The notes under the pieces are model-generated. The model saw only the letters and a program-made list of their open reading frames with translations, had not been told where the DNA came from and searched no databases. A stretch of DNA of 64,000 nucleotides from Armatimonadota bacterium (lineage in GTDB: Bacteria; Armatimonadota; UBA10988): NCBI GenBank assembly GCA_016235455.1, contig JACRKZ010000166.1, forward strand, positions 12,237 to 76,236. Reading direction: 5' to 3'. The number at the start of each line of letters is the position of its first letter. Position 1 is the stretch's first letter. Of the stretch, positions 1 through 64,000 are shown one piece after another. The position numbers and the translations under genes are program-made.

Positions 1-650
1 GGTCGCTCGGCGGCGAAGTAGAGGGGCACCACCTCGATCTGCTCGCGGTGGATGTAGAGCCAGATGTCCAGCTCGGTCCAGTTGGACAGCGGGAAGACGC
101 GGATGGACTCGCCCTGGCCCACGCGGCCGTTGTAGAGGTTCCACAGCTCGGGCCGCTGGTTGCGCGGGTCCCACTGGCCGAACCGGTCGCGGAACGAGTA
201 GACCCGCTCCTTGGCGCGGGAGCGCTCCTCCTCGCGCCGCGCGCCGCCGAAGGCCGCATCGTAGCCACCCGCCGCCAGGGCGTTGAGCAGCGCCTGGGTC
301 TTGAGCTGCGCGCAGCAGCGCACGGTGCCCAGGTCATAGGGGTTGGCGCCGCCGGCGATGGCCTCCTCGTGGCGATAGACCCGCAGCTCGACGCCCGCCT
401 CGGCGCACACGCGGTCGCGGAAGGCCAGCATCTCGGGGAACTTGAGGCCGGTATCGACATGCAGCAGCGGGAAGGGCACGCGGCCCGGCGCAAAGGCCTT
501 CTGGGCCAGCCGCAGCATGACCGAGGAGTCTTTGCCGACCGAATAGAGCATCACCGGCCGCTCGAACTCGGCGGCCACCTCGCGCAGGATGTGAATGCTC
601 TCGGCCTCGAGCTGGTCCAAGGTCGACAGACGCAAGGGTTCGACCAGCAC
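1..650 (-). CDS. cysD: Sulfate adenylyltransferase subunit 2 (partial, runs off the window start)
   Basis: Not in the ORF track. Manual minus-strand translation from GTG at 650 (AGGAG 8 nt upstream) gives [68 protein letters not shown]...[15 protein letters not shown], which is classic CysD. Confidence 0.95.
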
Positions 651-704
651 TAGCACGGCTCCTAGGTCAGTACAGGAGTCTAGGACTCGCGCGCGCAAGC
701 GAAC

Positions 705-733
705 TTGACGATGGGGTCAAACTCTAGCACAAT
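705..733 (+). promoter_or_regulatory. Sigma70-type promoter for the AraC gene
   Basis: TTGACG(705-710)-N17-CACAAT(728-733), followed by GAGG and GTG at 753. Confidence 0.55.
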
Positions 734-752
734 CAGGCCAAGAGGAAGCGAC

Positions 753-1619
753 GTGCCGCGCGACCAGGTCATCACACGCGACGAGTACTTCGAGCCGGGC
801 CGTCTGCCGCTGGCCGTGCTGCGTGTCTCGGGTCACCGGCCGACCGCGGTGCATCGGCATGAGTTCTCGGAGCTGGTGGTGGTCTTCCGCGGTCGTGGGC
901 GCCATGTCACCGACTCGGGCAACTGGCCGATTCGCGCCGGCGACGTGTTTGTGCTCCATGGCGACCAGGCCCACGGCTACGAGAACACCGACGATCTCGA
1001 CCTGGCCAACATCCTCTTCAGCCTCGACGAACTGCCGCTGCCGCGGGTGGATCTGGGCGCGCTGCCTGGCTACCACGCGCTGTTCGACCTGGAACCGCGC
1101 TACCGCTCGCGCGACGGCTTCGACAGCCGCCTGCGCCTGGGACCCGAGCCGCTGCGCGCGGTGGCGGCGCTGGTCGACCGCCTGGCCGACGAGCTGCGCA
1201 GCCGCGAGCCGGGCTCCGGCTTCGCCAGTCTAGCCACGTTCATGCTGCTGGTGGCCGAGCTGAGCCGGCACTACACCAGCGACCCGCCGCCGGCGGCTCA
1301 GCCCCTGCTCGACCTGGGCCGCGTGGTCAGCTACCTCGAGCAGCATTTCGACGACGAGATCACGCTCGACAGCCTGGCCAAGATGGCCTGCCTGTCGCGC
1401 CGCTCGTTGACCCGCGCCTTCCGTGGCGCGTACGGCTGCTCACCCATCGATCACCTCATCCGGCTGCGCGTGGCGCGAGCCGCGGTGCTGCTCGAGGATC
1501 CTCGACTGAGCATCACCGAGATCGCCGGACGCACCGGGTTCGGCGATGGCAACTACCTGGCGCGTGTGTTCCGTCGGCAGATGGGTTGCACCCCGTCGGC
1601 GTACCGGCGGATGCGATAG
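753..1619 (+). CDS. AraC-family transcriptional regulator (RhaS/RhaR-like, cupin + HTH)
   Basis: HRHEFSELVVVFRGRGRH cupin; C-terminal LDSLAKMACLSRRSLTRAF...ITEIAGRTGFGDGNYLARVFRRQMGCTPSAYR. Start placed at the GTG after the RBS. Confidence 0.92.
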   Translation: MPRDQVITRDEYFEPGRLPLAVLRVSGHRPTAVHRHEFSELVVVFRGRGRHVTDSGNWPIRAGDVFVLHGDQAHGYENTDDLDLANILFSLDELPLPRVDLGALPGYHALFDLEPRYRSRDGFDSRLRLGPEPLRAVAALVDRLADELRSREPGSGFASLATFMLLVAELSRHYTSDPPPAAQPLLDLGRVVSYLEQHFDDEITLDSLAKMACLSRRSLTRAFRGAYGCSPIDHLIRLRVARAAVLLEDPRLSITEIAGRTGFGDGNYLARVFRRQMGCTPSAYRRMR

Positions 1620-1633
1620 CACGGGAGATGGCG

Positions 1634-2506
1634 ATGCGCGTGGCCCCAGTGGTTCTGCTCCTGCTGGCCAGCGCCGCGCTGGCCGCGCCCGACGACGGGC
1701 GCCGACTGCTGTTTGCCTGCGAAGGGCAGCACCGGATCGTCGAGTTCGGCCCCGACGGCGGCGTGGTCTGGGAGTACCCGGCCGAGATGGCACGCGATGT
1801 CTGGCGGTTGCCCAACGGCAACACGCTGTTCTGCTACAACGATGCCTACGACGGTGGCAACAGCAACCCCAGCGGCGTGATGGAGGTCACGCCCGACAAG
1901 CGCGTGGTCTTCAGGTTCGGCACCACCGGCCAGGTCTGGAGCTGCCAGCGCCTGGCTGACGGCACCACACTGGTCGGCGCCGCCAGCCAGGGCAAGCTGC
2001 TCATCGTCGGACCCGACAGCGCGCTGGTTCGGTCCATCGCCCTCAAGGGCGCGCCCGGCCATAGCTGTTTGCGCAACGCCCGGCAGATCGAGGGCGGGCA
2101 CTTCCTGGTGGCCGAGGAGGGATCGCGGGCCGTGCGCGAGTATGCGGCCGACGGCGCGCTGCTGCGCGAGATCACCGTCGACTTCCCACCTTACTCAGCG
2201 GTACGACTGGCCAACGGCAACACACTCGCTTGCGGACAAGGCAAGATGGTCGAGGTCGACGCCACCGAGCAGGTGGTCTGGTCGCTGACCGCCGCAGACG
2301 TGGCCGACCTGGGCGTTCGCTGGTTCTCTGGGCTGCAGGCGCTGCCGGACGGTCGGGTCCTGGTGTCGAACGCCGGCGGCAAGGTGCCGTTCTTCGAGGT
2401 CGACCGTGCCAAGCAGGTCAGCTGGCGCTGGCCGGCCGACGCGCCGACGGTGGCAATGGGCCATGGCGTGCAGCGTCTGGACGTGGCGGGCGCGCCGATA
2501 CGCTAG
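1634..2506 (+). CDS. Secreted beta-propeller protein (PQQ-like/arylsulfotransferase-like repeats)
   Basis: Signal peptide MRVAPVVLLLLASAALA; repeated 'RLxNGNTL / ExxxDGxVVW' blades. Confidence 0.7.
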   Translation: MRVAPVVLLLLASAALAAPDDGRRLLFACEGQHRIVEFGPDGGVVWEYPAEMARDVWRLPNGNTLFCYNDAYDGGNSNPSGVMEVTPDKRVVFRFGTTGQVWSCQRLADGTTLVGAASQGKLLIVGPDSALVRSIALKGAPGHSCLRNARQIEGGHFLVAEEGSRAVREYAADGALLREITVDFPPYSAVRLANGNTLACGQGKMVEVDATEQVVWSLTAADVADLGVRWFSGLQALPDGRVLVSNAGGKVPFFEVDRAKQVSWRWPADAPTVAMGHGVQRLDVAGAPIR

Positions 2507-2522
2507 AGCCGAGGAGGTACAC

Positions 2523-4019
2523 ATGACCGCGCTCCTGATGACCGCGCTGTTGCTGGCGCCGGGCGATGCTGACCGCTGGACGGCGGAGCAGGCCTGGTCA
2601 TGGTACATGGCTCGGCCGTGGCTGGTTGGCTGCAACTACGTGCCCGCCACGGCGGTGAACGACGTGGCGATGTGGCAGGCGGCCACGTTCGATGCCAAGA
2701 CCATTGACCGCGAACTGGGCCTGGCGCAGGACCTGGGCTTCAACACTGTGCGCGTGTTCCTCAACTACGTGGTGTGGGAGGACAACCCCGTCGCGCTCAA
2801 GGCCAACTTCGGCCAGTTCCTGACGCTTGCCGACAAACACGGGCTGGTGACGCTGCCCATCCTGTTCGATGATTGTTTCAAGCCCGAGCCGCGCGTGGGC
2901 CCCCAGGAGGCACCGGAGCCGGGGGTCCACAACAGCCAGTGGGTGCAGAGCCCCGGCGCCAGCCGTCGCGACAACCGCGCCGCCTGGCCCAAGCTCGAGC
3001 AGTACGTCAAGGACTTGGTCGGCACGTTCGCCGCGGACCCGCGCGTGCTGGCCTGGGAGCTGTACAACGAGCCCACCGCTTCGCTGCCGTTGGTGGAGGC
3101 GGCTTTCGGCTGGGCTCGCGCCGCCAAGCCGAGCCAGCCGCTGACCACGACCGTCTACGGCGATGAGGCCATGCAGAGGCGCATCGCCGCCTTGTCCGAC
3201 GTGCTGAGCTTCCACAACTACGGCCCGCTGCCCGAGGTCACCGACCAGGCCGCGAGGCTGCTGGCCCAAGGCCGGCCCGTGCTCTGCACCGAATGGCTGG
3301 CGCGCGGGGTGGGCAGTCAGGTCGAGAGCCATCTGCCGTACTTCCGCGAGAACAAGGTCGCCTGCTGGAACTGGGGCTTGGTGGCCGGCCGCACGCAGAC
3401 CATGTACCCCTGGGGCTCACCCAAGGGCGCGCCGGAGCCGGCGGTGTGGCACCATGACCTGTTGCGGCCCGACGGCACGCCGTACAGCAAGCGTGAGGTG
3501 CAGGTGATCAAGGTGGTCACCGGCCGGTTGCCGGCCAGCGCGGTGCCGGTGCGCACCGTGCTGGTGGCCACCGCCGAGCGCACGCCGCAGCCGTGGCGCT
3601 TCACCTTGGCCCAGCCGGCTGCCGACTGGTTCAGCCCGACCTTCGCCGACACCGGCTGGCAGCTCGGCGCGGCGCCGTTCGGCACGGAGGAGGCCCGCTA
3701 TGCCCGTCGGCCAATGACGATCTGGACCACGCCGGACATCTGGTTGCGGCGTGCGTTCACGCTGCCCGAAGGCGGCTGGGGCGAGCCGGTGGTCGTCTGC
3801 CACCATGATGAGGACGTGGAGGTCTACCTGAACGGCGTGCTGGCGGCGCGCCTCCCCGGCTACAACGCGACCTACGACCGCTTCGACATCGCGCCAGCGG
3901 CGCGCGCCGCATTGCGGCCCGGGCGCAACCTGCTGGCTGTGCACTGCCGCCAGACCCGCGGTGGGCAGTATGTGGATGTGGGCATCGAGGGCGAGCCGCC
4001 CTCCAACGCGCCGCGCTAG
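2523..4019 (+). CDS. Secreted GH5-like (clan A) glycoside hydrolase with C-terminal galactose-binding-like jelly roll
   Basis: GCNYVP, LGFNTVRVF, WELYNEP (acid/base) and CTEW (nucleophile); C-terminal DIWLRRAF..HDEDVEVYLNG..NLLAVHCRQTRGGQYVD; RBS GAGGAGG. Confidence 0.85.
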   Translation: MTALLMTALLLAPGDADRWTAEQAWSWYMARPWLVGCNYVPATAVNDVAMWQAATFDAKTIDRELGLAQDLGFNTVRVFLNYVVWEDNPVALKANFGQFLTLADKHGLVTLPILFDDCFKPEPRVGPQEAPEPGVHNSQWVQSPGASRRDNRAAWPKLEQYVKDLVGTFAADPRVLAWELYNEPTASLPLVEAAFGWARAAKPSQPLTTTVYGDEAMQRRIAALSDVLSFHNYGPLPEVTDQAARLLAQGRPVLCTEWLARGVGSQVESHLPYFRENKVACWNWGLVAGRTQTMYPWGSPKGAPEPAVWHHDLLRPDGTPYSKREVQVIKVVTGRLPASAVPVRTVLVATAERTPQPWRFTLAQPAADWFSPTFADTGWQLGAAPFGTEEARYARRPMTIWTTPDIWLRRAFTLPEGGWGEPVVVCHHDEDVEVYLNGVLAARLPGYNATYDRFDIAPAARAALRPGRNLLAVHCRQTRGGQYVDVGIEGEPPSNAPR

Positions 4020-4020
4020 C

Positions 4021-4410
4021 TCAGCCCACCATCGGCTGTGCGCGCTTGACCAGCTGGATGGCGAAGCCGAACGGGTCGCGCATCATGCAGATCACATCGC
4101 CGCTGGGAATGGTGCGGGCAGCTTCCTGCACTTCGGCACCGGCGGCCAGCAGGCGATCGCGCTCGGCTTCCACATCCTCGACGCTGAAGGCGATGTGCAG
4201 CACCAGCGGGTTCTGCTCGCGGTAGTCGGGCAGCGGCGCGGTGGGGTTGCAGTAGAACTCGACCATCACCTGGCCCGAGGCGTCGGCCAGGAAGGTGGTG
4301 TACGGCGGCTCGGGTTGGGCGCGCCGCACCTGGAAGCCGAGGTGCTTCGTGTACCACTCGGCGACCGCTTGGGGATCGGCCACCTGATAGCCGACGTGTT
4401 CGATACGCAT
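4021..4410 (-). CDS. VOC/glyoxalase family protein
   Basis: MRIEHVGYQV...VMVEFY...LHIAFSV...RDPFGFAIQL; start moved to ATG 4410. Confidence 0.88.
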   Translation of the reverse strand: MRIEHVGYQVADPQAVAEWYTKHLGFQVRRAQPEPPYTTFLADASGQVMVEFYCNPTAPLPDYREQNPLVLHIAFSVEDVEAERDRLLAAGAEVQEAARTIPSGDVICMMRDPFGFAIQLVKRAQPMVG

Positions 4411-4478
4411 GGTTACGTCTCCGGAAACAGCCAGGCCGACCCCACGGGCCGGCCTGGCGCGATCAGCCTGGCTGACAC

Positions 4479-5399
4479 CTACTTGGGCTTCTGCTTGTCG
4501 GCTTCGGGCTGGAAGCGCTCGATGAGCCCTTGGATCTGCTCGGCGTTGTCGCTCTTGGGGTCCACCGCGAGAGCCTTCTTGAGCAGGGCCACAAGCCCGA
4601 CGAAGTCCTTGGTGTTGAAGAAGCATTCGCCCTCTTCGAGCATGGCCTGCTGCTTCTGCTCAGCGGTCACGCCGTCGAGCTTGGCGGCCTTCTCGAAGGC
4701 GGCCTTGGCCTCTTCGTTCTTGTCCGCGGCCAGCAGCGCGCGCGCGGCGTCCATGGCGGCCCGGTAGGCGTACTTCTTCTTCAGGCCGGCCTTGCCATCG
4801 GCGTCGAGCTTGACGATCTCCGCGGAATAGGCGGGGATGTCCTCGGTGCCCACTTCGAGCGCGTCCAATGCGGTCACCACCTGGTCGAGCAGCTTGGCGC
4901 GCTCGACGCCCTTGGCGGCGTCAGCCTTGGTCTTAAGGTCTTTGACGTCCTTGGCCGCCTTGACCAGTTCGCCCAGGTGCGCGATGTACTTCTCGGGGCC
5001 GCCCTCCTGATAGCCGGTCTTGGCCACGGCCTTGCCCTCGGCGTCGAGCAGCAGGATGGTCGGGAAGCCCTCAATCTTGAACTGCGCCTGCAGCTTCTCG
5101 TTCTGGGCCTTGAGCGGCGCGGGCAGCTCCTTCTTGTTGGGGAAGTCCAGCTCCAACAGCACGAAGCTCTTGGGCGCGGCGGCCTTGAACTCGTCCTTGT
5201 CGAAGACTTCGCCCTTGAGCTTGATGCACCAGCCGCACCAGTCCGAGCCGGTGAAGTCGGCTAGGATCAGCTTACCGTCGGCCTTGGCCCGGGTCTTGGC
5301 GGCCTCAAAATCGGTGATCCACAGGCTCTCTTCGGCCAATGCCGGCAACACCAGCACACCGAGCAGCAGCAAGAGCGAAGCGAGAGAACGTTGTCGCAT
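4479..5399 (-). CDS. Secreted thioredoxin-fold (DsbH-like) protein with C-terminal TPR-like helices
   Basis: Signal peptide; FTGSDWCGWCIKL active site; IEGFPT cis-Pro loop; start ATG 5399. Confidence 0.88.
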   Translation of the reverse strand: MRQRSLASLLLLLGVLVLPALAEESLWITDFEAAKTRAKADGKLILADFTGSDWCGWCIKLKGEVFDKDEFKAAAPKSFVLLELDFPNKKELPAPLKAQNEKLQAQFKIEGFPTILLLDAEGKAVAKTGYQEGGPEKYIAHLGELVKAAKDVKDLKTKADAAKGVERAKLLDQVVTALDALEVGTEDIPAYSAEIVKLDADGKAGLKKKYAYRAAMDAARALLAADKNEEAKAAFEKAAKLDGVTAEQKQQAMLEEGECFFNTKDFVGLVALLKKALAVDPKSDNAEQIQGLIERFQPEADKQKPK

Positions 5400-5622
5400 A
5401 CGGGTCACTCCATGGCCCAGGCAGCGGCCCGAGCGGCTGGTAGAGCATACACTGCGGCGCACACCGGGCACAAGGGCGGGATGTGACCGGCCAGTGATCC
5501 GTGTGGGTACGACGCGGCCGCCCTGGCACCGGCTCGTCGCCACGCCGGGGCCCCCTCGCCGCCGTGCCGCACCCCGGTTCGGCCAACTCGCGACTGGTTC
5601 GACGGCAGACCCAGAAAAGGCC

Positions 5623-5651
5623 TTGACGGCCCGCGTCACTCGTACGATAAT
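5623..5651 (+). promoter_or_regulatory. Sigma70-type promoter of arsR (probably leaderless)
   Basis: TTGACG-N17-GATAAT; the ATG begins 7 nt after the end of the -10 box. Confidence 0.65.
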
Positions 5652-5657
5652 ACGTGC

Positions 5658-6020
5658 ATGGGTGTGCAACTGGACAAACAGGAGACGCAGGAGCCGGAGG
5701 GCACGACGGGCGGTTGCGGCTGCATGACAGGCATGCCCGACGCGCGGTTCTTCAAGGCGTTGTGCGAGCCGACGCGGCTGCGTATCCTGGCGGTGCTGCT
5801 CGAGGCGGGCGCGCCGCGCGCCGTGTCGGATATCGCCCAGGGGTTCGACGTCGATGTGTCGGTGGTCTCCCGGCATCTGGCGATGCTGCGTGACCAGCGG
5901 ATCCTCACCGCCACGCGCCAGGGACGCGAGATCTACTACAGCGTCGACCATGCGCATCTGGTGGCGGCGCTACGCGACTTCGCCGCCGCCATCGAGGTCT
6001 GCTGCCCGCCTTCGGGCTGA
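5658..6020 (+). CDS. arsR: ArsR/SmtB metalloregulator
   Basis: FFKALCEPTRLRILAVL...VSDIA...VSRHLAMLRDQ...RQGREIYY; N-terminal GCGC and C-terminal CC; lies upstream of arsM. Confidence 0.9.
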   Translation: MGVQLDKQETQEPEGTTGGCGCMTGMPDARFFKALCEPTRLRILAVLLEAGAPRAVSDIAQGFDVDVSVVSRHLAMLRDQRILTATRQGREIYYSVDHAHLVAALRDFAAAIEVCCPPSG

Positions 6021-6065
6021 TCAAGGCACAGCTTGGTCCCGTGCGCCCATCGTGTGCGCAAAGAC

Positions 6066-6093
6066 ATGCATATGTGCACAATTGCACAGACAT
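6066..6093 (+). promoter_or_regulatory. Putative ArsR operator upstream of arsM
   Basis: AT-richer TGCA-repeat dyad (tgtgca-caat-tgcaca); 19/28 nt identical to 5654-5681, which overlaps the arsR start. Confidence 0.5.
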
Positions 6094-6149
6094 ACCATTC
6101 AGAGCGGCCGCGTCGGCGAGGAAGCCGGCGCGGCAGGAAGGGAAGACCG

Positions 6150-7004
6150 ATGAGTGAGAAGCAGAGCGTGGTAGACGCCGATGCCGTCCGGACCTCCGTG
6201 GCGGAGTCCTACACGGCGCGTGTGGCGCAGGCGGGCGGCTGCGGTTGCGGCTGTGGTGACAGCGGCGCGAAGTCGGCGGGCTACACCGCGGACGACCTGA
6301 GCCGGGTGCCCGAGAGCGCCGCGGTGCCGTCGTTCGGGTGTGGCAACCCGCTGGCCTTCAGCGAGGTGCGGCCGGGCCAGACGGTGCTTGATCTGGGCTC
6401 CGGGGCTGGCCTGGATCTGCTCATCGCCGCGGAGAAGGTCGGCCCCGAGGGCCGGGTGATCGGCGTCGACATGACCGAGGCCATGGTCGACCGCGCGCGG
6501 CGCAATGTGGCGGCTGCCGGGCTGGGGCAGGTGGAGGTCAGGCAGGGCCTGATCGAAGCGCTGCCCGTGGAATCGGGCAGCGTCGACTGGGTCATCTCCA
6601 ACTGCGTGATCAACCTCTCCCCGGAGAAGGAGCGCGTGTTTGCCGAGATCGCCCGCGTGCTGCGGCCGGGCGGGCGGATGCTGGTCTCGGACATCGTGGC
6701 GGAGAACCTGCCGGAGTGGCTGCGGGCCAGCGTAGCGGCCCACGCCGCGTGCGTGGGCGGGGCGCTCAGCGAGGCGGAGTACCTGGCGGGGTTGCGGGCG
6801 GCCGGCCTGACCGAGGTGGCCGTGATCGGGCGGCATGACTTCGGCGAGCAGGAGTTGCGGGCCGTCGCGGCGTCCGAGGGGCTGGCGTCATTGGACACGG
6901 GCGGCGCTGGTGCGGCGTCCGTCGACGACGTCCTGGCCACGCCGGGCCTGAACGTGGCCAGCATCAAGGTCAGCGCTCGCAAGCCGAGTTGCTGCTCGGG
7001 CTAA
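6150..7004 (+). CDS. arsM: Arsenite S-adenosylmethionine methyltransferase
   Basis: SFGCGNP, VLDLGSGAGLD, ISNCVINLSPEK and ACVGGA conserved Cys motifs; Cys-rich N- and C-termini. Confidence 0.9.
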   Translation: MSEKQSVVDADAVRTSVAESYTARVAQAGGCGCGCGDSGAKSAGYTADDLSRVPESAAVPSFGCGNPLAFSEVRPGQTVLDLGSGAGLDLLIAAEKVGPEGRVIGVDMTEAMVDRARRNVAAAGLGQVEVRQGLIEALPVESGSVDWVISNCVINLSPEKERVFAEIARVLRPGGRMLVSDIVAENLPEWLRASVAAHAACVGGALSEAEYLAGLRAAGLTEVAVIGRHDFGEQELRAVAASEGLASLDTGGAGAASVDDVLATPGLNVASIKVSARKPSCCSG

Positions 7005-7010
7005 CCGAAG

Positions 7011-7057
7011 GCTGTGAGCACGGCTCGGTGCGTGCTGCGCCGGGCCGTGCTCACGGC
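7011..7057. terminator. Hairpin between convergent arsM and GH99-like genes
   Basis: gctgtgagcacggc...gccgtgctcacggc stem, extended inward with G-U pairs. Confidence 0.55.
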
Positions 7058-8610
7058 TTGACCCGAATGCCCACATCATCCACCCACGCCGCTCCGCCGC
7101 GCGCGACGACCTCCAGGTCGATCTTGGCCGCCTCGGCCTCGGCCCAGGTCAGCGCCCTGGCCACACGCGTCCACTCGGTGCCGGCGGTGGCACCGATCTC
7201 GAGGTAGCGGCCCAGCCAGCGGCCGTCGTCGCCAAACAGCGCGCACTTGAGCTCGGCGCTCGCGCCCGGCGCGCAGCGGATCCAGGCCCACACCTCCACC
7301 GTCGCGCCGACCTTGACCGGCACCGGCGTCGCCGACTTCAGGTTGGGCTCCGGCGCGTCGAGCTTGACCGATCGGCGCCCACCGTGGGGGCCAGTCTCGT
7401 CGAACACGACGTCGCCGCCGCCGTAGTTGACCCAGCCCCAGCGTCGCTCGAAGCCCGGGTTGTAGAGCAGGTTGCCGTCTTGGGCAGCCAGGTCGGCGGC
7501 GGTGAACACCGGGATGTCGTCGTACACCGGCACACTGACGCCCAGCGAGTGCGGCGTCGGGTCGACGTGGTTGGGGCTGTCGGGGCAGAAGGCGTCGCGC
7601 AGTGCGTCGAGGTAGCCGAAGCCGTGCTGCTCAGTTGGCTCCAGGTAGCTGCCTTCGCCAAACTCGTTCCAGCACTCGGCGATGACGGCATTCACCTCCG
7701 GGTCGACATAGCGCTTGGCCGCCTCGCACATGGCGCGGAACTTCTCGGGCCGGGCGCCGGTGCGCACCATGGCCTTGTCGCCATACCACGGCCGCGAGTC
7801 CCAGCCGGGCGAGACCGGCGGGATGAACGGCAGCACGCCTTCGTCGCGCGCCTGCCGCCACATCGTCTCGTAGCCGCTGACCATGGTGTCATACGGCGCC
7901 TGCCGGGCGCCGGGCGGCAGGTTGATGCTGGCGTAGTTGTAGGCCGAGCAGGCGCTGTAGCCGGCGGCCTTGAGCGACTTCTGGTCGTGCTGGGCCAGCG
8001 CCACCAGGAACAGCCGGGTGCCGGCCTCGGCTTCCATGCGGCGGATGAGCGCGGCGCAGCCCTCGACGCCGAAGCGCTCGATGAGCCGCCGCGGCTGGGA
8101 CACCCAGACCACCGCGCCGTCCTTGATCTTCAGGTAGTTGGGCTGGCCAAGGTAGCGCTCGCGCCAGACGCGCGCCATGCGCAGCATCTGCTCCTCGGTA
8201 TAGTCGACCGGGCCGGCCTCCTCGTTGCACCAGAAGACGCCGAAGCGCATCTGGTCGCGGTAGCGGGCGCGCAGGAAGCCCTGATCCAGCGCGCTGTTGT
8301 GGATGCTGACCTGGCCGGACCGGTAGTCGTAGTACCAGTCGAAGGCGAAGAAGTCGATGCCGTGCTCGACCGCCCATTTGATATGCCAGTCGGCCACCTC
8401 GGGCTCGCCGTCGCGATACCAGCCGAGCACGGGCACCGGCCAGCCGTTCTGCGCCATGGGCACCCAGCGGGCGGCGTTGAAGTGGCCGGGGAAGTAGTAG
8501 CTGCCGACGAGCAGCGGGCTGGCGGCGGGTTGCGGCGTCGGCGGCAAATCGGTCTGGCCAACCCCGGCCAGGCCGAGCAGCGCGATCAACACCAGGGCCA
8601 GGCTGGTCAT
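7051..8610 (-). CDS. Secreted GH99-like (WbsX/GH71-99 fold) hydrolase with C-terminal CBM4/9-like domain
   Basis: YYFPGH, GWY...DWHIKWAVEHGIDFFAFDWY, SPGWDSRPW and WNEFGEGSYLEP; C-terminal NLLYNPGFE...WVDDV. Confidence 0.8.
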   Translation of the reverse strand: MTSLALVLIALLGLAGVGQTDLPPTPQPAASPLLVGSYYFPGHFNAARWVPMAQNGWPVPVLGWYRDGEPEVADWHIKWAVEHGIDFFAFDWYYDYRSGQVSIHNSALDQGFLRARYRDQMRFGVFWCNEEAGPVDYTEEQMLRMARVWRERYLGQPNYLKIKDGAVVWVSQPRRLIERFGVEGCAALIRRMEAEAGTRLFLVALAQHDQKSLKAAGYSACSAYNYASINLPPGARQAPYDTMVSGYETMWRQARDEGVLPFIPPVSPGWDSRPWYGDKAMVRTGARPEKFRAMCEAAKRYVDPEVNAVIAECWNEFGEGSYLEPTEQHGFGYLDALRDAFCPDSPNHVDPTPHSLGVSVPVYDDIPVFTAADLAAQDGNLLYNPGFERRWGWVNYGGGDVVFDETGPHGGRRSVKLDAPEPNLKSATPVPVKVGATVEVWAWIRCAPGASAELKCALFGDDGRWLGRYLEIGATAGTEWTRVARALTWAEAEAAKIDLEVVARGGAAWVDDVGIRVKP

Positions 8611-8619
8611 GGGCGGCTC

Positions 8620-10305
8620 CTAGCGCGCGGAGAAGGGCTTGGTCTCAGTCACTGTGAAGGTGTGGGAGTCGTTGCCAATGTCCCTTGCGCCAGCGGGCAG
8701 ATCGGTCACTTCGTTGGCTTCCAGCGTGGCGGCACCGACGGCTTTGTCGTCGATGTGGATGGCTTCCTGGCCGGGCGCCTGGATGCGGTTGCGGCGGATC
8801 AGCGCGGTCTGGGGGTGGCCGCCGGTGAAGTGGATGCCGCGGAACAGCGCGCCGGCGATGGTGTTGTCCGCCAGCGTCAGGTTGTCGACCCCGGTCGACC
8901 CCGCATACAGCCACATCGCGCCACGCCGCTGCCCGGCGAAGTTGCTGCCACCACGCAGGATGCGGTTGTCGCGTATGACGGTGTCGGACAGTGGGTGCAT
9001 GGGGTAGGCGCCCGGCAGGTTCACCGTGAACGGCGACATGTAGCCGTCGGCGAAGGTGTTGCGCTCCACCAGATGGCCGCGGCCGCCGGCGATGTCGCAA
9101 CCATGGCCCCACCACGGGGCGACCACGGTGTTGAGCGTCACCGTCACGCGCTCGGTGAGGTTGGGCGAGGAAGCGTTGGACAGCACGGCAATGCCATCGT
9201 CGCCTGTGCCGCGCACATGGCAGCCGGCGACCAGCGTGTCGCGTGTGGTCAGGTTCTTGCCGTTGTTGACGTTGATGCCATCGGCATACGTCTGGCGCAC
9301 CCGGCAGTCGCGGATGGTGCCGCGTTCGCCGGCGATCCAGAAGCCGCAGTGGACATGCGTCATCCAGACCCTCTCGACCACATAGTCGTTGGCCAGGCCG
9401 ATGAAGGCGCTGGCGGTGTCGCCACGGCGGGTACAGTCGAGCGCCTCGATGGTCAGGTCGCGCACCTGCGGGCCGTTGCCTTTGAGGGCGAACCCGCCGT
9501 AGCCGCCGAACGGGCCTCTGGCCGCCGGGGCGGTGAGCAGCAGCTTGGTGTGCCACATGCCGGCGCCGTCGACCTTCACGCTGTCGAGCGTGACGCGGCG
9601 CAGGTTGAGCCAGGTGCCCGGCGGCAGCCAGACGCTCTTGCCCTCAGCCTTGGCCTGCTCCACACAGCGCTCCAACGCCTTGGTGTCGGCCTCCGCATCC
9701 CTGCCAGTGGCGCCGAAGTCGGTGATGGATAGCGAGCCCGCGGGCTGCGCCAAGGGCGCGCCGAAGGGTTCGGGCTCGACGAGATCGATGCGGTAGTAGG
9801 CGGCAGTGTCCTCGGCGTCGCGGCGCAGTGCCAGCTTGTCGCCGCGCGCTAGCGGGGTGTCGAGCCGGTAGGCGGTCTCGTCCCAGAAGACGTGCGGCCA
9901 GGCGCTCGGCGTGTTGCTTTGGCCGTTCTCGGCCGGCTTTCCCTCGCCATAGAGCCAGTTGTACCGCGAGTTGAGCGTCAGCGTCTGGCGTCGCTGGCCA
10001 TTCACGTACAGGCCGAGCGTGGCGCTTTGGCCACCGCCCTCGGGGGCGTCGGGGATGCAGTGGCGGATGACCAGGCCCTGGGCCGGTGCGCCAACGGCGA
10101 ACTCGACGCTCTGCCCGGTCTGGCTCAGCTCCACATAGCCACGACCGGCGGCCTCGATCTCGGGGGTGATCTGGTTGGGCTTGGGCAGGCCGACGAGGCG
10201 GACGACGCGGCCGTTGGTCGGTGCGTCCTCGGCCTCGAACGTGAAGGTGGATGGCGTTCGGATAGGCGCGGCAAAGACGGTCAGCAGAGCGAATATCGAC
10301 AGCAC
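8620..10305 (-). CDS. GH87-like (alpha-1,3-glucanase/mycodextranase-like) beta-helix enzyme
   Basis: FEAEDA, IRHCIPDAPEGGG-ATLGLYVNG, HVFWDE, ADGINV and GTGDDGIAV, plus parallel beta-helix repeats. GTG start at 10305 after GGAG. Confidence 0.75.
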   Translation of the reverse strand: MLSIFALLTVFAAPIRTPSTFTFEAEDAPTNGRVVRLVGLPKPNQITPEIEAAGRGYVELSQTGQSVEFAVGAPAQGLVIRHCIPDAPEGGGQSATLGLYVNGQRRQTLTLNSRYNWLYGEGKPAENGQSNTPSAWPHVFWDETAYRLDTPLARGDKLALRRDAEDTAAYYRIDLVEPEPFGAPLAQPAGSLSITDFGATGRDAEADTKALERCVEQAKAEGKSVWLPPGTWLNLRRVTLDSVKVDGAGMWHTKLLLTAPAARGPFGGYGGFALKGNGPQVRDLTIEALDCTRRGDTASAFIGLANDYVVERVWMTHVHCGFWIAGERGTIRDCRVRQTYADGINVNNGKNLTTRDTLVAGCHVRGTGDDGIAVLSNASSPNLTERVTVTLNTVVAPWWGHGCDIAGGRGHLVERNTFADGYMSPFTVNLPGAYPMHPLSDTVIRDNRILRGGSNFAGQRRGAMWLYAGSTGVDNLTLADNTIAGALFRGIHFTGGHPQTALIRRNRIQAPGQEAIHIDDKAVGAATLEANEVTDLPAGARDIGNDSHTFTVTETKPFSAR

Positions 10306-10366
10306 GGGCAACTCCAAGGTTCTGGACCTGGAGTTGCCCGCGCCGCTGCGGAGTCCTGCCGTCAGC

Positions 10367-11848
10367 TCACCCGCACCACATTCCAACCACCGTCATCCGC
10401 CCACCATCGACGGTCGGCGCCGCCAGCGTGGTCGGCACCACCGTCGACTGCGCGTCGATCGTGTTCGTCGCCAGCAGGTCGTCATGCCGCAGCACCTCGT
10501 GGCTGGCCGTCGCGAACGCGCCGAACGAGCGCGCGTCGAGGTCGACCGCCAGCGGCTCAGTCAGGCTGCGGTTGACCGCGAACAGCGTCAGGCCGCCCTC
10601 GTCGTCGCGGACGACCGACAGGCCCAGCAGGTCGGCGCCGGCGCGCTCCTTGCAGTCGTACTTGGGGCTGTCGACCAGGGCCCGGAGCACCGTGCCGCGG
10701 CCGAGCGTGGAGGCTTGTTGCAGCGGCCAGAAGATGGGCTGGCGCCAGGCGGGGCCGCCTTTCTGGGTGAGGATGGGCGCGATGACGTTGACCACCTGGG
10801 CGATGCAGCCGATCTTCACGCGGTCGCAGTGGTTGAGCAGCGTGATCAACATGCCGCCGACCACCAGCGCGTCCTCCATGGTGTACTGGTCCTCGAGGAT
10901 CGGCGGGGCCAGCTCCCAGTCCTTGATCTTGCGCTTCTCGCGGTCGTTGCTGCTGCGGAACCAGACGTTCCACTCGTCGAACGACAGCATGATGCGCTTG
11001 CGGCTGTGGCGCACGGCGGCCACGTGGTCGGCGGTGCAGACCACCTCGTCGATGAACTCGCCCATGGAATCGGGTTTGGCCAGGAAGCTGGGCGTGTCGC
11101 CCTCGCCGTTGCCGTAGTAGGTGTGGATGGAGACGTAGTCGACATGATCGAAGGTGTGGGTCAGCACCTCGCGTTCCCAGTCGCCGAACGTGGGCATGTG
11201 GCGGTGCGAGCTGCCGCAGGCGATCATTTCGATGCTCGGGTCGGTCCACTTCATCAGCTTAGCGGCCTCGCAGGCCACGCGGCCATACTCCGTGGCGGTC
11301 TTGTGGCCCATCTGCCAGGGGCCGTCGACCTCGTTGCCCAGGCACCACAGCTTCACCCCGTGCGGCTCGGCGTAGCCGTTGGCGCGGCGCAGGTCCGACA
11401 GTTCGCTGCCGCCGGGGTGGTTGCAGTACTCGACCAGCCGGCGCGCGTCCTCGGGTCCGCGGGTGCCCAGGTTGACCGCCAGCATCGGCGCGGTGCCGAC
11501 CTTGCGACACCAGGCGGCGAACTCGTCGGTGCCGAACAGGTTGGGCTCGGTGCTCTTCCAGGCCAGGTCCAGCCGGCTCGGCCGCTGTTCGCGCGGGCCG
11601 ATGCCGTCTTCCCACTGGTAGCCGGAGACGAAGTTGCCGCCGGGATACCGCATGACCGGCATGTCCAGCTCGCGCACCAGCGCCAGCACATCGCCGCGGA
11701 AGCCGTCGGCGTCGGCGGTGGGGTGGTCGGGCTCGTAGATGCCCTCGTAGATGCAGCGGCCCAGGTGCTCGGCGAAGCCACCGAACAGCCGCGGGTCGAC
11801 GCGGTCGATCACGAAGTCGCGGTCAACGGTCACCTTGGCGGTCAGCAT
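10367..11848 (-). CDS. abfA: GH51 alpha-L-arabinofuranosidase (C-terminus apparently frameshifted)
   Basis: GGFAEHLGRCIYEGIY, RYPGGNFVSGY, WCLGNEVDGPWQMG, SFDEWNVW and IAQVVNVIAP. Confidence 0.93.
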   Translation of the reverse strand: MLTAKVTVDRDFVIDRVDPRLFGGFAEHLGRCIYEGIYEPDHPTADADGFRGDVLALVRELDMPVMRYPGGNFVSGYQWEDGIGPREQRPSRLDLAWKSTEPNLFGTDEFAAWCRKVGTAPMLAVNLGTRGPEDARRLVEYCNHPGGSELSDLRRANGYAEPHGVKLWCLGNEVDGPWQMGHKTATEYGRVACEAAKLMKWTDPSIEMIACGSSHRHMPTFGDWEREVLTHTFDHVDYVSIHTYYGNGEGDTPSFLAKPDSMGEFIDEVVCTADHVAAVRHSRKRIMLSFDEWNVWFRSSNDREKRKIKDWELAPPILEDQYTMEDALVVGGMLITLLNHCDRVKIGCIAQVVNVIAPILTQKGGPAWRQPIFWPLQQASTLGRGTVLRALVDSPKYDCKERAGADLLGLSVVRDDEGGLTLFAVNRSLTEPLAVDLDARSFGAFATASHEVLRHDDLLATNTIDAQSTVVPTTLAAPTVDGGRMTVVGMWCG

Positions 11849-11995
11849 GTCGGTCTCCCAGCGGCGGAGTATAGCGAATCGCGACCGACGTGGCGACGGG
11901 TTGAGCGGATAGGTCAACTATTCGCTGCTCGCGCCGCCGATGCGGCCAAAGGGATGCAGCGACCGACACCGTATCTGCCTCTGGAGTAACCTGAG

Positions 11996-13855
11996 ATGGG
12001 CGGCGAGCGGAATGAAGAAGCGCGATGGCCGGGCGACCTGCGCCTCGCGGTCTGTGCGCTCGTGGCCTGGCTCTGGCTCTGGCTACGGGTCGACCCGAGC
12101 GGCATGTATCACGGCTCGGGCCTGACTCTGCTGCCCACGTACAGCGTCGATCCCGTGTCCCGCGCGGGCCAGTTGGCGCTCATCGGCGGGCCGCTGGGTT
12201 ACGCTTCGGCCTGGCTGGCGCAGTGGTTCGTCTGGCCAGCGGCGGGGGCGGGGCTGCTGACGCTCTGCGCACTGGCCGCGGCGTTGGCGGCCGATCGTGC
12301 CGCCACCTGCCTGGCCGGGAAGCGCGTGCCCGGTGTGCGCTACGTGCCGTGGCTGATGTTCCTGTTGGCCGATGGCCAGTACCTCTACCTGCTCGACTGG
12401 CAGGCGGGCTGGGCGGTGGCGCTGGGCGCCGCGGCCACCTACCTGTCATGGTCGCAGCCACGGCCGGCGGTGCGAGCCCTGGTCGGGCTGGCCGCGCTGG
12501 CGGCCCTGTACCGCCTGTTGGGCGGCGCGGCGCTGGTGGCGGTGCCGCTGGCCGCTGTCGGCGAGACGCGCTGGCGCGGGAGGCGTTGGGTGTCGGTAAC
12601 CGCGGTCGTCGCGGGTCTGGCCATGCCGTGGGTGGCTTGCCGGCTCGGCTTCGACCAGGCGCCGGCCCAGGCCTACCGCAATCTGCTGCCACTCGCTGCC
12701 TTCAACGACCAGTTCGGCATCGCCCGAGCCATCGGCTTGGGCATGTTGGCCTTCGGCGTGCTGGCCGGCGCGCTGGCGGTCAGCACCGCGACTCAAGCGC
12801 GGCGGGCACCGCGGCCGGCGGTGGCTTGGGCTGGTGTCAGCGCCATGCTGCTGCTGGTGCTCGTCGGCTTTCGCGACGGGTCGCAGGCGGTGAGCCTCGA
12901 TCTCTGCCGCCGGGCCGCGGACGGCGACTGGGCCGGGTTGCTGGCCTCCTCCCAGCGGTTGGAGCCGCTGACTCGGACCTGCTGGGAGGACGCCAACATT
13001 CTGCTGGCGCTGGCGCATACCGGGCAGGTGGGCGACCAGCTCCTCGCGCGCGGCGTGCGCACGCTGGCCTTCCTGCGCGACGCGCCCGTCTTCGGCGACC
13101 AGGTGGCGGTCACGCGCATGAGGGGCCAAGGCGGGCTTCAGTTGCGTGATCTGATGCTCGACCTCGGCCTGGTGAACCACGCCGAGCACGACAACGAGGA
13201 GGCGCTGGAGACTCAGGGCATCTACGCGCCGGTGGCGGTGTCGATGGCGCGCATCCAGGTGCTCCAGGGCCGGCCGGAGACCGCGCGTGTGCTGCTGCGC
13301 CTGGCCGCCGCGCAGCCGGGCGATCCGGCTGGCGCCGGTCGACTGCTGCACGCCCTGCGCGGCGACCCCAGCCTGGCGGGCGACCCCGCGCAGGTGGCGC
13401 TGAGTCAGAACCGGCTGCACACCGACCTGTACCGGGCCGCGCAGCTCCTGCCGGTGCTGGAGCAAGCGACGATCGAACACCCCGAGAACCGCCTCGCCTG
13501 GGAGTACCTGATGGCCGCCTGCCTGCTGTTCAATGAGGTGCCGCGGTTGGTGGCCGCGTTGCCTCGGATGACGGCCTATGGCCGCACGGCGCTGCCCCGG
13601 CACTGCGAGGAGGCTGTGCTCTGTCACGAACTGCTCACGGGCCGGCCGGCCGAACTGGGCCGCTGGTCGGTGCGGCCGGAGGCGCGGGCGCGGTTCGCTG
13701 CGTTCGGTCAGGCGCTCGGCGGCGCCGACAGCGTGGCGGACGCACTGTGGCAGCCGAACCACCCCAAGCCCAACGCGGCGCGCGTCTGGCAGGGGGCGTG
13801 GACCGATACCTACTACTACTATCGCCTGTTTGGCATGTCGGGGGCGGTGCGATGA
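11996..13855 (+). CDS. DUF6057-like integral membrane protein with TPR-like soluble C-terminus
   Basis: About 9 hydrophobic segments; C-terminal HPENRLAWEYLMAACLL, PRHCEEA and DTYYYY motifs typical of that family; coupled to the next gene by an ATGA overlap. Confidence 0.7.
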   Translation: MGGERNEEARWPGDLRLAVCALVAWLWLWLRVDPSGMYHGSGLTLLPTYSVDPVSRAGQLALIGGPLGYASAWLAQWFVWPAAGAGLLTLCALAAALAADRAATCLAGKRVPGVRYVPWLMFLLADGQYLYLLDWQAGWAVALGAAATYLSWSQPRPAVRALVGLAALAALYRLLGGAALVAVPLAAVGETRWRGRRWVSVTAVVAGLAMPWVACRLGFDQAPAQAYRNLLPLAAFNDQFGIARAIGLGMLAFGVLAGALAVSTATQARRAPRPAVAWAGVSAMLLLVLVGFRDGSQAVSLDLCRRAADGDWAGLLASSQRLEPLTRTCWEDANILLALAHTGQVGDQLLARGVRTLAFLRDAPVFGDQVAVTRMRGQGGLQLRDLMLDLGLVNHAEHDNEEALETQGIYAPVAVSMARIQVLQGRPETARVLLRLAAAQPGDPAGAGRLLHALRGDPSLAGDPAQVALSQNRLHTDLYRAAQLLPVLEQATIEHPENRLAWEYLMAACLLFNEVPRLVAALPRMTAYGRTALPRHCEEAVLCHELLTGRPAELGRWSVRPEARARFAAFGQALGGADSVADALWQPNHPKPNAARVWQGAWTDTYYYYRLFGMSGAVR

Positions 13856-15369
13856 CCCGACGACGATGGCTGGTCCTGGCTGGCGTGGCCGTGGCACTGG
13901 CGGCGGCCATCGCCACCCGCCTGCCGGGCCCGAGGCCCAGCGGTCAAGTGGCTCAGGAAGCTGCGGCGCCGCGGCTGTGGCCAGCGCTCGACGGCGTCGT
14001 GCTGCCGCCGAACATCGCGCCGCCCGGCCTGCGCATCGACGAGCCGGGCACAGCCTGGCACGTGCTGGTCAAGGGCGAGCGTGGCGCTGCGGTGCAGGCC
14101 TCGGGCACGCGGCCCGGACTGAGCCTGCCCCTGCGCGGGTGGCGCCGCCTGCTGGCGGCCAATGCCGGCGGCCAGTTGGCGCTGGTCGTCAGCGCGCGCC
14201 GGGCGGCAGGCGGCTGGACGCGGTACGCGCCGGTGGCGCTGAGCGTGGCTCGCGAGCCGATCGACCGTTACCTGGTCTACCGCATGTTGCCGCCGGCCTA
14301 CAGCCTGGTCTCCGATACGGGTATCTACGAGCGCGACCTGACCAGCTACCGGCAGCGTCTGGTGGTCCACGGTCGCCAGGTGAACGGCTGCGTCAACTGC
14401 CACACGTTCTGGCAGGGCTCGGGCCGGCGCTTCACGCTGGGCACCCGCAGCGACACCTGGGGCAACCGGACGCTGCTGGCCAACGGCGGCAAAGTGGTCT
14501 CGCTCGCGCAGCCTGTGGGCTTCGGCACGTGGCACCCCGACGGCAAGATGGTGACCTTCTCGGCCAACAAGGTGGTGCAGTTCTTCCACACGGCCGGCAA
14601 CGAGACGCGTGAGGTGATGGACATGCACGGCGCGCTGGCCTGCTTCGACATCGCGCAACAGCGCTTCGTCAGCAGCCCCGAGCTGTCTCAGCCCGAATAC
14701 CTGAACAGCTATCCGTGCTGGGCACCGGATGGCCGCACACTCTACTTCGTCCGCGCGCGCCGGCCGTGGGGGCCCGGTGAGCCCTATCCGCCGAAGCAGT
14801 ATGACCAGGTGCGCTACGACCTGGCGCGCATCAGCTACGACCCGGCGACGAGCACCTGGGGCCATGTCGAGACGCTGCGTTCGGGCCGGGCGGCGGGCCG
14901 CAGCTTCGTCTTCCCGCGCGTCTCGCCCGATGGACGCTGGTTGCTCTACACATCGTGCGAGTTCGGCTGCTTCCCCGCCTTCAAGGCGTCAGCCGACCTG
15001 GGTCTGATCGACCTGCGCACCGGACGCGACCAGCCGGTCGAGGTCAACAGTGACCGGTCGGAGAGCTGGCACACCTGGTCACGCAACGGTCGCTGGGTCG
15101 TGTTCTCCAGCAAGCGCGCCGACGGCCTGCTCACCAAGCTCTACCTGGCCTACTTCGATGCCGACGGCCGGATGCATCCGCCGTTGCTGCTGCCCCAACG
15201 CCGAGCCGACTACTACGACCGGCTGTACCACAACTACAACGTGCCCGAGTTGGTCGAATCGCCGGTGGCGGCCTCCGCTGGTCAGCTCGGTCGGGCCGGT
15301 CGTGAGCCGACGCAGGTCAAGGCCAAACTGCCAGACGGTGTCGGACCCGCGGCAGTCACCGCGCAGTGA
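13852..15369 (+). CDS. TolB-like/PD40 propeller protein with a CxxCH motif
   Basis: N-terminal anchor; LPPNIAP, YLVYRML, CVNCH, WHPDGK, WAPDGR, VSPDGRW, ESWHTWSRNGRWVVFSSKR and YNVPEL. Confidence 0.8.
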   Translation: MTRRRWLVLAGVAVALAAAIATRLPGPRPSGQVAQEAAAPRLWPALDGVVLPPNIAPPGLRIDEPGTAWHVLVKGERGAAVQASGTRPGLSLPLRGWRRLLAANAGGQLALVVSARRAAGGWTRYAPVALSVAREPIDRYLVYRMLPPAYSLVSDTGIYERDLTSYRQRLVVHGRQVNGCVNCHTFWQGSGRRFTLGTRSDTWGNRTLLANGGKVVSLAQPVGFGTWHPDGKMVTFSANKVVQFFHTAGNETREVMDMHGALACFDIAQQRFVSSPELSQPEYLNSYPCWAPDGRTLYFVRARRPWGPGEPYPPKQYDQVRYDLARISYDPATSTWGHVETLRSGRAAGRSFVFPRVSPDGRWLLYTSCEFGCFPAFKASADLGLIDLRTGRDQPVEVNSDRSESWHTWSRNGRWVVFSSKRADGLLTKLYLAYFDADGRMHPPLLLPQRRADYYDRLYHNYNVPELVESPVAASAGQLGRAGREPTQVKAKLPDGVGPAAVTAQ

Positions 15370-15412
15370 CCGCCGGCTTGGCGCCGCGGGTGGCGCTCCT
15401 GCCGGCAGGCGA

Positions 15413-15487
15413 CCTCGGTAGGCGCGCGCCAGACGCCATGGAGAGTCGCCCTCGGCCGCCCTCCAGGGTGTCTGGCGCTAGCCGAGG
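15413..15487. repeat. Long imperfect intergenic inverted repeat between convergent genes
   Basis: Nested pairs cctcgg...ccgagg, gcgccagac/gtctggcgc and tggag/ctcca. Confidence 0.55.
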
Positions 15488-16774
15488 CTACGGATACAGC
15501 GCCATCAACGCATCCGCGAACAGCTTCATGCCGTGCGGATCCGGATGGTTGATGGCGTTGGACAGCAGCGTCGAGTAGGGGATGCCCTGGCGCCACAACC
15601 TGCCCCAGCGCAATGACGCGTCGGCCAGGGCGATGTTGTGCTTGGCGGCGAAGGCGCGCAGCCCGGCCACGTAGGGACGCGGGTCGGCATCGATGTCGCG
15701 TTCGCGGTCGAGCCCCATCCAGTCGCCGCGCACGTAGTGCGGCGTGATGATGATCCACTCGGCGCCGATGCCCTGGAAGTCTCCGAGCAGCTTGGTGTAC
15801 TTGGTCTCCACCACCTCGGGCGTCATGTAAGCGTCGTTGACGAACTCGGAGACGATCAGGTCAGGCTTGCAGCCCAGCACCTTCTCGGCGTAGTTCCACT
15901 GGCTGCCGGCCGGCTCGCCCAGGAAGCTGTCGGTGTTGCGACCGCCCCAGCCCAGGTTGATCAGCTCGATGTTGGCCTTTGGGAAGCGCTCTTTGAGGCG
16001 CGTGACGAACTGCGCCTGCCAGCGCTGCGTGGCCGGATTGGGCAGGTAGCCCGCGTCGGTGACGCTGTCGCCCCAGGCCAGAATGCGGATCTTCTCGCCC
16101 GACTGCAGCTTGGCCAGGCTCTTGGGCGTGAGCTTCTCGGCGATGCTCGGCGTGGGCTTGGCGGCCTCGGGGTAGGCCGCCTCGAGCACGGGCAGGATGC
16201 TGGCGGGCACCAGCCTTTCGGCGCGGCCGGGCACCCAGATGTTGACCACGCGGGTTTCGCCCTCGCCCAGCGGTGTCTGCTGCGGCAGCGACTGGTGCGG
16301 CTGACCGATGCGGTAGGCTGGCCGGCCGTCGCGGGCGATGACCACGCTGTCGATGCGGCCCATGCCATGACGGTAGCTCATCCACACCGGCTTGCCGTCG
16401 GGCCAGCCATCGGCCAGGCGGCCCACGGTGCCCCAGTCCAGGTCGGCTTCGTAGTCCTTGCCCTTGACCAGCGCCGGCGCGTCGGGCGTTGGCCCACCGC
16501 GCAGCACGAGCGTGTCCGGGAACAGGTAGGTGCGCGCGGAGCACTCGTCGGACTTGATGCCGCGCAGCACGACGCCCTTGCACCAACCGCCGGCGCCAGG
16601 GTTGAAGACTGGCAGCGAATCGTACTTCTCGCCGGTCACCACGGCGCCCGAGGCGACCGGCACGGTGTAGGTGTAGGTGGCCTCGCCCGCGACCACGCGG
16701 ATGGACCAGTCACCCACGACTTCGACGTTGGGCGCGGCCAACAGGGCCAAGGCAGGCAGACAGAACAGCGTCAT
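15488..16774 (-). CDS. Secreted SGNH/GDSL esterase with an N-terminal beta domain
   Basis: Blocks AWGDSVT, GWGG, EFVND and NAINHP; start ATG 16774. Confidence 0.85.
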   Translation of the reverse strand: MTLFCLPALALLAAPNVEVVGDWSIRVVAGEATYTYTVPVASGAVVTGEKYDSLPVFNPGAGGWCKGVVLRGIKSDECSARTYLFPDTLVLRGGPTPDAPALVKGKDYEADLDWGTVGRLADGWPDGKPVWMSYRHGMGRIDSVVIARDGRPAYRIGQPHQSLPQQTPLGEGETRVVNIWVPGRAERLVPASILPVLEAAYPEAAKPTPSIAEKLTPKSLAKLQSGEKIRILAWGDSVTDAGYLPNPATQRWQAQFVTRLKERFPKANIELINLGWGGRNTDSFLGEPAGSQWNYAEKVLGCKPDLIVSEFVNDAYMTPEVVETKYTKLLGDFQGIGAEWIIITPHYVRGDWMGLDRERDIDADPRPYVAGLRAFAAKHNIALADASLRWGRLWRQGIPYSTLLSNAINHPDPHGMKLFADALMALYP

Positions 16775-16806
16775 CGTCGTCTCCCGAGTCGCGGAACCCG
16801 AGCAGC

Positions 16807-16886
16807 GCACATCCGCAGATGACGCAGATGAACGCAGATGGTTCTGTGTTCTCATCTGCGCTTATCTGCGTCATCTGCGGATGTGC
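16807..16886. repeat. REP-like palindrome built from CGCAGAT units
   Basis: Perfect 23-bp arms gcacatccgcagatgacgcagat / atctgcgtcatctgcggatgtgc, plus an inner cgcagatg/catctgcg pair. Confidence 0.9.
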
Positions 16887-16911
16887 TTCTCGCAGTGCAC
16901 GGGGTGCAGGC

Positions 16912-18033
16912 CTAGATCGTCGTCGGGTCGCCGTGGCGAGGCGGCAGCGGGTGAGGCCGGACCAGGGCGCCGCCCTGTTCGTAGCTCTCGATGGCAGCCC
17001 AGGTGTACTCCAGCACAGCCAGGGCATCGCGGCCCGAGGCGCGCAGGTTCTGCGGCGAGACACCGTTGGTCACGTCTTCGAGGAAGGCGTGGATGCGCCG
17101 CGGGAAGGTCTGGCCGAAGTCGGTGATACCGGTGTTGGTCTCTTCGACACCACCGGTGCCGCCGCCGGACATCTTGCTCGGGTCACCGGCCTTCTCGGCG
17201 CCAGGCGCGGGCCAGTAGGTGATCTTCTCGATGCAGTTCTCGATGCAGAAGGCGCCCTTGGTGCCCGACAGCTCGAAGCTCCACCAGCCACCCAGGCCAT
17301 ACGGCGCGTCGCCGCGCTGGCTCAGCAGGTAGCCTAGCGCGCCGCTCTCGAACTGCAGGTGGATGCTGACGCTCGAGACCATCACGTCGCCCGCCTGCCG
17401 ACGCACGCCGGGGCGGTTGGCGAAGCACTGCACGTGGGTCACGTTGCCGCAGTAGTGGCGCATGACGCTGAAGGGATGCGTCAGAAAGGCCTTGAAGTGC
17501 GCGTAGGGGAAGCCCCACCAGCGCGGATCCTTGTTGGGGGCGTAGTTGTACTCGCCACCAGAGAAGCCCATCTTGTGCAGGCAGTAGACCAGCTCGCCCA
17601 CCTGCCCGTTCCTGATGTATTCCTCGCCCTTGGCCGCGGTCTCGGTGAAGAAGTGGTTGAGGTTGCAGCCCAGCAGCAGGTTCTTCTCCGCGGCCTTGGC
17701 CACCATCTGCCGAGCCTCGGTGATCTCGTTGCTCAGCGGCTTCTCGCACAGCACGGCCTTGCCGGCTTCGAGCGCTTCCATGGTGGGCTCAAAGTGCCAG
17801 GAGCCGTTCTCGAAACCGCCGGTGGTGACGTCGACGATGTCGAGGTCCTCGTTGCGCAGCATGTCGGTCAGCGAGTAGTAGGCCTTCACGCCATACTTCT
17901 CCGCGGCCTCGTCAGCCCGCGCCTTGACCACGTCGCACACCGCCACCAGATCCGCCAGGTCATCGTCCGTGTGGCACTGGGCGTGGTGGTTGCCAATGCC
18001 TCTCAAGCCGACCACGCCGACCTTCAACGCCAT
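16912..18033 (-). CDS. Gfo/Idh/MocA family oxidoreductase
   Basis: MALKVGVVGLRGIG Rossmann start; VLCEKPL. Confidence 0.9.
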   Translation of the reverse strand: MALKVGVVGLRGIGNHHAQCHTDDDLADLVAVCDVVKARADEAAEKYGVKAYYSLTDMLRNEDLDIVDVTTGGFENGSWHFEPTMEALEAGKAVLCEKPLSNEITEARQMVAKAAEKNLLLGCNLNHFFTETAAKGEEYIRNGQVGELVYCLHKMGFSGGEYNYAPNKDPRWWGFPYAHFKAFLTHPFSVMRHYCGNVTHVQCFANRPGVRRQAGDVMVSSVSIHLQFESGALGYLLSQRGDAPYGLGGWWSFELSGTKGAFCIENCIEKITYWPAPGAEKAGDPSKMSGGGTGGVEETNTGITDFGQTFPRRIHAFLEDVTNGVSPQNLRASGRDALAVLEYTWAAIESYEQGGALVRPHPLPPRHGDPTTI

Positions 18034-18314
18034 GGGTATCTCCCTATCCTGGGCGCCGCATCCGAGTGCGTCGCGTTGGTAGGATCGGTTCCGCGCGGCC
18101 GGTCGGGGTCCTTCCCGCGGGTTAGGATTACCGGGCCAGTTCGTAGCACATGCGGGCCAAGGTGGCAGTTGCAGCGCCGTTGCCGGACGTTCACAACCTG
18201 GCAGCAAAGCGCGCTGAACCGTGTCCCGACGGCCGCGTCTCATGGTGCCGAAGTGGTTTCGTGGCCCGGGATGGTCCGAGCCGCGCTCGGTTCAGTCAAC
18301 AAGGAGACACGACG

Positions 18315-18833
18315 ATGAAGAGCCCGCTCAAGTGGACCGCGCTGGCTGGCGTGGTGCTGATAGCTGCTATCGCGACGGCGGTCACGACGCCGGCACCCCT
18401 GCCCTGGAGTGCCACGGCCGGCAAGCCCAAGGTGGAGCCCGGTAGCACGACTGGCTGCTTCCTGTGGAGTGACAAGGACACGGTCACGGTGATGACGACC
18501 ACGCAGAGCAAGAAGGGACTGCGCTGGAACGGCCGCATCGAGGTGCGCGGTGCCACCATCGTCGCGCCGCGCGGCATGAAGGACGAGAAGCGTGACGGCT
18601 TCAGCCAGCCCAAACCCAACGTGCTGGAGTTCAGCTTCGACACCCATACCAACGTCGACGGTGTGAAGTTTGGCCTGAAGCCCGACCCCAAGGCCACCCC
18701 CTCGGGCGACACGCCCAAGCCGGTGCTCTGTGCCGGTGTGAAGCTGGAGGGCAATGTGACGCCGAAGCTGTACTACGGCGCCAAGCCCACCGCCGCTCCG
18801 AGCAACCCGGTGGCCTTCGACCTGACCAGGTGA
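18315..18833 (+). CDS. Secreted hypothetical beta-rich protein
   Basis: AAGGAG RBS, signal peptide and GC3-biased codons; no family recognised. Confidence 0.75.
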   Translation: MKSPLKWTALAGVVLIAAIATAVTTPAPLPWSATAGKPKVEPGSTTGCFLWSDKDTVTVMTTTQSKKGLRWNGRIEVRGATIVAPRGMKDEKRDGFSQPKPNVLEFSFDTHTNVDGVKFGLKPDPKATPSGDTPKPVLCAGVKLEGNVTPKLYYGAKPTAAPSNPVAFDLTR

Positions 18834-18841
18834 TGGCCGTC

Positions 18842-18922
18842 CTGCGCGGCGACGCCAGTCCCTGTGGCGCCGCCACGCAGCGTAGATAGGGCGGGCCGCC
18901 GGCAGGAGTGCCGGCGGCCCGC
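18842..18922. terminator. Double hairpin between convergent genes
   Basis: gcgggccgccggca-ggag-tgccggcggcccgc (18891-18922, perfect 14-bp stem), plus an imperfect hairpin at 18842-18880. Confidence 0.6.
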
Positions 18923-18926
18923 TGGC

Positions 18927-21695
18927 TTATTGCGCGTCGCGGCAGACGGTCGCGTCCGGCACCGCGCCGGGCATGTCGTCCCGCGGCTTGACGGCCAGTT
19001 GCTGCCGTACCGGCGCGAACACGGCCAGGATGGCCTGATAGTCCGGGTCACTGGTGCCCGCGAAGACTGCCTGACCGCACTTGCCGCTGCCGCCCTGGGC
19101 TTTGGCCAGCGGCGCGGCAGCGAAGCCGTTGAGTTCGGGCCGGTCGAGCCGGGTCCATACCGGCCGCGGCAGCGACTGCGCATGGCACGAGGCGCAGCGC
19201 CGCTGGCGTACGTCGGCCAGCACCTTGTCGAGCCCAGCGGGATAGATGCGGCGGCAGCCGACGGCCAGCGGGTAGGCGGTCTCGCTGGTGCCGTAGTAGG
19301 GCACGTTGAGGTCGATCCAGCTCAGGATGCGTTGCCGCTCGCCGGCCTCGAGCTTCACCCGGGCCTGGCCGTCGGCGCCGGCATGGCCGCCGATGACGAT
19401 GTCGGCCAGCCGGCTGCGCGGCGAGCCCCAGGCGCGCGGCGTGATCTCCAGGATGTTGGCCTCCTGGCCGTTGTAGGTGGGGATCCACGACGTGTATGGG
19501 TTGTCCAGCTCGCCCTCGCCGATGGACCGTCTCCCGCGCGCCAGCGTCTCATACGAGACGTTGAAGAAGTCGGTCTTGTCGCCGGCCAGATCGACCCCGC
19601 CCGCGGGCGCCACGCCGTCATGGCAACTCACACAATGCCGGTCCAGCACCGGCTGCACCACCGACGCGTAGTCGAAGCCGACGCCTTGGCCCCAGTCGGG
19701 AGGCGTGAGCGCCGCGGGAGGCGAGGCCAGCGCCGACGGTCGACGTGGCGGCGTGGTCGTCGTGCGCTGCTCGTGACAGCCGACGCAACCTTGCGTCTCG
19801 CCCGGCATGAGGTGGGTGAAGGTCCTCATGCGCTGGACGGCACGGCCTTCGGCGTCGAGCGCCATGAAGTAGATGGGTACGCCCGCGGGCACCTGGAAGT
19901 GCGCCGAGCCGTCGTCGGCCACGGGTGCGAAGCCCCAGACCTTCTTGCCCGCGTAGGTTGCGCCGCAGGAGATCACCGGGAACTGGAACCCGAAGGCGCG
20001 GTTGGCCACGTCGGTGCGGACCGGCTTCTCCATCTCCTGCACCACGGCGATGCGCTTCACCTCGCCGCGCTTCACCACTGGCTCCAACCCGCGATAGACG
20101 TCCTCGACGAACATCGTGGCCCACCCGCCCACGCCCGCCGACGCTGGTTCTGACAACTTCGTGGCGATGGCCGGCACCGCCCGCGCTCGCACCGGCGCGG
20201 CGTTGTGGAAGCCCATGCCGTCGCGCGGCGCGACCACCTCGGCTTCGCTGGTGCGGGCATAGTCGCGCAGCAGCACGGTGCCATCGCGCGACACCAGGTA
20301 CCACTGGTCGTCGAGCGGGTAGGGTGTGGCATAGGGCCCGCGGATGTGGTTGCCGCTGCCCTGGTCGACCTTGCCGGCATCGATCTCGGGCGTGAGGTTG
20401 GTCAGCGCGGCCTGGGTGTTGTCGCCGTAGCCACGGTCGATCAGCCCGATGGCGCCGCGAGCCGGGCCGTTGTGCGCGGTCAGCGTGCACAACACCTTGG
20501 TGCTGCCGGGCACCGCGCGAGCTTCCATGATGGTGGCGGGACTGAGCACGCGATTGCCCCAGAATCCGGCCAGACCCGTGCCGTCGGGACTGATGGTCCA
20601 CAGGCTCTGGATGGGGATGGCCGGCCGGTCGACGTATTCCCACCGGGAGTAGATGATACGCCCGTCGTTCAGCACGCTCGGCGTGAAGTCGTTGACCAGA
20701 TTGGCGCTCAGCCGACGCGCATCGCTGCCGTCGGCGTTCATCCTGAACAGCAGGCCGACGGGCGACACCCAGCAGTAAGCGAACCGGGCCGCGCGCGTGG
20801 ACAGGAAGGCGATGCCGCCATCCGGCAGCCAGCAGCCGTTGTAGTCATGCCAGCGGCCGGTGGTCAGTTGCCGGAGTCCGGTGCCGTCGGCGGCGACGGT
20901 CCACAGGTGATAGCCCTGGTCGGTGGCCTGGCGCCAACTGAAGAGGATGGTCCGCGCGTCGGGCGAGACGTCGCAGTCGAGGATCTGCCCCGCGCCGGCG
21001 TCGACCAGCCGTGTCATCGCACCGTCGGGCTCGCGCCGCCACAGGCCGCCGCCGGCCCGGAAGCCCTCGGTGTGGTAGGTGTAGACGTGGCTGGAATCGA
21101 TGGGGTAGCGCTGCACCATGACCAGCGGGTCGAGCTTGACCGGGAGTTCGGCCAGCGCCTTGACATCGAGCGTCGACTCGCCGGGCAGCGAGCGCTTGGG
21201 CGCCGGCGTGGCAAAGACCATGATCTCCGATGCGCCGGGGTTGGAGCCGCCATAGGAGCTGCCAAAGACGAAACGGAGCGACTTGGTGACCACTGGCTGG
21301 GCCAGCGTGATCCGCTGCGGGTCGCTGCGCTGCCGGAACTGGCCTGCAGCCAGTTCCTTACTGTCCGCGTCGAGCAGCCGATAGCCCTGCCAGGCTTCGG
21401 CCATCTCCCAGGCGTTGCGCGCGTAGTAGACCACCTCGGCCACGGTGACCGGCTCGGGCCAGGTCAGTGTGAACTCGGCGCCCTGCCGATGCGTGCTCCC
21501 GTTGACCGCCCAGGCCCGGCCGACGTCGTCGTGCGAGCCCGCGCCGGGAATGACGCCGTCGATGGCGCGGTCGGCGCCGTAGGTGTCGTTGAACGCCGAC
21601 GTGGCGGTCGCCGTGGCGTGACGAGCCAGGTTCTCGGGCATCTCGGCGGCGGTCAGGCCGCCGAGCGACAGCAGGCAAGCGATCAATGCGCGCAT
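18927..21695 (-). CDS. Secreted HzsA-related tri-haem c propeller protein with N-terminal discoidin (F5/8C, CBM32-like) domain
   Basis: Signal peptide; ENLARHATATA..AIDG..GASEIMV discoidin; WLPDGGIAFLSTR, DGRIIYSRWEYVDR; DGSAHFQVPAG..ALDAEGRAVQRMRTF..PGETQGCVGCH; CVSCH; CASCH. Confidence 0.85.
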   Translation of the reverse strand: MRALIACLLSLGGLTAAEMPENLARHATATATSAFNDTYGADRAIDGVIPGAGSHDDVGRAWAVNGSTHRQGAEFTLTWPEPVTVAEVVYYARNAWEMAEAWQGYRLLDADSKELAAGQFRQRSDPQRITLAQPVVTKSLRFVFGSSYGGSNPGASEIMVFATPAPKRSLPGESTLDVKALAELPVKLDPLVMVQRYPIDSSHVYTYHTEGFRAGGGLWRREPDGAMTRLVDAGAGQILDCDVSPDARTILFSWRQATDQGYHLWTVAADGTGLRQLTTGRWHDYNGCWLPDGGIAFLSTRAARFAYCWVSPVGLLFRMNADGSDARRLSANLVNDFTPSVLNDGRIIYSRWEYVDRPAIPIQSLWTISPDGTGLAGFWGNRVLSPATIMEARAVPGSTKVLCTLTAHNGPARGAIGLIDRGYGDNTQAALTNLTPEIDAGKVDQGSGNHIRGPYATPYPLDDQWYLVSRDGTVLLRDYARTSEAEVVAPRDGMGFHNAAPVRARAVPAIATKLSEPASAGVGGWATMFVEDVYRGLEPVVKRGEVKRIAVVQEMEKPVRTDVANRAFGFQFPVISCGATYAGKKVWGFAPVADDGSAHFQVPAGVPIYFMALDAEGRAVQRMRTFTHLMPGETQGCVGCHEQRTTTTPPRRPSALASPPAALTPPDWGQGVGFDYASVVQPVLDRHCVSCHDGVAPAGGVDLAGDKTDFFNVSYETLARGRRSIGEGELDNPYTSWIPTYNGQEANILEITPRAWGSPRSRLADIVIGGHAGADGQARVKLEAGERQRILSWIDLNVPYYGTSETAYPLAVGCRRIYPAGLDKVLADVRQRRCASCHAQSLPRPVWTRLDRPELNGFAAAPLAKAQGGSGKCGQAVFAGTSDPDYQAILAVFAPVRQQLAVKPRDDMPGAVPDATVCRDAQ

Positions 21696-21744
21696 GAGGG
21701 TGTCCTCAGACGAGAGTGTGGCAGAGCGCGGTGGCAGACGCAAG

Positions 21745-24198
21745 CTACTTGCCGGCAATGCGCCGTATTGCTTCCACTTCGGCCGGGTCAAACGCTGTCC
21801 CATCGGCCCGCAGCAGGTCGTGATGCCAGACCTTGGGCGCCGGGTCACCGGGCTTGGAGCCCCACGGCATGTAGGTCTGCGTGCGCCCGGCGACCAAGCC
21901 CCAGCAGTAGCTGCCCACCTGCTTCTCCCGCAGCAGTGCCAGATCCGTGGCCCAGCGACTGCCCAGCACACGCGACATCCATTCGGTGCAGAGCAACGGC
22001 CGGCCCTGTGCGGCGAACTCATCGATGGCCGACCGCAGGGCCTGGACGTCGCCGTAACGGTGGAAGGAGACCACGTCCGACAAGGCCAGCATGGTCCTGG
22101 CGCAGCCCGCGGGGCCACCCCACGGCCCGGCGGTCAACGGCTGGCTCGGCGCGGCGGCGCGGGCCCAGCCGAAGGTCGCGGCCAAGAAGGGTTCGCTGCC
22201 ATCGCCATGCGCGCAGTTGCCCGGCTCGTTGTACAGGTCCCAGGCGACAATACGCGGGTCGTCGGCGTGGGTGCCTACCAGATCCTTGACAAACGCCTCG
22301 GGCCCCGCCCATCGGGTCCTGTCGGCGACGATCCCGTGGCCGGGGCTGGGCACCCAGCCGCTGTTGTGGACCCCAGTCACGGGGTCGGGCTGCGGGCCGA
22401 CGCTCGGCTCTCGCCCGGCGAACGCGCAGTCGTCGAACAGCACGGGCATCACGCTCTGGCCATGCTTCGCGGCGAGTGCCAGGAAAGCCTCGAAGCGCGC
22501 GCGGAAGCCAGCGGGGTCGTCGGCCCACACCACGTAGTTGAGGAACACGCGCAGCGAGTTGAAGCCCAGACCTTGGGCCCAGCCGAGTTCGCGGTCCATG
22601 GTGGGCTGATCGAAGGTGGCGGCCTGCCACATCTCGACATCGTTCACGGCGCTGGATGGCAGGTAGTTGCAGCCGACCAGCCAGCCCGCGCGCGCCGACC
22701 ACTGCGCGGCGCGTTCCGTTGTCCACCGCGTCGCGGGCAGCGGCTCGGCGGCCACCAACTGCACGTAGGCATCGGTCGCATCGGCCCGCTTGTCGCCGGT
22801 CACGCTAACCACGAGCTCATGCTGGCCAGGGGCCAGCCCGGTCAGCCGGTGACGCTGGTTCCAGGCCACGGTGGGGCCAAAGGTGTCCAGCGGAGGCAGA
22901 TCGCGGCCGTCGAGCGCGAGGCCGGCGATGCCGCAGTCCGGGCCGGACTTGTGCACCAGAGCCAGGCCGGTTCCCGCAAACCTGATCCTGGCTGTGCCAC
23001 CGGCCTCGCGGCAGAAATGCAGCGCGCCACCCAACGGGCCGCTGCCTGTCCAGCGTGTCCAGCCGTCGCCGAAGGCGATGCCGGCGTCGTCGTGCGCGGG
23101 CAGGCCAGGCCTGGTCTGCATCTGGCGGTAGTCGCGGTGGGCGAAGTCGAGCGCGGTGTCGTGCGTCAGCGCTCGAATGGCCGTGTGCTCCGCCGGGTCG
23201 TACGGTTGACCATCACGGTGGTACAGGTCGTGAAACCAGACGGCGGGTTGCGGGGCGCCGCGCTTGCTCGACCAGCCGAACTGGCATTGGGTGCGGCCGT
23301 TGACCAGGCCCCAACTCAGGCAACCGACACCTTCGTCGCGCAGCAGCGACAGGTCGGTCGACCAGACGCTGCCGAGGGGCCTCGCCATCCATTCGGTGCA
23401 GACCACCGGCCGGCCGTGGCGCTTGAAGCGCTCGATGGCCGAACGCAGGCCGTCGCGGTTGCCGTAACAGTGAAAGCTGACGATGTCCGACAGCTCGATC
23501 TGCCGCTGGCTGAGGGCGGCCGACGCACCCCATGGCCCCATGGTCAACGGCTGGCTTGGCCGCGACTCGCGTGCCCAGGTGAAGGTGGCCTCAACCAGGG
23601 GCAGGCTGCGGTCACCCAGGCCGCTGTTGCCCGGCTCGTTGTACAGGTCCCACAGCACGACGCGGGGGTCCTGGCCGAAGCGGCCGACCATGGCCCGCAC
23701 GTACTTCTCGAGGTCGGGCCAGGCGCCGCGGTCCTCGACGGCGCGGAGGCCAGGACTCGGTGTCCAGCTCGGCAGGATCATGCCGGGGACAGGTTCGCGT
23801 TGCGGGCCGAGGTGGGGCTCGGTGACCGGTGGGTCGCCAAAGCTGCAGTCGTCGAACAGCACGGGCATGACACGGATGTGGTGCCGGTTGGCTATTGCCA
23901 GAAACTGGTCGAAGCGCCGCTCGGTGCCAGCCGGGTCATCGTGCCACACCAGGTACTGCACAAACACCCGCACAACATTGAAGCCGAGCGTCTGCGCCCA
24001 GCCCAGCTCGCGGTCGATGGTCACGGCGTCGAAGGTGGCAGCCGACCAGAATTCGGTCGTGTTGGCCGCGCTCGAAGGCACGTAGTTGCAGCCCACCAGC
24101 CACGGCTGCGCGCGATACCACTCCCAGGCGCGTTCGGCCGGCCAGGTGGTCGGACCAGCCAGCAGGCTGGACATGATCAGGGGCACGGCGGGGGTCAT
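21745..24198 (-). CDS. Tandem double GH5-like glycoside hydrolase with a central beta-sandwich module
   Basis: Two copies of GCNYxP / WDLYNEP / CTEWM / WGLVxGRTQ, separated by a roughly 130-aa domain. Confidence 0.87.
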   Translation of the reverse strand: MTPAVPLIMSSLLAGPTTWPAERAWEWYRAQPWLVGCNYVPSSAANTTEFWSAATFDAVTIDRELGWAQTLGFNVVRVFVQYLVWHDDPAGTERRFDQFLAIANRHHIRVMPVLFDDCSFGDPPVTEPHLGPQREPVPGMILPSWTPSPGLRAVEDRGAWPDLEKYVRAMVGRFGQDPRVVLWDLYNEPGNSGLGDRSLPLVEATFTWARESRPSQPLTMGPWGASAALSQRQIELSDIVSFHCYGNRDGLRSAIERFKRHGRPVVCTEWMARPLGSVWSTDLSLLRDEGVGCLSWGLVNGRTQCQFGWSSKRGAPQPAVWFHDLYHRDGQPYDPAEHTAIRALTHDTALDFAHRDYRQMQTRPGLPAHDDAGIAFGDGWTRWTGSGPLGGALHFCREAGGTARIRFAGTGLALVHKSGPDCGIAGLALDGRDLPPLDTFGPTVAWNQRHRLTGLAPGQHELVVSVTGDKRADATDAYVQLVAAEPLPATRWTTERAAQWSARAGWLVGCNYLPSSAVNDVEMWQAATFDQPTMDRELGWAQGLGFNSLRVFLNYVVWADDPAGFRARFEAFLALAAKHGQSVMPVLFDDCAFAGREPSVGPQPDPVTGVHNSGWVPSPGHGIVADRTRWAGPEAFVKDLVGTHADDPRIVAWDLYNEPGNCAHGDGSEPFLAATFGWARAAAPSQPLTAGPWGGPAGCARTMLALSDVVSFHRYGDVQALRSAIDEFAAQGRPLLCTEWMSRVLGSRWATDLALLREKQVGSYCWGLVAGRTQTYMPWGSKPGDPAPKVWHHDLLRADGTAFDPAEVEAIRRIAGK

Positions 24199-24253
24199 GG
24201 CGGCGGCTCCATTGCGCTGCCAGTTCGAGCGCGGGCGCGCGCCTCCTTCACGC

Positions 24254-24282
24254 TTGACGCCACGCCCCTCCTTGCCTAGAGT
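24254..24282 (+). promoter_or_regulatory. Sigma70-type promoter
   Basis: TTGACG-N17-TAGAGT, upstream of GGAGG and ATG 24306. Confidence 0.55.
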
Positions 24283-24305
24283 TGAGGGTGTCAGGGAGGT
24301 CAGCC

Positions 24306-25760
24306 ATGGTCAGGCGTACCGCTGTGCTGGTGGTTGGAGGTCTGCTGCTGCTCGGCGCGGCCCGGGCACAGGTGGTGTTCCCGCAGTTCGCCTTCCCGGC
24401 CAAAGTCGCGGGCGGGCATATCGTCTTCAGTCGCCTGATGCCCGTCAAACTGGCGGCTGGGGGGCTCACGGCCGACACCATCGTCTCCAAGCTGTTCGTC
24501 ATGAACGGCGACGGCACGAACCCGCAGCCGTTCCTGGTCACGGCCGACCTGACCCAGTTCAAGGAGCCGCGCTGGTCGCCGCAGTTCGACCGGCTGGCCT
24601 TCAGCTCCAACTTCGCCAGCTCGCGCTCGGCCTGCATGACCGACATTTTCGAGGCACGAGCCGGCGGCGTGGTGCGTCGCGTGACCGGCAACGACCTGGT
24701 CGGCGCCGCGCCCATCGGCTATGGGTCGGTGGTCGGCCGCGTTGACCCGCAGTTCAAGGACGACCCCACGGCTGTGCATAAGGGCGGCGAGATCAGCGTC
24801 ACCGCCCAGGGCATGGACGGCGCGGTGGTGCATCCGTCGCTGACCGACAACAGCTTCACGCTGCCCCGCGTCGCCGCGGGCGACACGGTGTGGGTCAAGG
24901 TCTGGGTCACGGAGCGGCTGGGCACGCTGACCATGATCAAGGTGCGCCCCGGCGAGGTCACCAACATCGGCACGGTCAAGCTCAACGAGGGCACGTTCAC
25001 CGCCTCCAAGCCCAGCCTCTCGGTGGGCGGGCAGCATGTGGTCGGCATGGGCGGGCTGACTCAGGTGGCGTTGACCGACAACCCCATCGGCGGGGTGATC
25101 GGCGAGACGGTGCCGGGCTTCCAGGCGGGCAAGCAGAAGACGATCAGCGGCGCCGAGAGCATTTGTGTCTACGAAGGCCGCACCGGCGCGCTGCTGGGCA
25201 GTATCGACCTGGGCAAGCTGGGCTACGAGCAGGCCAAGGAACCGGCGCTGTCGCCAGACGGCACGGCCATCGCGTGCGCCTGGGGCAAGATGACGCAGGA
25301 GAACCTGGCGCTGGTGCCCGTGGCCAGCGTGCTGGCCAATGCTCCCGCGCCGAAGGTGCTGGTGCCGGGCCAGATGCTCATGTTCCAGCCCGGTGCGCCG
25401 ATGATCGGCTGTGGCGGGCCGGTCTGGTCGCCCGACGGCAAGCGCCTCGCCTTCACCCGCACCATCGTCATCGGCGATGGTACGGTCAGCGCGGGCATCT
25501 GGGTGGTCAACGTCGACGGCTCCGGCCTGAAGGAAGTGGCCGCCCAAGGGCTTGAACACCTGTGCTGTCAGCCCTGCTTCTCGCCTGATGGCACGAAGCT
25601 GGCGTTCACGGCGCTGACCGGCCGGCGGGGCCCGCTGAAGGTCGAGCAGCTCATCGCATCGCAGTTTGGTCTGGACATCTTCAGCGTGGATCTGGCCTCG
25701 GGCAAGCAGACGCGGCTCACGCAGGATGGCGCGAGCTGCGAGCCGGCCTGGGGGCCGTAG
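24306..25760 (+). CDS. Secreted TolB-like/PD40 protein with an inserted small beta-sandwich
   Basis: EPRWSP, PALSPDG, PVWSPDGKRLAF, PCFSPDGTKLAF and EPAWGP. Confidence 0.8.
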   Translation: MVRRTAVLVVGGLLLLGAARAQVVFPQFAFPAKVAGGHIVFSRLMPVKLAAGGLTADTIVSKLFVMNGDGTNPQPFLVTADLTQFKEPRWSPQFDRLAFSSNFASSRSACMTDIFEARAGGVVRRVTGNDLVGAAPIGYGSVVGRVDPQFKDDPTAVHKGGEISVTAQGMDGAVVHPSLTDNSFTLPRVAAGDTVWVKVWVTERLGTLTMIKVRPGEVTNIGTVKLNEGTFTASKPSLSVGGQHVVGMGGLTQVALTDNPIGGVIGETVPGFQAGKQKTISGAESICVYEGRTGALLGSIDLGKLGYEQAKEPALSPDGTAIACAWGKMTQENLALVPVASVLANAPAPKVLVPGQMLMFQPGAPMIGCGGPVWSPDGKRLAFTRTIVIGDGTVSAGIWVVNVDGSGLKEVAAQGLEHLCCQPCFSPDGTKLAFTALTGRRGPLKVEQLIASQFGLDIFSVDLASGKQTRLTQDGASCEPAWGP

Positions 25761-25799
25761 CCGCGAGCGCCAGGCGGCCCCGTCCGACGCCGTCGCGTG

Positions 25800-25808
25800 T
25801 GTTATACT
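25800..25808 (+). promoter_or_regulatory. Extended -10 promoter
   Basis: TG-T-TATACT about 35 nt upstream of ATG 25842. Confidence 0.4.
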
Positions 25809-25841
25809 GACCGACGATCTCATCCGACGGCGGAGTGGCTC

Positions 25842-27359
25842 ATGAGCACTGGACGATGGCGACCCTTTGTGCTGCTGGCGACGCTGGCGCTGAGCGCCTT
25901 GGCGCTGCGCACCGTGGCCCAGGAAGCGGCCAAGCCCAAGGCGGCCCAGAGCAATGCCAGCCTGCTGACCGCGGACCGCGCGGTCATCGACGCCACCAAC
26001 GCCGTCGCCAAGCCGGGCAAGACGACCGCCGCGCCGACCGCGGAGCAGGCCGTCGCCGCCGCGCCGCAGGGCTTTGTGCCGCCTGACCTGGGCAACTACC
26101 AGGTCACGGTCTTCGCCGATGGCGTGGGCCTGGTGCGGCGCGTCGAGGACATCGACCTGTCGGTCGGCCGCAACGAGTTCGCCGTGAGTGAGGTGGCCCG
26201 CCGCATCGACAGCGGCTCGGCTCGCCTGCGTCCGCTGGACGATCCGAACCGCTTCGTGGTGCTCGAGCAGTCGGGCGGAGCGCCGCGCGACGCCAAGCAG
26301 TTGCTCAACGCCGCCGTGGGCCGCGACATCCGCGTCCGCGACGGCGACTACACGGTATCTGGCAAGCTGGTCAGCGTGGACGACGAGGGCGTCATCCTGG
26401 CCGCCGACGGCGAGGTGCATGTGCATCCCAAGGGCCAGGTCATCCTGCCCAAGGAGGCCGCGCTGCCCGACCTGACGCCCAAGCTCTCGTGGATGCTCGA
26501 CACCGAGCGCGCGGGCAAGGCGCCGGCCGAGATCACCTACCTGACCCACGGCCTGACCTGGTCCGCCGACTACGCGGTGACGGTGCTGCCCCAAGGCCAG
26601 TTGGTCAGCTTCGACGCCTGGGTCAACCTCGACAACACCTGCGGTGTCGACTTCGACAACGTCGGCTTCATCTTCGCCGGTGACGCGGCCCTGCCGACGC
26701 CGCCGGCTCCCGCCGCCGGCGCAGCGCCGAACGCGGTGCCCATGGAGTCGGCCGCCGGCAAGCGCTTCTACCTGCCGCGCCGGGCCAGCCTGGCCAACGG
26801 CAGCGCCCGTCGCTACCAACTCGCGCAGGCCACCGCGGCGCGTGGCGCGCTGCGCTACGTGGCCACGGTCGGGCCCGAGGGCCTGCAGGGGCTGCGCTCG
26901 GCGGTGCGGCTGGTCAACAATGGCGCCGCCGGCCTGGGCGTCCCGCTGCCGCCGGGCCCGGTACGCATCTATGCGCCCGACGCGTTGGGCCGCCTGCAGT
27001 TGGTCGGCCGGCAGACGCTGGCCACCGTGTCGCCCGATGCGCCGTTCACCTTCGAACTGGGCGGCGACGCGCCGGAGGGCTTGACCGCCACGGTCGAGAC
27101 CGCCAACGACGGCGGCGCCCTGCGCCGCACGGTCCGCCTGCGCAACCAGCGGGCTGAAGATGCCGCCGTGACCGTCGTCGAGAAGCGCGCCGCCGGCTGG
27201 CAGTTCGTCTCGGCCAGCAGCACGTTCAGCCCGGTCAGCGGTGGTCAGTCGAGCACCGAAGTGACCGTGCCCGCCGGCGGTGCCGTCGAGGTCCGCTACC
27301 AGATCCAATTGCCGGGCGCCCCGACCACGGGAGCTCGCGGACGCGCCGGAGGCGCCTGA
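25842..27359 (+). CDS. DUF4139/DUF4140-type secreted protein
   Basis: VTVFADGVGLVR, ITYLTHGLTWSADY, WVNLDNTCG, GLGVPLPPGPVRIY and VPAGGAVEVRY. Confidence 0.8.
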   Translation: MSTGRWRPFVLLATLALSALALRTVAQEAAKPKAAQSNASLLTADRAVIDATNAVAKPGKTTAAPTAEQAVAAAPQGFVPPDLGNYQVTVFADGVGLVRRVEDIDLSVGRNEFAVSEVARRIDSGSARLRPLDDPNRFVVLEQSGGAPRDAKQLLNAAVGRDIRVRDGDYTVSGKLVSVDDEGVILAADGEVHVHPKGQVILPKEAALPDLTPKLSWMLDTERAGKAPAEITYLTHGLTWSADYAVTVLPQGQLVSFDAWVNLDNTCGVDFDNVGFIFAGDAALPTPPAPAAGAAPNAVPMESAAGKRFYLPRRASLANGSARRYQLAQATAARGALRYVATVGPEGLQGLRSAVRLVNNGAAGLGVPLPPGPVRIYAPDALGRLQLVGRQTLATVSPDAPFTFELGGDAPEGLTATVETANDGGALRRTVRLRNQRAEDAAVTVVEKRAAGWQFVSASSTFSPVSGGQSSTEVTVPAGGAVEVRYQIQLPGAPTTGARGRAGGA

Positions 27360-27363
27360 TACC

Positions 27364-28194
27364 ATGACCTTCACCGTCGCCCACAGCCCCGATGCTGATG
27401 ACGCTTTCATGTTCTATGCCCTGGCCCACCGCAAGGTGGACACGGGCGACCGCCGCTATGAGCACGAGCTCAACGACATCGAAACGCTGAACCGATGGGC
27501 ACTCGAGGGCCGTTACGAAGTCACCGCCGTCAGCATTCACGCCTATGCCTACCTGGCCGACAAGTACGCGCTGCTCAGCGCCGGCGCCAGCATGGGCGAG
27601 GCCAACTACGGGCCGCGGCTCGTCGCGCGCCGGCCGATGACGCTCGACGAGGTGAAGGGCGTGACCGTGGCCGTGCCTGGCACGCTGACGTCTGCCTATC
27701 TTGTGCTCAAGCTGTTCGCGCCCGACGTCGAAACCGTCGTCATGCCGTTCGACACCATCCCCGAGGCCGTGGCCACGGGCCAGGTGGAGGCCGGCGTGCT
27801 GATCCACGAAGCGCAGCTCACCTATGCCGAGCAGGCGCTGACCCTGGTGCTCGACTTCGGCAAGTGGTGGTACGACCGGCACCAGCTGCCGCTGCCGCTG
27901 GGCGGCAACGTCGTGCGGCGTGACCTTGGCGATGAGCTCATTGCGCACATCGGTGCCGACCTCAAGGCGTCCATCCAGTATGCGTTGGCCCATCGTGATG
28001 AGGCCCTGGACTACGCGCTGGGCTTCTCGGGCGGGCTCGACCGTGGACGCGGTGACGAGTTCGTGGGCATGTATGTCAACGACCGCACCGTGGACTACGG
28101 CGACGAGGGCCGCGAGGCCGTGCGCCGGCTGCTGGCCGAAGGCGCTGAGCGGGGCATCATCCCGCACGCGGTGACGCCGCACTTCGTGGGTTAG
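27364..28194 (+). CDS. mqnD: MqnD-like 1,4-dihydroxy-6-naphthoate synthase (MqnA/MqnD family)
   Basis: AHSPDADDAFMFY, DIETLN, AVPGTLTSAYL, GVLIHE, LPLPLGGN and FVGMYVN. Confidence 0.8.
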   Translation: MTFTVAHSPDADDAFMFYALAHRKVDTGDRRYEHELNDIETLNRWALEGRYEVTAVSIHAYAYLADKYALLSAGASMGEANYGPRLVARRPMTLDEVKGVTVAVPGTLTSAYLVLKLFAPDVETVVMPFDTIPEAVATGQVEAGVLIHEAQLTYAEQALTLVLDFGKWWYDRHQLPLPLGGNVVRRDLGDELIAHIGADLKASIQYALAHRDEALDYALGFSGGLDRGRGDEFVGMYVNDRTVDYGDEGREAVRRLLAEGAERGIIPHAVTPHFVG

Positions 28195-28224
28195 GCGGCG
28201 CGGGTCGCGGGGAACAGACCCATC

Positions 28225-29106
28225 ATGCGAGCGACCCTGCGCCAGGTTCTGGTCATTGCCCGGCTGACCGCGGCCGATGCGTTGCGGTCGCCGCTCTATC
28301 ACCTCGTCTGGCTGACTGCCCTGTGCGTCGCCGGCACGCTGCCACTGCTCGACTACCTGGCGCTGCATGAGAAGCGCCGGCTGGTGGTCGACAGTTTGCT
28401 GGCCCTGGCCCTCACCGGTGGCTCACTGCTGGGCATCCTGCTGGCGGCCGACGGTGTGGGCGGCGAGGTGCGCCGCGGCACGCTGGCCCTGCTGCGCACG
28501 CGTGGCGCGGAGCCCGCGGCGTGGCTCGGCGGCAAGCTGCTTGGCCTGGCCGCGGCGCTGCTGCCCTTCGCCTTCACACTTGGTCTGGCCGTTATCTTCG
28601 GCTCGCGCGTGGCGGCTCAGCCCTTCCACAACGACGCAATGGCCGCGCGCGGCTGGTGGCTGGCGCTGCTCGGCGCGACCGCGCTGTGGGCGGGCAGCCG
28701 CGGCCGGCTCAGGTTGGCCTGGCTGCTGCCGCTGTCATTGGCGTTGGCTTTCGCCCTTTTGCGCGGTGGGTGGGAGCGAGACGATCTCGCCGTCCTGCCG
28801 GCGGTGGTAGGCACGGGCTGCGGCATGGTGCTGGCGGCCTGGGTGGCGGCTGTTCTGGCGCTGGCCGTCGATGTCGTCACGACGGTGTGGCTGGGCGTCG
28901 TCATCTTCCTGGTCGGCGTGGCGGCCGATAGCTGGCTGACCGGCGCGGGTCGCCTGCTGTGGTTGGTGGGGCCGAGCTGGTCGCTCTTCCAGCAGACCGA
29001 TGCGGGCTGGCCAGCGACGGCGCGCGCGGCGGGCTATCTGCTGGCCTACGGCCTGGCGTTGGTGGCCTTTGGCGCCGGCCTGCGGGCCGCGAAGGAGCCG
29101 CGATGA
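28225..29106 (+). CDS. ABC-2-type permease
   Basis: IARLTAADALRSP start, GEVRRGTLALL..P...LGGKLLG motif, multiple TM segments. Confidence 0.75.
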   Translation: MRATLRQVLVIARLTAADALRSPLYHLVWLTALCVAGTLPLLDYLALHEKRRLVVDSLLALALTGGSLLGILLAADGVGGEVRRGTLALLRTRGAEPAAWLGGKLLGLAAALLPFAFTLGLAVIFGSRVAAQPFHNDAMAARGWWLALLGATALWAGSRGRLRLAWLLPLSLALAFALLRGGWERDDLAVLPAVVGTGCGMVLAAWVAAVLALAVDVVTTVWLGVVIFLVGVAADSWLTGAGRLLWLVGPSWSLFQQTDAGWPATARAAGYLLAYGLALVAFGAGLRAAKEPR

Positions 29107-29951
29107 GCGCCGTGCTGCGAGCCGACAGCCTGACTCGCGTCTTCCGCGACGCCTGGGGCCGGCCGCGGGTGACGGCGGTCAGCGACGTCAGCTTCGAGGT
29201 CGGCCGCGGTGAGGTGGTGGGGCTGCTAGGCCCCAACGGTGCGGGCAAGTCGACCACTGTCAAGCTGCTACTCGGCCTGCTGCGGCCGACGGCCGGAGCC
29301 GCACGCATCCTTGGCCAGCCGCCCGACAGTCGCGCGGCGCGAGCCGCGGTGGGCTACCTGCCGGAGGAGACGCGCCTTTACCCGCACCTGACGGCGACCG
29401 AGACGCTGGCCTTCTTTGCCCAGGTCGCCGGTGTGAAGGCCGACCTGCCCGCACTGCTGGCGCGTGTCGGCCTGACCGGCGCGGCCCACCGGCGGGTCGG
29501 CGAGTACAGCAAGGGCATGAACCGCCGGCTGGGCCTGGCGCAGGCGCTGCTGGGCTCGCCGGAGCTGCTGGTGCTCGACGAGCCCACTTCGGGGCTCGAT
29601 CCACTGGGCCGGCGCGATGTGAAGCAGCTCATCGGCGAGTTGGCCGCGGGCGGCACCACCATCCTGCTGTCCAGCCACCTGCTGGCCGAGGTGGAGGACG
29701 TCTGCGACCGCGTGCTCATCCTCTGTGGCGGCCGGTTGGCGGCGCAGGGCAGCCTGTGGGAACTGCTGAGCGATCCCGATGAGTTGACGCTACGCCTGCC
29801 GCGGCTTGATGCCGAGACGCTGGCGCGCGTGCTGGCGGCCGTGCGCGCCGAGACCGGCGCCGCGGTCACCGTCCAGCCCGCATCGCTGGGGCTGGAAGCC
29901 TACTTCCTCGACCTGGTGGCGCGTCTGGGCGCTGGAGGGGGCCAGCCATGA
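29103..29951 (+). CDS. ABC transporter ATP-binding protein
   Basis: GPNGAGKST, YSKGM signature, LDEPTSGLD and SSHLL. Confidence 0.93.
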   Translation: MSAVLRADSLTRVFRDAWGRPRVTAVSDVSFEVGRGEVVGLLGPNGAGKSTTVKLLLGLLRPTAGAARILGQPPDSRAARAAVGYLPEETRLYPHLTATETLAFFAQVAGVKADLPALLARVGLTGAAHRRVGEYSKGMNRRLGLAQALLGSPELLVLDEPTSGLDPLGRRDVKQLIGELAAGGTTILLSSHLLAEVEDVCDRVLILCGGRLAAQGSLWELLSDPDELTLRLPRLDAETLARVLAAVRAETGAAVTVQPASLGLEAYFLDLVARLGAGGGQP

Positions 29952-31075
29952 GGCCCGCGCTGGCGGTGGCGCATGCGACGCTGGTCGCCGCTTGGCGCGG
30001 TGGCCCAGCGCCGGCCATGGCCGGGCTGCTGGCGGCGCTGCTGCTGTGGCTGCCGAGCCAGGTCGGCCGTGACGACGTCGGGCTGTGGCAGATCACGTTG
30101 AGCGTGGCGCAAGCGTTGCTGCTGCTTGGCACCGGCTGGTTGGCGGTGGATAGCGTCGGCCGCGACTTGCGCGAGGGCCAGGCCGCCCTGCTGGCCACGC
30201 GCCCGCTGAGCCGCGGCGCCTGGTGGCTGGGCCGCTGGCTGGGCGTCGTGGCCGTGGCCTGGGTGCTGTTGGCAGGCGTCGTGATGCTGGTCCTGGCGCA
30301 GGCCCGCGGGCGGTGCCCACTGCCGCACACCGAGACGCGCGCGGCCATCGACCGCTCGCTCGTGCTGCAGCCCGACCAGCCCGTGACCGTGTCATTGCCC
30401 GGCGGGCCGGGCGAGTTGCGGCTGACCGTGCGCGCGCCCGAGCCGCTGAGCCGACCGGCACGCCTTGACCTTGCCGCCGCCAGCGCGCCTGACCGCGCCG
30501 TCGACGTTTGGCCCGACCGCCTCTACCGGCTGCCGTGGCCCGGCGGCGGGTCGATCACGCTGACCAATCGCGGCGCCGGGGCGCTGGCGGTGATGTCGCG
30601 CGACGATCTGCGGCTGCGCTGCGCCGCGGGCAACCCGTGGGCCAACCTGGGCCGCGTGGTCGTGCTGATGGCGCTGCAACTCGCCTTCATCGCGGCGCTG
30701 GGTGCGGCGGCGGCCAGTTGCCTGAGCCATCCGGTGGCGCTGTTCGCGGTGCTGGCCTGGCTGGTGGCGGCGGCGCATGCGCCGTTGCTGCCCGATGCGC
30801 CGATCGTGGCACCAGGCGAGCCGGGCCACCATGAAGCGGCTCCCTCGCCGCTGTGGCTGGTCACGCTCAACGGCGGTCGGCTGACCGGGCTGTGGGTGAC
30901 CGACGCGCTGCACCACACCTGGCGGCTGGGCGACCTGGGGGATGGCCGGCTGGTGCCCGGCGGTGACCTTGTCGCGTCCTGCTGGCGGCTGGGGCTGGGC
31001 CAGACCGGCGCCGTGTTGCTCATCGGCGTGCTGCTCTGGCGGCGGCGCGAGTTCGGGCTGGAGGACCGGCCATGA
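29948..31075 (+). CDS. ABC-2-type permease with an extracytoplasmic insertion
   Basis: RDLREGQAALLATRPLSRGAWWLGRWLG motif; TM segments flanking a roughly 100-aa soluble domain. Confidence 0.7.
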   Translation: MRPALAVAHATLVAAWRGGPAPAMAGLLAALLLWLPSQVGRDDVGLWQITLSVAQALLLLGTGWLAVDSVGRDLREGQAALLATRPLSRGAWWLGRWLGVVAVAWVLLAGVVMLVLAQARGRCPLPHTETRAAIDRSLVLQPDQPVTVSLPGGPGELRLTVRAPEPLSRPARLDLAAASAPDRAVDVWPDRLYRLPWPGGGSITLTNRGAGALAVMSRDDLRLRCAAGNPWANLGRVVVLMALQLAFIAALGAAAASCLSHPVALFAVLAWLVAAAHAPLLPDAPIVAPGEPGHHEAAPSPLWLVTLNGGRLTGLWVTDALHHTWRLGDLGDGRLVPGGDLVASCWRLGLGQTGAVLLIGVLLWRRREFGLEDRP

Positions 31076-32214
31076 GGCGTTGGCTGGTCATCATAGCCGC
31101 GTTGGCTGTCGCCGCGAGCCTGCGACCGGTGCCGCGGCCGCGACGGGCCATGCCCGACGCGCCGCCCGGCGTGTCGCTGGCGGCCACGGCGCTGGGCGGG
31201 TTCAACGGCGTTGCAGCCAGTTACGTGTGGCTCTACGCTTCACGCCGCGAGGAGGCCGGCCAGCCCTTTGAGTTGGTGCGCGCCGCGCGCTGGGTGTCGG
31301 CGTTGCAGCCCAACCTCGGCTCGCTCTACGACTTCCAGGCCTGGAACCTGGCCACCAACGTGGCGGACACCTTCGGCTCGCCGCCCGAGCGCTGGCCGTG
31401 GGTGGAGGCCGGTCTGAACCTGCTGTACGACGAGGGCCTGGCCCGGCGTGGCGACGACCCGCGGCTGCCCGGCGCTCTGGCCTCGCTGCTGCTGGGTCGC
31501 GTGTGTGGCGGCCAGGACGATGCGGCTGAGTACTTCCGCCAGGCCTTCGCGGCGCGCTGGACACCCATCGTCGGTCCACCACCGACGCGCTGGCCGGCGG
31601 TCGCCGGGTTGGAGCGCTGGCGCATGGAGGCGCGTTCGTGCGCCGAGATCGACAGCCGGTTCGGCCCGCTCGACTGGCGCACGGGTTGGGCGCATGCGTT
31701 GTACTGGGCGCGGCGCGGGGCGCTGGCTTCGCCTTCACGGCGGCAGTCGCGGCCGCTCTGGTCGTGGCAGATCGAAGCCCTGCGCGGCGCCTGCCTGGAC
31801 GGTCGCATCATCACCGCGCCCGGCCAGGGGGTGTTCGTCACGGTGCCCATGCCGGAACTCGCGGTCAAGGTGGAGGCGCTGTACGACGAGGCACTGGCGC
31901 GGCTGCCCCGCGACCAGGGCCTGCGCGCTGGTCGCCAGGCATGGCGCGACGAGGCGGCGCTGATGCTGGTCGCGTATGGCCTGTCGAGCGATGAGTCCGC
32001 CGCCGAGCGCACCGTGGCCGCACTCACCGACGGCGATGCCGGGATGGCGCAGTCCGTGGCCGACAGCTACGCACTCAGGGCGCTGCTCTGCGGCCGGTTG
32101 GGCGATGCCGCGGCGGCTCGTGGGCTGACTGGCATGGCACAGCGCGTGGCGCGGTCCGCGGGGCTGGACTGGTCGGCGGTGCAGCGCCGGGCTGGCGAGG
32201 CGCTCGGTCGTTAG
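31072..32214 (+). CDS. Conserved hypothetical helical protein ('IRE'-annotated family seen beside ABC permeases in PVC bacteria)
   Basis: LGGFNGVAASYVW, LQP..YDFQAWNLATN, ERWPWVEAG and GPLDWR...HALYWA. Confidence 0.65.
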   Translation: MRRWLVIIAALAVAASLRPVPRPRRAMPDAPPGVSLAATALGGFNGVAASYVWLYASRREEAGQPFELVRAARWVSALQPNLGSLYDFQAWNLATNVADTFGSPPERWPWVEAGLNLLYDEGLARRGDDPRLPGALASLLLGRVCGGQDDAAEYFRQAFAARWTPIVGPPPTRWPAVAGLERWRMEARSCAEIDSRFGPLDWRTGWAHALYWARRGALASPSRRQSRPLWSWQIEALRGACLDGRIITAPGQGVFVTVPMPELAVKVEALYDEALARLPRDQGLRAGRQAWRDEAALMLVAYGLSSDESAAERTVAALTDGDAGMAQSVADSYALRALLCGRLGDAAAARGLTGMAQRVARSAGLDWSAVQRRAGEALGR

Positions 32215-32240
32215 CCTGGGCCAACGGGGGACTCGACCCC

Positions 32241-32270
32241 AAAAGCAAAAGCTCCGGCCGAAGCCGGAGC
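32241..32270 (-). terminator. Rho-independent terminator of rpsT
   Basis: gctccggc-cgaa-gccggagc stem; the adjacent A-tract reads as a U-tract on the minus strand. Confidence 0.85.
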
Positions 32271-32306
32271 CAAACCGTTATGTAGCCAACCGAGCCTAGG
32301 CCAAGC

Positions 32307-32573
32307 CTATTCAGCGCTCGTGTCGACAGCCTTGTGCAGGCGAGCAGCGCGGCGGCGAGCATGGTTGATGTGGACAATCCCGCGCTTGGCGGCCTTGGCC
32401 AACTTGCTCTCCGCGGCGGCGGCGAGCTTCTGCGCCTCGGCGGTATCGCCGGCAGCCACAGCCTCGCGGGCCTTCTTGATGATGGTCTTGATCTCGGACT
32501 TGGCCGCGACGTTGCGCAGGCGGCGGCGTTCGCTCTGCAGTACTCGCTTCTTCGCCGATGCTTTGTTGGGCAC
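32307..32573 (-). CDS. rpsT: 30S ribosomal protein S20
   Basis: MPNKASAKKRVLQSERRRLRN...KAAKRGIVHINHARR; GTG start with GAGGAG. Confidence 0.97.
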   Translation of the reverse strand: MPNKASAKKRVLQSERRRLRNVAAKSEIKTIIKKAREAVAAGDTAEAQKLAAAAESKLAKAAKRGIVHINHARRRAARLHKAVDTSAE

Positions 32574-32609
32574 GTTCCGGACTCCTCAATGGGCTCAATC
32601 AACCCGGCA

Positions 32610-32638
32610 AAGATAGCACGGTCACACGAATCTGGCAA
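32610..32638 (-). promoter_or_regulatory. rpsT promoter
   Basis: Minus strand TTGCCA-N17-TATCTT with a TG extension. Confidence 0.6.
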
Positions 32639-32736
32639 GGATGCGTTGGTGGACGAGAGGCAGAGGACGCTGGAGACGTCCAGGGTGCCGCGTCGCACCC
32701 AAACCTACGACTCGCGTCCGCCATCCCGCGGGCGGC

Positions 32737-33768
32737 TCACAGCTTCAGCGTGACCGCCTCGCCGCTCTGCGCCGACAGCCGGCCGGCCTCCAGCACGGCG
32801 ATCTGGCGCCGCAGTTCGTGGTGCTTGACCAGCGGCGCCGCGCCGTCCAGTAGCACTGCGGCGATGTTGGCGTAGTAGTCGCGCCAGCGGCCGCGCAGCG
32901 TGGGCACCACGCGCTCGCCTTGGCCGTCGCTGATCTTCCCGTCCTGGGCGGGGTCGACCACCGCGGAGTCGATGTCGCCGGCGTTCATAGCGCCTTCCTG
33001 GGGGTCCAGGCCGTACTTGGCGTAAGTGCCCAGCGTGCCCTTGACCAGCCAGCGCGGCTTGCTGAGAGCACACATCGACGATACATCGACGATGCCCGTG
33101 CGGCCGCCCTCGAAGGCTACGGTGAGGTGGGCGTCGCTCTCCACATCAAACTCGGGGTAGGCCCAGTCCATGCGCCCGTAGACCGATTGGATCGTCTCGG
33201 GGAACAGCAACAGCAACTGGTCGACGAGGTGGGCGCCGAGGTCGAGGTAGCGTCCGCCGCCCATGGCGGCCTGACCACGCCAGCCGCCCCACGGCCGCAG
33301 GCCTTGCCAGGCCAGCTCCAGCCAGCGCACGTCGCCCAGCTCGCCCGAGTCCATGAGCGTGCGCACGGTCTGGTAATCGCCGTCGCAACGCCGGTTCTGG
33401 AACACGCTGAGCATCACGCCGCAGCGCTCGGCGGTGGCGATCATGCGGTCGCAATCGGCCAGCGAGAGGCACATGACCTTGTCGGTGACGACATGCTTGC
33501 CGGCCTCCATGGCCGCGCAGGCCAGGTCGGCGTGGGTGCTGTTGGGCGTGGCGACCACCACCAACTGCACGCTGTCGTCGGCCAGCGCCGCGTCGAGGCT
33601 GGGGATGACCGGGCAGCCGCGTTCGTCGGCGATGCGCTGGGCCACCTCCGGCCGGCGGGCGACGATGCCGGCCAACTCCAGTCGCGGCTCCAGGCCGATC
33701 AGGTACGAGTGGAAGTTACGGCCGGCATAGCCGTAGCCCACGACCACGGTGCGGATCTGCTGCTCCAT
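32737..33768 (-). CDS. Gfo/Idh/MocA oxidoreductase (YdgJ/IolW-like)
   Basis: VVGYGYAG..FH, HVVTDKV, VFQNRRCDGD and DLGAHLVDQ. Confidence 0.9.
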   Translation of the reverse strand: MEQQIRTVVVGYGYAGRNFHSYLIGLEPRLELAGIVARRPEVAQRIADERGCPVIPSLDAALADDSVQLVVVATPNSTHADLACAAMEAGKHVVTDKVMCLSLADCDRMIATAERCGVMLSVFQNRRCDGDYQTVRTLMDSGELGDVRWLELAWQGLRPWGGWRGQAAMGGGRYLDLGAHLVDQLLLLFPETIQSVYGRMDWAYPEFDVESDAHLTVAFEGGRTGIVDVSSMCALSKPRWLVKGTLGTYAKYGLDPQEGAMNAGDIDSAVVDPAQDGKISDGQGERVVPTLRGRWRDYYANIAAVLLDGAAPLVKHHELRRQIAVLEAGRLSAQSGEAVTLKL

Positions 33769-33770
33769 GC

Positions 33771-34832
33771 TCAAGCCTCCAGAACCGGCCGCGTCAGGCC
33801 GGCGGCCAATGGCGCGGGCCGCTCGCAGGTGCTCTCGATGGCCACGTGACGGCCTTCGTCGGACGAGCGGTGGATGCCGTCCATGACCTCCAGCACGTGG
33901 AAGATCAGGTCGGCGCCGGCGCGTGCCGGCCGGCCGAAGCGGATGGCGCAGGCCATGTCGGCGATGGCCAGGCCGCGCGAGTTGTCGTCGAAGCCGTGGC
34001 TCAGCGGCATGGTCACCGGTTCTTTGTGACGCGGCTGCAGCACCACTGGCCCGCCAAACATGTTGGGGTCCGGGCAGGTCAGGTTGGCTTCGCTGCCCCA
34101 CAGTTCGAGCCGCGGTTGATAGCCGAAGGACGCGGCGGTCGCGGTGATCACGCCGCGCACACCACAGGCGAAGTCGAGCGTGCCGCAGCTCAGGCCGGGC
34201 ATTTCGTATTCGGCGGGGTCGTGCTCCGAGACACGCGGGCTGGCCGTGCTGCCCGAGACCCGCGTGACCGGCCCCAGCAGCGCCACCAGCGCGGTCAGGT
34301 AGTAGACGCCGAGGTCGAACATCGGGCCCGCGCCGCGCCGGTGATAGCGCACTGAGGGCACACCGAAGGCAAAGAACGCGGCGCTGGTGATCAGTTCGCC
34401 CAGCCAGCCATCGTCGATGAGCTTGCGGCAGGTCTGCAGCCCCGCGCCGAGGAAGGTGTCCGGCGCGCCACCGAGCGTCAGCTCGCGCATGGCGGCCTCA
34501 GCCAGCAGCAGCCGGCCTTCGGCGGCGGTGGCGGCCAGCGGCTTCTCGGTGAAGACATGCTTGCCAGCGCGCAGGGCGGCCAGGTTGACCTCGTAATGGG
34601 CGAAGGCATTGGTCAGATTGACGACCATCTCCACCGCGTCGTCCGCCAGCAGTTCGTCGGGCGTGCAAGCCCGCGGCACGCCATACTCCGCGGCTCGCGC
34701 CGCGGCGGCCTCGGGCAGCAGGTCGGCCACGGCCAGCACCTCGACCTGCGAGGTGAAGCGGCGGGTCAGGTTCTCCAGATAGCGCGCACTGATGGCGCCG
34801 CAGCCGATGACTCCGAGTCGCAATCGCTCCAT
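33771..34832 (-). CDS. Gfo/Idh/MocA oxidoreductase
   Basis: GVIGCGAIS, HVFTEKPL, GAPDTFLG and GPMFDLGVYY. Confidence 0.9.
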   Translation of the reverse strand: MERLRLGVIGCGAISARYLENLTRRFTSQVEVLAVADLLPEAAAARAAEYGVPRACTPDELLADDAVEMVVNLTNAFAHYEVNLAALRAGKHVFTEKPLAATAAEGRLLLAEAAMRELTLGGAPDTFLGAGLQTCRKLIDDGWLGELITSAAFFAFGVPSVRYHRRGAGPMFDLGVYYLTALVALLGPVTRVSGSTASPRVSEHDPAEYEMPGLSCGTLDFACGVRGVITATAASFGYQPRLELWGSEANLTCPDPNMFGGPVVLQPRHKEPVTMPLSHGFDDNSRGLAIADMACAIRFGRPARAGADLIFHVLEVMDGIHRSSDEGRHVAIESTCERPAPLAAGLTRPVLEA

Positions 34833-34852
34833 CCGGCTTCTCCTGGTTCGGG

Positions 34853-35890
34853 CTAGACCTGCTTGAAGTGGACCTCGCTGACCTCACGCAGCTTCGCGGC
34901 GGCCTGTTCGGCCGTCACGTCGCGCTGGGCCTCCGCCAGCATCTCGTAGCCCACCATGAACTTCTTGACGGTGGCCGACCGCAGCAGCGGCGGGTAGAAG
35001 TGGGCGTGCAACTGCCAATGGCTCTGGTCGCCGGCGAGCGTCGGCGCGCCGTGCCAGCCCATGGAGTAGGGGAAGGTGCACTCGAACAGGTTGTCGTAGC
35101 GGGTGAGCATGCGCTTGAGGATGTCGGCCAGTCCATCGCGCTCTGCCTGGTCCAGGTCCGGCAGCCGCAGCACATGGCGGCGCGGCACGAGCAGGACCTC
35201 ATAGGGCCACAAGGCCCACCAGGGCACCACCGCCACCCAGGTGTCGTTGGCGACGACGATGCGCTCGCCGCTCTCGGTCTCGGTGGCCAGGTAGTCGACC
35301 AGCAGTGGCAGGCCGTGCTCGGCGGCGTAGGCGCGCTGGCGGGCGTCCTCCTTGAGGATCTCGTTGGGCAGCGCCGAGCCGGCCCAGACCTGGCCGTGCG
35401 GATGCGGGTTGGAACAGCCCATCACCGCGCCCTTGTTCTCGAACACCTGCACCCACGGGTAGGTCGCGCCCAGTTCGGTGATCTGGTCAGCCCACAGGTC
35501 GACCACCGAGCGGATGGCCGGTAGTTCCATCTCGGGCAAGGTCAGGTCGTGCCGCGGCGAGAAGCAGATGACGCGGCAGGTGCCGCTCTCGGCCTCGGCG
35601 CGCAGCAGGCGATGCTCGGCGGCGCCGACGTCGGGCGAATCGGTCAGCAGCGCGGCGAAATCGTTGGTGAACACGAAGGTGGAGTCGTACTTGGGGTTGG
35701 TCAACCCGCCCGCGCGCTCATTGCCGGGACAGAGGTAGCAGCGGGGATCGTGTGCCAGCCGCTGCTCGACGGCGGGCTTCTCCACCTGGCCCTGCCAGGG
35801 GCGCTTGGTGCGGTGCGGCGAGACGAGGATCCAGTCGCCGGTCAACGCGTTCAGCCGGCGGTGCGGGTGTTCGGTCGGGTCAAACAGCAT
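34853..35890 (-). CDS. galT: Galactose-1-phosphate uridylyltransferase
   Basis: [45 protein letters not shown] and [11 protein letters not shown]. Confidence 0.97.
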
Positions 35891-35938
35891 GATCGAGCAG
35901 CCTCCCAGCAAGGCTGCCATGGTACCACGGACCCAGGG

Positions 35939-36014
35939 GTTTGTCCTGCCGCCTTTGGGCGGTCAGCGGGCCGGAATGCGGCGCTGCTGACCGCCCAAAG
36001 GCGGCACGGCAAAC
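35939..36014. repeat. REPIN-like inverted doublet
   Basis: Perfect 21-bp arms at 35947-35967 and 35986-36006; each arm is itself a hairpin, ccgcc-tttg-ggcgg. Confidence 0.88.
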
Positions 36015-36019
36015 GTCGG

Positions 36020-36949
36020 TCAGCGCAGCTTGTCGAGGGCGCGGATGGCGGGCATCATGCCGGCCTGATCAGCGGCGTCGAGCATGACGAACTTGCGTAC
36101 GCCAACCTCGATCATCGGCTTGATGGCGGCCTTGATGCGGGCCTGGGTCTCGGGGTCGGCCTTGGCGATGGTCTGGGCCAGGCGGTCGATGCGCGAGACG
36201 AAGCCCTGCACCGCGTTGGCGCGCTCCTGGGGCGACAGCTTGCGGTACTCGGAGAAGGCCGTCTCAACGCCCTGCTCCATCATCTTCTGGCGCTGCTCGG
36301 CCGGCAGCTTCTCGAACATGCTCAACCCGTTGAGCATGTCCTGCGGGTTGACCGGCATGAGCACCCAGCCATAGACCCACTTACACTTGGCCTTCTCGGC
36401 CACGCCGTTGAGCACGTCGACCAGCGGCTGCTCGGTGTCGTTCTTGGCGGTGGCCAGCAGGTCGGCGGCCTCCGGCGTGCAGCGCACGGTCTCCTTGGTG
36501 GCGGCGGCCAGCACCAGGGCGATGGTGGACAGCTTGGTGTCCTTCTCCAGGCCCATCTTGACCTTGACGTCGGTCTTCAGCTCTTCGGCGCCGCGAGCCT
36601 GCTCCGTGGTGCAGAAGATGATGCAGCGCTTGGGCTGGGCCTGCGCCTGCCCGGCCACGGCCATCAGCGCCAGGCGAGCTGGCACTTCGCGGCTGGCGGT
36701 CACCGTGCCCTCGACCTTGGAGTCGACCAGGATGACCGTGTCCAGCAGTTCACCGAGTTTGACCGCCGCGTCGGCGATGGGCGTGTCCTTGAAGTTCAAG
36801 GTCACGGTCTTCTCGCCAGGCTGCGGCGCCAAGAAGCCCCCGGCCGCCGGCTGGGCGGGCTGCTGCTGAGGTTGGGTAGCGAACTGCGCCTGCGCGGCCG
36901 TGAGGGCCAGCAGGGACAGCAGCACCAGCGGTAGATGTCGACTCACCAT
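36020..36949 (-). CDS. Secreted hypothetical protein with two secretin-N0/STN-like domains and a helical C-terminus
   Basis: Signal peptide; VTLNFKDTPIADA...ILVDSKVEGTVT; second degenerate copy; no beta-barrel region. Confidence 0.6.
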   Translation of the reverse strand: MVSRHLPLVLLSLLALTAAQAQFATQPQQQPAQPAAGGFLAPQPGEKTVTLNFKDTPIADAAVKLGELLDTVILVDSKVEGTVTASREVPARLALMAVAGQAQAQPKRCIIFCTTEQARGAEELKTDVKVKMGLEKDTKLSTIALVLAAATKETVRCTPEAADLLATAKNDTEQPLVDVLNGVAEKAKCKWVYGWVLMPVNPQDMLNGLSMFEKLPAEQRQKMMEQGVETAFSEYRKLSPQERANAVQGFVSRIDRLAQTIAKADPETQARIKAAIKPMIEVGVRKFVMLDAADQAGMMPAIRALDKLR

Positions 36950-37065
36950 GGGTTCTCTCCAGAATCCGTAACCTGTATTGTGTCCGTTGGACGCGCGCTG
37001 GTCAACCGATGTTCATCGGCAGCGGGTGTCTGAAGGAACTCGGCGATCGCTGGGCGGTGGTGCGG

Positions 37066-40000
37066 CTAGCGCGACTCCGCCCACAACTCGGCCGGGGGCT
37101 CCTTCAGCAGCCGTACCGGCCCCAGCAACCCAGACTCCCGCAAGTCGCCATAGCTGTTGTTGATCAGGTTGGCCACACGGATACGAACCGTGTTGCGGCC
37201 GGGCCGCAACACCTTGCTCACGTCGAACCGGTATGGCCCCCACAGCCGGTCGCCGACGCTCTGGCCGTTGACCCAGACCTGCGCGGCGGCCGCCACGCGG
37301 CCCAGGTCCAGGTACACCGAACCGTCGACCTTCGGCGCGTCCATCTCGCACGTGTAGTCCAGCCGGCCCGAGAAGCGCGCCAGGCCCCAGGCCTTCCAGT
37401 CCTCCAGCGGCTTGACGCAGCCGGCCAGGAGGTCGGCGGGCACGGGCTGGGGGTGTTCGAGCCGGGGCTGGTCGGCGGCAACGCAGCGCACGGTCCACGG
37501 GCCGCTGAGCTTGGCCAGCTCGGCGTCGGGCGGGCTCGGACGCGTTTCCGGCCGGCCCTGGCGCACGGTCGGGTCGAGCGAGAGCCACAGCCCTTCCAGC
37601 GGCTGCAGGACGAGCGCGACACGCGCCCCGGCGGGCGCCGCCATGGTGACCACCGAGTGCCGGCTGCCGTCCTCGGGATTCCACACGTCCGCGCCGCCGT
37701 GGAGGCCGCGGAACTGCAGCTCGAGGCGCTGTACCGAGGTGGTGTTGTTGGCCAGCCAGAATACGTCGCGCCCGCCGATGCGGCGGTGGGCCTGGAGCAG
37801 CGGGAGGGTGCCGCTGACGATGCGCACCGGAGAGCACAGCCACGCCGGCTCGCCCGCCATCAACGGCTTGACCGAGCCCGCCGACGCATGGAACGTCTTC
37901 TGCCGCCGGAGCTCGGCCATGACCAGCGCCAGCCGCGCATCACCGCCGCCGTGCTCCGCCGACGCTGTGGGCAGCTCGCCCAGTGCCACCACATGCCCGC
38001 CAGCGCGCGCAAAGGCCAGCATCTTCTCGGCCACGGCGCCGGTAATCAGGTCCAGCGGCGGCAGCACCACGGTCGAGAAGGCGAAGTCGCCGCGCCGCAG
38101 CTTGCCGTCACGGATCGTCATCTGGCCCACATAGTGCCGGTCGCCCACCAGAAACTCGATGCGGCCGGCGGCCAGCTCGTCGATGGCCTGAGCGTAGACG
38201 CGGTTGATCTCATTGATGCGTCGGCCAGCGGCGCTGGTCTCGGGCATGGACCACAGGTCCTTGTCCAGCAGCCCGGCGTTGGCATTGGCCCAGACGCTCT
38301 CCAGCGGGTTGTACAGCAGCACGTCGGGCACGGCATGGCCCACGGAGTTCAGGTAGCTCGAGCGCCGCGCGAAGTCGGCATAGTGGTGCATCATCGGGTA
38401 CATCGGGCTATCGCTGTACCAGTCGGGCATCCACGGGTTGCCATCCATCTTCCGCGCGGCGAACACGCCGTGCGGGATCTGATGGGCCACGCCCCAGGCG
38501 GTCATGGCGTTGAGCGCCTGCTTGAGGAAGGTCGGGTTGAAGGTGCCCCAGCCGCCGGCGCCCAGGACCTCGCTCATGGCCCGCGTGCCCTCGAACTCGG
38601 CCACCGACACGGCCTCCTTGAAGTCGTGGACCCGGATGGCCTTGTCGCCCAGGCAGTCCTGGCCGGGCATGGTCAGCGCGCGCAGCATCTTGAGGTGGTC
38701 GCCCACGGCGTTGAGCTGCGGCTGCAGGCCCTCTTCCCAGAAGTGCGCCGTGGTGTACATGCCGCGCTTCTCGTGCCAGTCGGTGACGGCGCGGAAGGTC
38801 GCCGCGTAGCAGTCGCTGACCGCCTCGAACCACTCGTAGCGCAGGCGCTTCTCGGCGCCGCGCGTGTCGCGATCGATCATCAACGGCATCAGCGCGCGCA
38901 TGTCCCGACCAAAGCGCTGGGCAAAGTGCCGCTCCAGCGTCTCCGACCAGGCCAGCCCGCGGCCGTAGTCGCCTTCGTTGTCGATGAAGTCGCCGGGGAT
39001 GGACCGGCCCAGCTTGTCACCGTAGCGCTTGGCATAGGGCTCCAGCGCGATCTGGGTGAAGGCCGGCGCGAGCCGCTCGTCGATGTAGTTGACGCCGCCG
39101 CCATCGACGCCCGGCGCGTGGTACTGGGTGAACACGTAGACCCGCTGGTCACCATCGGCCGGCGCCTGCCAGTCGAACGCAGCGCCGTCGCCAATGACCT
39201 TCAGCGTGCCCGCGTCGATGATTGCCGTGGCCTGCTCCTCCGACGTCGCTGCCAGGTGGTAGGGCGCCGCGGTGGATTCCCCCAGGTCGCGGACCGCCAC
39301 CCAGCCAGGCGCCGCCAGGTCGGCTCGCGGCCAGCCGGCCGGCTTGTCAAGGCGCGCGCGCCAAGTGCCGTCGGTCAGCGCACGGATCTCGCGACCGTCG
39401 GCCAGGCGCGCGGCCAGGCCGACGTTCAGGGCCGCCGGGCCATCCAGGTTGCGTGCCTCTACGGTGAGCGTGTGCCGGCCGGGCGTCAGCTTGCCGGTCA
39501 GGTCGAAGCTCTGCGGGGTCATCCACACATCGCCGCCGCCGACTTCGCGGCCGTCCAGGTACAGCTTGTAGGCGTTGTCCGCGGTGGCCTGCGCCGCGGC
39601 GGCGGTGATCGTCTGGCCCGCAGGTAGCTCGAAGCCGGTCGCGAACCACACCGTGCCTTCACTGGTCACCCTGTCGGGATGCCACACCCAGTGGCCCAGT
39701 CGAGCCGTCAGCGGCGCGGCGCCCAGCGGCTGCGCCAGGCGCGCGGCGACCGCGTAGAAGCTCTGCGGCACCTTCACTGTCTGGCCGGCACGCACGTCGA
39801 GTGTCTCGCAGGCCAGCGACGTCGCCGCCAGTTCGGGGTGCTGTTTGACCACGCGGCCGTTGGCCTGCATGCTCGGCCACCAATACTCGTCGCAGTAGCC
39901 CAGGTAAGTCTTGGCCTGCTCAGCCTGACCCAGCGCGCCCGAGAACGCAGAGAACCAGGGCTCGCCGAGCCACTGCGCGTCGGGCAGGTCGGGCGTGCCC

Positions 40001-40257
40001 ACCATCGAGCGCCGCGCGTGGGCATAGCCCGGCGCGAAGCCCTGCTCTGTCATGACTCGGGCCATCTCGGTCATCTTGGCCGTGTTCAGCGGCTCATCCC
40101 AAAACCAGAACATGAATGGCGCATAGGCCATGTCCGGGTTGGCGAAAGTCTTGGCGGCCTGGTCGAAGGTGACCTGAGGGCGCTGACCCCAGTTTGCGGG
40201 CTTGGGCTGGGCGACGGCCGCGGTGGCCACGGCCAGCGCGAAGAGCAGACGGAACAT
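37066..40257 (-). CDS. Secreted GH106-like (alpha-L-rhamnosidase-like) glycoside hydrolase with an inserted jelly roll
   Basis: PFMFWFWD, YCDEYWWPS, ATADNAYKLYLDG insert; C-terminal LDLGRV..VWVNG..WGPYRFDV..ESGLLGPV. Confidence 0.75.
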   Translation of the reverse strand: MFRLLFALAVATAAVAQPKPANWGQRPQVTFDQAAKTFANPDMAYAPFMFWFWDEPLNTAKMTEMARVMTEQGFAPGYAHARRSMVGTPDLPDAQWLGEPWFSAFSGALGQAEQAKTYLGYCDEYWWPSMQANGRVVKQHPELAATSLACETLDVRAGQTVKVPQSFYAVAARLAQPLGAAPLTARLGHWVWHPDRVTSEGTVWFATGFELPAGQTITAAAAQATADNAYKLYLDGREVGGGDVWMTPQSFDLTGKLTPGRHTLTVEARNLDGPAALNVGLAARLADGREIRALTDGTWRARLDKPAGWPRADLAAPGWVAVRDLGESTAAPYHLAATSEEQATAIIDAGTLKVIGDGAAFDWQAPADGDQRVYVFTQYHAPGVDGGGVNYIDERLAPAFTQIALEPYAKRYGDKLGRSIPGDFIDNEGDYGRGLAWSETLERHFAQRFGRDMRALMPLMIDRDTRGAEKRLRYEWFEAVSDCYAATFRAVTDWHEKRGMYTTAHFWEEGLQPQLNAVGDHLKMLRALTMPGQDCLGDKAIRVHDFKEAVSVAEFEGTRAMSEVLGAGGWGTFNPTFLKQALNAMTAWGVAHQIPHGVFAARKMDGNPWMPDWYSDSPMYPMMHHYADFARRSSYLNSVGHAVPDVLLYNPLESVWANANAGLLDKDLWSMPETSAAGRRINEINRVYAQAIDELAAGRIEFLVGDRHYVGQMTIRDGKLRRGDFAFSTVVLPPLDLITGAVAEKMLAFARAGGHVVALGELPTASAEHGGGDARLALVMAELRRQKTFHASAGSVKPLMAGEPAWLCSPVRIVSGTLPLLQAHRRIGGRDVFWLANNTTSVQRLELQFRGLHGGADVWNPEDGSRHSVVTMAAPAGARVALVLQPLEGLWLSLDPTVRQGRPETRPSPPDAELAKLSGPWTVRCVAADQPRLEHPQPVPADLLAGCVKPLEDWKAWGLARFSGRLDYTCEMDAPKVDGSVYLDLGRVAAAAQVWVNGQSVGDRLWGPYRFDVSKVLRPGRNTVRIRVANLINNSYGDLRESGLLGPVRLLKEPPAELWAESR

Positions 40258-40438
40258 GGCAGGCTCCCACGGCCGAGCCACAGGCCTCGGCGCGTCCCAC
40301 ATCGGTCGATGCCACCGTGTTCGTCGCGCTGGCCGCCGCACCTCCGCCACGCGCAGGAGCCAGCCGCCGCGCCGCGAAGCATGGGGCGCCGCGCCGCGAC
40401 AGCGGCCGGCGCCACAGGCGATGAGTCGGCGCCCAGCG

Positions 40439-40475
40439 AGGTAAGTAAGCGCTCATTCACCTGTTCTGCTACACT
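40439..40475 (+). promoter_or_regulatory. TetR-type operator-like dyad plus extended -10 of the efflux operon
   Basis: aggtaagtaAGCGCTcattcacct (18/24 self-complementary), followed by TG-C-TACACT. Confidence 0.5.
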
Positions 40476-40516
40476 CGGCGGGCGGCCCGGTCACACTGGG
40501 TCCAGAGAACGATGAC

Positions 40517-42559
40517 ATGAAGCATCCTGCCATCAAGCGTATCGCTATCGTGCTGCTCCTGGTCGGCGTCGGGTTGGTGGTCAACCGCGTGCGTCATCCG
40601 CGCGAGGATCCCACGCTGGTCAAGGGCAGCGGCACGGTCGAAGCCACGGAGATTGGTGTGGCCTCGCAGGCCACGGGTCGCATCGACAAGCTGTTGGTGG
40701 CCGAAGGCGACGCCGTGACCGAGGGTCAGGTGCTGGCTCAGCTGAGCGCCGATGCGCTGAGCGCCGACCACGAGCGCACGGAGGCGGCGGCCTTCTCGGC
40801 GCGCATGAGGCTGGCCAACCTGGCGCGCGGCAGCCGCTCGGAGGAAGTCCGGGCCCGCGCCGCCGCGTTGTCGGAGGCGCTGGCCAACGTGCAGGGCGCG
40901 CGGCGACAGATGGCCAATGCGCGGGATGCCTACCAGCGCCCGCCCGACCTGCGGGCCGCTTACGACACGGCGCACACGCAGGTGCGGGCCAGCGGCGCGC
41001 AGCTCGACCAGGCGCGAGCCCAGTTGGCCGAGGCCAAGGCCGGCGCGCGGCCCGAGGAGCTGAGCGCTACGCGCGCGGCGCGCGCCGCCGCAGGTTCGGC
41101 GGCCGTGGGTGCCGGCGCGGCGGTGGACCAGGCTGACGCTGCCCGGCGCGCGGCGGCCGCGCAGTTGGCCGAGGCCGACGCCGCGATCAAGGGCGCCCAG
41201 GCCGATCTGGCCCAAGCCCAGGAGATTCTGGCCCAGCGTAGCGCCGCCACGACGCAAGTCGCCGCGGCGACGTTGCAGCTGGAGAGCGCGCAGGCGGCGC
41301 AGGCGGCGGCGCAGGCGCGCCGCGACACCGTGGAGTCGCCGCCGCGACCCGACCGGCGCGACCAGGCCGAGCAGGCCCTGAGCCAGGCCCGCGCGGCGCA
41401 GGCGTTGGCTGAGGCCGAGGCCAAGCGCCAGCGCAACCTGTTCGAGCAAGGCGCGATCAGCCGGCGCATTCTGGACCAGGCCAGCACGACGCTGGACCAG
41501 GCCCGCGCCGCCACGAAGTCGGCCGAAGCCGGGCTGCGCGATCTCGATGCCGGTGCGCGCGACAGCGAACGCCGTGAGGCCAGCGCCTCGCTGACCGGCG
41601 CGCAGGCGGGCGTACGCGGCGCCGAGGCGGCCCTGGCCAACGCCAAGCACGAGCAGGCTATCGCCGTGGCCGCCGCGCAGCAGGCGGTCGAGCGCGCCAA
41701 GGCGACGCTGGCCGGGGCCAACGAACGCCGCGCGCAGGCGGTGGCCAACCAGGACCAGTCGGCCGACCGACTGCGCGGCTCACGCGCCACGGCCGAGCAG
41801 GCCAAGGCCCAGAGCGAGCAAAGCCAGGCCGCGCTGGACCTGGCGTTGGCCGGCACGCGCGCCGAGCGTCTGGCGCAGAGCAGCGCCGCCGTGCGCACCG
41901 CCGAGGCCCAGAGCGCCGGCGCCCAGGTGGCGTTGAGCAATGCCGAGCGGGCCTACCAGGACCGCTTCACCTATCGCGCCAACCTGCTGGCCGCGGAGCA
42001 GTCGGCCAGCGCCGCGGCGGCACGGGTCGACCAGGCCCAGGCGCAACTGGACCTGGCGCTCGCGGGCAACACCTCCGAGGTGATCGAAGCGGCGCGCGGT
42101 GAGCTGAACCAGGCCACCGCCGCGGAGAAGACGGCCAAGGCCCGGCTGGACGACACGGTCATCCGCGCGCCGGCCACGGGCACGGTGAGCGAGCTGATCC
42201 TGCGCCAGGGCGAGGCCTGTACGCCGGGCTCCGTCGTGGTGCGCATGCTGGACCTGGCGCACTTGTGGGTGCGGGTCTATCTGCCGACGACGGCGTTCAC
42301 CAAGGTCAAGCGCGGTCAGGACGTCGACGTGCTGGCGGACGCCTTCGCCAAGCCCGTGCGTGGCCAGGCCAGCCGCCGGTTCGCCGGCCGGGTGCTGACC
42401 GTCAGCGACCAGGCCGAGTTCACGCCGAAGAACGCGCAGACCGTGGAGGAGCGGGTCAAGCAGGTGTTCTGGGTCAAGATCGATGTGGGCGACGGCCAAG
42501 GGTTGCTCAAGCCGGGCATTCCCGTGGACGTGCGGCTGCGCGTGGGTCAGGGCGGCTGA
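40517..42559 (+). CDS. HlyD/YbhG-like membrane fusion protein with an unusually long coiled coil
   Basis: N-terminal TM; SGTVEA..GRIDKLLVAEGDAV lipoyl half; about 490 aa Ala/Gln-rich helix; IRAPATGTV..GE; AEFTPKNAQTVEERVKQVF. Confidence 0.9.
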   Translation: MKHPAIKRIAIVLLLVGVGLVVNRVRHPREDPTLVKGSGTVEATEIGVASQATGRIDKLLVAEGDAVTEGQVLAQLSADALSADHERTEAAAFSARMRLANLARGSRSEEVRARAAALSEALANVQGARRQMANARDAYQRPPDLRAAYDTAHTQVRASGAQLDQARAQLAEAKAGARPEELSATRAARAAAGSAAVGAGAAVDQADAARRAAAAQLAEADAAIKGAQADLAQAQEILAQRSAATTQVAAATLQLESAQAAQAAAQARRDTVESPPRPDRRDQAEQALSQARAAQALAEAEAKRQRNLFEQGAISRRILDQASTTLDQARAATKSAEAGLRDLDAGARDSERREASASLTGAQAGVRGAEAALANAKHEQAIAVAAAQQAVERAKATLAGANERRAQAVANQDQSADRLRGSRATAEQAKAQSEQSQAALDLALAGTRAERLAQSSAAVRTAEAQSAGAQVALSNAERAYQDRFTYRANLLAAEQSASAAAARVDQAQAQLDLALAGNTSEVIEAARGELNQATAAEKTAKARLDDTVIRAPATGTVSELILRQGEACTPGSVVVRMLDLAHLWVRVYLPTTAFTKVKRGQDVDVLADAFAKPVRGQASRRFAGRVLTVSDQAEFTPKNAQTVEERVKQVFWVKIDVGDGQGLLKPGIPVDVRLRVGQGG

Positions 42560-43482
42560 TGCAGGCCGTCAGCGTCACCGGGCTCAGTCGCCACTACGGC
42601 ACCACGCGGGCCGTGGACGACGTGAGCTTCGAGGTGGCCAGCGGCGAGATCTTCGGCATCGTCGGCCCTGACGGCGCCGGCAAGACCACGCTCATGCGGC
42701 TGCTGGCGGGCATCGTCACGCCCACGTCCGGCGGCGCCATGGTCGCCGGGTGCGACGTGGTGGCCGATCCCGAGGCCGTCAAGCAGCGCATCGGCTACCT
42801 GTCCCAGGTCTTCTCGCTGTACCGTGATCTGACGATCGGAGAGAACATCGACTTCGTGGCCGACCTCTACAGCGAGGACCTGGTCCGCGCGGGCGAAGCC
42901 AAGGCCCGCATGTTGGCCATGACCGGCCTGGCGCCGTTCGTCGACCGCCAGGCGGGCCGGTTGTCGGGCGGCATGAAACAGAAGCTGGGTCTGATGTGCG
43001 CGCTGATTCACCGGCCCACGGTTCTGCTGCTGGATGAGCCGACGACGGGTGTCGACCCGCTCTCACGGCGCGACTTCTGGCGCATTCTGGCCGACCTGCC
43101 GAGCCAGGGCGTGACCATTGTGCTCAGCTCGCCGTACATGGACGAAGCGTCACGCTGCCATCGGCTGGCGCTCATGGACCATGGTCGCGTGCTGGCGGTG
43201 GGCAGCGCCGCCGAGCTGGCCGCGCGGGTCAGCGGCCAGATGGTCGAGGTGGTCACACCCGACCCGCGTGGCGCGCTGCGCGTGCTGGAGGGCCTGCCGG
43301 GCCTGCTCAGCGCCACGCCGTTTGGCGATGCGCTGCATGTGCGGCTGGACGGCGACGACGCCGTGGCGCGGGTGAGCGCGGTGTTGGCCGGCGCCGGCGT
43401 GGTGTTCAGTGAAGCCCGCCCGGCCGAGGCCAGCCTGGAAGACGCCTTCATCGACCTCGTGGGCCGGGGGGAGACGGCATGA
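42559..43482 (+). CDS. ABC ATP-binding protein (YbhF N-half-like)
   Basis: GPDGAGKTT, LSGGMKQKL and LDEPTTGVDP; TGATG coupling with the upstream gene. Confidence 0.93.
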   Translation: MQAVSVTGLSRHYGTTRAVDDVSFEVASGEIFGIVGPDGAGKTTLMRLLAGIVTPTSGGAMVAGCDVVADPEAVKQRIGYLSQVFSLYRDLTIGENIDFVADLYSEDLVRAGEAKARMLAMTGLAPFVDRQAGRLSGGMKQKLGLMCALIHRPTVLLLDEPTTGVDPLSRRDFWRILADLPSQGVTIVLSSPYMDEASRCHRLALMDHGRVLAVGSAAELAARVSGQMVEVVTPDPRGALRVLEGLPGLLSATPFGDALHVRLDGDDAVARVSAVLAGAGVVFSEARPAEASLEDAFIDLVGRGETA

Positions 43483-44420
43483 GCGAGCCAGCCCCGGCCA
43501 TCGTGGTGCGCGACCTGGTCAAGCGCTTCGGCGCCTTCGCCGCGGTGGACCACGTCTCGCTGAGCGTCGCGCGCGGCGAGGTATTCGGCTTCCTCGGGCC
43601 CAACGGCTGCGGCAAGTCGACCACCATCCGCATGATCTGCGGGCTGCTGGGGCCGACCAGCGGCAGCATCGAGGTGGCCGGCCTGGATGTGCGCACCCAT
43701 GCCGAGCAGATCCGCGCGCGGGTGGGGTACGTGGCGCAGTTCTTCAACCTGTACCGCGACCTGACGGTCTATGAGAACCTGACCTTCTACGGCGGGGTCT
43801 ACGGTGTGCCGCGCGCCGAGCTGCGGTCGCGCGTCGAGCACTGGTGTGAGCGGCTAGACCTGAGCCGATACGGACGGGTGCTGTCGGGCGAGCTGTCGAC
43901 CGGCGTGCAGCGCAGCCTCGCGCTGGCCGCGGCGGTGCTGCACGAGCCGGCGGTGCTGCTGCTCGACGAGCCCACCAGCGGCGTTGACCCCATTGCGCGG
44001 CGTGCCTTCTTCGATGTCATCGGCGAACTGGCCGACGGCGGCACCAGCATCCTGGTCACCACGCACGTCATGGACGAAGCGGACCGCTGCGGGCGGCTGG
44101 CGCTGATGGATCGCGGCAAGCTGGTGGCCGAAGGCACGCCCAGTGAGATCCGCGCCATGGGCGGCACCGACATCTGGCAGGTGTCGGCCGACCCGCCCAG
44201 CCGCGCGCTGACGCTGGCCGAGCAGCATCCGGGCGTCGACGCGCCGGCGCTGTTTGGCACGCGGCTGCAGTTCAGGGTGAGCGACGGCACCACCGCGGTT
44301 GCCGTGGCGCAGTGGCTGCGCGACCAGGGCGTGACCTGCGATGAGCCGCGGCCGGTGCGCGCCACCATCGAGCACGCCTTCCTGCAACTGCTGCGCCGGG
44401 ACGACGGAGACAACGAATGA
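43479..44420 (+). CDS. ABC ATP-binding protein (YbhF C-half-like)
   Basis: [25 protein letters not shown] and TTHVMDEA. Confidence 0.93.
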
Positions 44421-45547
44421 GGCGCACCCGCGCCATCGCGCGCAAGGAGTGGATCCACATCCTGCGGGACAAGCGCAGCCTGGCGGCGGTGCTGACGCTG
44501 CCCGTCGTGCTGGTGCTGCTCTATGGGTACGCGGTCAACTTCGACCTCAACGCGCTGTCGTTTGCCCTGGTGGACGACGACCACAGCGCCGCCTCGCGCC
44601 ACTTGGCCGAGAACCTGAGCGGGGTGCGGCCGTTCGTCTTCAAGGGCACGCTGGCCAACGCCGCCGAGGCCGATAGCGTTTTCCAGCGCGGCATCGCACG
44701 CGTGGTGGTGGTCGTGCCGGCGGGCTTCGAGCGGCTGCTCGACAGCGGCCGGCCGTCGCCGGTGCAGGTGCTCGTCGATGGCTCCGAAGGCACCATCGCC
44801 ACCATTGCCCAGACCTACACGGTCGGCGCGATCAGTACGCTCGGCCGCACACTGACCAAGGCACAGGCCCAAGGTCGCGGCATCTCCAAGCGGTTGCTCG
44901 AGCCGGCCATCGATGTGCGCGTGCGCGTGCTGTACAACCCCGACCTGCTCAGCCGCATGTTCCTCGTGCCGGGCCTCATCGGCATCATCCTGATGATGCT
45001 CGCGGCACTGCTCACCTCGGGCATCATCGTGCGCGAGCGGGAGAGCGGCACGTTTGAGCTGCTGGCGGCCAGCCCCATCGGGCCGATGGAACTGCTGGTG
45101 GGCAAGATGCTGCCCTACCTGATCATCGGCGCGGCCGATGTGGTGGTGGCGGTGGGCATGGGCTGGGCGGTGTTCGGTGTGGAGCCCAAGGGCAGCCTGC
45201 TGCTCCTCTTCGCACTGTCGCTGGTCTACGTGCTGGCCAGCTCGGCCATTGGGCTGTTCTTCTCGTGCGTGGCGCGCAGCCAGCAGACGGCGATGATGAT
45301 GGCCTTCGTGGCCACCGTCATCCCGACCATGATCCTCTCGGGCTTCGCCTTCCCGGTGCGCAACATCCCGCTGGTGCTGCAGGGCCTGTCGCAGATGCTG
45401 CCGGCCACGCACTACATCGCGATCGCCCGCGGCATCATCCTCAAAGGCATCGGCCTGGGACCCATCTGGTGGCATGGCCTGGCCCTGGCGCTGCTGACCG
45501 TGTTCTGGATGCGGCTGGCGCTGCGCAAGTTCAGCAAGACGCTCTGA
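44417..45547 (+). CDS. ABC-2 permease (YbhS-like)
   Basis: RKEWIHILRD, YNPDL..FLVPG and RERESGTFELL. Confidence 0.92.
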   Translation: MRRTRAIARKEWIHILRDKRSLAAVLTLPVVLVLLYGYAVNFDLNALSFALVDDDHSAASRHLAENLSGVRPFVFKGTLANAAEADSVFQRGIARVVVVVPAGFERLLDSGRPSPVQVLVDGSEGTIATIAQTYTVGAISTLGRTLTKAQAQGRGISKRLLEPAIDVRVRVLYNPDLLSRMFLVPGLIGIILMMLAALLTSGIIVRERESGTFELLAASPIGPMELLVGKMLPYLIIGAADVVVAVGMGWAVFGVEPKGSLLLLFALSLVYVLASSAIGLFFSCVARSQQTAMMMAFVATVIPTMILSGFAFPVRNIPLVLQGLSQMLPATHYIAIARGIILKGIGLGPIWWHGLALALLTVFWMRLALRKFSKTL

Positions 45548-45560
45548 GGACGGAGACACC

Positions 45561-46679
45561 ATGCGGTTGCGCTATCTGCTGGTCAAGGAGCTGCTCCAGA
45601 TGCGGCGTAACCCGGCCATGCTGCGCATGGCTGTGTTCATGCCCATCATGCAGACGCTGCTGCTGTCCTTCGCGGCCAACATGGACGTGACCAACGTGCC
45701 GCTGACCATCTGGGACGCCGACCGCAGCCCGCAGAGCCGGGCGCTGGTGCAGATGGTCGGCTCCTCCAACGCCTTTGTCCTGAAGGGCTACCGCATGTCG
45801 CCCGAGGAGCTGGAGCACGACCTGGACTCGGCGCGGGCCTCGCTGTGTCTGGTCATCCCCGCCGGATTCGCGCGCGACGTGGAGCGTGGCGAGGCGACGC
45901 TGCAGGTGCTGGTCGACGGCACGGAATCCACGACCACGACCGTGGCCGCGGCCTACATCGCGCAGATGGCGGGCGACTTTGGCGCGCAGGTGCAGCGCAA
46001 GCTCGTGGCGCGGCGTGGCTTGCACCTCAACCTGGGCCAGATCACGCCCGTGCCGCGCGTGCTCTACAACCCCGACGCGCGCACGCTGTGGTTCATGGCG
46101 CCGGCCATCATGGCGCTCGTGCTGACCACGCTCATGCAGAACATCACCGCCCTGTCCATCGCTCGTGAGCGCGAACTGGGCACGCTGGAGCAGTTGGTGA
46201 TGACGCCGGTGCGGCCCGCGGAGATCCTGCTGGGCAAGCTGGTGCCCGTGGGGGTGATTGGTCTGTTCGACGCCGGCCTGGTCAGTGTCATCGTGGTGCA
46301 TGCGCTGCATGTGCCGTTTCGCGGCAGCGTGGCGCTGCTGGCCCTGGCCACGATCATCTTCTTGTTCGCCGTGCTCGGGTTGGGGTTGCTCGTGTCCACC
46401 GTGTCGCACAATCAGCAGCAGGCGCAGCTGACCAACTTCTTCCTGTCGTACCCCTCGATGCTGCTGTCGGGCTTCATCTTCCCCGTGTGGAACCTGCCGG
46501 CCCCGCTGCAGCCGGTCAGTCGGCTGGTGCCGATGACGCATTTCCTGGAGATCACGCGCGGCGTGTTTCTACGGGGCTCCGACGCCTCCGCGCTGGCCGG
46601 CCATCTGGCGTGGATGGCCGGCCTGGCGACTGCATTCTTCGTCGTGGGCGCCTTGCGCTTCCACAAGCGACTCGACTGA
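45561..46679 (+). CDS. ABC-2 permease (YbhR-like)
   Basis: KELLQMRRN, YNP, RERELGTLEQLVMTP and LLSGFIFP. Confidence 0.92.
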   Translation: MRLRYLLVKELLQMRRNPAMLRMAVFMPIMQTLLLSFAANMDVTNVPLTIWDADRSPQSRALVQMVGSSNAFVLKGYRMSPEELEHDLDSARASLCLVIPAGFARDVERGEATLQVLVDGTESTTTTVAAAYIAQMAGDFGAQVQRKLVARRGLHLNLGQITPVPRVLYNPDARTLWFMAPAIMALVLTTLMQNITALSIARERELGTLEQLVMTPVRPAEILLGKLVPVGVIGLFDAGLVSVIVVHALHVPFRGSVALLALATIIFLFAVLGLGLLVSTVSHNQQQAQLTNFFLSYPSMLLSGFIFPVWNLPAPLQPVSRLVPMTHFLEITRGVFLRGSDASALAGHLAWMAGLATAFFVVGALRFHKRLD

Positions 46680-46748
46680 GCCCTCACCCGCGCCGCGCTG
46701 GCCGGCCGCTCGATCGCTCGGCGGGCCGGGCAGAACGCACACGTTGGC

Positions 46749-47207
46749 TCAATCGGCCGTGGGCGGGGTGGGGGCCGTGTCGCCAACCGGGCCGAGCTTG
46801 CGCAGGTAGACCCAGCCGCGCTGTGGATAGGTGGTGCGGCCGGTCCGCGCACCGATCCAATCGGCTACCTTCTGCGAGGTCCACTTGCCGCCGCCGGGCG
46901 GCGCCTGGTGCAGTGCCGCAGCCAGTTCGGCCTGTTGCGCGGGTGACAGCATGGGCGTGGCGCCGGGGTTGGCGTGGCGCCGGTCGGTCAGACAGCCGGG
47001 GCCGTTCTCGTTGTACTCATGCACCAAACGGCGGACCCAAGGGATCGAATACCCGGTCGTCTCGGCTACTTTGCGCGTGGACGAGCCGCTCGACATCAGA
47101 AAGATGACCTGATAGCGGAGACGCTCGACGGGATCTCTGCTGGCACGGAATCTGCTTTCCAGTTCGTCTGGCGTCAAATGCGGCTTCACAATCGGACGTC
47201 GCGGCAT
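46749..47207 (-). mobile_element. IS630-family OrfA-like winged-HTH protein without a DDE partner (IS remnant or domesticated)
   Basis: HLTPDEL..RDPVERLRYQVI..WVRRLVHEYNENGP..DRRHANPG..PPGGGKWTSQKVADWI..QRGWVYLRKLG, then an early stop. Confidence 0.7.
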
Positions 47208-47345
47208 GTGGGATCCTCCTACCCAGGCCGACAGGGGCACGCTACGGTCCCCGCAGGTCGGTATTATTGCCCACGCACCGCGGATTACGGGATACGTTGA
47301 ATTCACATAGGCGACATGTTCGGCCAGGAGCCGACTCGTCGGCGT

Positions 47346-50297
47346 TTAGGTGGTGGGTTGCCACCAAAGCGACTCCCAGTAGCGTCGCTCAACTGCGTAT
47401 GGATCAATGGGCTCGCCATCGGTTCGTCCGGGCGCCAGGATGCCATAGCGTTGCATCTCGCGAACCCAGGCTGCACGGGGCTGGAAACCCGGCATGTCGA
47501 ACCGCCGGATGGTGTTGAGCTGAGTGGAGGCCGCCTGCACCATGGCCAGGATGGCCTGGTAGTCGGTGTCGTCGGTGCTGGGCAGTACCGCCTGGCCGCA
47601 GCGTTGCCAGCCGCCCGCCGCCTTGGCCAGCGGCGCCAGCAGCAGCGCCGACTGGGCCGGTTCGGTGAGGTCGTAGAGCAAGTGGCGCGCGAAGCGACGG
47701 CGCGGGTCGTTGGGGCCCATGTCCTCCCACGGGGGGCCGGTGATCTCGTCGGTGGCCGATTGGGGCAAGGCCTTGGCGCCGGTGTGGCAGCTGTTGCAGC
47801 GGCGCCCGAGCGCTGCCATGCCGGCCTTCGTGACGGGCTGCTGCAGGTCGGCGCGGTCCAGGTTGTTCTGGGCGTAGCCGCCGATCATGCCGCAACCCAG
47901 CGCGGCGTAAGTGCCTGGGTGCGGTGCGCCGACCTCTATCCAGAGGCGCACGGTACGTCGTTCCTGGTCGGTCAGGCGCACGCCGTGGTGGGCCTCGGTG
48001 AGCTTGGCCATGAGCGGGCTGGCGCTGCTGCCGAGCTTGCGCGGCGGGTAGTTGCTGATCGGCCGGTTGCGTCCGTCGGCCACCTGACTGCGCGCGGTCA
48101 GCGCGAAGTAGCTGAGGGTGAACAGCGGGCCGCGATGGTTGATCAGGTTGACGTCGCCGTCACGGCGCTGCGGGTTGTGGCAACTCACGCAGTGGCGGTC
48201 CCAGATGGGTTGGATGTCGCGCGGGTAGTCCAGCACGTCGGGCACGTCGCTGATCGGCGTGATGGCCGACGGCGCGCGCATCACGGCCGCGGGCATGGCC
48301 GTCGCCGTCCGTGGCGGTGCCTTGGTGCGGTGCTCGTGGCAGCCGACGCAGCCCAACGTCTCGCCCGGCTGCACGGTGGCGAAGCTCTGCATGCGCTTGA
48401 CGGCCAGATCGTCCTGGTCGAGTGCGACGAAGATCAGGCTGCGTAGCGCCGGCGCCTCGAAGTAGGCGGAGCCGTCGGGCTCGACGGGCACGGTGCCCAG
48501 CACGCGTTCCAGGGTGAACGTGCCGCCGTAGCTCAACGGCTCCATGCCGCCGGTGAAGTTGACCGGCTTGGGCAGGCTTTCGAGCACCAGCAGCTTCTTG
48601 ATCTCGCCGCGCGTCACGCCCTCCATGTTGCGGCCCAGGTGCACGTCCTGGAGCATGAAGCGGCCGGTAGTGCGGGCCAGTTCGGCGCGCGCGGGAATGA
48701 CCCGCTCGCGCCCGCGGACGATCACCGGACGCGGCTCGTTGAGCCAGTAGCCTGCCTGCTGGTCGGCCGCGGGCAAGGCGAACAACTCGGCGGTGCGGCC
48801 GCGCTCGTCGCACAGCATCAGCGAACTGCCGCGCGCGGCCATGATGGTGTCTTCGCCAAACGCCCACGGGTCGCGGAAGTCATCGCCGCGGGTCAGCGCG
48901 CGGGCCGAGCGGTTCTGGTCGGGCCCGGCCTTGGGGTCGATGATGCCGATGCGACCCTCGTGTTCGGTCTTGCCGTGGCCGGGCGAGAAGCTGGCCACGA
49001 TCTTGTGGCTGCCGGGGATGGGTTTGGCGTCGATGAACACGTCGCCGGCGCGCTGGTTGCCGAACCACACCTCCTGCACCGTGCCGTCGGGGTAGGCCGA
49101 CCACAGGTGGTGGTAGTGCACCTGGCTGCGATCGACATACTCCCAGCGCGTGTAGAGAATGCGGCCGTCGGGCATGACCCAGGGCGTGTTGTCGTGCTCG
49201 TTGTTGCTCGATATCGGCCGCAGATTCGTGCCGTCGGCATCGCAGCGGTAGAGAATCGCCACCTGCGTCAGCCAGCAGTTCACCCACCGCTTGCAGCGCG
49301 TGGAGACGAACACGATGCCGCCGTCGGGCAGGTAGGCGGGTTCGATATCGTCCCAGTCGCCGGTGGTGATCGGGCGCACGGAACGATCGGCCAACGTCAT
49401 CTCGTACAGGTTGTAGTGGTCGCTGGTGCCGCGGCGCCAGCTGAACAGCATCTTCTGGCCGTCGTAGCTGACCTGCGGGTCGCGCAGGCCGCCCTGCGGG
49501 TCGTCCAGCAGCGTCTCCAGCGCCTTGGTGCGCAGATTGAGCCGGCACAGCCGCCCGCCAGGTCGGTAGAGCTTGGCCGCGCTGTCGGCCGCGTAGTACG
49601 AGAAGTTGGCGTACCAGTGCTCGCCGACAGGCTTGCGTAGTGCAAAGACCACCGAGTCCACGGGCGCCATGGTGCCCGTCAGCGCGCGCTCCACCAGATC
49701 CCCCGAGCCGCCGTTGACGGCCGGCGCCGCCTGCTCGGCGCTCAGCAGCAGGTAGTCGTAGATGATCCAACTGCCGTCGTCCATCGTTACGGTCAGTTCG
49801 TTCGTCCCGGCCTTGGCCCCGCCGGCCGCCACGGGCACGGCCAGGTCGCTAGGCTCGCTGAGTAGGAATGGATCGAAGGCCAGTTCGGTGCCGTTCTTCG
49901 CCGGCAGGCGCTGCTCGAGCAGCTTGTTGCCGTTGATCGCGATGCGGATCAGGCTCGGTTCCCAGCTGGCCAGGTAGCCCAGGTGCAGCCACAGCGGTCT
50001 GGTCGGCGCGTCCTTCAAATTGAAGCGCAGCGTGAAGGTCTGCGGCTTCCCGCCGGCCCAGCTATCGTGCGTGCTGGGGTGGATGTAGGGCCAATCGGTC
50101 AGCTTGCTCTGGCCGAGCGTGACCACCACCGGCTGCCGGTACGTTTCCGCGTAGCCGGTCCAGGTGCGGTCACACAGCCCAAACTCCGCGCACGACCCGT
50201 CGGGCGTGCCCAGTTGCATGAGCGGCGCCTCCGCGGCCACCAGCCGCCCAGCGATCAGCACGACCAGCCACCAACGCAGTGATCTCAACCAATTCAT
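47346..50297 (-). CDS. Secreted HzsA-related tri-haem c propeller protein with N-terminal PL4 domain-III-like (CBM-like) module
   Basis: Signal peptide; QLGTPDGSCAEF..DWPYIHP..DSWAGG..GSWIIYDYL; YLPDGGIVFVSTR; DGRILYTRWEYVDR; LGTVPVEPDGSAYF..AVKRMQSF..PGETLGCVGCH; CVSCH; CNSCH. Confidence 0.87.
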   Translation of the reverse strand: MNWLRSLRWWLVVLIAGRLVAAEAPLMQLGTPDGSCAEFGLCDRTWTGYAETYRQPVVVTLGQSKLTDWPYIHPSTHDSWAGGKPQTFTLRFNLKDAPTRPLWLHLGYLASWEPSLIRIAINGNKLLEQRLPAKNGTELAFDPFLLSEPSDLAVPVAAGGAKAGTNELTVTMDDGSWIIYDYLLLSAEQAAPAVNGGSGDLVERALTGTMAPVDSVVFALRKPVGEHWYANFSYYAADSAAKLYRPGGRLCRLNLRTKALETLLDDPQGGLRDPQVSYDGQKMLFSWRRGTSDHYNLYEMTLADRSVRPITTGDWDDIEPAYLPDGGIVFVSTRCKRWVNCWLTQVAILYRCDADGTNLRPISSNNEHDNTPWVMPDGRILYTRWEYVDRSQVHYHHLWSAYPDGTVQEVWFGNQRAGDVFIDAKPIPGSHKIVASFSPGHGKTEHEGRIGIIDPKAGPDQNRSARALTRGDDFRDPWAFGEDTIMAARGSSLMLCDERGRTAELFALPAADQQAGYWLNEPRPVIVRGRERVIPARAELARTTGRFMLQDVHLGRNMEGVTRGEIKKLLVLESLPKPVNFTGGMEPLSYGGTFTLERVLGTVPVEPDGSAYFEAPALRSLIFVALDQDDLAVKRMQSFATVQPGETLGCVGCHEHRTKAPPRTATAMPAAVMRAPSAITPISDVPDVLDYPRDIQPIWDRHCVSCHNPQRRDGDVNLINHRGPLFTLSYFALTARSQVADGRNRPISNYPPRKLGSSASPLMAKLTEAHHGVRLTDQERRTVRLWIEVGAPHPGTYAALGCGMIGGYAQNNLDRADLQQPVTKAGMAALGRRCNSCHTGAKALPQSATDEITGPPWEDMGPNDPRRRFARHLLYDLTEPAQSALLLAPLAKAAGGWQRCGQAVLPSTDDTDYQAILAMVQAASTQLNTIRRFDMPGFQPRAAWVREMQRYGILAPGRTDGEPIDPYAVERRYWESLWWQPTT

Positions 50298-50432
50298 CCG
50301 ATATCTGCCTGCTAGACCCTGGGTGTTTCGACGCCCATCCTGGGTTCCTTGTTGTCACACCTTCATCGCAAACGATCAATGTGAAAAAGGAGTTGGGCGC
50401 CTGAGCGCCAACCTCCGGTGCGGGAGCTGATC

Positions 50433-53400
50433 ATGAAGGTGTTGCGCGCGATGCTGCTGGGCGCCGGGCTGGTCACGGCCTGTGCGGCGGAACCGAACAC
50501 GCCCGCCGAGCTGGCCATTCTGCCGACGGTGCTGCGGCCGGCGGCGAAGGTGCCGCCGTTGGGACCCAACAACTGGGGCGGCTGTGGCGCGGTGGAGTGG
50601 GCGGCCAACAACTTCGTCCGCAACGCGGGCAACGAGCCGGTCTACTGGCGCAACCTGCACCGCGCGGCGCGCGTGGGTCCGAACTGGTTCGAGATCGACG
50701 GACCAGGCACGAGTTGGTGGGACTTGTGGGCCAGCGGCTTCCTCAGTGGCGCCGACCTGCGCATCTACCGCCTGGTGGACGCCAAGGGCCAGCCGGTACC
50801 GGCGCAGGGCGACTACCTCGACACGGCGGCGGCAGCCCGCGCGCAGTTCGTGGGTAACGGCCGCATTGTGCCCGAGGGCGACCCGAACCTGCCCGACGGA
50901 GGCTGGGTGGCCAACCAGTATGCGGATGTGAGCCCCAACGCCTGGATCCGGCATCGCAACCTCAGCGCCACGGACGCGAGTTGGTTCGCGCCGGGCCGGG
51001 CGGTGTGGTACGCCGTGGTGGCGGTCAGCGCCGACGGCAAGGAATCCGAGCTGTCGGGCGAGGTCAGCGCCACGCCCACCGCCGGGGGCAACCCGCCGCC
51101 GAGGCTGCTGGTCTCAAGCGGCGACGACAAGACTCCCGACTGCGCCACCGGCCAGGACTTCCGGCTGGCGACCAAGGTCTACGGCGGCAAGGCGCCGCTT
51201 CGCTATACCGCCACGCTGCCGCCTGGGCTGAGCATCGATGCGGGCGGCGTGATCAGCGGTAAGCCCACGGGCGAGGTCAAGGGCTTCGCCGCCAAGGTGA
51301 CCGTGACCGACGCGGACGGCCGTTCGGACCAGCGCACCTGGCTGCTGGCCGCGCCGGGCCCGGCCGGGGCCGGCAAGCCCGAGCCGCCCAGCAACGTCAA
51401 GGCGGTGGCCGGCGACGGCTTCGTCACGCTGTCGTGGACGGCCAGCCCTTCGCCCAACGTGGTGGCCTACCGGCTCAAGCGCTCGACGGCGCCCAAGGCC
51501 CAGCAGGTGCAGCGCGTCTATGTGACGGCGGACACCCCCAAGCTGCTGCCGTGGGACTACATCGTGCTCAGCAAGCGCTTCGGCAACTTCGACATGAAGT
51601 ATGTGAACACGCGCGTGCGCGGGATTGACGGCAACTTCGACCGCCCCGCGTGGTACTGGGACAAGGGGCAGAGCAAGGTCAAGATGGGCTTGGCGCCACA
51701 TGGCGGCAAACTGCCAGCCGACTTCGTCGACCCCGGCGAGACCTGCCTCAAGGTGGTGGCCGAGGCGGGCGAGCAGAGCATCCGCCAGATCGTCTTCATC
51801 GACAACAACAAGGGTGGCGAATCGCTGTGGTACGGCCAGTTCGAGCCGGGCCGGCACTACCGCCTCGAGGTGTGGATGAAGGCCGAGGGCCTGGCCGACC
51901 CGACGGTGCGCTTCGGCTATGGCACCCAGTACCCCGAGGCAGCCAAGTCGTTCCAGCTCACGGGTGAGTGGCGCAAGTACACGCATGAATGGGATGCTGG
52001 TGAGCGGCCGACCAACACCTGGCATTTCGGCCACACCTTCACCTTCAGCGGGCCGGGGACGCTGTACCTGGACAACGCGCGTATCTATCGCTGCGACCAG
52101 CCGACCGACGCGGCCAAGCCGTATGTGCCGGGCCGCACGGTGCTCGACGAGCTGCTGGCCAGCCAGCCGGCGACCGGCGGCAAGTCGGCGCACCGCATCT
52201 GGTTCCTGGATCGCGATGCCACCATGGACTCCATCCTGAGCTGGCATGCCAACGCCAAAGTGCAGCCCAACTGGCGCACCGCGGTCGAGGGCACCATGGA
52301 GATGACGCTGCCCATGGGCCTGGCCTTCGACCTGGCAACTGGCGACTCCCCGGCCAATCGTTGCCGGCCCTGGCTGGTGCTGCAACATGTGTTGCACTCC
52401 GAGGCCGACTGGCAGGCGCTGGTCGAGTATCTGGCGGCACCTTACGACCCGGCCAAGGACAGTGCTCGGACCAAGCCGTGGGCAGCCCGCCGCGCGGCAC
52501 AGAAGGGCGACAACCGCCCGTGGACCGACGAGTTCGCCAGCATTACCATCGAGTTCGGCAACGAGACGTGGCACAACGGTGCCTTCGACGACTGGCTGGG
52601 CTTCAACCGCCGCAACGCCATCCACCAAGGCGGACGTGAGTATGGGCTGTTCTGTCAGTATCTCATTGATGGCATGAAGAAGAGCCCGTACTGGCAGGCG
52701 GCCAGCCTGGATACGAAGATCCGCTTCAACCTGGGCGCCAACTACGACACGCGGGTTGAGGGCGAGAAGGTCCGCGGCTACGGCGAGGAGGCCATGGCGG
52801 CCTGCCCCAGCGCTCACCAGGTGGGCCACGCCAACTACGTCGGGCCAAAATGGGAGACGGGCGACTACTCGGCGCGCACCTGGGACGACCACGGTGTGCA
52901 GGAGTGCCTGCTGAGCTTCCTGACCGGTCCGCTGCGCAGCCAGCAGAGCATGGCCCGCGGCCATGACGTGCTGGCTAGGCAGCGACCCGACTACGATATC
53001 GCCGCCTACGAAGGCGGGCCCGGTGGCTACGCCCTGCCCGGCCAGGCGCCGCCCGAGCAGGTGGAGACCAACGAGCGTTACGGCAAGTCGTTGGCCCAGG
53101 CGGTGGGCGCGTTCGATGCCTGGATGGGCAGCTATGCTCTGGGTTGGACTGACCAGTGCTTCCTGGGCTACGGCCAGGGCAACCACTGGAACAGTCACAC
53201 GACGTTCGCCAACGGGTTTGTCCCGACGCCGGCCTGGCAGGCGCTGGCACTGCGCAACCGCGTCGGCGCGGGTGACCTGATGACCGTCGAAGCGCGCGCG
53301 GTGCCAACCATCGAGCGCGGCAAGGACAGCTACCCGCTGATCGGCGGCTATGCCATGCGTGACGGCACGCGCTGGACGGTGTTCGTCGTCTCGCGCAAGC

Positions 53401-53651
53401 TGGATGGCAACCACGACAAGGTGGACTTCGGCGACGGCACGACGCCGGTGACGCTACGTCTGCCGTTCGCGCGCGCGGCGAAGGTCACGCTGCACACGCT
53501 GACCGGGAACCCGCGGCTGACGAATCGCGATAAGCTGAACATCGCGCCCGCCACCCGCGAGGTGCCGCCGGGCGAACTGAGCGGCGGCGTGCTGAAGCTG
53601 GTCATGCCGCCAGGCTCGATCTATGCCTACGTCTTCGATCGAACGGAGTAG
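50433..53651 (+). CDS. Large secreted modular clan-A-like glycoside hydrolase (FN3/Ig/CBM-like inserts; GH51/GH44-like core)
   Basis: Signal peptide; He_PIG-like GGKAPLRY..LPPGLSID..GVISGKPT; CBM-like YRLEVWMK..WRKY..LYLDN; IEFGNETW and AAYEGG; C-terminal beta-sandwich. Confidence 0.65.
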   Translation: MKVLRAMLLGAGLVTACAAEPNTPAELAILPTVLRPAAKVPPLGPNNWGGCGAVEWAANNFVRNAGNEPVYWRNLHRAARVGPNWFEIDGPGTSWWDLWASGFLSGADLRIYRLVDAKGQPVPAQGDYLDTAAAARAQFVGNGRIVPEGDPNLPDGGWVANQYADVSPNAWIRHRNLSATDASWFAPGRAVWYAVVAVSADGKESELSGEVSATPTAGGNPPPRLLVSSGDDKTPDCATGQDFRLATKVYGGKAPLRYTATLPPGLSIDAGGVISGKPTGEVKGFAAKVTVTDADGRSDQRTWLLAAPGPAGAGKPEPPSNVKAVAGDGFVTLSWTASPSPNVVAYRLKRSTAPKAQQVQRVYVTADTPKLLPWDYIVLSKRFGNFDMKYVNTRVRGIDGNFDRPAWYWDKGQSKVKMGLAPHGGKLPADFVDPGETCLKVVAEAGEQSIRQIVFIDNNKGGESLWYGQFEPGRHYRLEVWMKAEGLADPTVRFGYGTQYPEAAKSFQLTGEWRKYTHEWDAGERPTNTWHFGHTFTFSGPGTLYLDNARIYRCDQPTDAAKPYVPGRTVLDELLASQPATGGKSAHRIWFLDRDATMDSILSWHANAKVQPNWRTAVEGTMEMTLPMGLAFDLATGDSPANRCRPWLVLQHVLHSEADWQALVEYLAAPYDPAKDSARTKPWAARRAAQKGDNRPWTDEFASITIEFGNETWHNGAFDDWLGFNRRNAIHQGGREYGLFCQYLIDGMKKSPYWQAASLDTKIRFNLGANYDTRVEGEKVRGYGEEAMAACPSAHQVGHANYVGPKWETGDYSARTWDDHGVQECLLSFLTGPLRSQQSMARGHDVLARQRPDYDIAAYEGGPGGYALPGQAPPEQVETNERYGKSLAQAVGAFDAWMGSYALGWTDQCFLGYGQGNHWNSHTTFANGFVPTPAWQALALRNRVGAGDLMTVEARAVPTIERGKDSYPLIGGYAMRDGTRWTVFVVSRKLDGNHDKVDFGDGTTPVTLRLPFARAAKVTLHTLTGNPRLTNRDKLNIAPATREVPPGELSGGVLKLVMPPGSIYAYVFDRTE

Positions 53652-53654
53652 CGA

Positions 53655-54797
53655 TTGCGCCTGAACCGCAGAATGCAGGTCGTCGACGGTGAGCCGGACG
53701 TGGTCGCCTCGCATGTGGCCGTGCGCCTGGCCCACCTGGGCGACGAGGTCGAGCCGGTCTCGGCGACCGAGTTCGTCTGGCGCCCGCAGACCGCGGAACG
53801 CCGCCTGTTCGGCGGGCCGAAGAGCGTGCGCGTGCGCGTCCTGCCCGACACCGCGGGCCAGTCGGCGGTGGTGCTCGAGTGGCGCGGCGGTGGGCGTGCG
53901 CTATCGCATTGGGCAGCCTGGGCGCTGGTTTCGGCGTTGGGCATCGCCTGCCTCAACGCCGTTCCCGGCGGCTGGCCGTGGTGGAAGCAGATCATGGCGC
54001 TGTGGCCCGCGGTCGCCGGCTGGGACGTGACGCGCTTTCTGCGGTCGGGCTGGCTGGCTCGGCTGGAGCGGCAGGTTGGCGCCACCTCGACCGAGGCGTT
54101 TGCCAACGCGCCCACCACCGACCGCTGGCTGACGCTGGACGCTGAGCAGCGCGTGGTGGCGCTCGGCTGGCTGCGGCAGCAGGCGTCGTCGGGCACGGCC
54201 GACCTCATGTCGGTCGACCGGCGTAGCGCGGTGACACTGTGGGGCTGGCCGCTGTGGCATGTGGCTGCGGGGCCGGACCGCGTGACGGGCCGCATGCGCG
54301 AGGCGCGCGGTTGGTATGCGCGCGGCCAGTTCGCCATGGGGCTGGTGGCCGTGGGCCAGGTGGCGCGCGGCTGGCTGGCCGTGGGGCAGGCGGCGTCGGG
54401 CCTGGTGGCCATGGGCCAACTGGCCGTGGGCTACTTCGCCGCGCTGGGTCAGGCGGCGTGCAGCACCTTGGTGGCCGTAGGACAAGCGGGCATCGGCCTG
54501 ATCGGCATCGGCATGGTGGCGCTGGGCTTGTGGATCGTGGCGGGCTTCCCAACCACGGTCGACATTCCCGGCTGGGTGGCTGGCCTTTGTGCCGCCGTGG
54601 TGCCCGTGCTCACGGTCATCGGCCTGGCCGGCGCCAAGATGGCGCTGTCCAGTGCGGAACGGCGCGAGCTCGAGGCGCGCCTGGAGGCTGCCGGCGCGGG
54701 TTCGGCGGTGGCTGATGAGGCGTCGCTGTCGCCGGCGCAACGCATGGCCGGTGACGACGCCGAGCGGGGCATCTCGCAGGTGGACACGCAAGCGTGA
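53655..54797 (+). CDS. Membrane protein with Gly/Ala-rich AxG(Q) repeats
   Basis: LWGWPLWHVA..ARGWYARGQFAMGLVAVGQVARGWLAVGQAASGLVAMGQLAVG; TTG start after GGAG. Confidence 0.7.
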   Translation: MRLNRRMQVVDGEPDVVASHVAVRLAHLGDEVEPVSATEFVWRPQTAERRLFGGPKSVRVRVLPDTAGQSAVVLEWRGGGRALSHWAAWALVSALGIACLNAVPGGWPWWKQIMALWPAVAGWDVTRFLRSGWLARLERQVGATSTEAFANAPTTDRWLTLDAEQRVVALGWLRQQASSGTADLMSVDRRSAVTLWGWPLWHVAAGPDRVTGRMREARGWYARGQFAMGLVAVGQVARGWLAVGQAASGLVAMGQLAVGYFAALGQAACSTLVAVGQAGIGLIGIGMVALGLWIVAGFPTTVDIPGWVAGLCAAVVPVLTVIGLAGAKMALSSAERRELEARLEAAGAGSAVADEASLSPAQRMAGDDAERGISQVDTQA

Positions 54798-54810
54798 TGC
54801 GGGCGCCAGC

Positions 54811-57603
54811 CTACGGTTCAAACCAGATCGGGCTGGCCACCGCGACGTGCTCATCGACGGTCTCGATGCGCGCGTAGTACCACAAGCGCCCCGCCGGCGG
54901 GCTCTGGTCGGTCCAATCGAGCGTCGCCGCGCGCTGGTCGGGCTCGGTCTGCAGGACCGGCTCGTTGTTGCGCAGCAGCGTCACCGTGCGGATGGCCGCG
55001 GGCGCCTGCGCCTGGATGCGGAACGACAGCGGCCCGGCGGGATGCGGTCGGCGGTCACCCATCATGGCGTCGCCGCAACTGAACCAGAGCGTTGTCTTGG
55101 GCCCGGACGTGGCGTAGGTGTGGCGCGCGCGGATGGCGGCCAACAGGCTGTCGCGGCCCATGTCGGGCGCCCAGACGCCGGCTTTGCCGCTGCCGCCGCC
55201 GTGGTCGGCGCCGCCGATGACGCCGAAGACCAGGCCCTTGGCCCACAGGTCCTGGGCCCAGTAGCCGCGGAACGGTGTGCCCTGGGCGGCCTGACGCGGC
55301 GCGCCGAGCGCCTCGTAGCTGCCGCGCGCCTGCATCAGTTCGGCCACCGGCTGCCGTTGCTCGTCGTGCATGCGCCAGTCGACGGGCGGGTTGTCACGGC
55401 CTTTGTCCTCCCAGTCGGCCAGCTGGTGCGGGATGCAGAGGTAGTTCTGCCCGCCCAGCGCCTCCCACAACGCGGCGGGCGAGGGTGAGCCGTCGAAGCT
55501 ATTGTAGTAGCGGGGCGGACGCAGGTCGCCGAAGATCAGGCTGCGGTGACCGTAGCGTCGCGGCTCGCCCGGCGCGGCCGGACGCGCGGAGCTGGACGAC
55601 CACTCCTGGCCGACGAACGGCTCGAAGCGGCCGGCGTCGCGCGCCAGGCGCGCCTGCTCGCCGGCCACGGCCCACTGCGGGCCATCGAGACTGTAGTCGT
55701 GATCGGTGATGGCGACGAAGTCCATCTGCTCGATGTCGCGCAGGTTGGCGTAGACCTCGGCCGCGCCGGGGTTGAGGCGGCGCTCGCAGGTGGAGATGTC
55801 CGTGTGCTCGTGCAGGTCGCCCCAGTACAGGCTCAGCGCCTGCTTGCCGTGGCTCTGGCCGGCGCGCGGCAGGCCGACCGCCTCGATGGCGCGGCGCTTG
55901 GCCAGGTCGAACTCGGTGGTCGGCATGGCCAACGCCACCAGCTCCGGCGAGCCGGCCTGCGGCCGGCGCACCAGCCGGCGCAGGCTGATGCCCGACTGCC
56001 AGCCGCCGTCGAGCCCGCGGTTGTCCGTGGTGTCGGGCATGGTGTCGTACTGCACGGCGACGACACCGCCGCGCGGCGACCAGGTCAGGTCGACACCGCG
56101 TGAGCGGCCGTCGGCGTCCAGCAGTTCGATCGGTCCGTACCACCCGTCGCGCGTGTAGCACCAGGCCAGTGCGTGCCACCCGGCCTGGATGCCGGACGAG
56201 CGCCGCGCGGTGAGCCACATGCGGCCCCCCTCATCGAACGAGAGACGGGGTCGAAGCAGCGGCTCGCGCGGCTTGCTGACCGAACTGAACAGGCCACTGG
56301 GCATTTCCATGATCGGCAGCGCGCCGATGCCCAGCCGGGGCGCGCCCAGCCGCGCCACGACAATGCGCTGCTCACCCACGAGGTTCACGCGCAAGCCCGG
56401 GTAGCTCTGTGCCTGCCAGGCCAGCCAGACCTCGTCGCCGTAGCTGGCCAGCGCCACGCGGCGCTCCACGCGCGGGTCGGCGGTCAGCCGCGTGGCCTTC
56501 TGCCAGACGCCGACACGGCGCCGGCAACCCCACAGGTCGGCCTGGCCGTCGGCGAACGCGTCCCAGGCCACGAAGGCTTCGCCATTGGCCGGCACGACCA
56601 CGGCTGGCCGGTAGCTGTTGGTGCCCTCGGGTGACAGCCGCTGCGGCGGGCCGGTGCGGTCAGCGCTGAGCGTGGCCGCGTAGACCGCGCGTTGGCCGCT
56701 GGGATTGGCCTCCCAGACCAGCAGTGCGTTCTTGCCGTCGGCGGCGATCTCGGGCTCGCAATTGGCCGCCGCTTCGGCCTCCGCCGAGCCGCGTGTGACG
56801 ACCTTGCCCTCTTCCAGGTGCAGCCAGTCGATGCGCCATCGGTCGCCGCGCTCGACGGCAGCCGCCACCCAGCAGCCCTTGGTGCTCGCGGCGATGGCCG
56901 GCGCGCCCACGCCGGTGGTCTGGTCGTCGCCGAGCCTGGCGACCAGCACGCGCCGCTGCTCGTCGACGCGGTAGACGCCCACGAACGGCTTGCCCTCAAT
57001 CTGGCTGCCGGGGATACGTTGGGTGACCGCCATGAAGATGTCGCCGCCGCTCGTGGCGCACAGCGCGGGATGGTCTTCCACCGAGGCGGTGTAGGGCGGT
57101 TGCTCGGCGGGCAGCTCCTCGACCAGGATGTCGTCGATCCACACGCGGCCCGGCGGGCCGGTGCTCGTGTCCGGTGCGACGAACTCAATCTGGCCGCGCA
57201 CGCGGTCGCCCTCGCCGCCCGCCAGCCAGCTGCCCTCGAGCCGCCGCCAGTCGCCCGGCACGACCGTGCTCAGGCGGGCGAGTTCCTGGCGGTTGCCATC
57301 GACGTTGAGGTAGAGCGCCGCGCCGGAGCCCTTGTCCGAGCGTACATAGCAGCGCACCACGAGGCGGGCGCCCACCGTCACCGAGAAGTCGGTGCGGGCG
57401 ATAGCCTGCTTGCCGGCCTGCAACAGCTCGGCGGTGAAGGCCCGCGTGCCGGTGCGGCCCATGCCATCGCCGTGCTTGTGCACCGCGCTGTCGAGCACGG
57501 GCTCGTTGGCCTCGAAGCTGGTACGGAAGATCGTGCGTTGGGCGACGATCGGGGTGATCTGTGCGTGTGTCACGCCGGCCAGGGCCAGCAGGAGCGCCAG
57601 CAC
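54811..57603 (-). CDS. Secreted PHP-fold metallohydrolase (DUF3604/CehA-McbA-like) with CBM-like and propeller N-terminal domains; start uncertain
   Basis: YWGDLHEHT, AITDHD, GQEW, GHR, IPH, GADH and RHTYATSG; C-terminal WYYARI...SPIW. Confidence 0.8.
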   Translation of the reverse strand: MLALLLALAGVTHAQITPIVAQRTIFRTSFEANEPVLDSAVHKHGDGMGRTGTRAFTAELLQAGKQAIARTDFSVTVGARLVVRCYVRSDKGSGAALYLNVDGNRQELARLSTVVPGDWRRLEGSWLAGGEGDRVRGQIEFVAPDTSTGPPGRVWIDDILVEELPAEQPPYTASVEDHPALCATSGGDIFMAVTQRIPGSQIEGKPFVGVYRVDEQRRVLVARLGDDQTTGVGAPAIAASTKGCWVAAAVERGDRWRIDWLHLEEGKVVTRGSAEAEAAANCEPEIAADGKNALLVWEANPSGQRAVYAATLSADRTGPPQRLSPEGTNSYRPAVVVPANGEAFVAWDAFADGQADLWGCRRRVGVWQKATRLTADPRVERRVALASYGDEVWLAWQAQSYPGLRVNLVGEQRIVVARLGAPRLGIGALPIMEMPSGLFSSVSKPREPLLRPRLSFDEGGRMWLTARRSSGIQAGWHALAWCYTRDGWYGPIELLDADGRSRGVDLTWSPRGGVVAVQYDTMPDTTDNRGLDGGWQSGISLRRLVRRPQAGSPELVALAMPTTEFDLAKRRAIEAVGLPRAGQSHGKQALSLYWGDLHEHTDISTCERRLNPGAAEVYANLRDIEQMDFVAITDHDYSLDGPQWAVAGEQARLARDAGRFEPFVGQEWSSSSARPAAPGEPRRYGHRSLIFGDLRPPRYYNSFDGSPSPAALWEALGGQNYLCIPHQLADWEDKGRDNPPVDWRMHDEQRQPVAELMQARGSYEALGAPRQAAQGTPFRGYWAQDLWAKGLVFGVIGGADHGGGSGKAGVWAPDMGRDSLLAAIRARHTYATSGPKTTLWFSCGDAMMGDRRPHPAGPLSFRIQAQAPAAIRTVTLLRNNEPVLQTEPDQRAATLDWTDQSPPAGRLWYYARIETVDEHVAVASPIWFEP

Positions 57604-57622
57604 GGTGCCTGCCCGCGAACCG

Positions 57623-57703
57623 CCCCCGTCCCGGCCCTCCCCGCGAGCGGGGAGGGAGCGCCGATATCCGTCCCCCCGCACGCGGGGGGACCACAGGGGG
57701 GGC
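57623..57703. repeat. REP-like inverted pair of G/C-rich hairpins
   Basis: ccctccccgc-ga-gcggggaggg (57635-57656) and gtccccccgc-ac-gcggggggac (57670-57691), with flanking C and G runs. Confidence 0.8.
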
Positions 57704-57842
57704 TGCCCAGGCCGCTTGCGGGATGGTACCGAGTGTTGGTGGTCAGGTCGTATCACGGCACTTAGGATGACTGCTCGCCTCGGATCGCGCAACCCGGCAG
57801 GAGTCGGGCAGCCGCTGGCCAACTGCCCGCGCGGAGAACCGC

Positions 57843-59963
57843 ATGTCCGCACCGCTGCTGCTTGCCCTGCTGACCACGCTGATCGGGGCCGAGCGACCCG
57901 ACATCGTGCTGGCCGACTTCGAGGCTCCGACTTACGGTGCCTGGACGGCGGTCGGCGAGGCGCTCGGCGCTGGCCCGGCCCAAGGCACGCTGCCCAGCCA
58001 GATGCAGGTCAGCGGCTACAAGGGCCGTGGCCTGGTCAACACCTACCGCGGCGGCGACGGCACGACGGGCAGCTTGACCTCGCCGCCGTTCGTCATTGAG
58101 CGCAACTACCTGAACTTCCTCATCGGCGGCGGGCGCGACGAGCAGAAGCTGACCCTTGCGCTGCTGGTGGATGGGAAGGTGGTGCGCACCGCAACCGGCC
58201 CCAACGACCGGCCGGGCGGCTCCGAGCGCCTGTCGCCCGACGGCTGGGACGTGTCCGACCTGGCCGGCCGCACGGCCAGCCTGCGCATCGTCGACGAGGC
58301 GACTGGCGGCTGGGGCCATATCAACGTGGACCAGATCGTGCTGAGTGATAGGAAGGTGGCGAAACCCGTGGCGAAGACGGTTGAACTGGCGGTCGTTGGC
58401 CGCTACCTGCACCTGCCGGTGCGTAATGGCGGCGAGAAGGCCAATGCGACGCTGACGCTGGCCGACGGCGAGAAGCGGCACTTCGAGATTGAGCTGGCCA
58501 CCGACGGCCAGGCCGATTGGTGGGCGCCTTGCGACCTGGGCGCCAAGCCCGCGGGTCGGGTCACGCTGACCGTCGACCGCGTGCCCGAGGAGGTGGACCT
58601 GGCCAAGCTGCCGCGCTTCGGCGACACGCTGCTCGAGGCCGACAACCTGTACCACGAGGCGCTGCGCCCGCAGTTCCACTTCAGCCCCAAGCGCGGCTGG
58701 ACCAACGACCCCAATGGCCTGGTCTACCATGACGGTGAGTGGCACCTGTTCTTCCAGCACAACCCCTACGGCGTGCAGTGGGGCAACATGCACTGGGGCC
58801 ACGCCGTCTCGCCCGACCTGATGCACTGGACCGAGCTCGACGAGGCGCTCTATCCCGACCCGCTGGGGCCGATGTTCTCGGGTTCGGCGGTCATCGACGA
58901 GCAGAACACCTCGGGCCTGGGGAACGGCAAGGTGCCGCCGCTGGTGGCCATCTACACCGCCTCGGGCGCCAGGCCGTGTCAGTGCCTCGCCGTCAGCTCC
59001 GACCGCGGCCGTACGTTCACCAAGTACGCTGGGAACCCGGTGTTGCCGCACATCGTCGGCGGCAATCGCGACCCCAAAGTCATCTGGTATGCGCCGGGCA
59101 GGAAGTGGGTCATGGCGCTGTACCTGGACGGCGAGCAATTCGGCCTGTTCGAGTCCAAGGACCTGAAGGCCTGGACCAAGCTGTGCGACGTGACCGTGCC
59201 CGGTTGCTCGGAATGCCCCGAGTTCTTCGAGATCGGTGTCGAGGGCAAGCCCGGCGAGACACGCTGGGTGTTCTACGGCGGCAACGGCCGCTACATGGTC
59301 GGCCGGTTCGACGGCAAGACCTTCACCGCCGAGACCGGTCCGCACCTGATCCACCATGGCAACTGCTGGTATGCCTCGCAGACCTACAACGGCGTGCCCG
59401 CGGCCGATGGCCGGCGCATCCTCGTGGCCTGGGGCCAGGTGCAACTGCCCGGCATGGCCTTCAACCAGCAGATGTCATTCCCCATCGAGCTGACGTTGCA
59501 TCCCACGGCCGACGGGCTTCGGCTGTATTCGGCGCCGGCACGCGAGATCGCCAAGCTCCGCGCCAGGAGCCACGCGCTGCCGGTCGGGCCCATCGCTGAC
59601 GGCGCCAAGCCGCTGCCAGAGGCCAAGGGCGGCCTGTACGACGTCGAGGCGGTGCTGGAGCCCGGCACGGCGACGCAGGTGGGGCTGAACCTGCGCGGCT
59701 TCGCCGTGACCTACGACGTGGCGCGGAGCCATCTCACGGTCAACGGGGTTGGCGCGGATGTCAAGCTGCGCGACGGCCGGCTGAAGCTGCGCCTGCTGGT
59801 CGACCGCGCGTCGATCGAGGCCTGGGCCCAGGACGGTGAGGTCTACCTGCCCGTGCAGGCCGTGGCCGGCCCCGACAAGCAGGCGGTGGAGCTGACCGCC
59901 AAGGGCGCCGGTGCCAGGCTCGTGAGTGGCACGGTGCACGAACTCAAGCCGGTCTGGAAGTGA
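57843..59963 (+). CDS. Secreted GH32 levanase/beta-fructofuranosidase with N-terminal extra beta domains
   Basis: WTNDPNG, WGHAVS, FSGS, RDPKV, ECPE and YASQTY. Confidence 0.93.
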   Translation: MSAPLLLALLTTLIGAERPDIVLADFEAPTYGAWTAVGEALGAGPAQGTLPSQMQVSGYKGRGLVNTYRGGDGTTGSLTSPPFVIERNYLNFLIGGGRDEQKLTLALLVDGKVVRTATGPNDRPGGSERLSPDGWDVSDLAGRTASLRIVDEATGGWGHINVDQIVLSDRKVAKPVAKTVELAVVGRYLHLPVRNGGEKANATLTLADGEKRHFEIELATDGQADWWAPCDLGAKPAGRVTLTVDRVPEEVDLAKLPRFGDTLLEADNLYHEALRPQFHFSPKRGWTNDPNGLVYHDGEWHLFFQHNPYGVQWGNMHWGHAVSPDLMHWTELDEALYPDPLGPMFSGSAVIDEQNTSGLGNGKVPPLVAIYTASGARPCQCLAVSSDRGRTFTKYAGNPVLPHIVGGNRDPKVIWYAPGRKWVMALYLDGEQFGLFESKDLKAWTKLCDVTVPGCSECPEFFEIGVEGKPGETRWVFYGGNGRYMVGRFDGKTFTAETGPHLIHHGNCWYASQTYNGVPAADGRRILVAWGQVQLPGMAFNQQMSFPIELTLHPTADGLRLYSAPAREIAKLRARSHALPVGPIADGAKPLPEAKGGLYDVEAVLEPGTATQVGLNLRGFAVTYDVARSHLTVNGVGADVKLRDGRLKLRLLVDRASIEAWAQDGEVYLPVQAVAGPDKQAVELTAKGAGARLVSGTVHELKPVWK

Positions 59964-59967
59964 GCCA

Positions 59968-60005
59968 GCCGCCCGATCGTCGGACCTGTCCGACGATCGG
60001 GCGGC
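59968..60005. terminator. Perfect palindrome between convergent genes
   Basis: gccgcccgatcgtcggac-ct-gtccgacgatcgggcggc, with 18-bp arms. Confidence 0.75.
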
Positions 60006-60013
60006 CCCTCTGC

Positions 60014-60901
60014 CTACTTGACGAAGCCCTGAACCTGCAGCCAGACCAGCAGGTCGCGCGTCCACGGGTGGAGCTGCGGCTCCTTGGCGGGAGTGTAGTC
60101 GTGCAGTCCGAGCGCCACGCCGTGATTGCCCTTCTGGTAGACGTGCAGGTCGAACGGCACGCGGTTGGCTTGTAGCGCCGCCACGAACGCCAGGGCGTTC
60201 TCAACCCTGACCGCCTGGTCCTCGAACGTGTGCCAGACGAAGCACGGCGGCGTGTCCTTGGTCACCTGCAGCTCGTTGGACAGCAACGTGATCAGCTCGG
60301 GCGAGGGGTTGGCGCCCAGCAGGTTGGCCCGCGACCCGCCGTGGGTGTTGGCGCCCATGGAGATCACCGCGTAGCACAGCACGGCCAGGTCGGGCCGGCA
60401 GCCGGCGCGGTCGATGGGGTCGGCGGCGTTGGGGTCGCCTGTGTCGAAGTGCGTCGCCGCGGTGCTGGCCAGATGCCCGCCGGCGCTGGAGCCCATGACA
60501 CCGATCAGCTTGGGGTTCAGGCCCCACGCGGCGGAGTTGGCGCGGACGGTACGGATGGCGCGCTGCACGTCGTACATCATCGCCGGATGCCGGTAGCCCG
60601 CCGAGCCCAGGCGGTACTTGAGCACGAACCCGGCCACGCCATGCTCGGCGAGGAACAGCGCGTAGTCCTTGCCCTCATAGCCGGCCAGCCCGCCATACCC
60701 GCCGCCGGGGCAGACGACCATGCTGGCGCCGGTGGCCTTCTCCGGCGCGGGCCAGAAGGGGGTGAGGGTGGGGACGTCCTTGACCGGGTCGGTGCCCGTG
60801 GCCAACGGCGCACCGTTGGGCCACAGCGGCTGCTCGGTGGTGGGCCGTTGGGCCCAGACGGCGGTGCACAGTAACAGGCAGAACAACAGCGCTCGCGGCA
60901 T
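60014..60901 (-). CDS. Secreted alpha/beta hydrolase (carbohydrate esterase, BD-FAE-like)
   Basis: CPGGGY, GSSAGGHLA, TPPCFVWH..D and GNHG. Confidence 0.9.
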   Translation of the reverse strand: MPRALLFCLLLCTAVWAQRPTTEQPLWPNGAPLATGTDPVKDVPTLTPFWPAPEKATGASMVVCPGGGYGGLAGYEGKDYALFLAEHGVAGFVLKYRLGSAGYRHPAMMYDVQRAIRTVRANSAAWGLNPKLIGVMGSSAGGHLASTAATHFDTGDPNAADPIDRAGCRPDLAVLCYAVISMGANTHGGSRANLLGANPSPELITLLSNELQVTKDTPPCFVWHTFEDQAVRVENALAFVAALQANRVPFDLHVYQKGNHGVALGLHDYTPAKEPQLHPWTRDLLVWLQVQGFVK

Positions 60902-61022
60902 GGTCGGGTTTCTCCGGGCGGCGCGCGGCCGGTCGGCGGCCCTAGTGAGAGCCGACTGAGCGCGCCCGGCGGACCGTATTGGCCACGTGTCGCCGGCTAC
61001 CTTGTGGAGTCAGCGCCTGTGC

Positions 61023-62697
61023 TCAGTTCGGGTCGCTCGCGACGAGCCCCGGCGCTGACTCGGTCGAGCGGCGGCGCTCGTTCTGCGCGCCTGCGGGGCC
61101 GCTGCCGCTGCCGGTGTCGGACGACGGGTCGAGGCGGTGGCCGATGTGGTCACCTTGGGCCTGTTCGAGCAGCCTGGCGTTTGGCGGCCCATCGGCGTCG
61201 ACGCAGCGCGGTAGCAGCACGCTGACCGTGGTGCCCACGCCGACTTGTGAAGTGACCTTGACGAACCCACCGTTCTGACGAGCCGCACCGTAGACCGACG
61301 CCATGCCGAGTCCCGTGCCGTGCCCCATCCTCTTGGTGGTGAAGAACGGCTCGAAGATGCGGGCCAGCGTCTCGTCGTCCATGCCGCTGCCGTCATCGGT
61401 GACCGAGATGAGCACATAGTCCCCGGCGGCGACCGTCTCGCCGTCGGGCAGTTCAGCCTGCTCGACGCTGGTGTTGCTCGTGCGGATGACGATGGTTCCG
61501 TAGCCGCTGATGGCGTCGCGTGCGTTGAGGCACAGATTGGCCAGGATCTGGTCCAGCTGCGACGGGTCGATGCGGCACGGCCACAGCCCTGGCGCCGGTT
61601 CGAAGCGTAGGATGGTCTGCTCGCCAAGGAGCCGGTTCAGCATCTTCAGCATGGTCGGCACCGCGCCGTTGAGGTCGAGCACGCGAGGGCTGACTGTCTG
61701 CTGACGCGCGAACGCCAGTAATTGGCTGACCAGATCCGCCGAGCGCAGCGCCGCCAGGTGGATCTCCTCGAGGGCGTCATGGACGCTCTCGGTATCCGCG
61801 ACGCCATCCATGGCCTCCTCGGCCTCGCCCAGGATGACGGCAAGCATGTTGTTGAAGTCGTGCGCCACGCCGCCGGCGAGCAGGCCGATGGACTCCATCT
61901 TCTGCGCTTGGTGGAGTTGCGCCGTCAGTCGCGCCCGCTCATTCTCGGCCCGCCGCCGCTCGGAGATGTCGCGGATGAACACCACCAACTGGTCGGTGTC
62001 ACGCTGGTGCTGCGCACAGACCTCCACCTCGAAGCTGGTGCCGTCGGCGCGGCGGTGCTGGGTCTCAAAGCGGTCCTCGCCCGCTGTGCGCACCCGGTTC
62101 AGGTGGTCGCGCAGGTCGTCTGGGCCCTCGAGCATATCCAGGTCGTCGATGCCCATGGCCAGCAGTTCGGCTTCGCTGTAGCCGCTCATACGGCAGTAGG
62201 CCGCGTTGGCGGCCACCAGCTGGCCGGAGTGGTCGGTCAACCAGAACCCGTCCATCGCGGTCTCCACGATGGTGCGGTAGCGCTGCTCGCTGGCCCGCAG
62301 CGCGGCCTCGGCGCGCCGCAGTTCACGATAGCGGCTCAGCTCCACATGGGTGCGAACGCGGGCCACCACTTCGTCCGGGGCGAACGGCTTGGTGATGTAG
62401 TCCACCGCGCCCTCGCGGAACGCGCGCAGCTTGGCCTCGGCGACATCCTGGGAGCTCACGATGATCACCGGAATGGCGTGCGTCGCCGGGTCGTCCTTGA
62501 GCCGAGCCAGTACGGCGTAACCATCCATGTCGGGCATCATCGTGTCGAGCAGCACCAGGTCGGGCGGCGCGGACGCCGCGGCGCGCAGCGCGTCGGGCCC
62601 ACTGGTGGCGATGCGGAAGTCGTAATCTTGCTCTAGAAGACCACCCAGCACCCGCAGATGCTCAGGCATATCATCCACGGCCAGAATGACCGGCAGG

Positions 62698-62705
<8 letters not shown>
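61023..62705 (-). CDS. Hybrid sensor kinase REC-PAS-HisKA-HATPase
   Basis: VDD..LLDTMMPDMDG..DYITKPF; PAS; QKMESIGLLAGGVAHDFNN; NLCLNARDA; PFFTTK; GTGLG. Start moved to ATG 62705. Confidence 0.92.

Positions 62706-64000
<1,295 letters not shown>

Follow-up and report, generated by a model that had tools for sequence, protein, structure and literature searches.

Two genes for HzsA-like, probably exported alpha-type proteins, here called A and B, lie on the minus strand of the window, that is, the whole stretch of 64,000 nucleotides that was analysed. Gene A (18927..21695) encodes 922 aa from an ATG at 21695, and its product was both modelled with AlphaFold (AF2) and matched to 5c2v_A; gene B (47346..50297) encodes 983 aa. 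Third-position GC is high (0.90) in both reading frames. The order of parts in A is signal leader, DUF7402, propeller, HZS_alpha middle domain, haem-2 domain and third-haem tail, and B follows the same order with a PL4-domain-III CBM-like module behind its leader.

The signal-type leader of A (residues ~1-17, 21645..21695) was judged by eye from a hydrophobic stretch followed by small residues. It is followed by an N-terminal beta-sandwich module (residues 22-161, 21213..21632) that matched DUF7402 in Pfam at 51 bits against a cut-off of 27; over the same stretch, F5_F8_type_C (PF00754) reached 24.0 bits, below its gathering score of 28.2. A TolB-type beta-propeller with the family-invariant Cys308 was delimited by structure comparison (residues ~186-505, 20181..21140) and is accompanied by a PD40 match. 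The HZS_alpha middle domain (PF18582, residues 544-642, 19770..20066) scored 85.5 bits against a cut-off of 26.6 and ends in haem motif 1, CxxCH at residues 637-641 (19773-19787). The next domain (residues 660-799, 19299..19718), aligned to residues 640-766 of 5c2v_A, is homologous to the haem alpha-II domain of HzsA and holds haem motif 2 (residues 688-692, 19620-19634). An extra C-terminal domain (residues 800-922, 18930..19298), traced with phmmer, contains haem motif 3 (residues 834-838, 19182-19196) and a D-M-P-G motif, and lies outside the region that aligns by sequence to HzsA. In total, A has three CxxCH motifs, starting at residues 637, 688 and 834.

In gene B, an N-terminal hydrophobic leader of the signal type, again judged by eye, precedes the CBM-like module (PF14683, residues 26-184, 49746..50222), which scored 36.3 bits against a gathering score of 27 and covers 158 of the 160 profile positions. 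A PD40 match and an HZS_alpha domain (residues 564-655, 48333..48608) at 70.3 bits, against the cut-off of 26.6, follow. Three CxxCH motifs start at residues 650, 703 and 834 (48336-48350, 48177-48191 and 47784-47798, respectively). Elsewhere in the genome, the CBM-like module also stands alone, in a protein of 297 aa.

The first-pass annotation had described two paralogues with a signal leader, a propeller, an HzsA-middle-like domain, two further CxxCH motifs and a conserved tail, and all of these parts were found in A and B; the HZS_alpha profile search that it proposed gave scores above the cut-off in both. Its statement that the N-terminal modules differ is borne out by DUF7402 in A and PF14683 in B, but the discoidin/CBM32-like label given to the module of A stays below threshold.

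Structural relationship to HzsA

The AF2 model of A (pLDDT 90.5) was compared with the alpha subunit of Kuenenia hydrazine synthase (HzsA, kuste2861; 5C2V chain A). Foldseek returned an E value of 1.4e-28 over 824 columns, and structural alignment (VIA) gave Z 32.1 and rmsd 3.4 with 580 residues aligned across model residues 186-908; TolB chains matched model residues 175-505 at Z 26-27.6. The family profile reached 5c2v_A at E 7e-42, spanning the propeller, middle and C-terminal domains, which indicates kinship far beyond chance. A and B are full-length structural homologues of HzsA, beyond the middle domain alone, and the comparison with the Kuenenia subunit suggested earlier recovers the whole HzsA core. 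Six-bladed propeller, haem-binding middle domain and C-terminal haem domain follow each other in the same order and fold in HzsA, and the CxxCH motifs of its haem 1 and haem 2 align with those of the A/B family. Sequence identity is 16-20%, and the N- or C-terminal lectin/CBM-type or FGE modules of the family, as well as the third haem domain of A and B, fall outside the sequence-aligned part of 5c2v_A.

A comparison of 64 sequences showed that both CxxCH motifs of the core are invariant, including C637, C640 and H641 of haem 1. Cys308 and Met623 are invariant and His771 is nearly so; the conserved propeller (~320 aa) contains invariant Cys, Arg, Tyr and Asp residues, and a conserved His of the second haem domain sits beside the position of the HzsA distal His. 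The family has thousands of members, with 2144 cluster representatives at E 1e-10 or better. At haem alpha-I of HzsA, as described in the main text of PMC12758564, Tyr591 ligates the iron and the His of CxxCH binds zinc with Cys303. A and B have Thr, not Tyr, four residues past the haem-1 His; haem 1 is therefore probably His-ligated in both, as judged from the aligned residues. Since A and B have not retained the defining residues of HzsA chemistry, the hydrazine synthase reaction cannot be carried over to them.

Galactose oxidase (PDB 1GOF, 9G8H) also combines a discoidin-type N-terminal module with a following propeller and was matched by Foldseek with E values down to 2e-17. With TM-scores of 0.17-0.24 and an rmsd of ~20 A, this likeness is limited to domain order; galactose oxidase contains no haem and works by a copper radical, unlike the haem-motif-bearing A and B.

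Paralogue family, appended modules and haem motifs

The genome-wide count of paralogues and modules proposed in the first-pass annotation yielded 26 full-length paralogues, A and B included. Lectin/CBM-type modules (DUF7402, F5_F8_type_C, Laminin_G_3, NPCBM, CBM-like or Bac_rhamnosid_N) are present in 16 of them, a C-terminal FGE-sulfatase domain in four, and no recognised extra module in seven. Compared with anammox HzsA, the family is represented by 26 copies in an apparently non-anammox genome that is rich in glycan-degrading genes, with 53 sulfatases as well as glycoside hydrolases. B, with its CBM-like module, is sister to a Laminin_G_3 paralogue, and one DUF7402 paralogue is sister to an F5_F8_type_C paralogue, both with 100/100 support. 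The appended modules are exchanged between close paralogues, as the description of them as swappable had anticipated, and their Pfam family membership suggests that they may bind glycans.

Three CxxCH motifs occur in six paralogues, two in 19 and one in a single paralogue, so that the earlier term tri-haem applies to A, B and four others and not to the other 20. A homologous tail domain of ~120 aa, compared with phmmer, is common only to the six three-motif paralogues. In A and B this tail comprises CxxCH and a downstream Met-Pro-Gly motif, the Met of which may be an axial haem ligand. As to a class I cytochrome c identity of the tail, Cytochrome_CBB3 was matched within a tail only in paralogue C87 (residues 890-921), where its 24.1 bits stay under the cut-off of 27; the likewise sub-threshold matches in A and B (19 and 23.2 bits, respectively) fall at haem 2, outside the tail. 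Three matches to PF01578 represent cytochrome c assembly genes in the genome, and haem is predicted to be covalently attached in A and B.

The proposed beta-gamma-like partner

A Pfam scan of 28 of the 43 called window genes, with A and B among them, found no HzsB/C- or CCP-like gene. An hmmsearch of the proteome detected only two HzsBC-like genes, both on other contigs (C169 and C183). The first encodes a full-length fused HzsB-HzsC-like protein of 620 aa with two CxxCH motifs (C169:42709-44571; HZS gamma 9.6e-26, HZS beta 4.7e-25), homologous to HzsB plus HzsC, and the copy on C183 is truncated and without the second haem motif. The earlier claim that no hzsB/hzsC partner is present is hence correct for the window and not for the genome. 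An F5_F8_type_C-type paralogue lies 121 nt downstream of the truncated gene, followed by a 3-keto-disaccharide hydrolase gene, and a sulfatase gene is divergent. For the remaining 25 paralogues, among them A and B, no beta-gamma-like gene lies alongside, and one full-length partner would have to serve the whole family.

Across genomes, the partner strictly tracks the alpha-type family. Among 41 relatives, full-length partner matches were found in exactly the eight genomes with PF18582. A survey of 151 genomes from the phylum detected the partner in 16 of the 18 that have PF18582 and in none of the 133 that lack it. The two genomes with an alpha-type match and no partner match (G076 and G134) are fragmented, with 760 and 370 contigs, respectively. 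Within ~4.5 kb of a PF18582 match lay 17 of 21 partner matches, and 14 of the 16 genomes had at least one such pair; in related loci from other phyla, a partner was found within 10 kb in 7 of 80. Alpha-type copies range from 1 to 26 per genome, and partner copies number 1-2. At locus L153, the stop of a full-length relative of A (52% identical), with the same N-terminal module and third haem as A, overlaps the start of the partner gene. In several genomes, a Rid-family/FkbO-like gene neighbours the one for the beta-gamma-like protein; imines are the substrates of Rid enzymes.

Outside the anammox bacteria, alpha and beta-gamma homologues have been described as co-localised and were suggested to form a single complex (Hagglund et al. 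2025, PMC12758564). These pairs, of clades I-IV and named 'HzsA-related protein' at NCBI, resemble the present family in the co-localised fused beta-gamma-like gene, in the alpha-then-beta-gamma gene order seen in several loci, and in a haem alpha-I site that is kept with loss of the HZS-specific residues. Such pairing was found here at the genome level, for the C183 paralogue and for the L153 relative; A and B themselves are not co-localised with a partner. The main text of PMC12758564 describes single co-localised pairs, with FG-GAP (CRTAC1 family) and ABC substrate-binding-protein genes near clades I-III, and does not contain the word 'carbohydrate'. In the present genome, by contrast, most of the 26 alpha-type copies lie away from the partner gene and bear a fused lectin/CBM-type module; the radiation to 26 copies, the module fusion and the unlinked partner go beyond the co-localised pairs described in that text. 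No assigned function of the HzsA-related family was found in print, in line with the first-pass annotation.

Genomic neighbourhood

A tandem double GH5-like gene (21745..24198, minus strand, 817 aa; Cellulase 46.7 bits) lies upstream of A, 49 nt away and in the same orientation, confirming an adjacency noted earlier. Its two halves are 56% identical, and the first matches Pfam Cellulase/GH5. No terminator-like site was found between this gene and A, and the two are probably co-transcribed. B is divergent from a 1077-aa gene on the plus strand (50418..53651), which had been called GH-like; that nature was not confirmed, because the domain matches are limited to a He_PIG Ig domain and, below threshold, CBM_4_9, and the sequence of the gene matched nothing in the PDB.

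The GH5 neighbour of A had no counterpart in 80 related loci, and no recurrent partner gene was found beside the 26 paralogues. Of 122 genes within 5 kb, 9 belonged to five glycan-related families where 3.99 were expected (uncorrected P 0.019); within 10 kb there were 10 such genes, with an expectation of 7.09 (P 0.17). GFO_IDH_MocA, AP_endonuc_2 and 3keto-disac_hyd genes are present among the neighbours; a Pfam tally of 119 neighbours and 108 random genes showed no clear difference, with GFO_IDH_MocA at 3/119 and 5/108, respectively. The placement of these genes among glycoside hydrolases is thus backed by a modest excess within 5 kb and not by the 10-kb count, the tally or the conservation of GH5. 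Because this signal is weak, the link to glycans rests on the fused modules and not on the neighbours.

Discussion

Beside the observed architecture, fold, paralogue count, module shuffling, and partner co-occurrence and adjacency, we place a tentative reading, held at slightly less than even confidence, in which A and B belong to a set of 26 paralogous alpha-type subunits in a periplasmic multihaem system that is HZS-like, non-anammox and served by a shared beta-gamma-like partner. The complex of unlinked paralogues with this partner, and the chemistry, are what we infer. Each paralogue keeps the HzsA core of six-bladed propeller, middle domain with a CxxCH haem motif and second haem domain, to which A and B add a small third, cytochrome-type domain, and the appended module may tether each core to a particular glycan or glycoconjugate. 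The alpha-type subunits would act with the shared fused HzsB-HzsC-like protein, which is predicted to combine a seven-bladed-propeller-type region with a CCP/MauG-type di-haem domain and would be supplied by the one full-length copy elsewhere in the genome. Its gamma-like haem may activate a small oxidant, H2O2 or an N-oxide; haem 1 of the alpha-type subunit, at the interface of propeller and middle domain, would then receive the reactive product or oxidising equivalents, and a group on the bound glycan would be transformed there. Haem 2, together with haem 3 in A and B, may relay electrons to or from a soluble carrier.

Alternatively, A and B may be stand-alone glycan-targeted haem redox enzymes, in which haem 1 oxidises, demethylates or cleaves a glycan-borne group without a beta-gamma-like subunit and haems 2 and 3 pass electrons straight to or from a soluble carrier. 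The unlinked position of 25 paralogues, A and B among them, the probable co-transcription of A with the double GH5 gene and the modest 5-kb excess (9 against 3.99) are consistent with such enzymes, and the extra cytochrome-type domain, which they share with just four of the other paralogues, could make A and B self-sufficient. The GH5 adjacency is, however, unconserved in the 80 related loci, the relative of A at L153 overlaps a partner gene, and family presence follows the beta-gamma-like gene (16/18 against 0/133 genomes). Since the partner tracks the family and is usually adjacent, a stand-alone enzyme is not the best reading, and we regard it as possible, if somewhat unlikely.

Under a bolder form of the shared-partner reading, as many as 26 interchangeable alpha-type subunits, each directed to a polysaccharide of its own by its binding module, would share one beta-gamma-like subunit that performs catalysis or activates the oxidant, giving haem-c-based oxidative modification or cleavage of polysaccharides. 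We consider this form clearly unlikely. A works-like analogy is offered by fungal cellobiose dehydrogenase and the pyranose dehydrogenase AA12-AA8-CBM1, which join a CBM, a catalytic domain (six-bladed propeller or flavin) and a cytochrome domain in one exported polypeptide. These CBM-carrying haemoproteins use haem b with FAD or PQQ, unlike the predicted c-type haems and TolB-type propeller of the A/B family.

It is decidedly improbable that A and B are glycan-tethered electron carriers and not catalysts, with haems that serve only to carry electrons between the respiratory chain and periplasmic enzymes for sugar oxidation or sulfatase maturation, such as GFO/IDH/MocA enzymes, the 3-keto-glycoside pathway or the fused FGE domains. 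All haem motifs are canonical CxxCH, the conserved His lies next to the HzsA distal-His position, the invariant Met623 could be a sixth ligand for haem 1, and four paralogues carry FGE-sulfatase domains. The candidate families among the neighbours are, however, equally common in random controls, the conserved propeller with its invariant residues exceeds the needs of a carrier, and the link to a CCP/MauG-like partner suggests catalysis.

Highly improbable, in our assessment, is a role in nitrogen-oxide or hydroxylamine chemistry with no bearing on glycan breakdown, for instance detoxification of NO or NH2OH, with the beta-sandwich modules as envelope anchors. Hydrazine synthase, the sole characterised relative of both subunits, acts on NO, NH2OH and NH3 (main text of PMC12758564), and the Rid-family/FkbO-like gene beside several partner genes would fit. 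The HzsA-specific ligands are nevertheless absent, the genome is rich in sulfatases and glycoside hydrolases, and 26 paralogues with six kinds of lectin-type module form a pattern typical of substrate targeting, not detoxification. That A and B are genuine hydrazine synthase alpha subunits of a hydrazine-producing organism has virtually no probability, even though Pfam finds HZS_alpha and the fold matches over its full length; this reading is contradicted already by NCBIfam equivalog NF052339 (44 bits for A and 46.7 for B against a cut-off of 800) and further by the lack of Tyr after the haem-1 His, the low identity to HzsA, nearest homologues that carry Verrucomicrobiota names, the 26 copies with lectin-type modules, and HzsBC-like genes that are placed on C169 and C183 and not next to A or B.

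Hydrazine synthase is the signature enzyme of anammox. Here its alpha subunit has been multiplied to 26 copies in a glycan-degrading, Verrucomicrobiota-like bacterium, most of them fused to carbohydrate-binding-type modules, and the partner stays at one or two copies while tracking the alpha-type family across genomes. The resulting picture is testable, with a partner for co-expression, modules for glycan arrays and invariant residues for mutation. If the common-partner polysaccharide reading were true, the system would play a role comparable to that of copper LPMOs and share its descent with the stock of hydrazine synthase. Should glycans prove to be the substrate, polysaccharide breakdown would gain a haem-c-based class of enzymes, and the ancestral activity from which hydrazine synthase was recruited would come into view.

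Domain architecture and neighbours of the two HzsA-like genes

The window has a G+C content of approximately 0.69 and corresponds to positions 12237-76236 of contig C145 in a 6.5-Mb draft genome of 185 contigs (G000); 43 genes were called in it using a simple third-position-GC gene caller. The two genes that the first-pass annotation had put forward as HzsA-like, namely, A (18927-21695, minus strand) and B (47346-50297, minus strand), are real long open reading frames, and the hydrophobic N-terminal leader and three CxxCH motifs that had been read in each are present. Pfam analysis supported the HZS_alpha domain (PF18582) in A at residues 544-642 (85.5 bits) and in B at residues 564-655 (70.3 bits), and PD40 was found in both. 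The N-terminal module of A is DUF7402 (residues 22-161, 51 bits against a cut-off of 27), with a sub-threshold F5_F8_type_C match over the same stretch; that of B is the PL4-domain-III 'CBM-like' family (residues 26-184, 36.3 bits). Past approximately residue 800, A lies outside the sequence alignment to HzsA, the alpha subunit of anammox hydrazine synthase (HZS), and this tail bears the third CxxCH and a Met-Pro-Gly motif; phmmer found it common only to the six three-motif paralogues. In our reading, both proteins are exported and carry c-type haem. Cytochrome c assembly genes are present in the genome.

A 49-nt gap separates A from the upstream 817-aa gene (21745-24198, minus strand), the first half of which is GH5-like, and no terminator-like site was found between the two. 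This GH5-like gene is an internal tandem duplication, with halves of approximately 408 aa each that are 56% identical. B is divergent from a large gene, as described, but the glycoside hydrolase nature ascribed to that gene was not confirmed, with an Ig-type domain alone being recognised in the 1077-aa product. On the basis of the open reading frames, Pfam matches and neighbour scans, the original observation was thus confirmed except for this neighbour of B. Two PD40 (TolB-type propeller repeat) proteins of 494 aa (13885-15369, plus strand) and 478 aa (24324-25760, plus strand) flank the GH5-like gene and A; they are not close relatives of the propeller of the family, since phmmer with A did not retrieve them at E 1e-5. 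The surroundings of B include a 956-aa DUF3604 protein (54811-57681, minus strand), a GH32 gene (57843-59963, plus strand) and a 1078-aa GH106-like gene (37066-40302, minus strand), with a HlyD and ABC-2 transporter block (40550-46679) between the last of these and B.

Structural likeness to HzsA

A and B were rejected as orthologues of HzsA because their scores in the NCBIfam equivalog for hydrazine synthase alpha, 44 and 46.7 bits, fall far below the cut-off of 800. Fold and profile comparisons indicated that homology to HzsA nevertheless spans the entire core of A. The AlphaFold2 model of A, built from 64 sequences (pLDDT 90.5, pTM 0.86), bore out the likeness proposed in the first-pass annotation: its top Foldseek match was Kuenenia HzsA (5c2v_A; E 1.4e-28, 824 columns), and VIA-align superposed residues 186-908 on 5c2v_A residues 54-805 with Z 32.1 and rmsd 3.4 over 580 aligned residues. 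TolB propellers came next (Z 26-27.6 over A residues 175-505). The family profile matched 5c2v_A at E 7e-42, with the propeller, middle and haem alpha-II domains all covered.

CxxCH motifs 1 and 2 are invariant in the 64 sequences, and the nearly invariant His771 of A falls one position off the distal His of HzsA (residue numbering and distal His after PMC12758564, section 8). Haem alpha-I is ligated by a Tyr in HzsA, whereas A and B have no counterpart and carry a Thr four residues past the haem-1 His; this fits the gap reported at the Tyr position in non-anammox homologues (PMC12758564). Based on invariance, four propeller residues, namely, Cys308, Arg351, Tyr354 and Asp371 (A numbering), are candidates for the active site, as is Met623 of the middle domain.

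Radiation and module shuffling in the genome

PF18582 matches 26 places in the genome, and phmmer with A and B recovered 26 full-length proteins of 801-1398 aa, of which six have three CxxCH motifs, 19 have two and one has a single motif. Pfam scans of all 26 paralogues detected DUF7402 in four (one being sub-threshold and C-terminal), F5_F8_type_C in three, Laminin_G_3 in five, NPCBM in two, Bac_rhamnosid_N in one and CBM-like in B alone; a lectin- or CBM-type module is therefore carried by 16 of the 26. A C-terminal FGE-sulfatase domain was found in four paralogues (one with NPCBM too), a Mala_s_1-like domain in one and HEAT repeats in one, and no extra module was recognised in seven.

The modules had been called swappable, and the maximum-likelihood tree of the core agrees: B is sister to a Laminin_G_3 paralogue (100/100), and elsewhere a DUF7402 paralogue pairs with one bearing F5_F8_type_C (100/100). 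As close relatives in this tree bear different modules, the modules have been shuffled on related cores. The four FGE paralogues form one clade (100/100). They lie at loci L040, L032, L045 and L047 (contigs C167, C151, C77 and C169), and their domain is formylglycine-generating-enzyme-like; a fusion of this kind with an alpha-type protein also adjoins HzsBC-like genes in genomes G089 and G004. A further paralogue of 1193 aa (C145:4946-8527, L031:4946-8527), which has two CxxCH motifs and a DUF7402 module spanning residues 163-300, is located approximately 4 kb upstream of the window start, and contig C145 thus holds three copies within 58 kb.

A proposed shared HzsBC-like partner

The window contains no hzsB or hzsC partner, as first reported, and this absence does not extend to the genome, which has two HzsBC-like genes. 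Clustering of flanking open reading frames revealed a 650-aa protein that combines a beta-propeller with downstream CCP_MauG and cytochrome c matches and recurs in 7 of 80 related loci, and the profile of this protein matched genes at C169:42709-44571 and C183:6570-8252. The C169 protein (620 aa) has a signal-type leader and two CxxCH motifs, and matches HZS gamma at 9.6e-26 and HZS beta at 4.7e-25. The C183 protein (L041:6570-8252; 560 aa) is truncated, without the C-terminal part bearing the second haem motif. A gap of 121 nt separates its gene from a co-oriented F5_F8_type_C paralogue downstream; a 3-keto-disaccharide hydrolase gene comes after that paralogue, and a sulfatase gene is divergent. 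The copy directly upstream of an alpha-type paralogue is thus the truncated one, despite its missing haem motif.

Across genomes, the partner closely tracks the alpha-type family. Full-length partner matches (E <=5.5e-71) occurred in exactly the eight genomes with PF18582 among 41 relatives, and five others of the 41 matched the CCP part alone. Among 151 genomes of the phylum, PF18582 was present in 18; the partner (E <=1e-40) was detected in 16, all within those 18, and was absent at this threshold from all 133 genomes without PF18582, although these counts include kin and are not independent (the 16 partner genomes represent 10 families). The two PF18582 genomes with no partner match, G076 and G134, consist of 760 and 370 contigs, respectively. 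Seventeen of 21 partner matches were located within approximately 4.5 kb of a PF18582 match, with at least one such pair in 14 of the 16 genomes. Each genome had 1 to 26 alpha-type matches and one or two partner matches.

Six adjacent alpha-partner pairs (L150-L155) were annotated by similarity to G000 proteins alone. In L153, the alpha-type gene ends in a stop codon that overlaps the partner gene's start, and its product matches A end to end at 52% identity, DUF7402 module and third-haem tail included; alpha-type proteins next to the partner elsewhere carry F5_F8_type_C, FGE or C45-type modules. L153 and the other pairs therefore place module-bearing alpha-type proteins in operons with the partner.

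The full-length HzsBC-like gene is immediately followed by one (L149:11670-12722, G000:C169:44669-45721) that encodes a 350-aa protein without a signal leader and with a C-terminal Rid/L-PSP domain. Some of its Atlas neighbours bear the chorismatase-type domain FkbO_Hyg5-like_N (24% and 14% of members), and homologues adjoin the HzsBC-like gene in L150, L152, L154, L130 and, weakly, L151. This protein may belong to the system as a third conserved component.

Relationship to carbohydrate-active genes

The placement of the two genes 'among glycoside hydrolases' proved a weak part of the first-pass annotation. When 41 window proteins were compared with the 80 related loci by tblastn, the GH5-like gene was unmatched, as were the PD40, GDSL, GFO/IDH/MocA, He_PIG and DUF3604 neighbours. 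Blastp clustering of 167 neighbours revealed no partner family recurring beside the 26 paralogues; the sole clusters comprised eight small proteins and four proteins, which are likely DUF1559/N_methyl proteins and sulfatases. Pfam tallies did not clearly differ between 119 neighbours, from a total of 131 lying at most three genes away from a paralogue (12 window neighbours being left out), and 108 of 120 genes from random regions (the last two of 20 regions being dropped), at a coarse resolution that lists the 25 commonest families and leaves single GH families invisible. GFO_IDH_MocA numbered three among neighbours and five among controls, AP_endonuc_2 three and two, and sulfatase three among neighbours while falling outside the families listed for controls.

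After manual merging of rows that shared an open frame (sulfatase from 55 to 53, GH2_N from 29 to 26 and 3keto-disac_hyd from 21 to 20), the genome contained 122 glycan-related genes, namely, 53 sulfatase, 26 GH2_N, 15 GH5, 8 GH43 and 20 3-keto-disaccharide hydrolase genes. Nine of the 122 were within 5 kb of a paralogue, a modest excess over the 3.99 expected (binomial P 0.019, uncorrected), and 10 were within 10 kb against 7.09 expected (P 0.17). Such genes are abundant across the whole genome, and their proximity therefore says little; the putative glycan link rests on the fused modules.

Wider distribution

A homologue search with A scored 8000 candidates and yielded 3231 proteins at E <=0.001; the names listed, on entries of Verrucomicrobiota and Planctomycetota, were 'hypothetical', 'discoidin domain-containing' and 'HzsA-related protein'. 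Residues 520-800 of A matched 3702 cluster representatives at E <=0.001, 2144 at 1e-10 and 434 at 1e-30 among 1.84 billion searched. Species-representative genomes contained at least 598 matching stretches, and the matches listed included Planctomycetota, Verrucomicrobiota, Armatimonadota, Lentisphaerota, Kiritimatiellia, Hydrogenedentota and others. PF26549 appears in many close homologues of A in precomputed Pfam lists. Among 14 well-known control genomes, Bacteroides thetaiotaomicron alone has a PF18582 match, and a literature search on that gene came up empty.

Discussion

Neither the family nor its pairing with a beta-gamma-like gene is new. NCBI names some members 'HzsA-related protein', and Hagglund et al. 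2025 (PMC12758564) described co-localised alpha and beta-gamma homologues outside anammox bacteria, proposed that they form one complex and stated that no homologue has an experimentally confirmed function. Our search of the literature on HZS_alpha, PF18582 and HzsA-related proteins found no paper linking the family to carbohydrate-binding modules, and the main text of PMC12758564 does not contain the word 'carbohydrate'. Neither the radiation to 26 copies, nor the systematic fusion to lectin/CBM-type and FGE modules, nor the many-to-one relation between alpha-type and partner genes was found in print; the supplementary tables of PMC12758564 (S4-S7) may contain part of this.

Beyond the observed architecture, radiation and partner link, we infer a way of working for these proteins. 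The HzsA-like core would act with the shared beta-gamma-like subunit, the N-terminal module would tether the core to a glycan, and the third haem domain of A and B might serve as an added electron relay. The CCP/MauG-type nature of the partner suggests that the gamma-like haem could activate a small oxidant, after which a glycan-borne group would be transformed at haem 1 of the alpha-type subunit. We hold this chain as a whole tentatively, rating it a little short of an even chance. The main rival, in which paralogues not linked to a partner gene, A and B among them, function independently, we consider rather unlikely. A predicted complex of A (186-922) with the gamma-like domain of the C169 protein (362-620) scored 0.00 in both runs, with the beta-like propeller omitted and no controls included, and this score weighs neither way on binding. 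For a knockout, Bacteroides thetaiotaomicron, with its PF18582 match, would be the most tractable organism.
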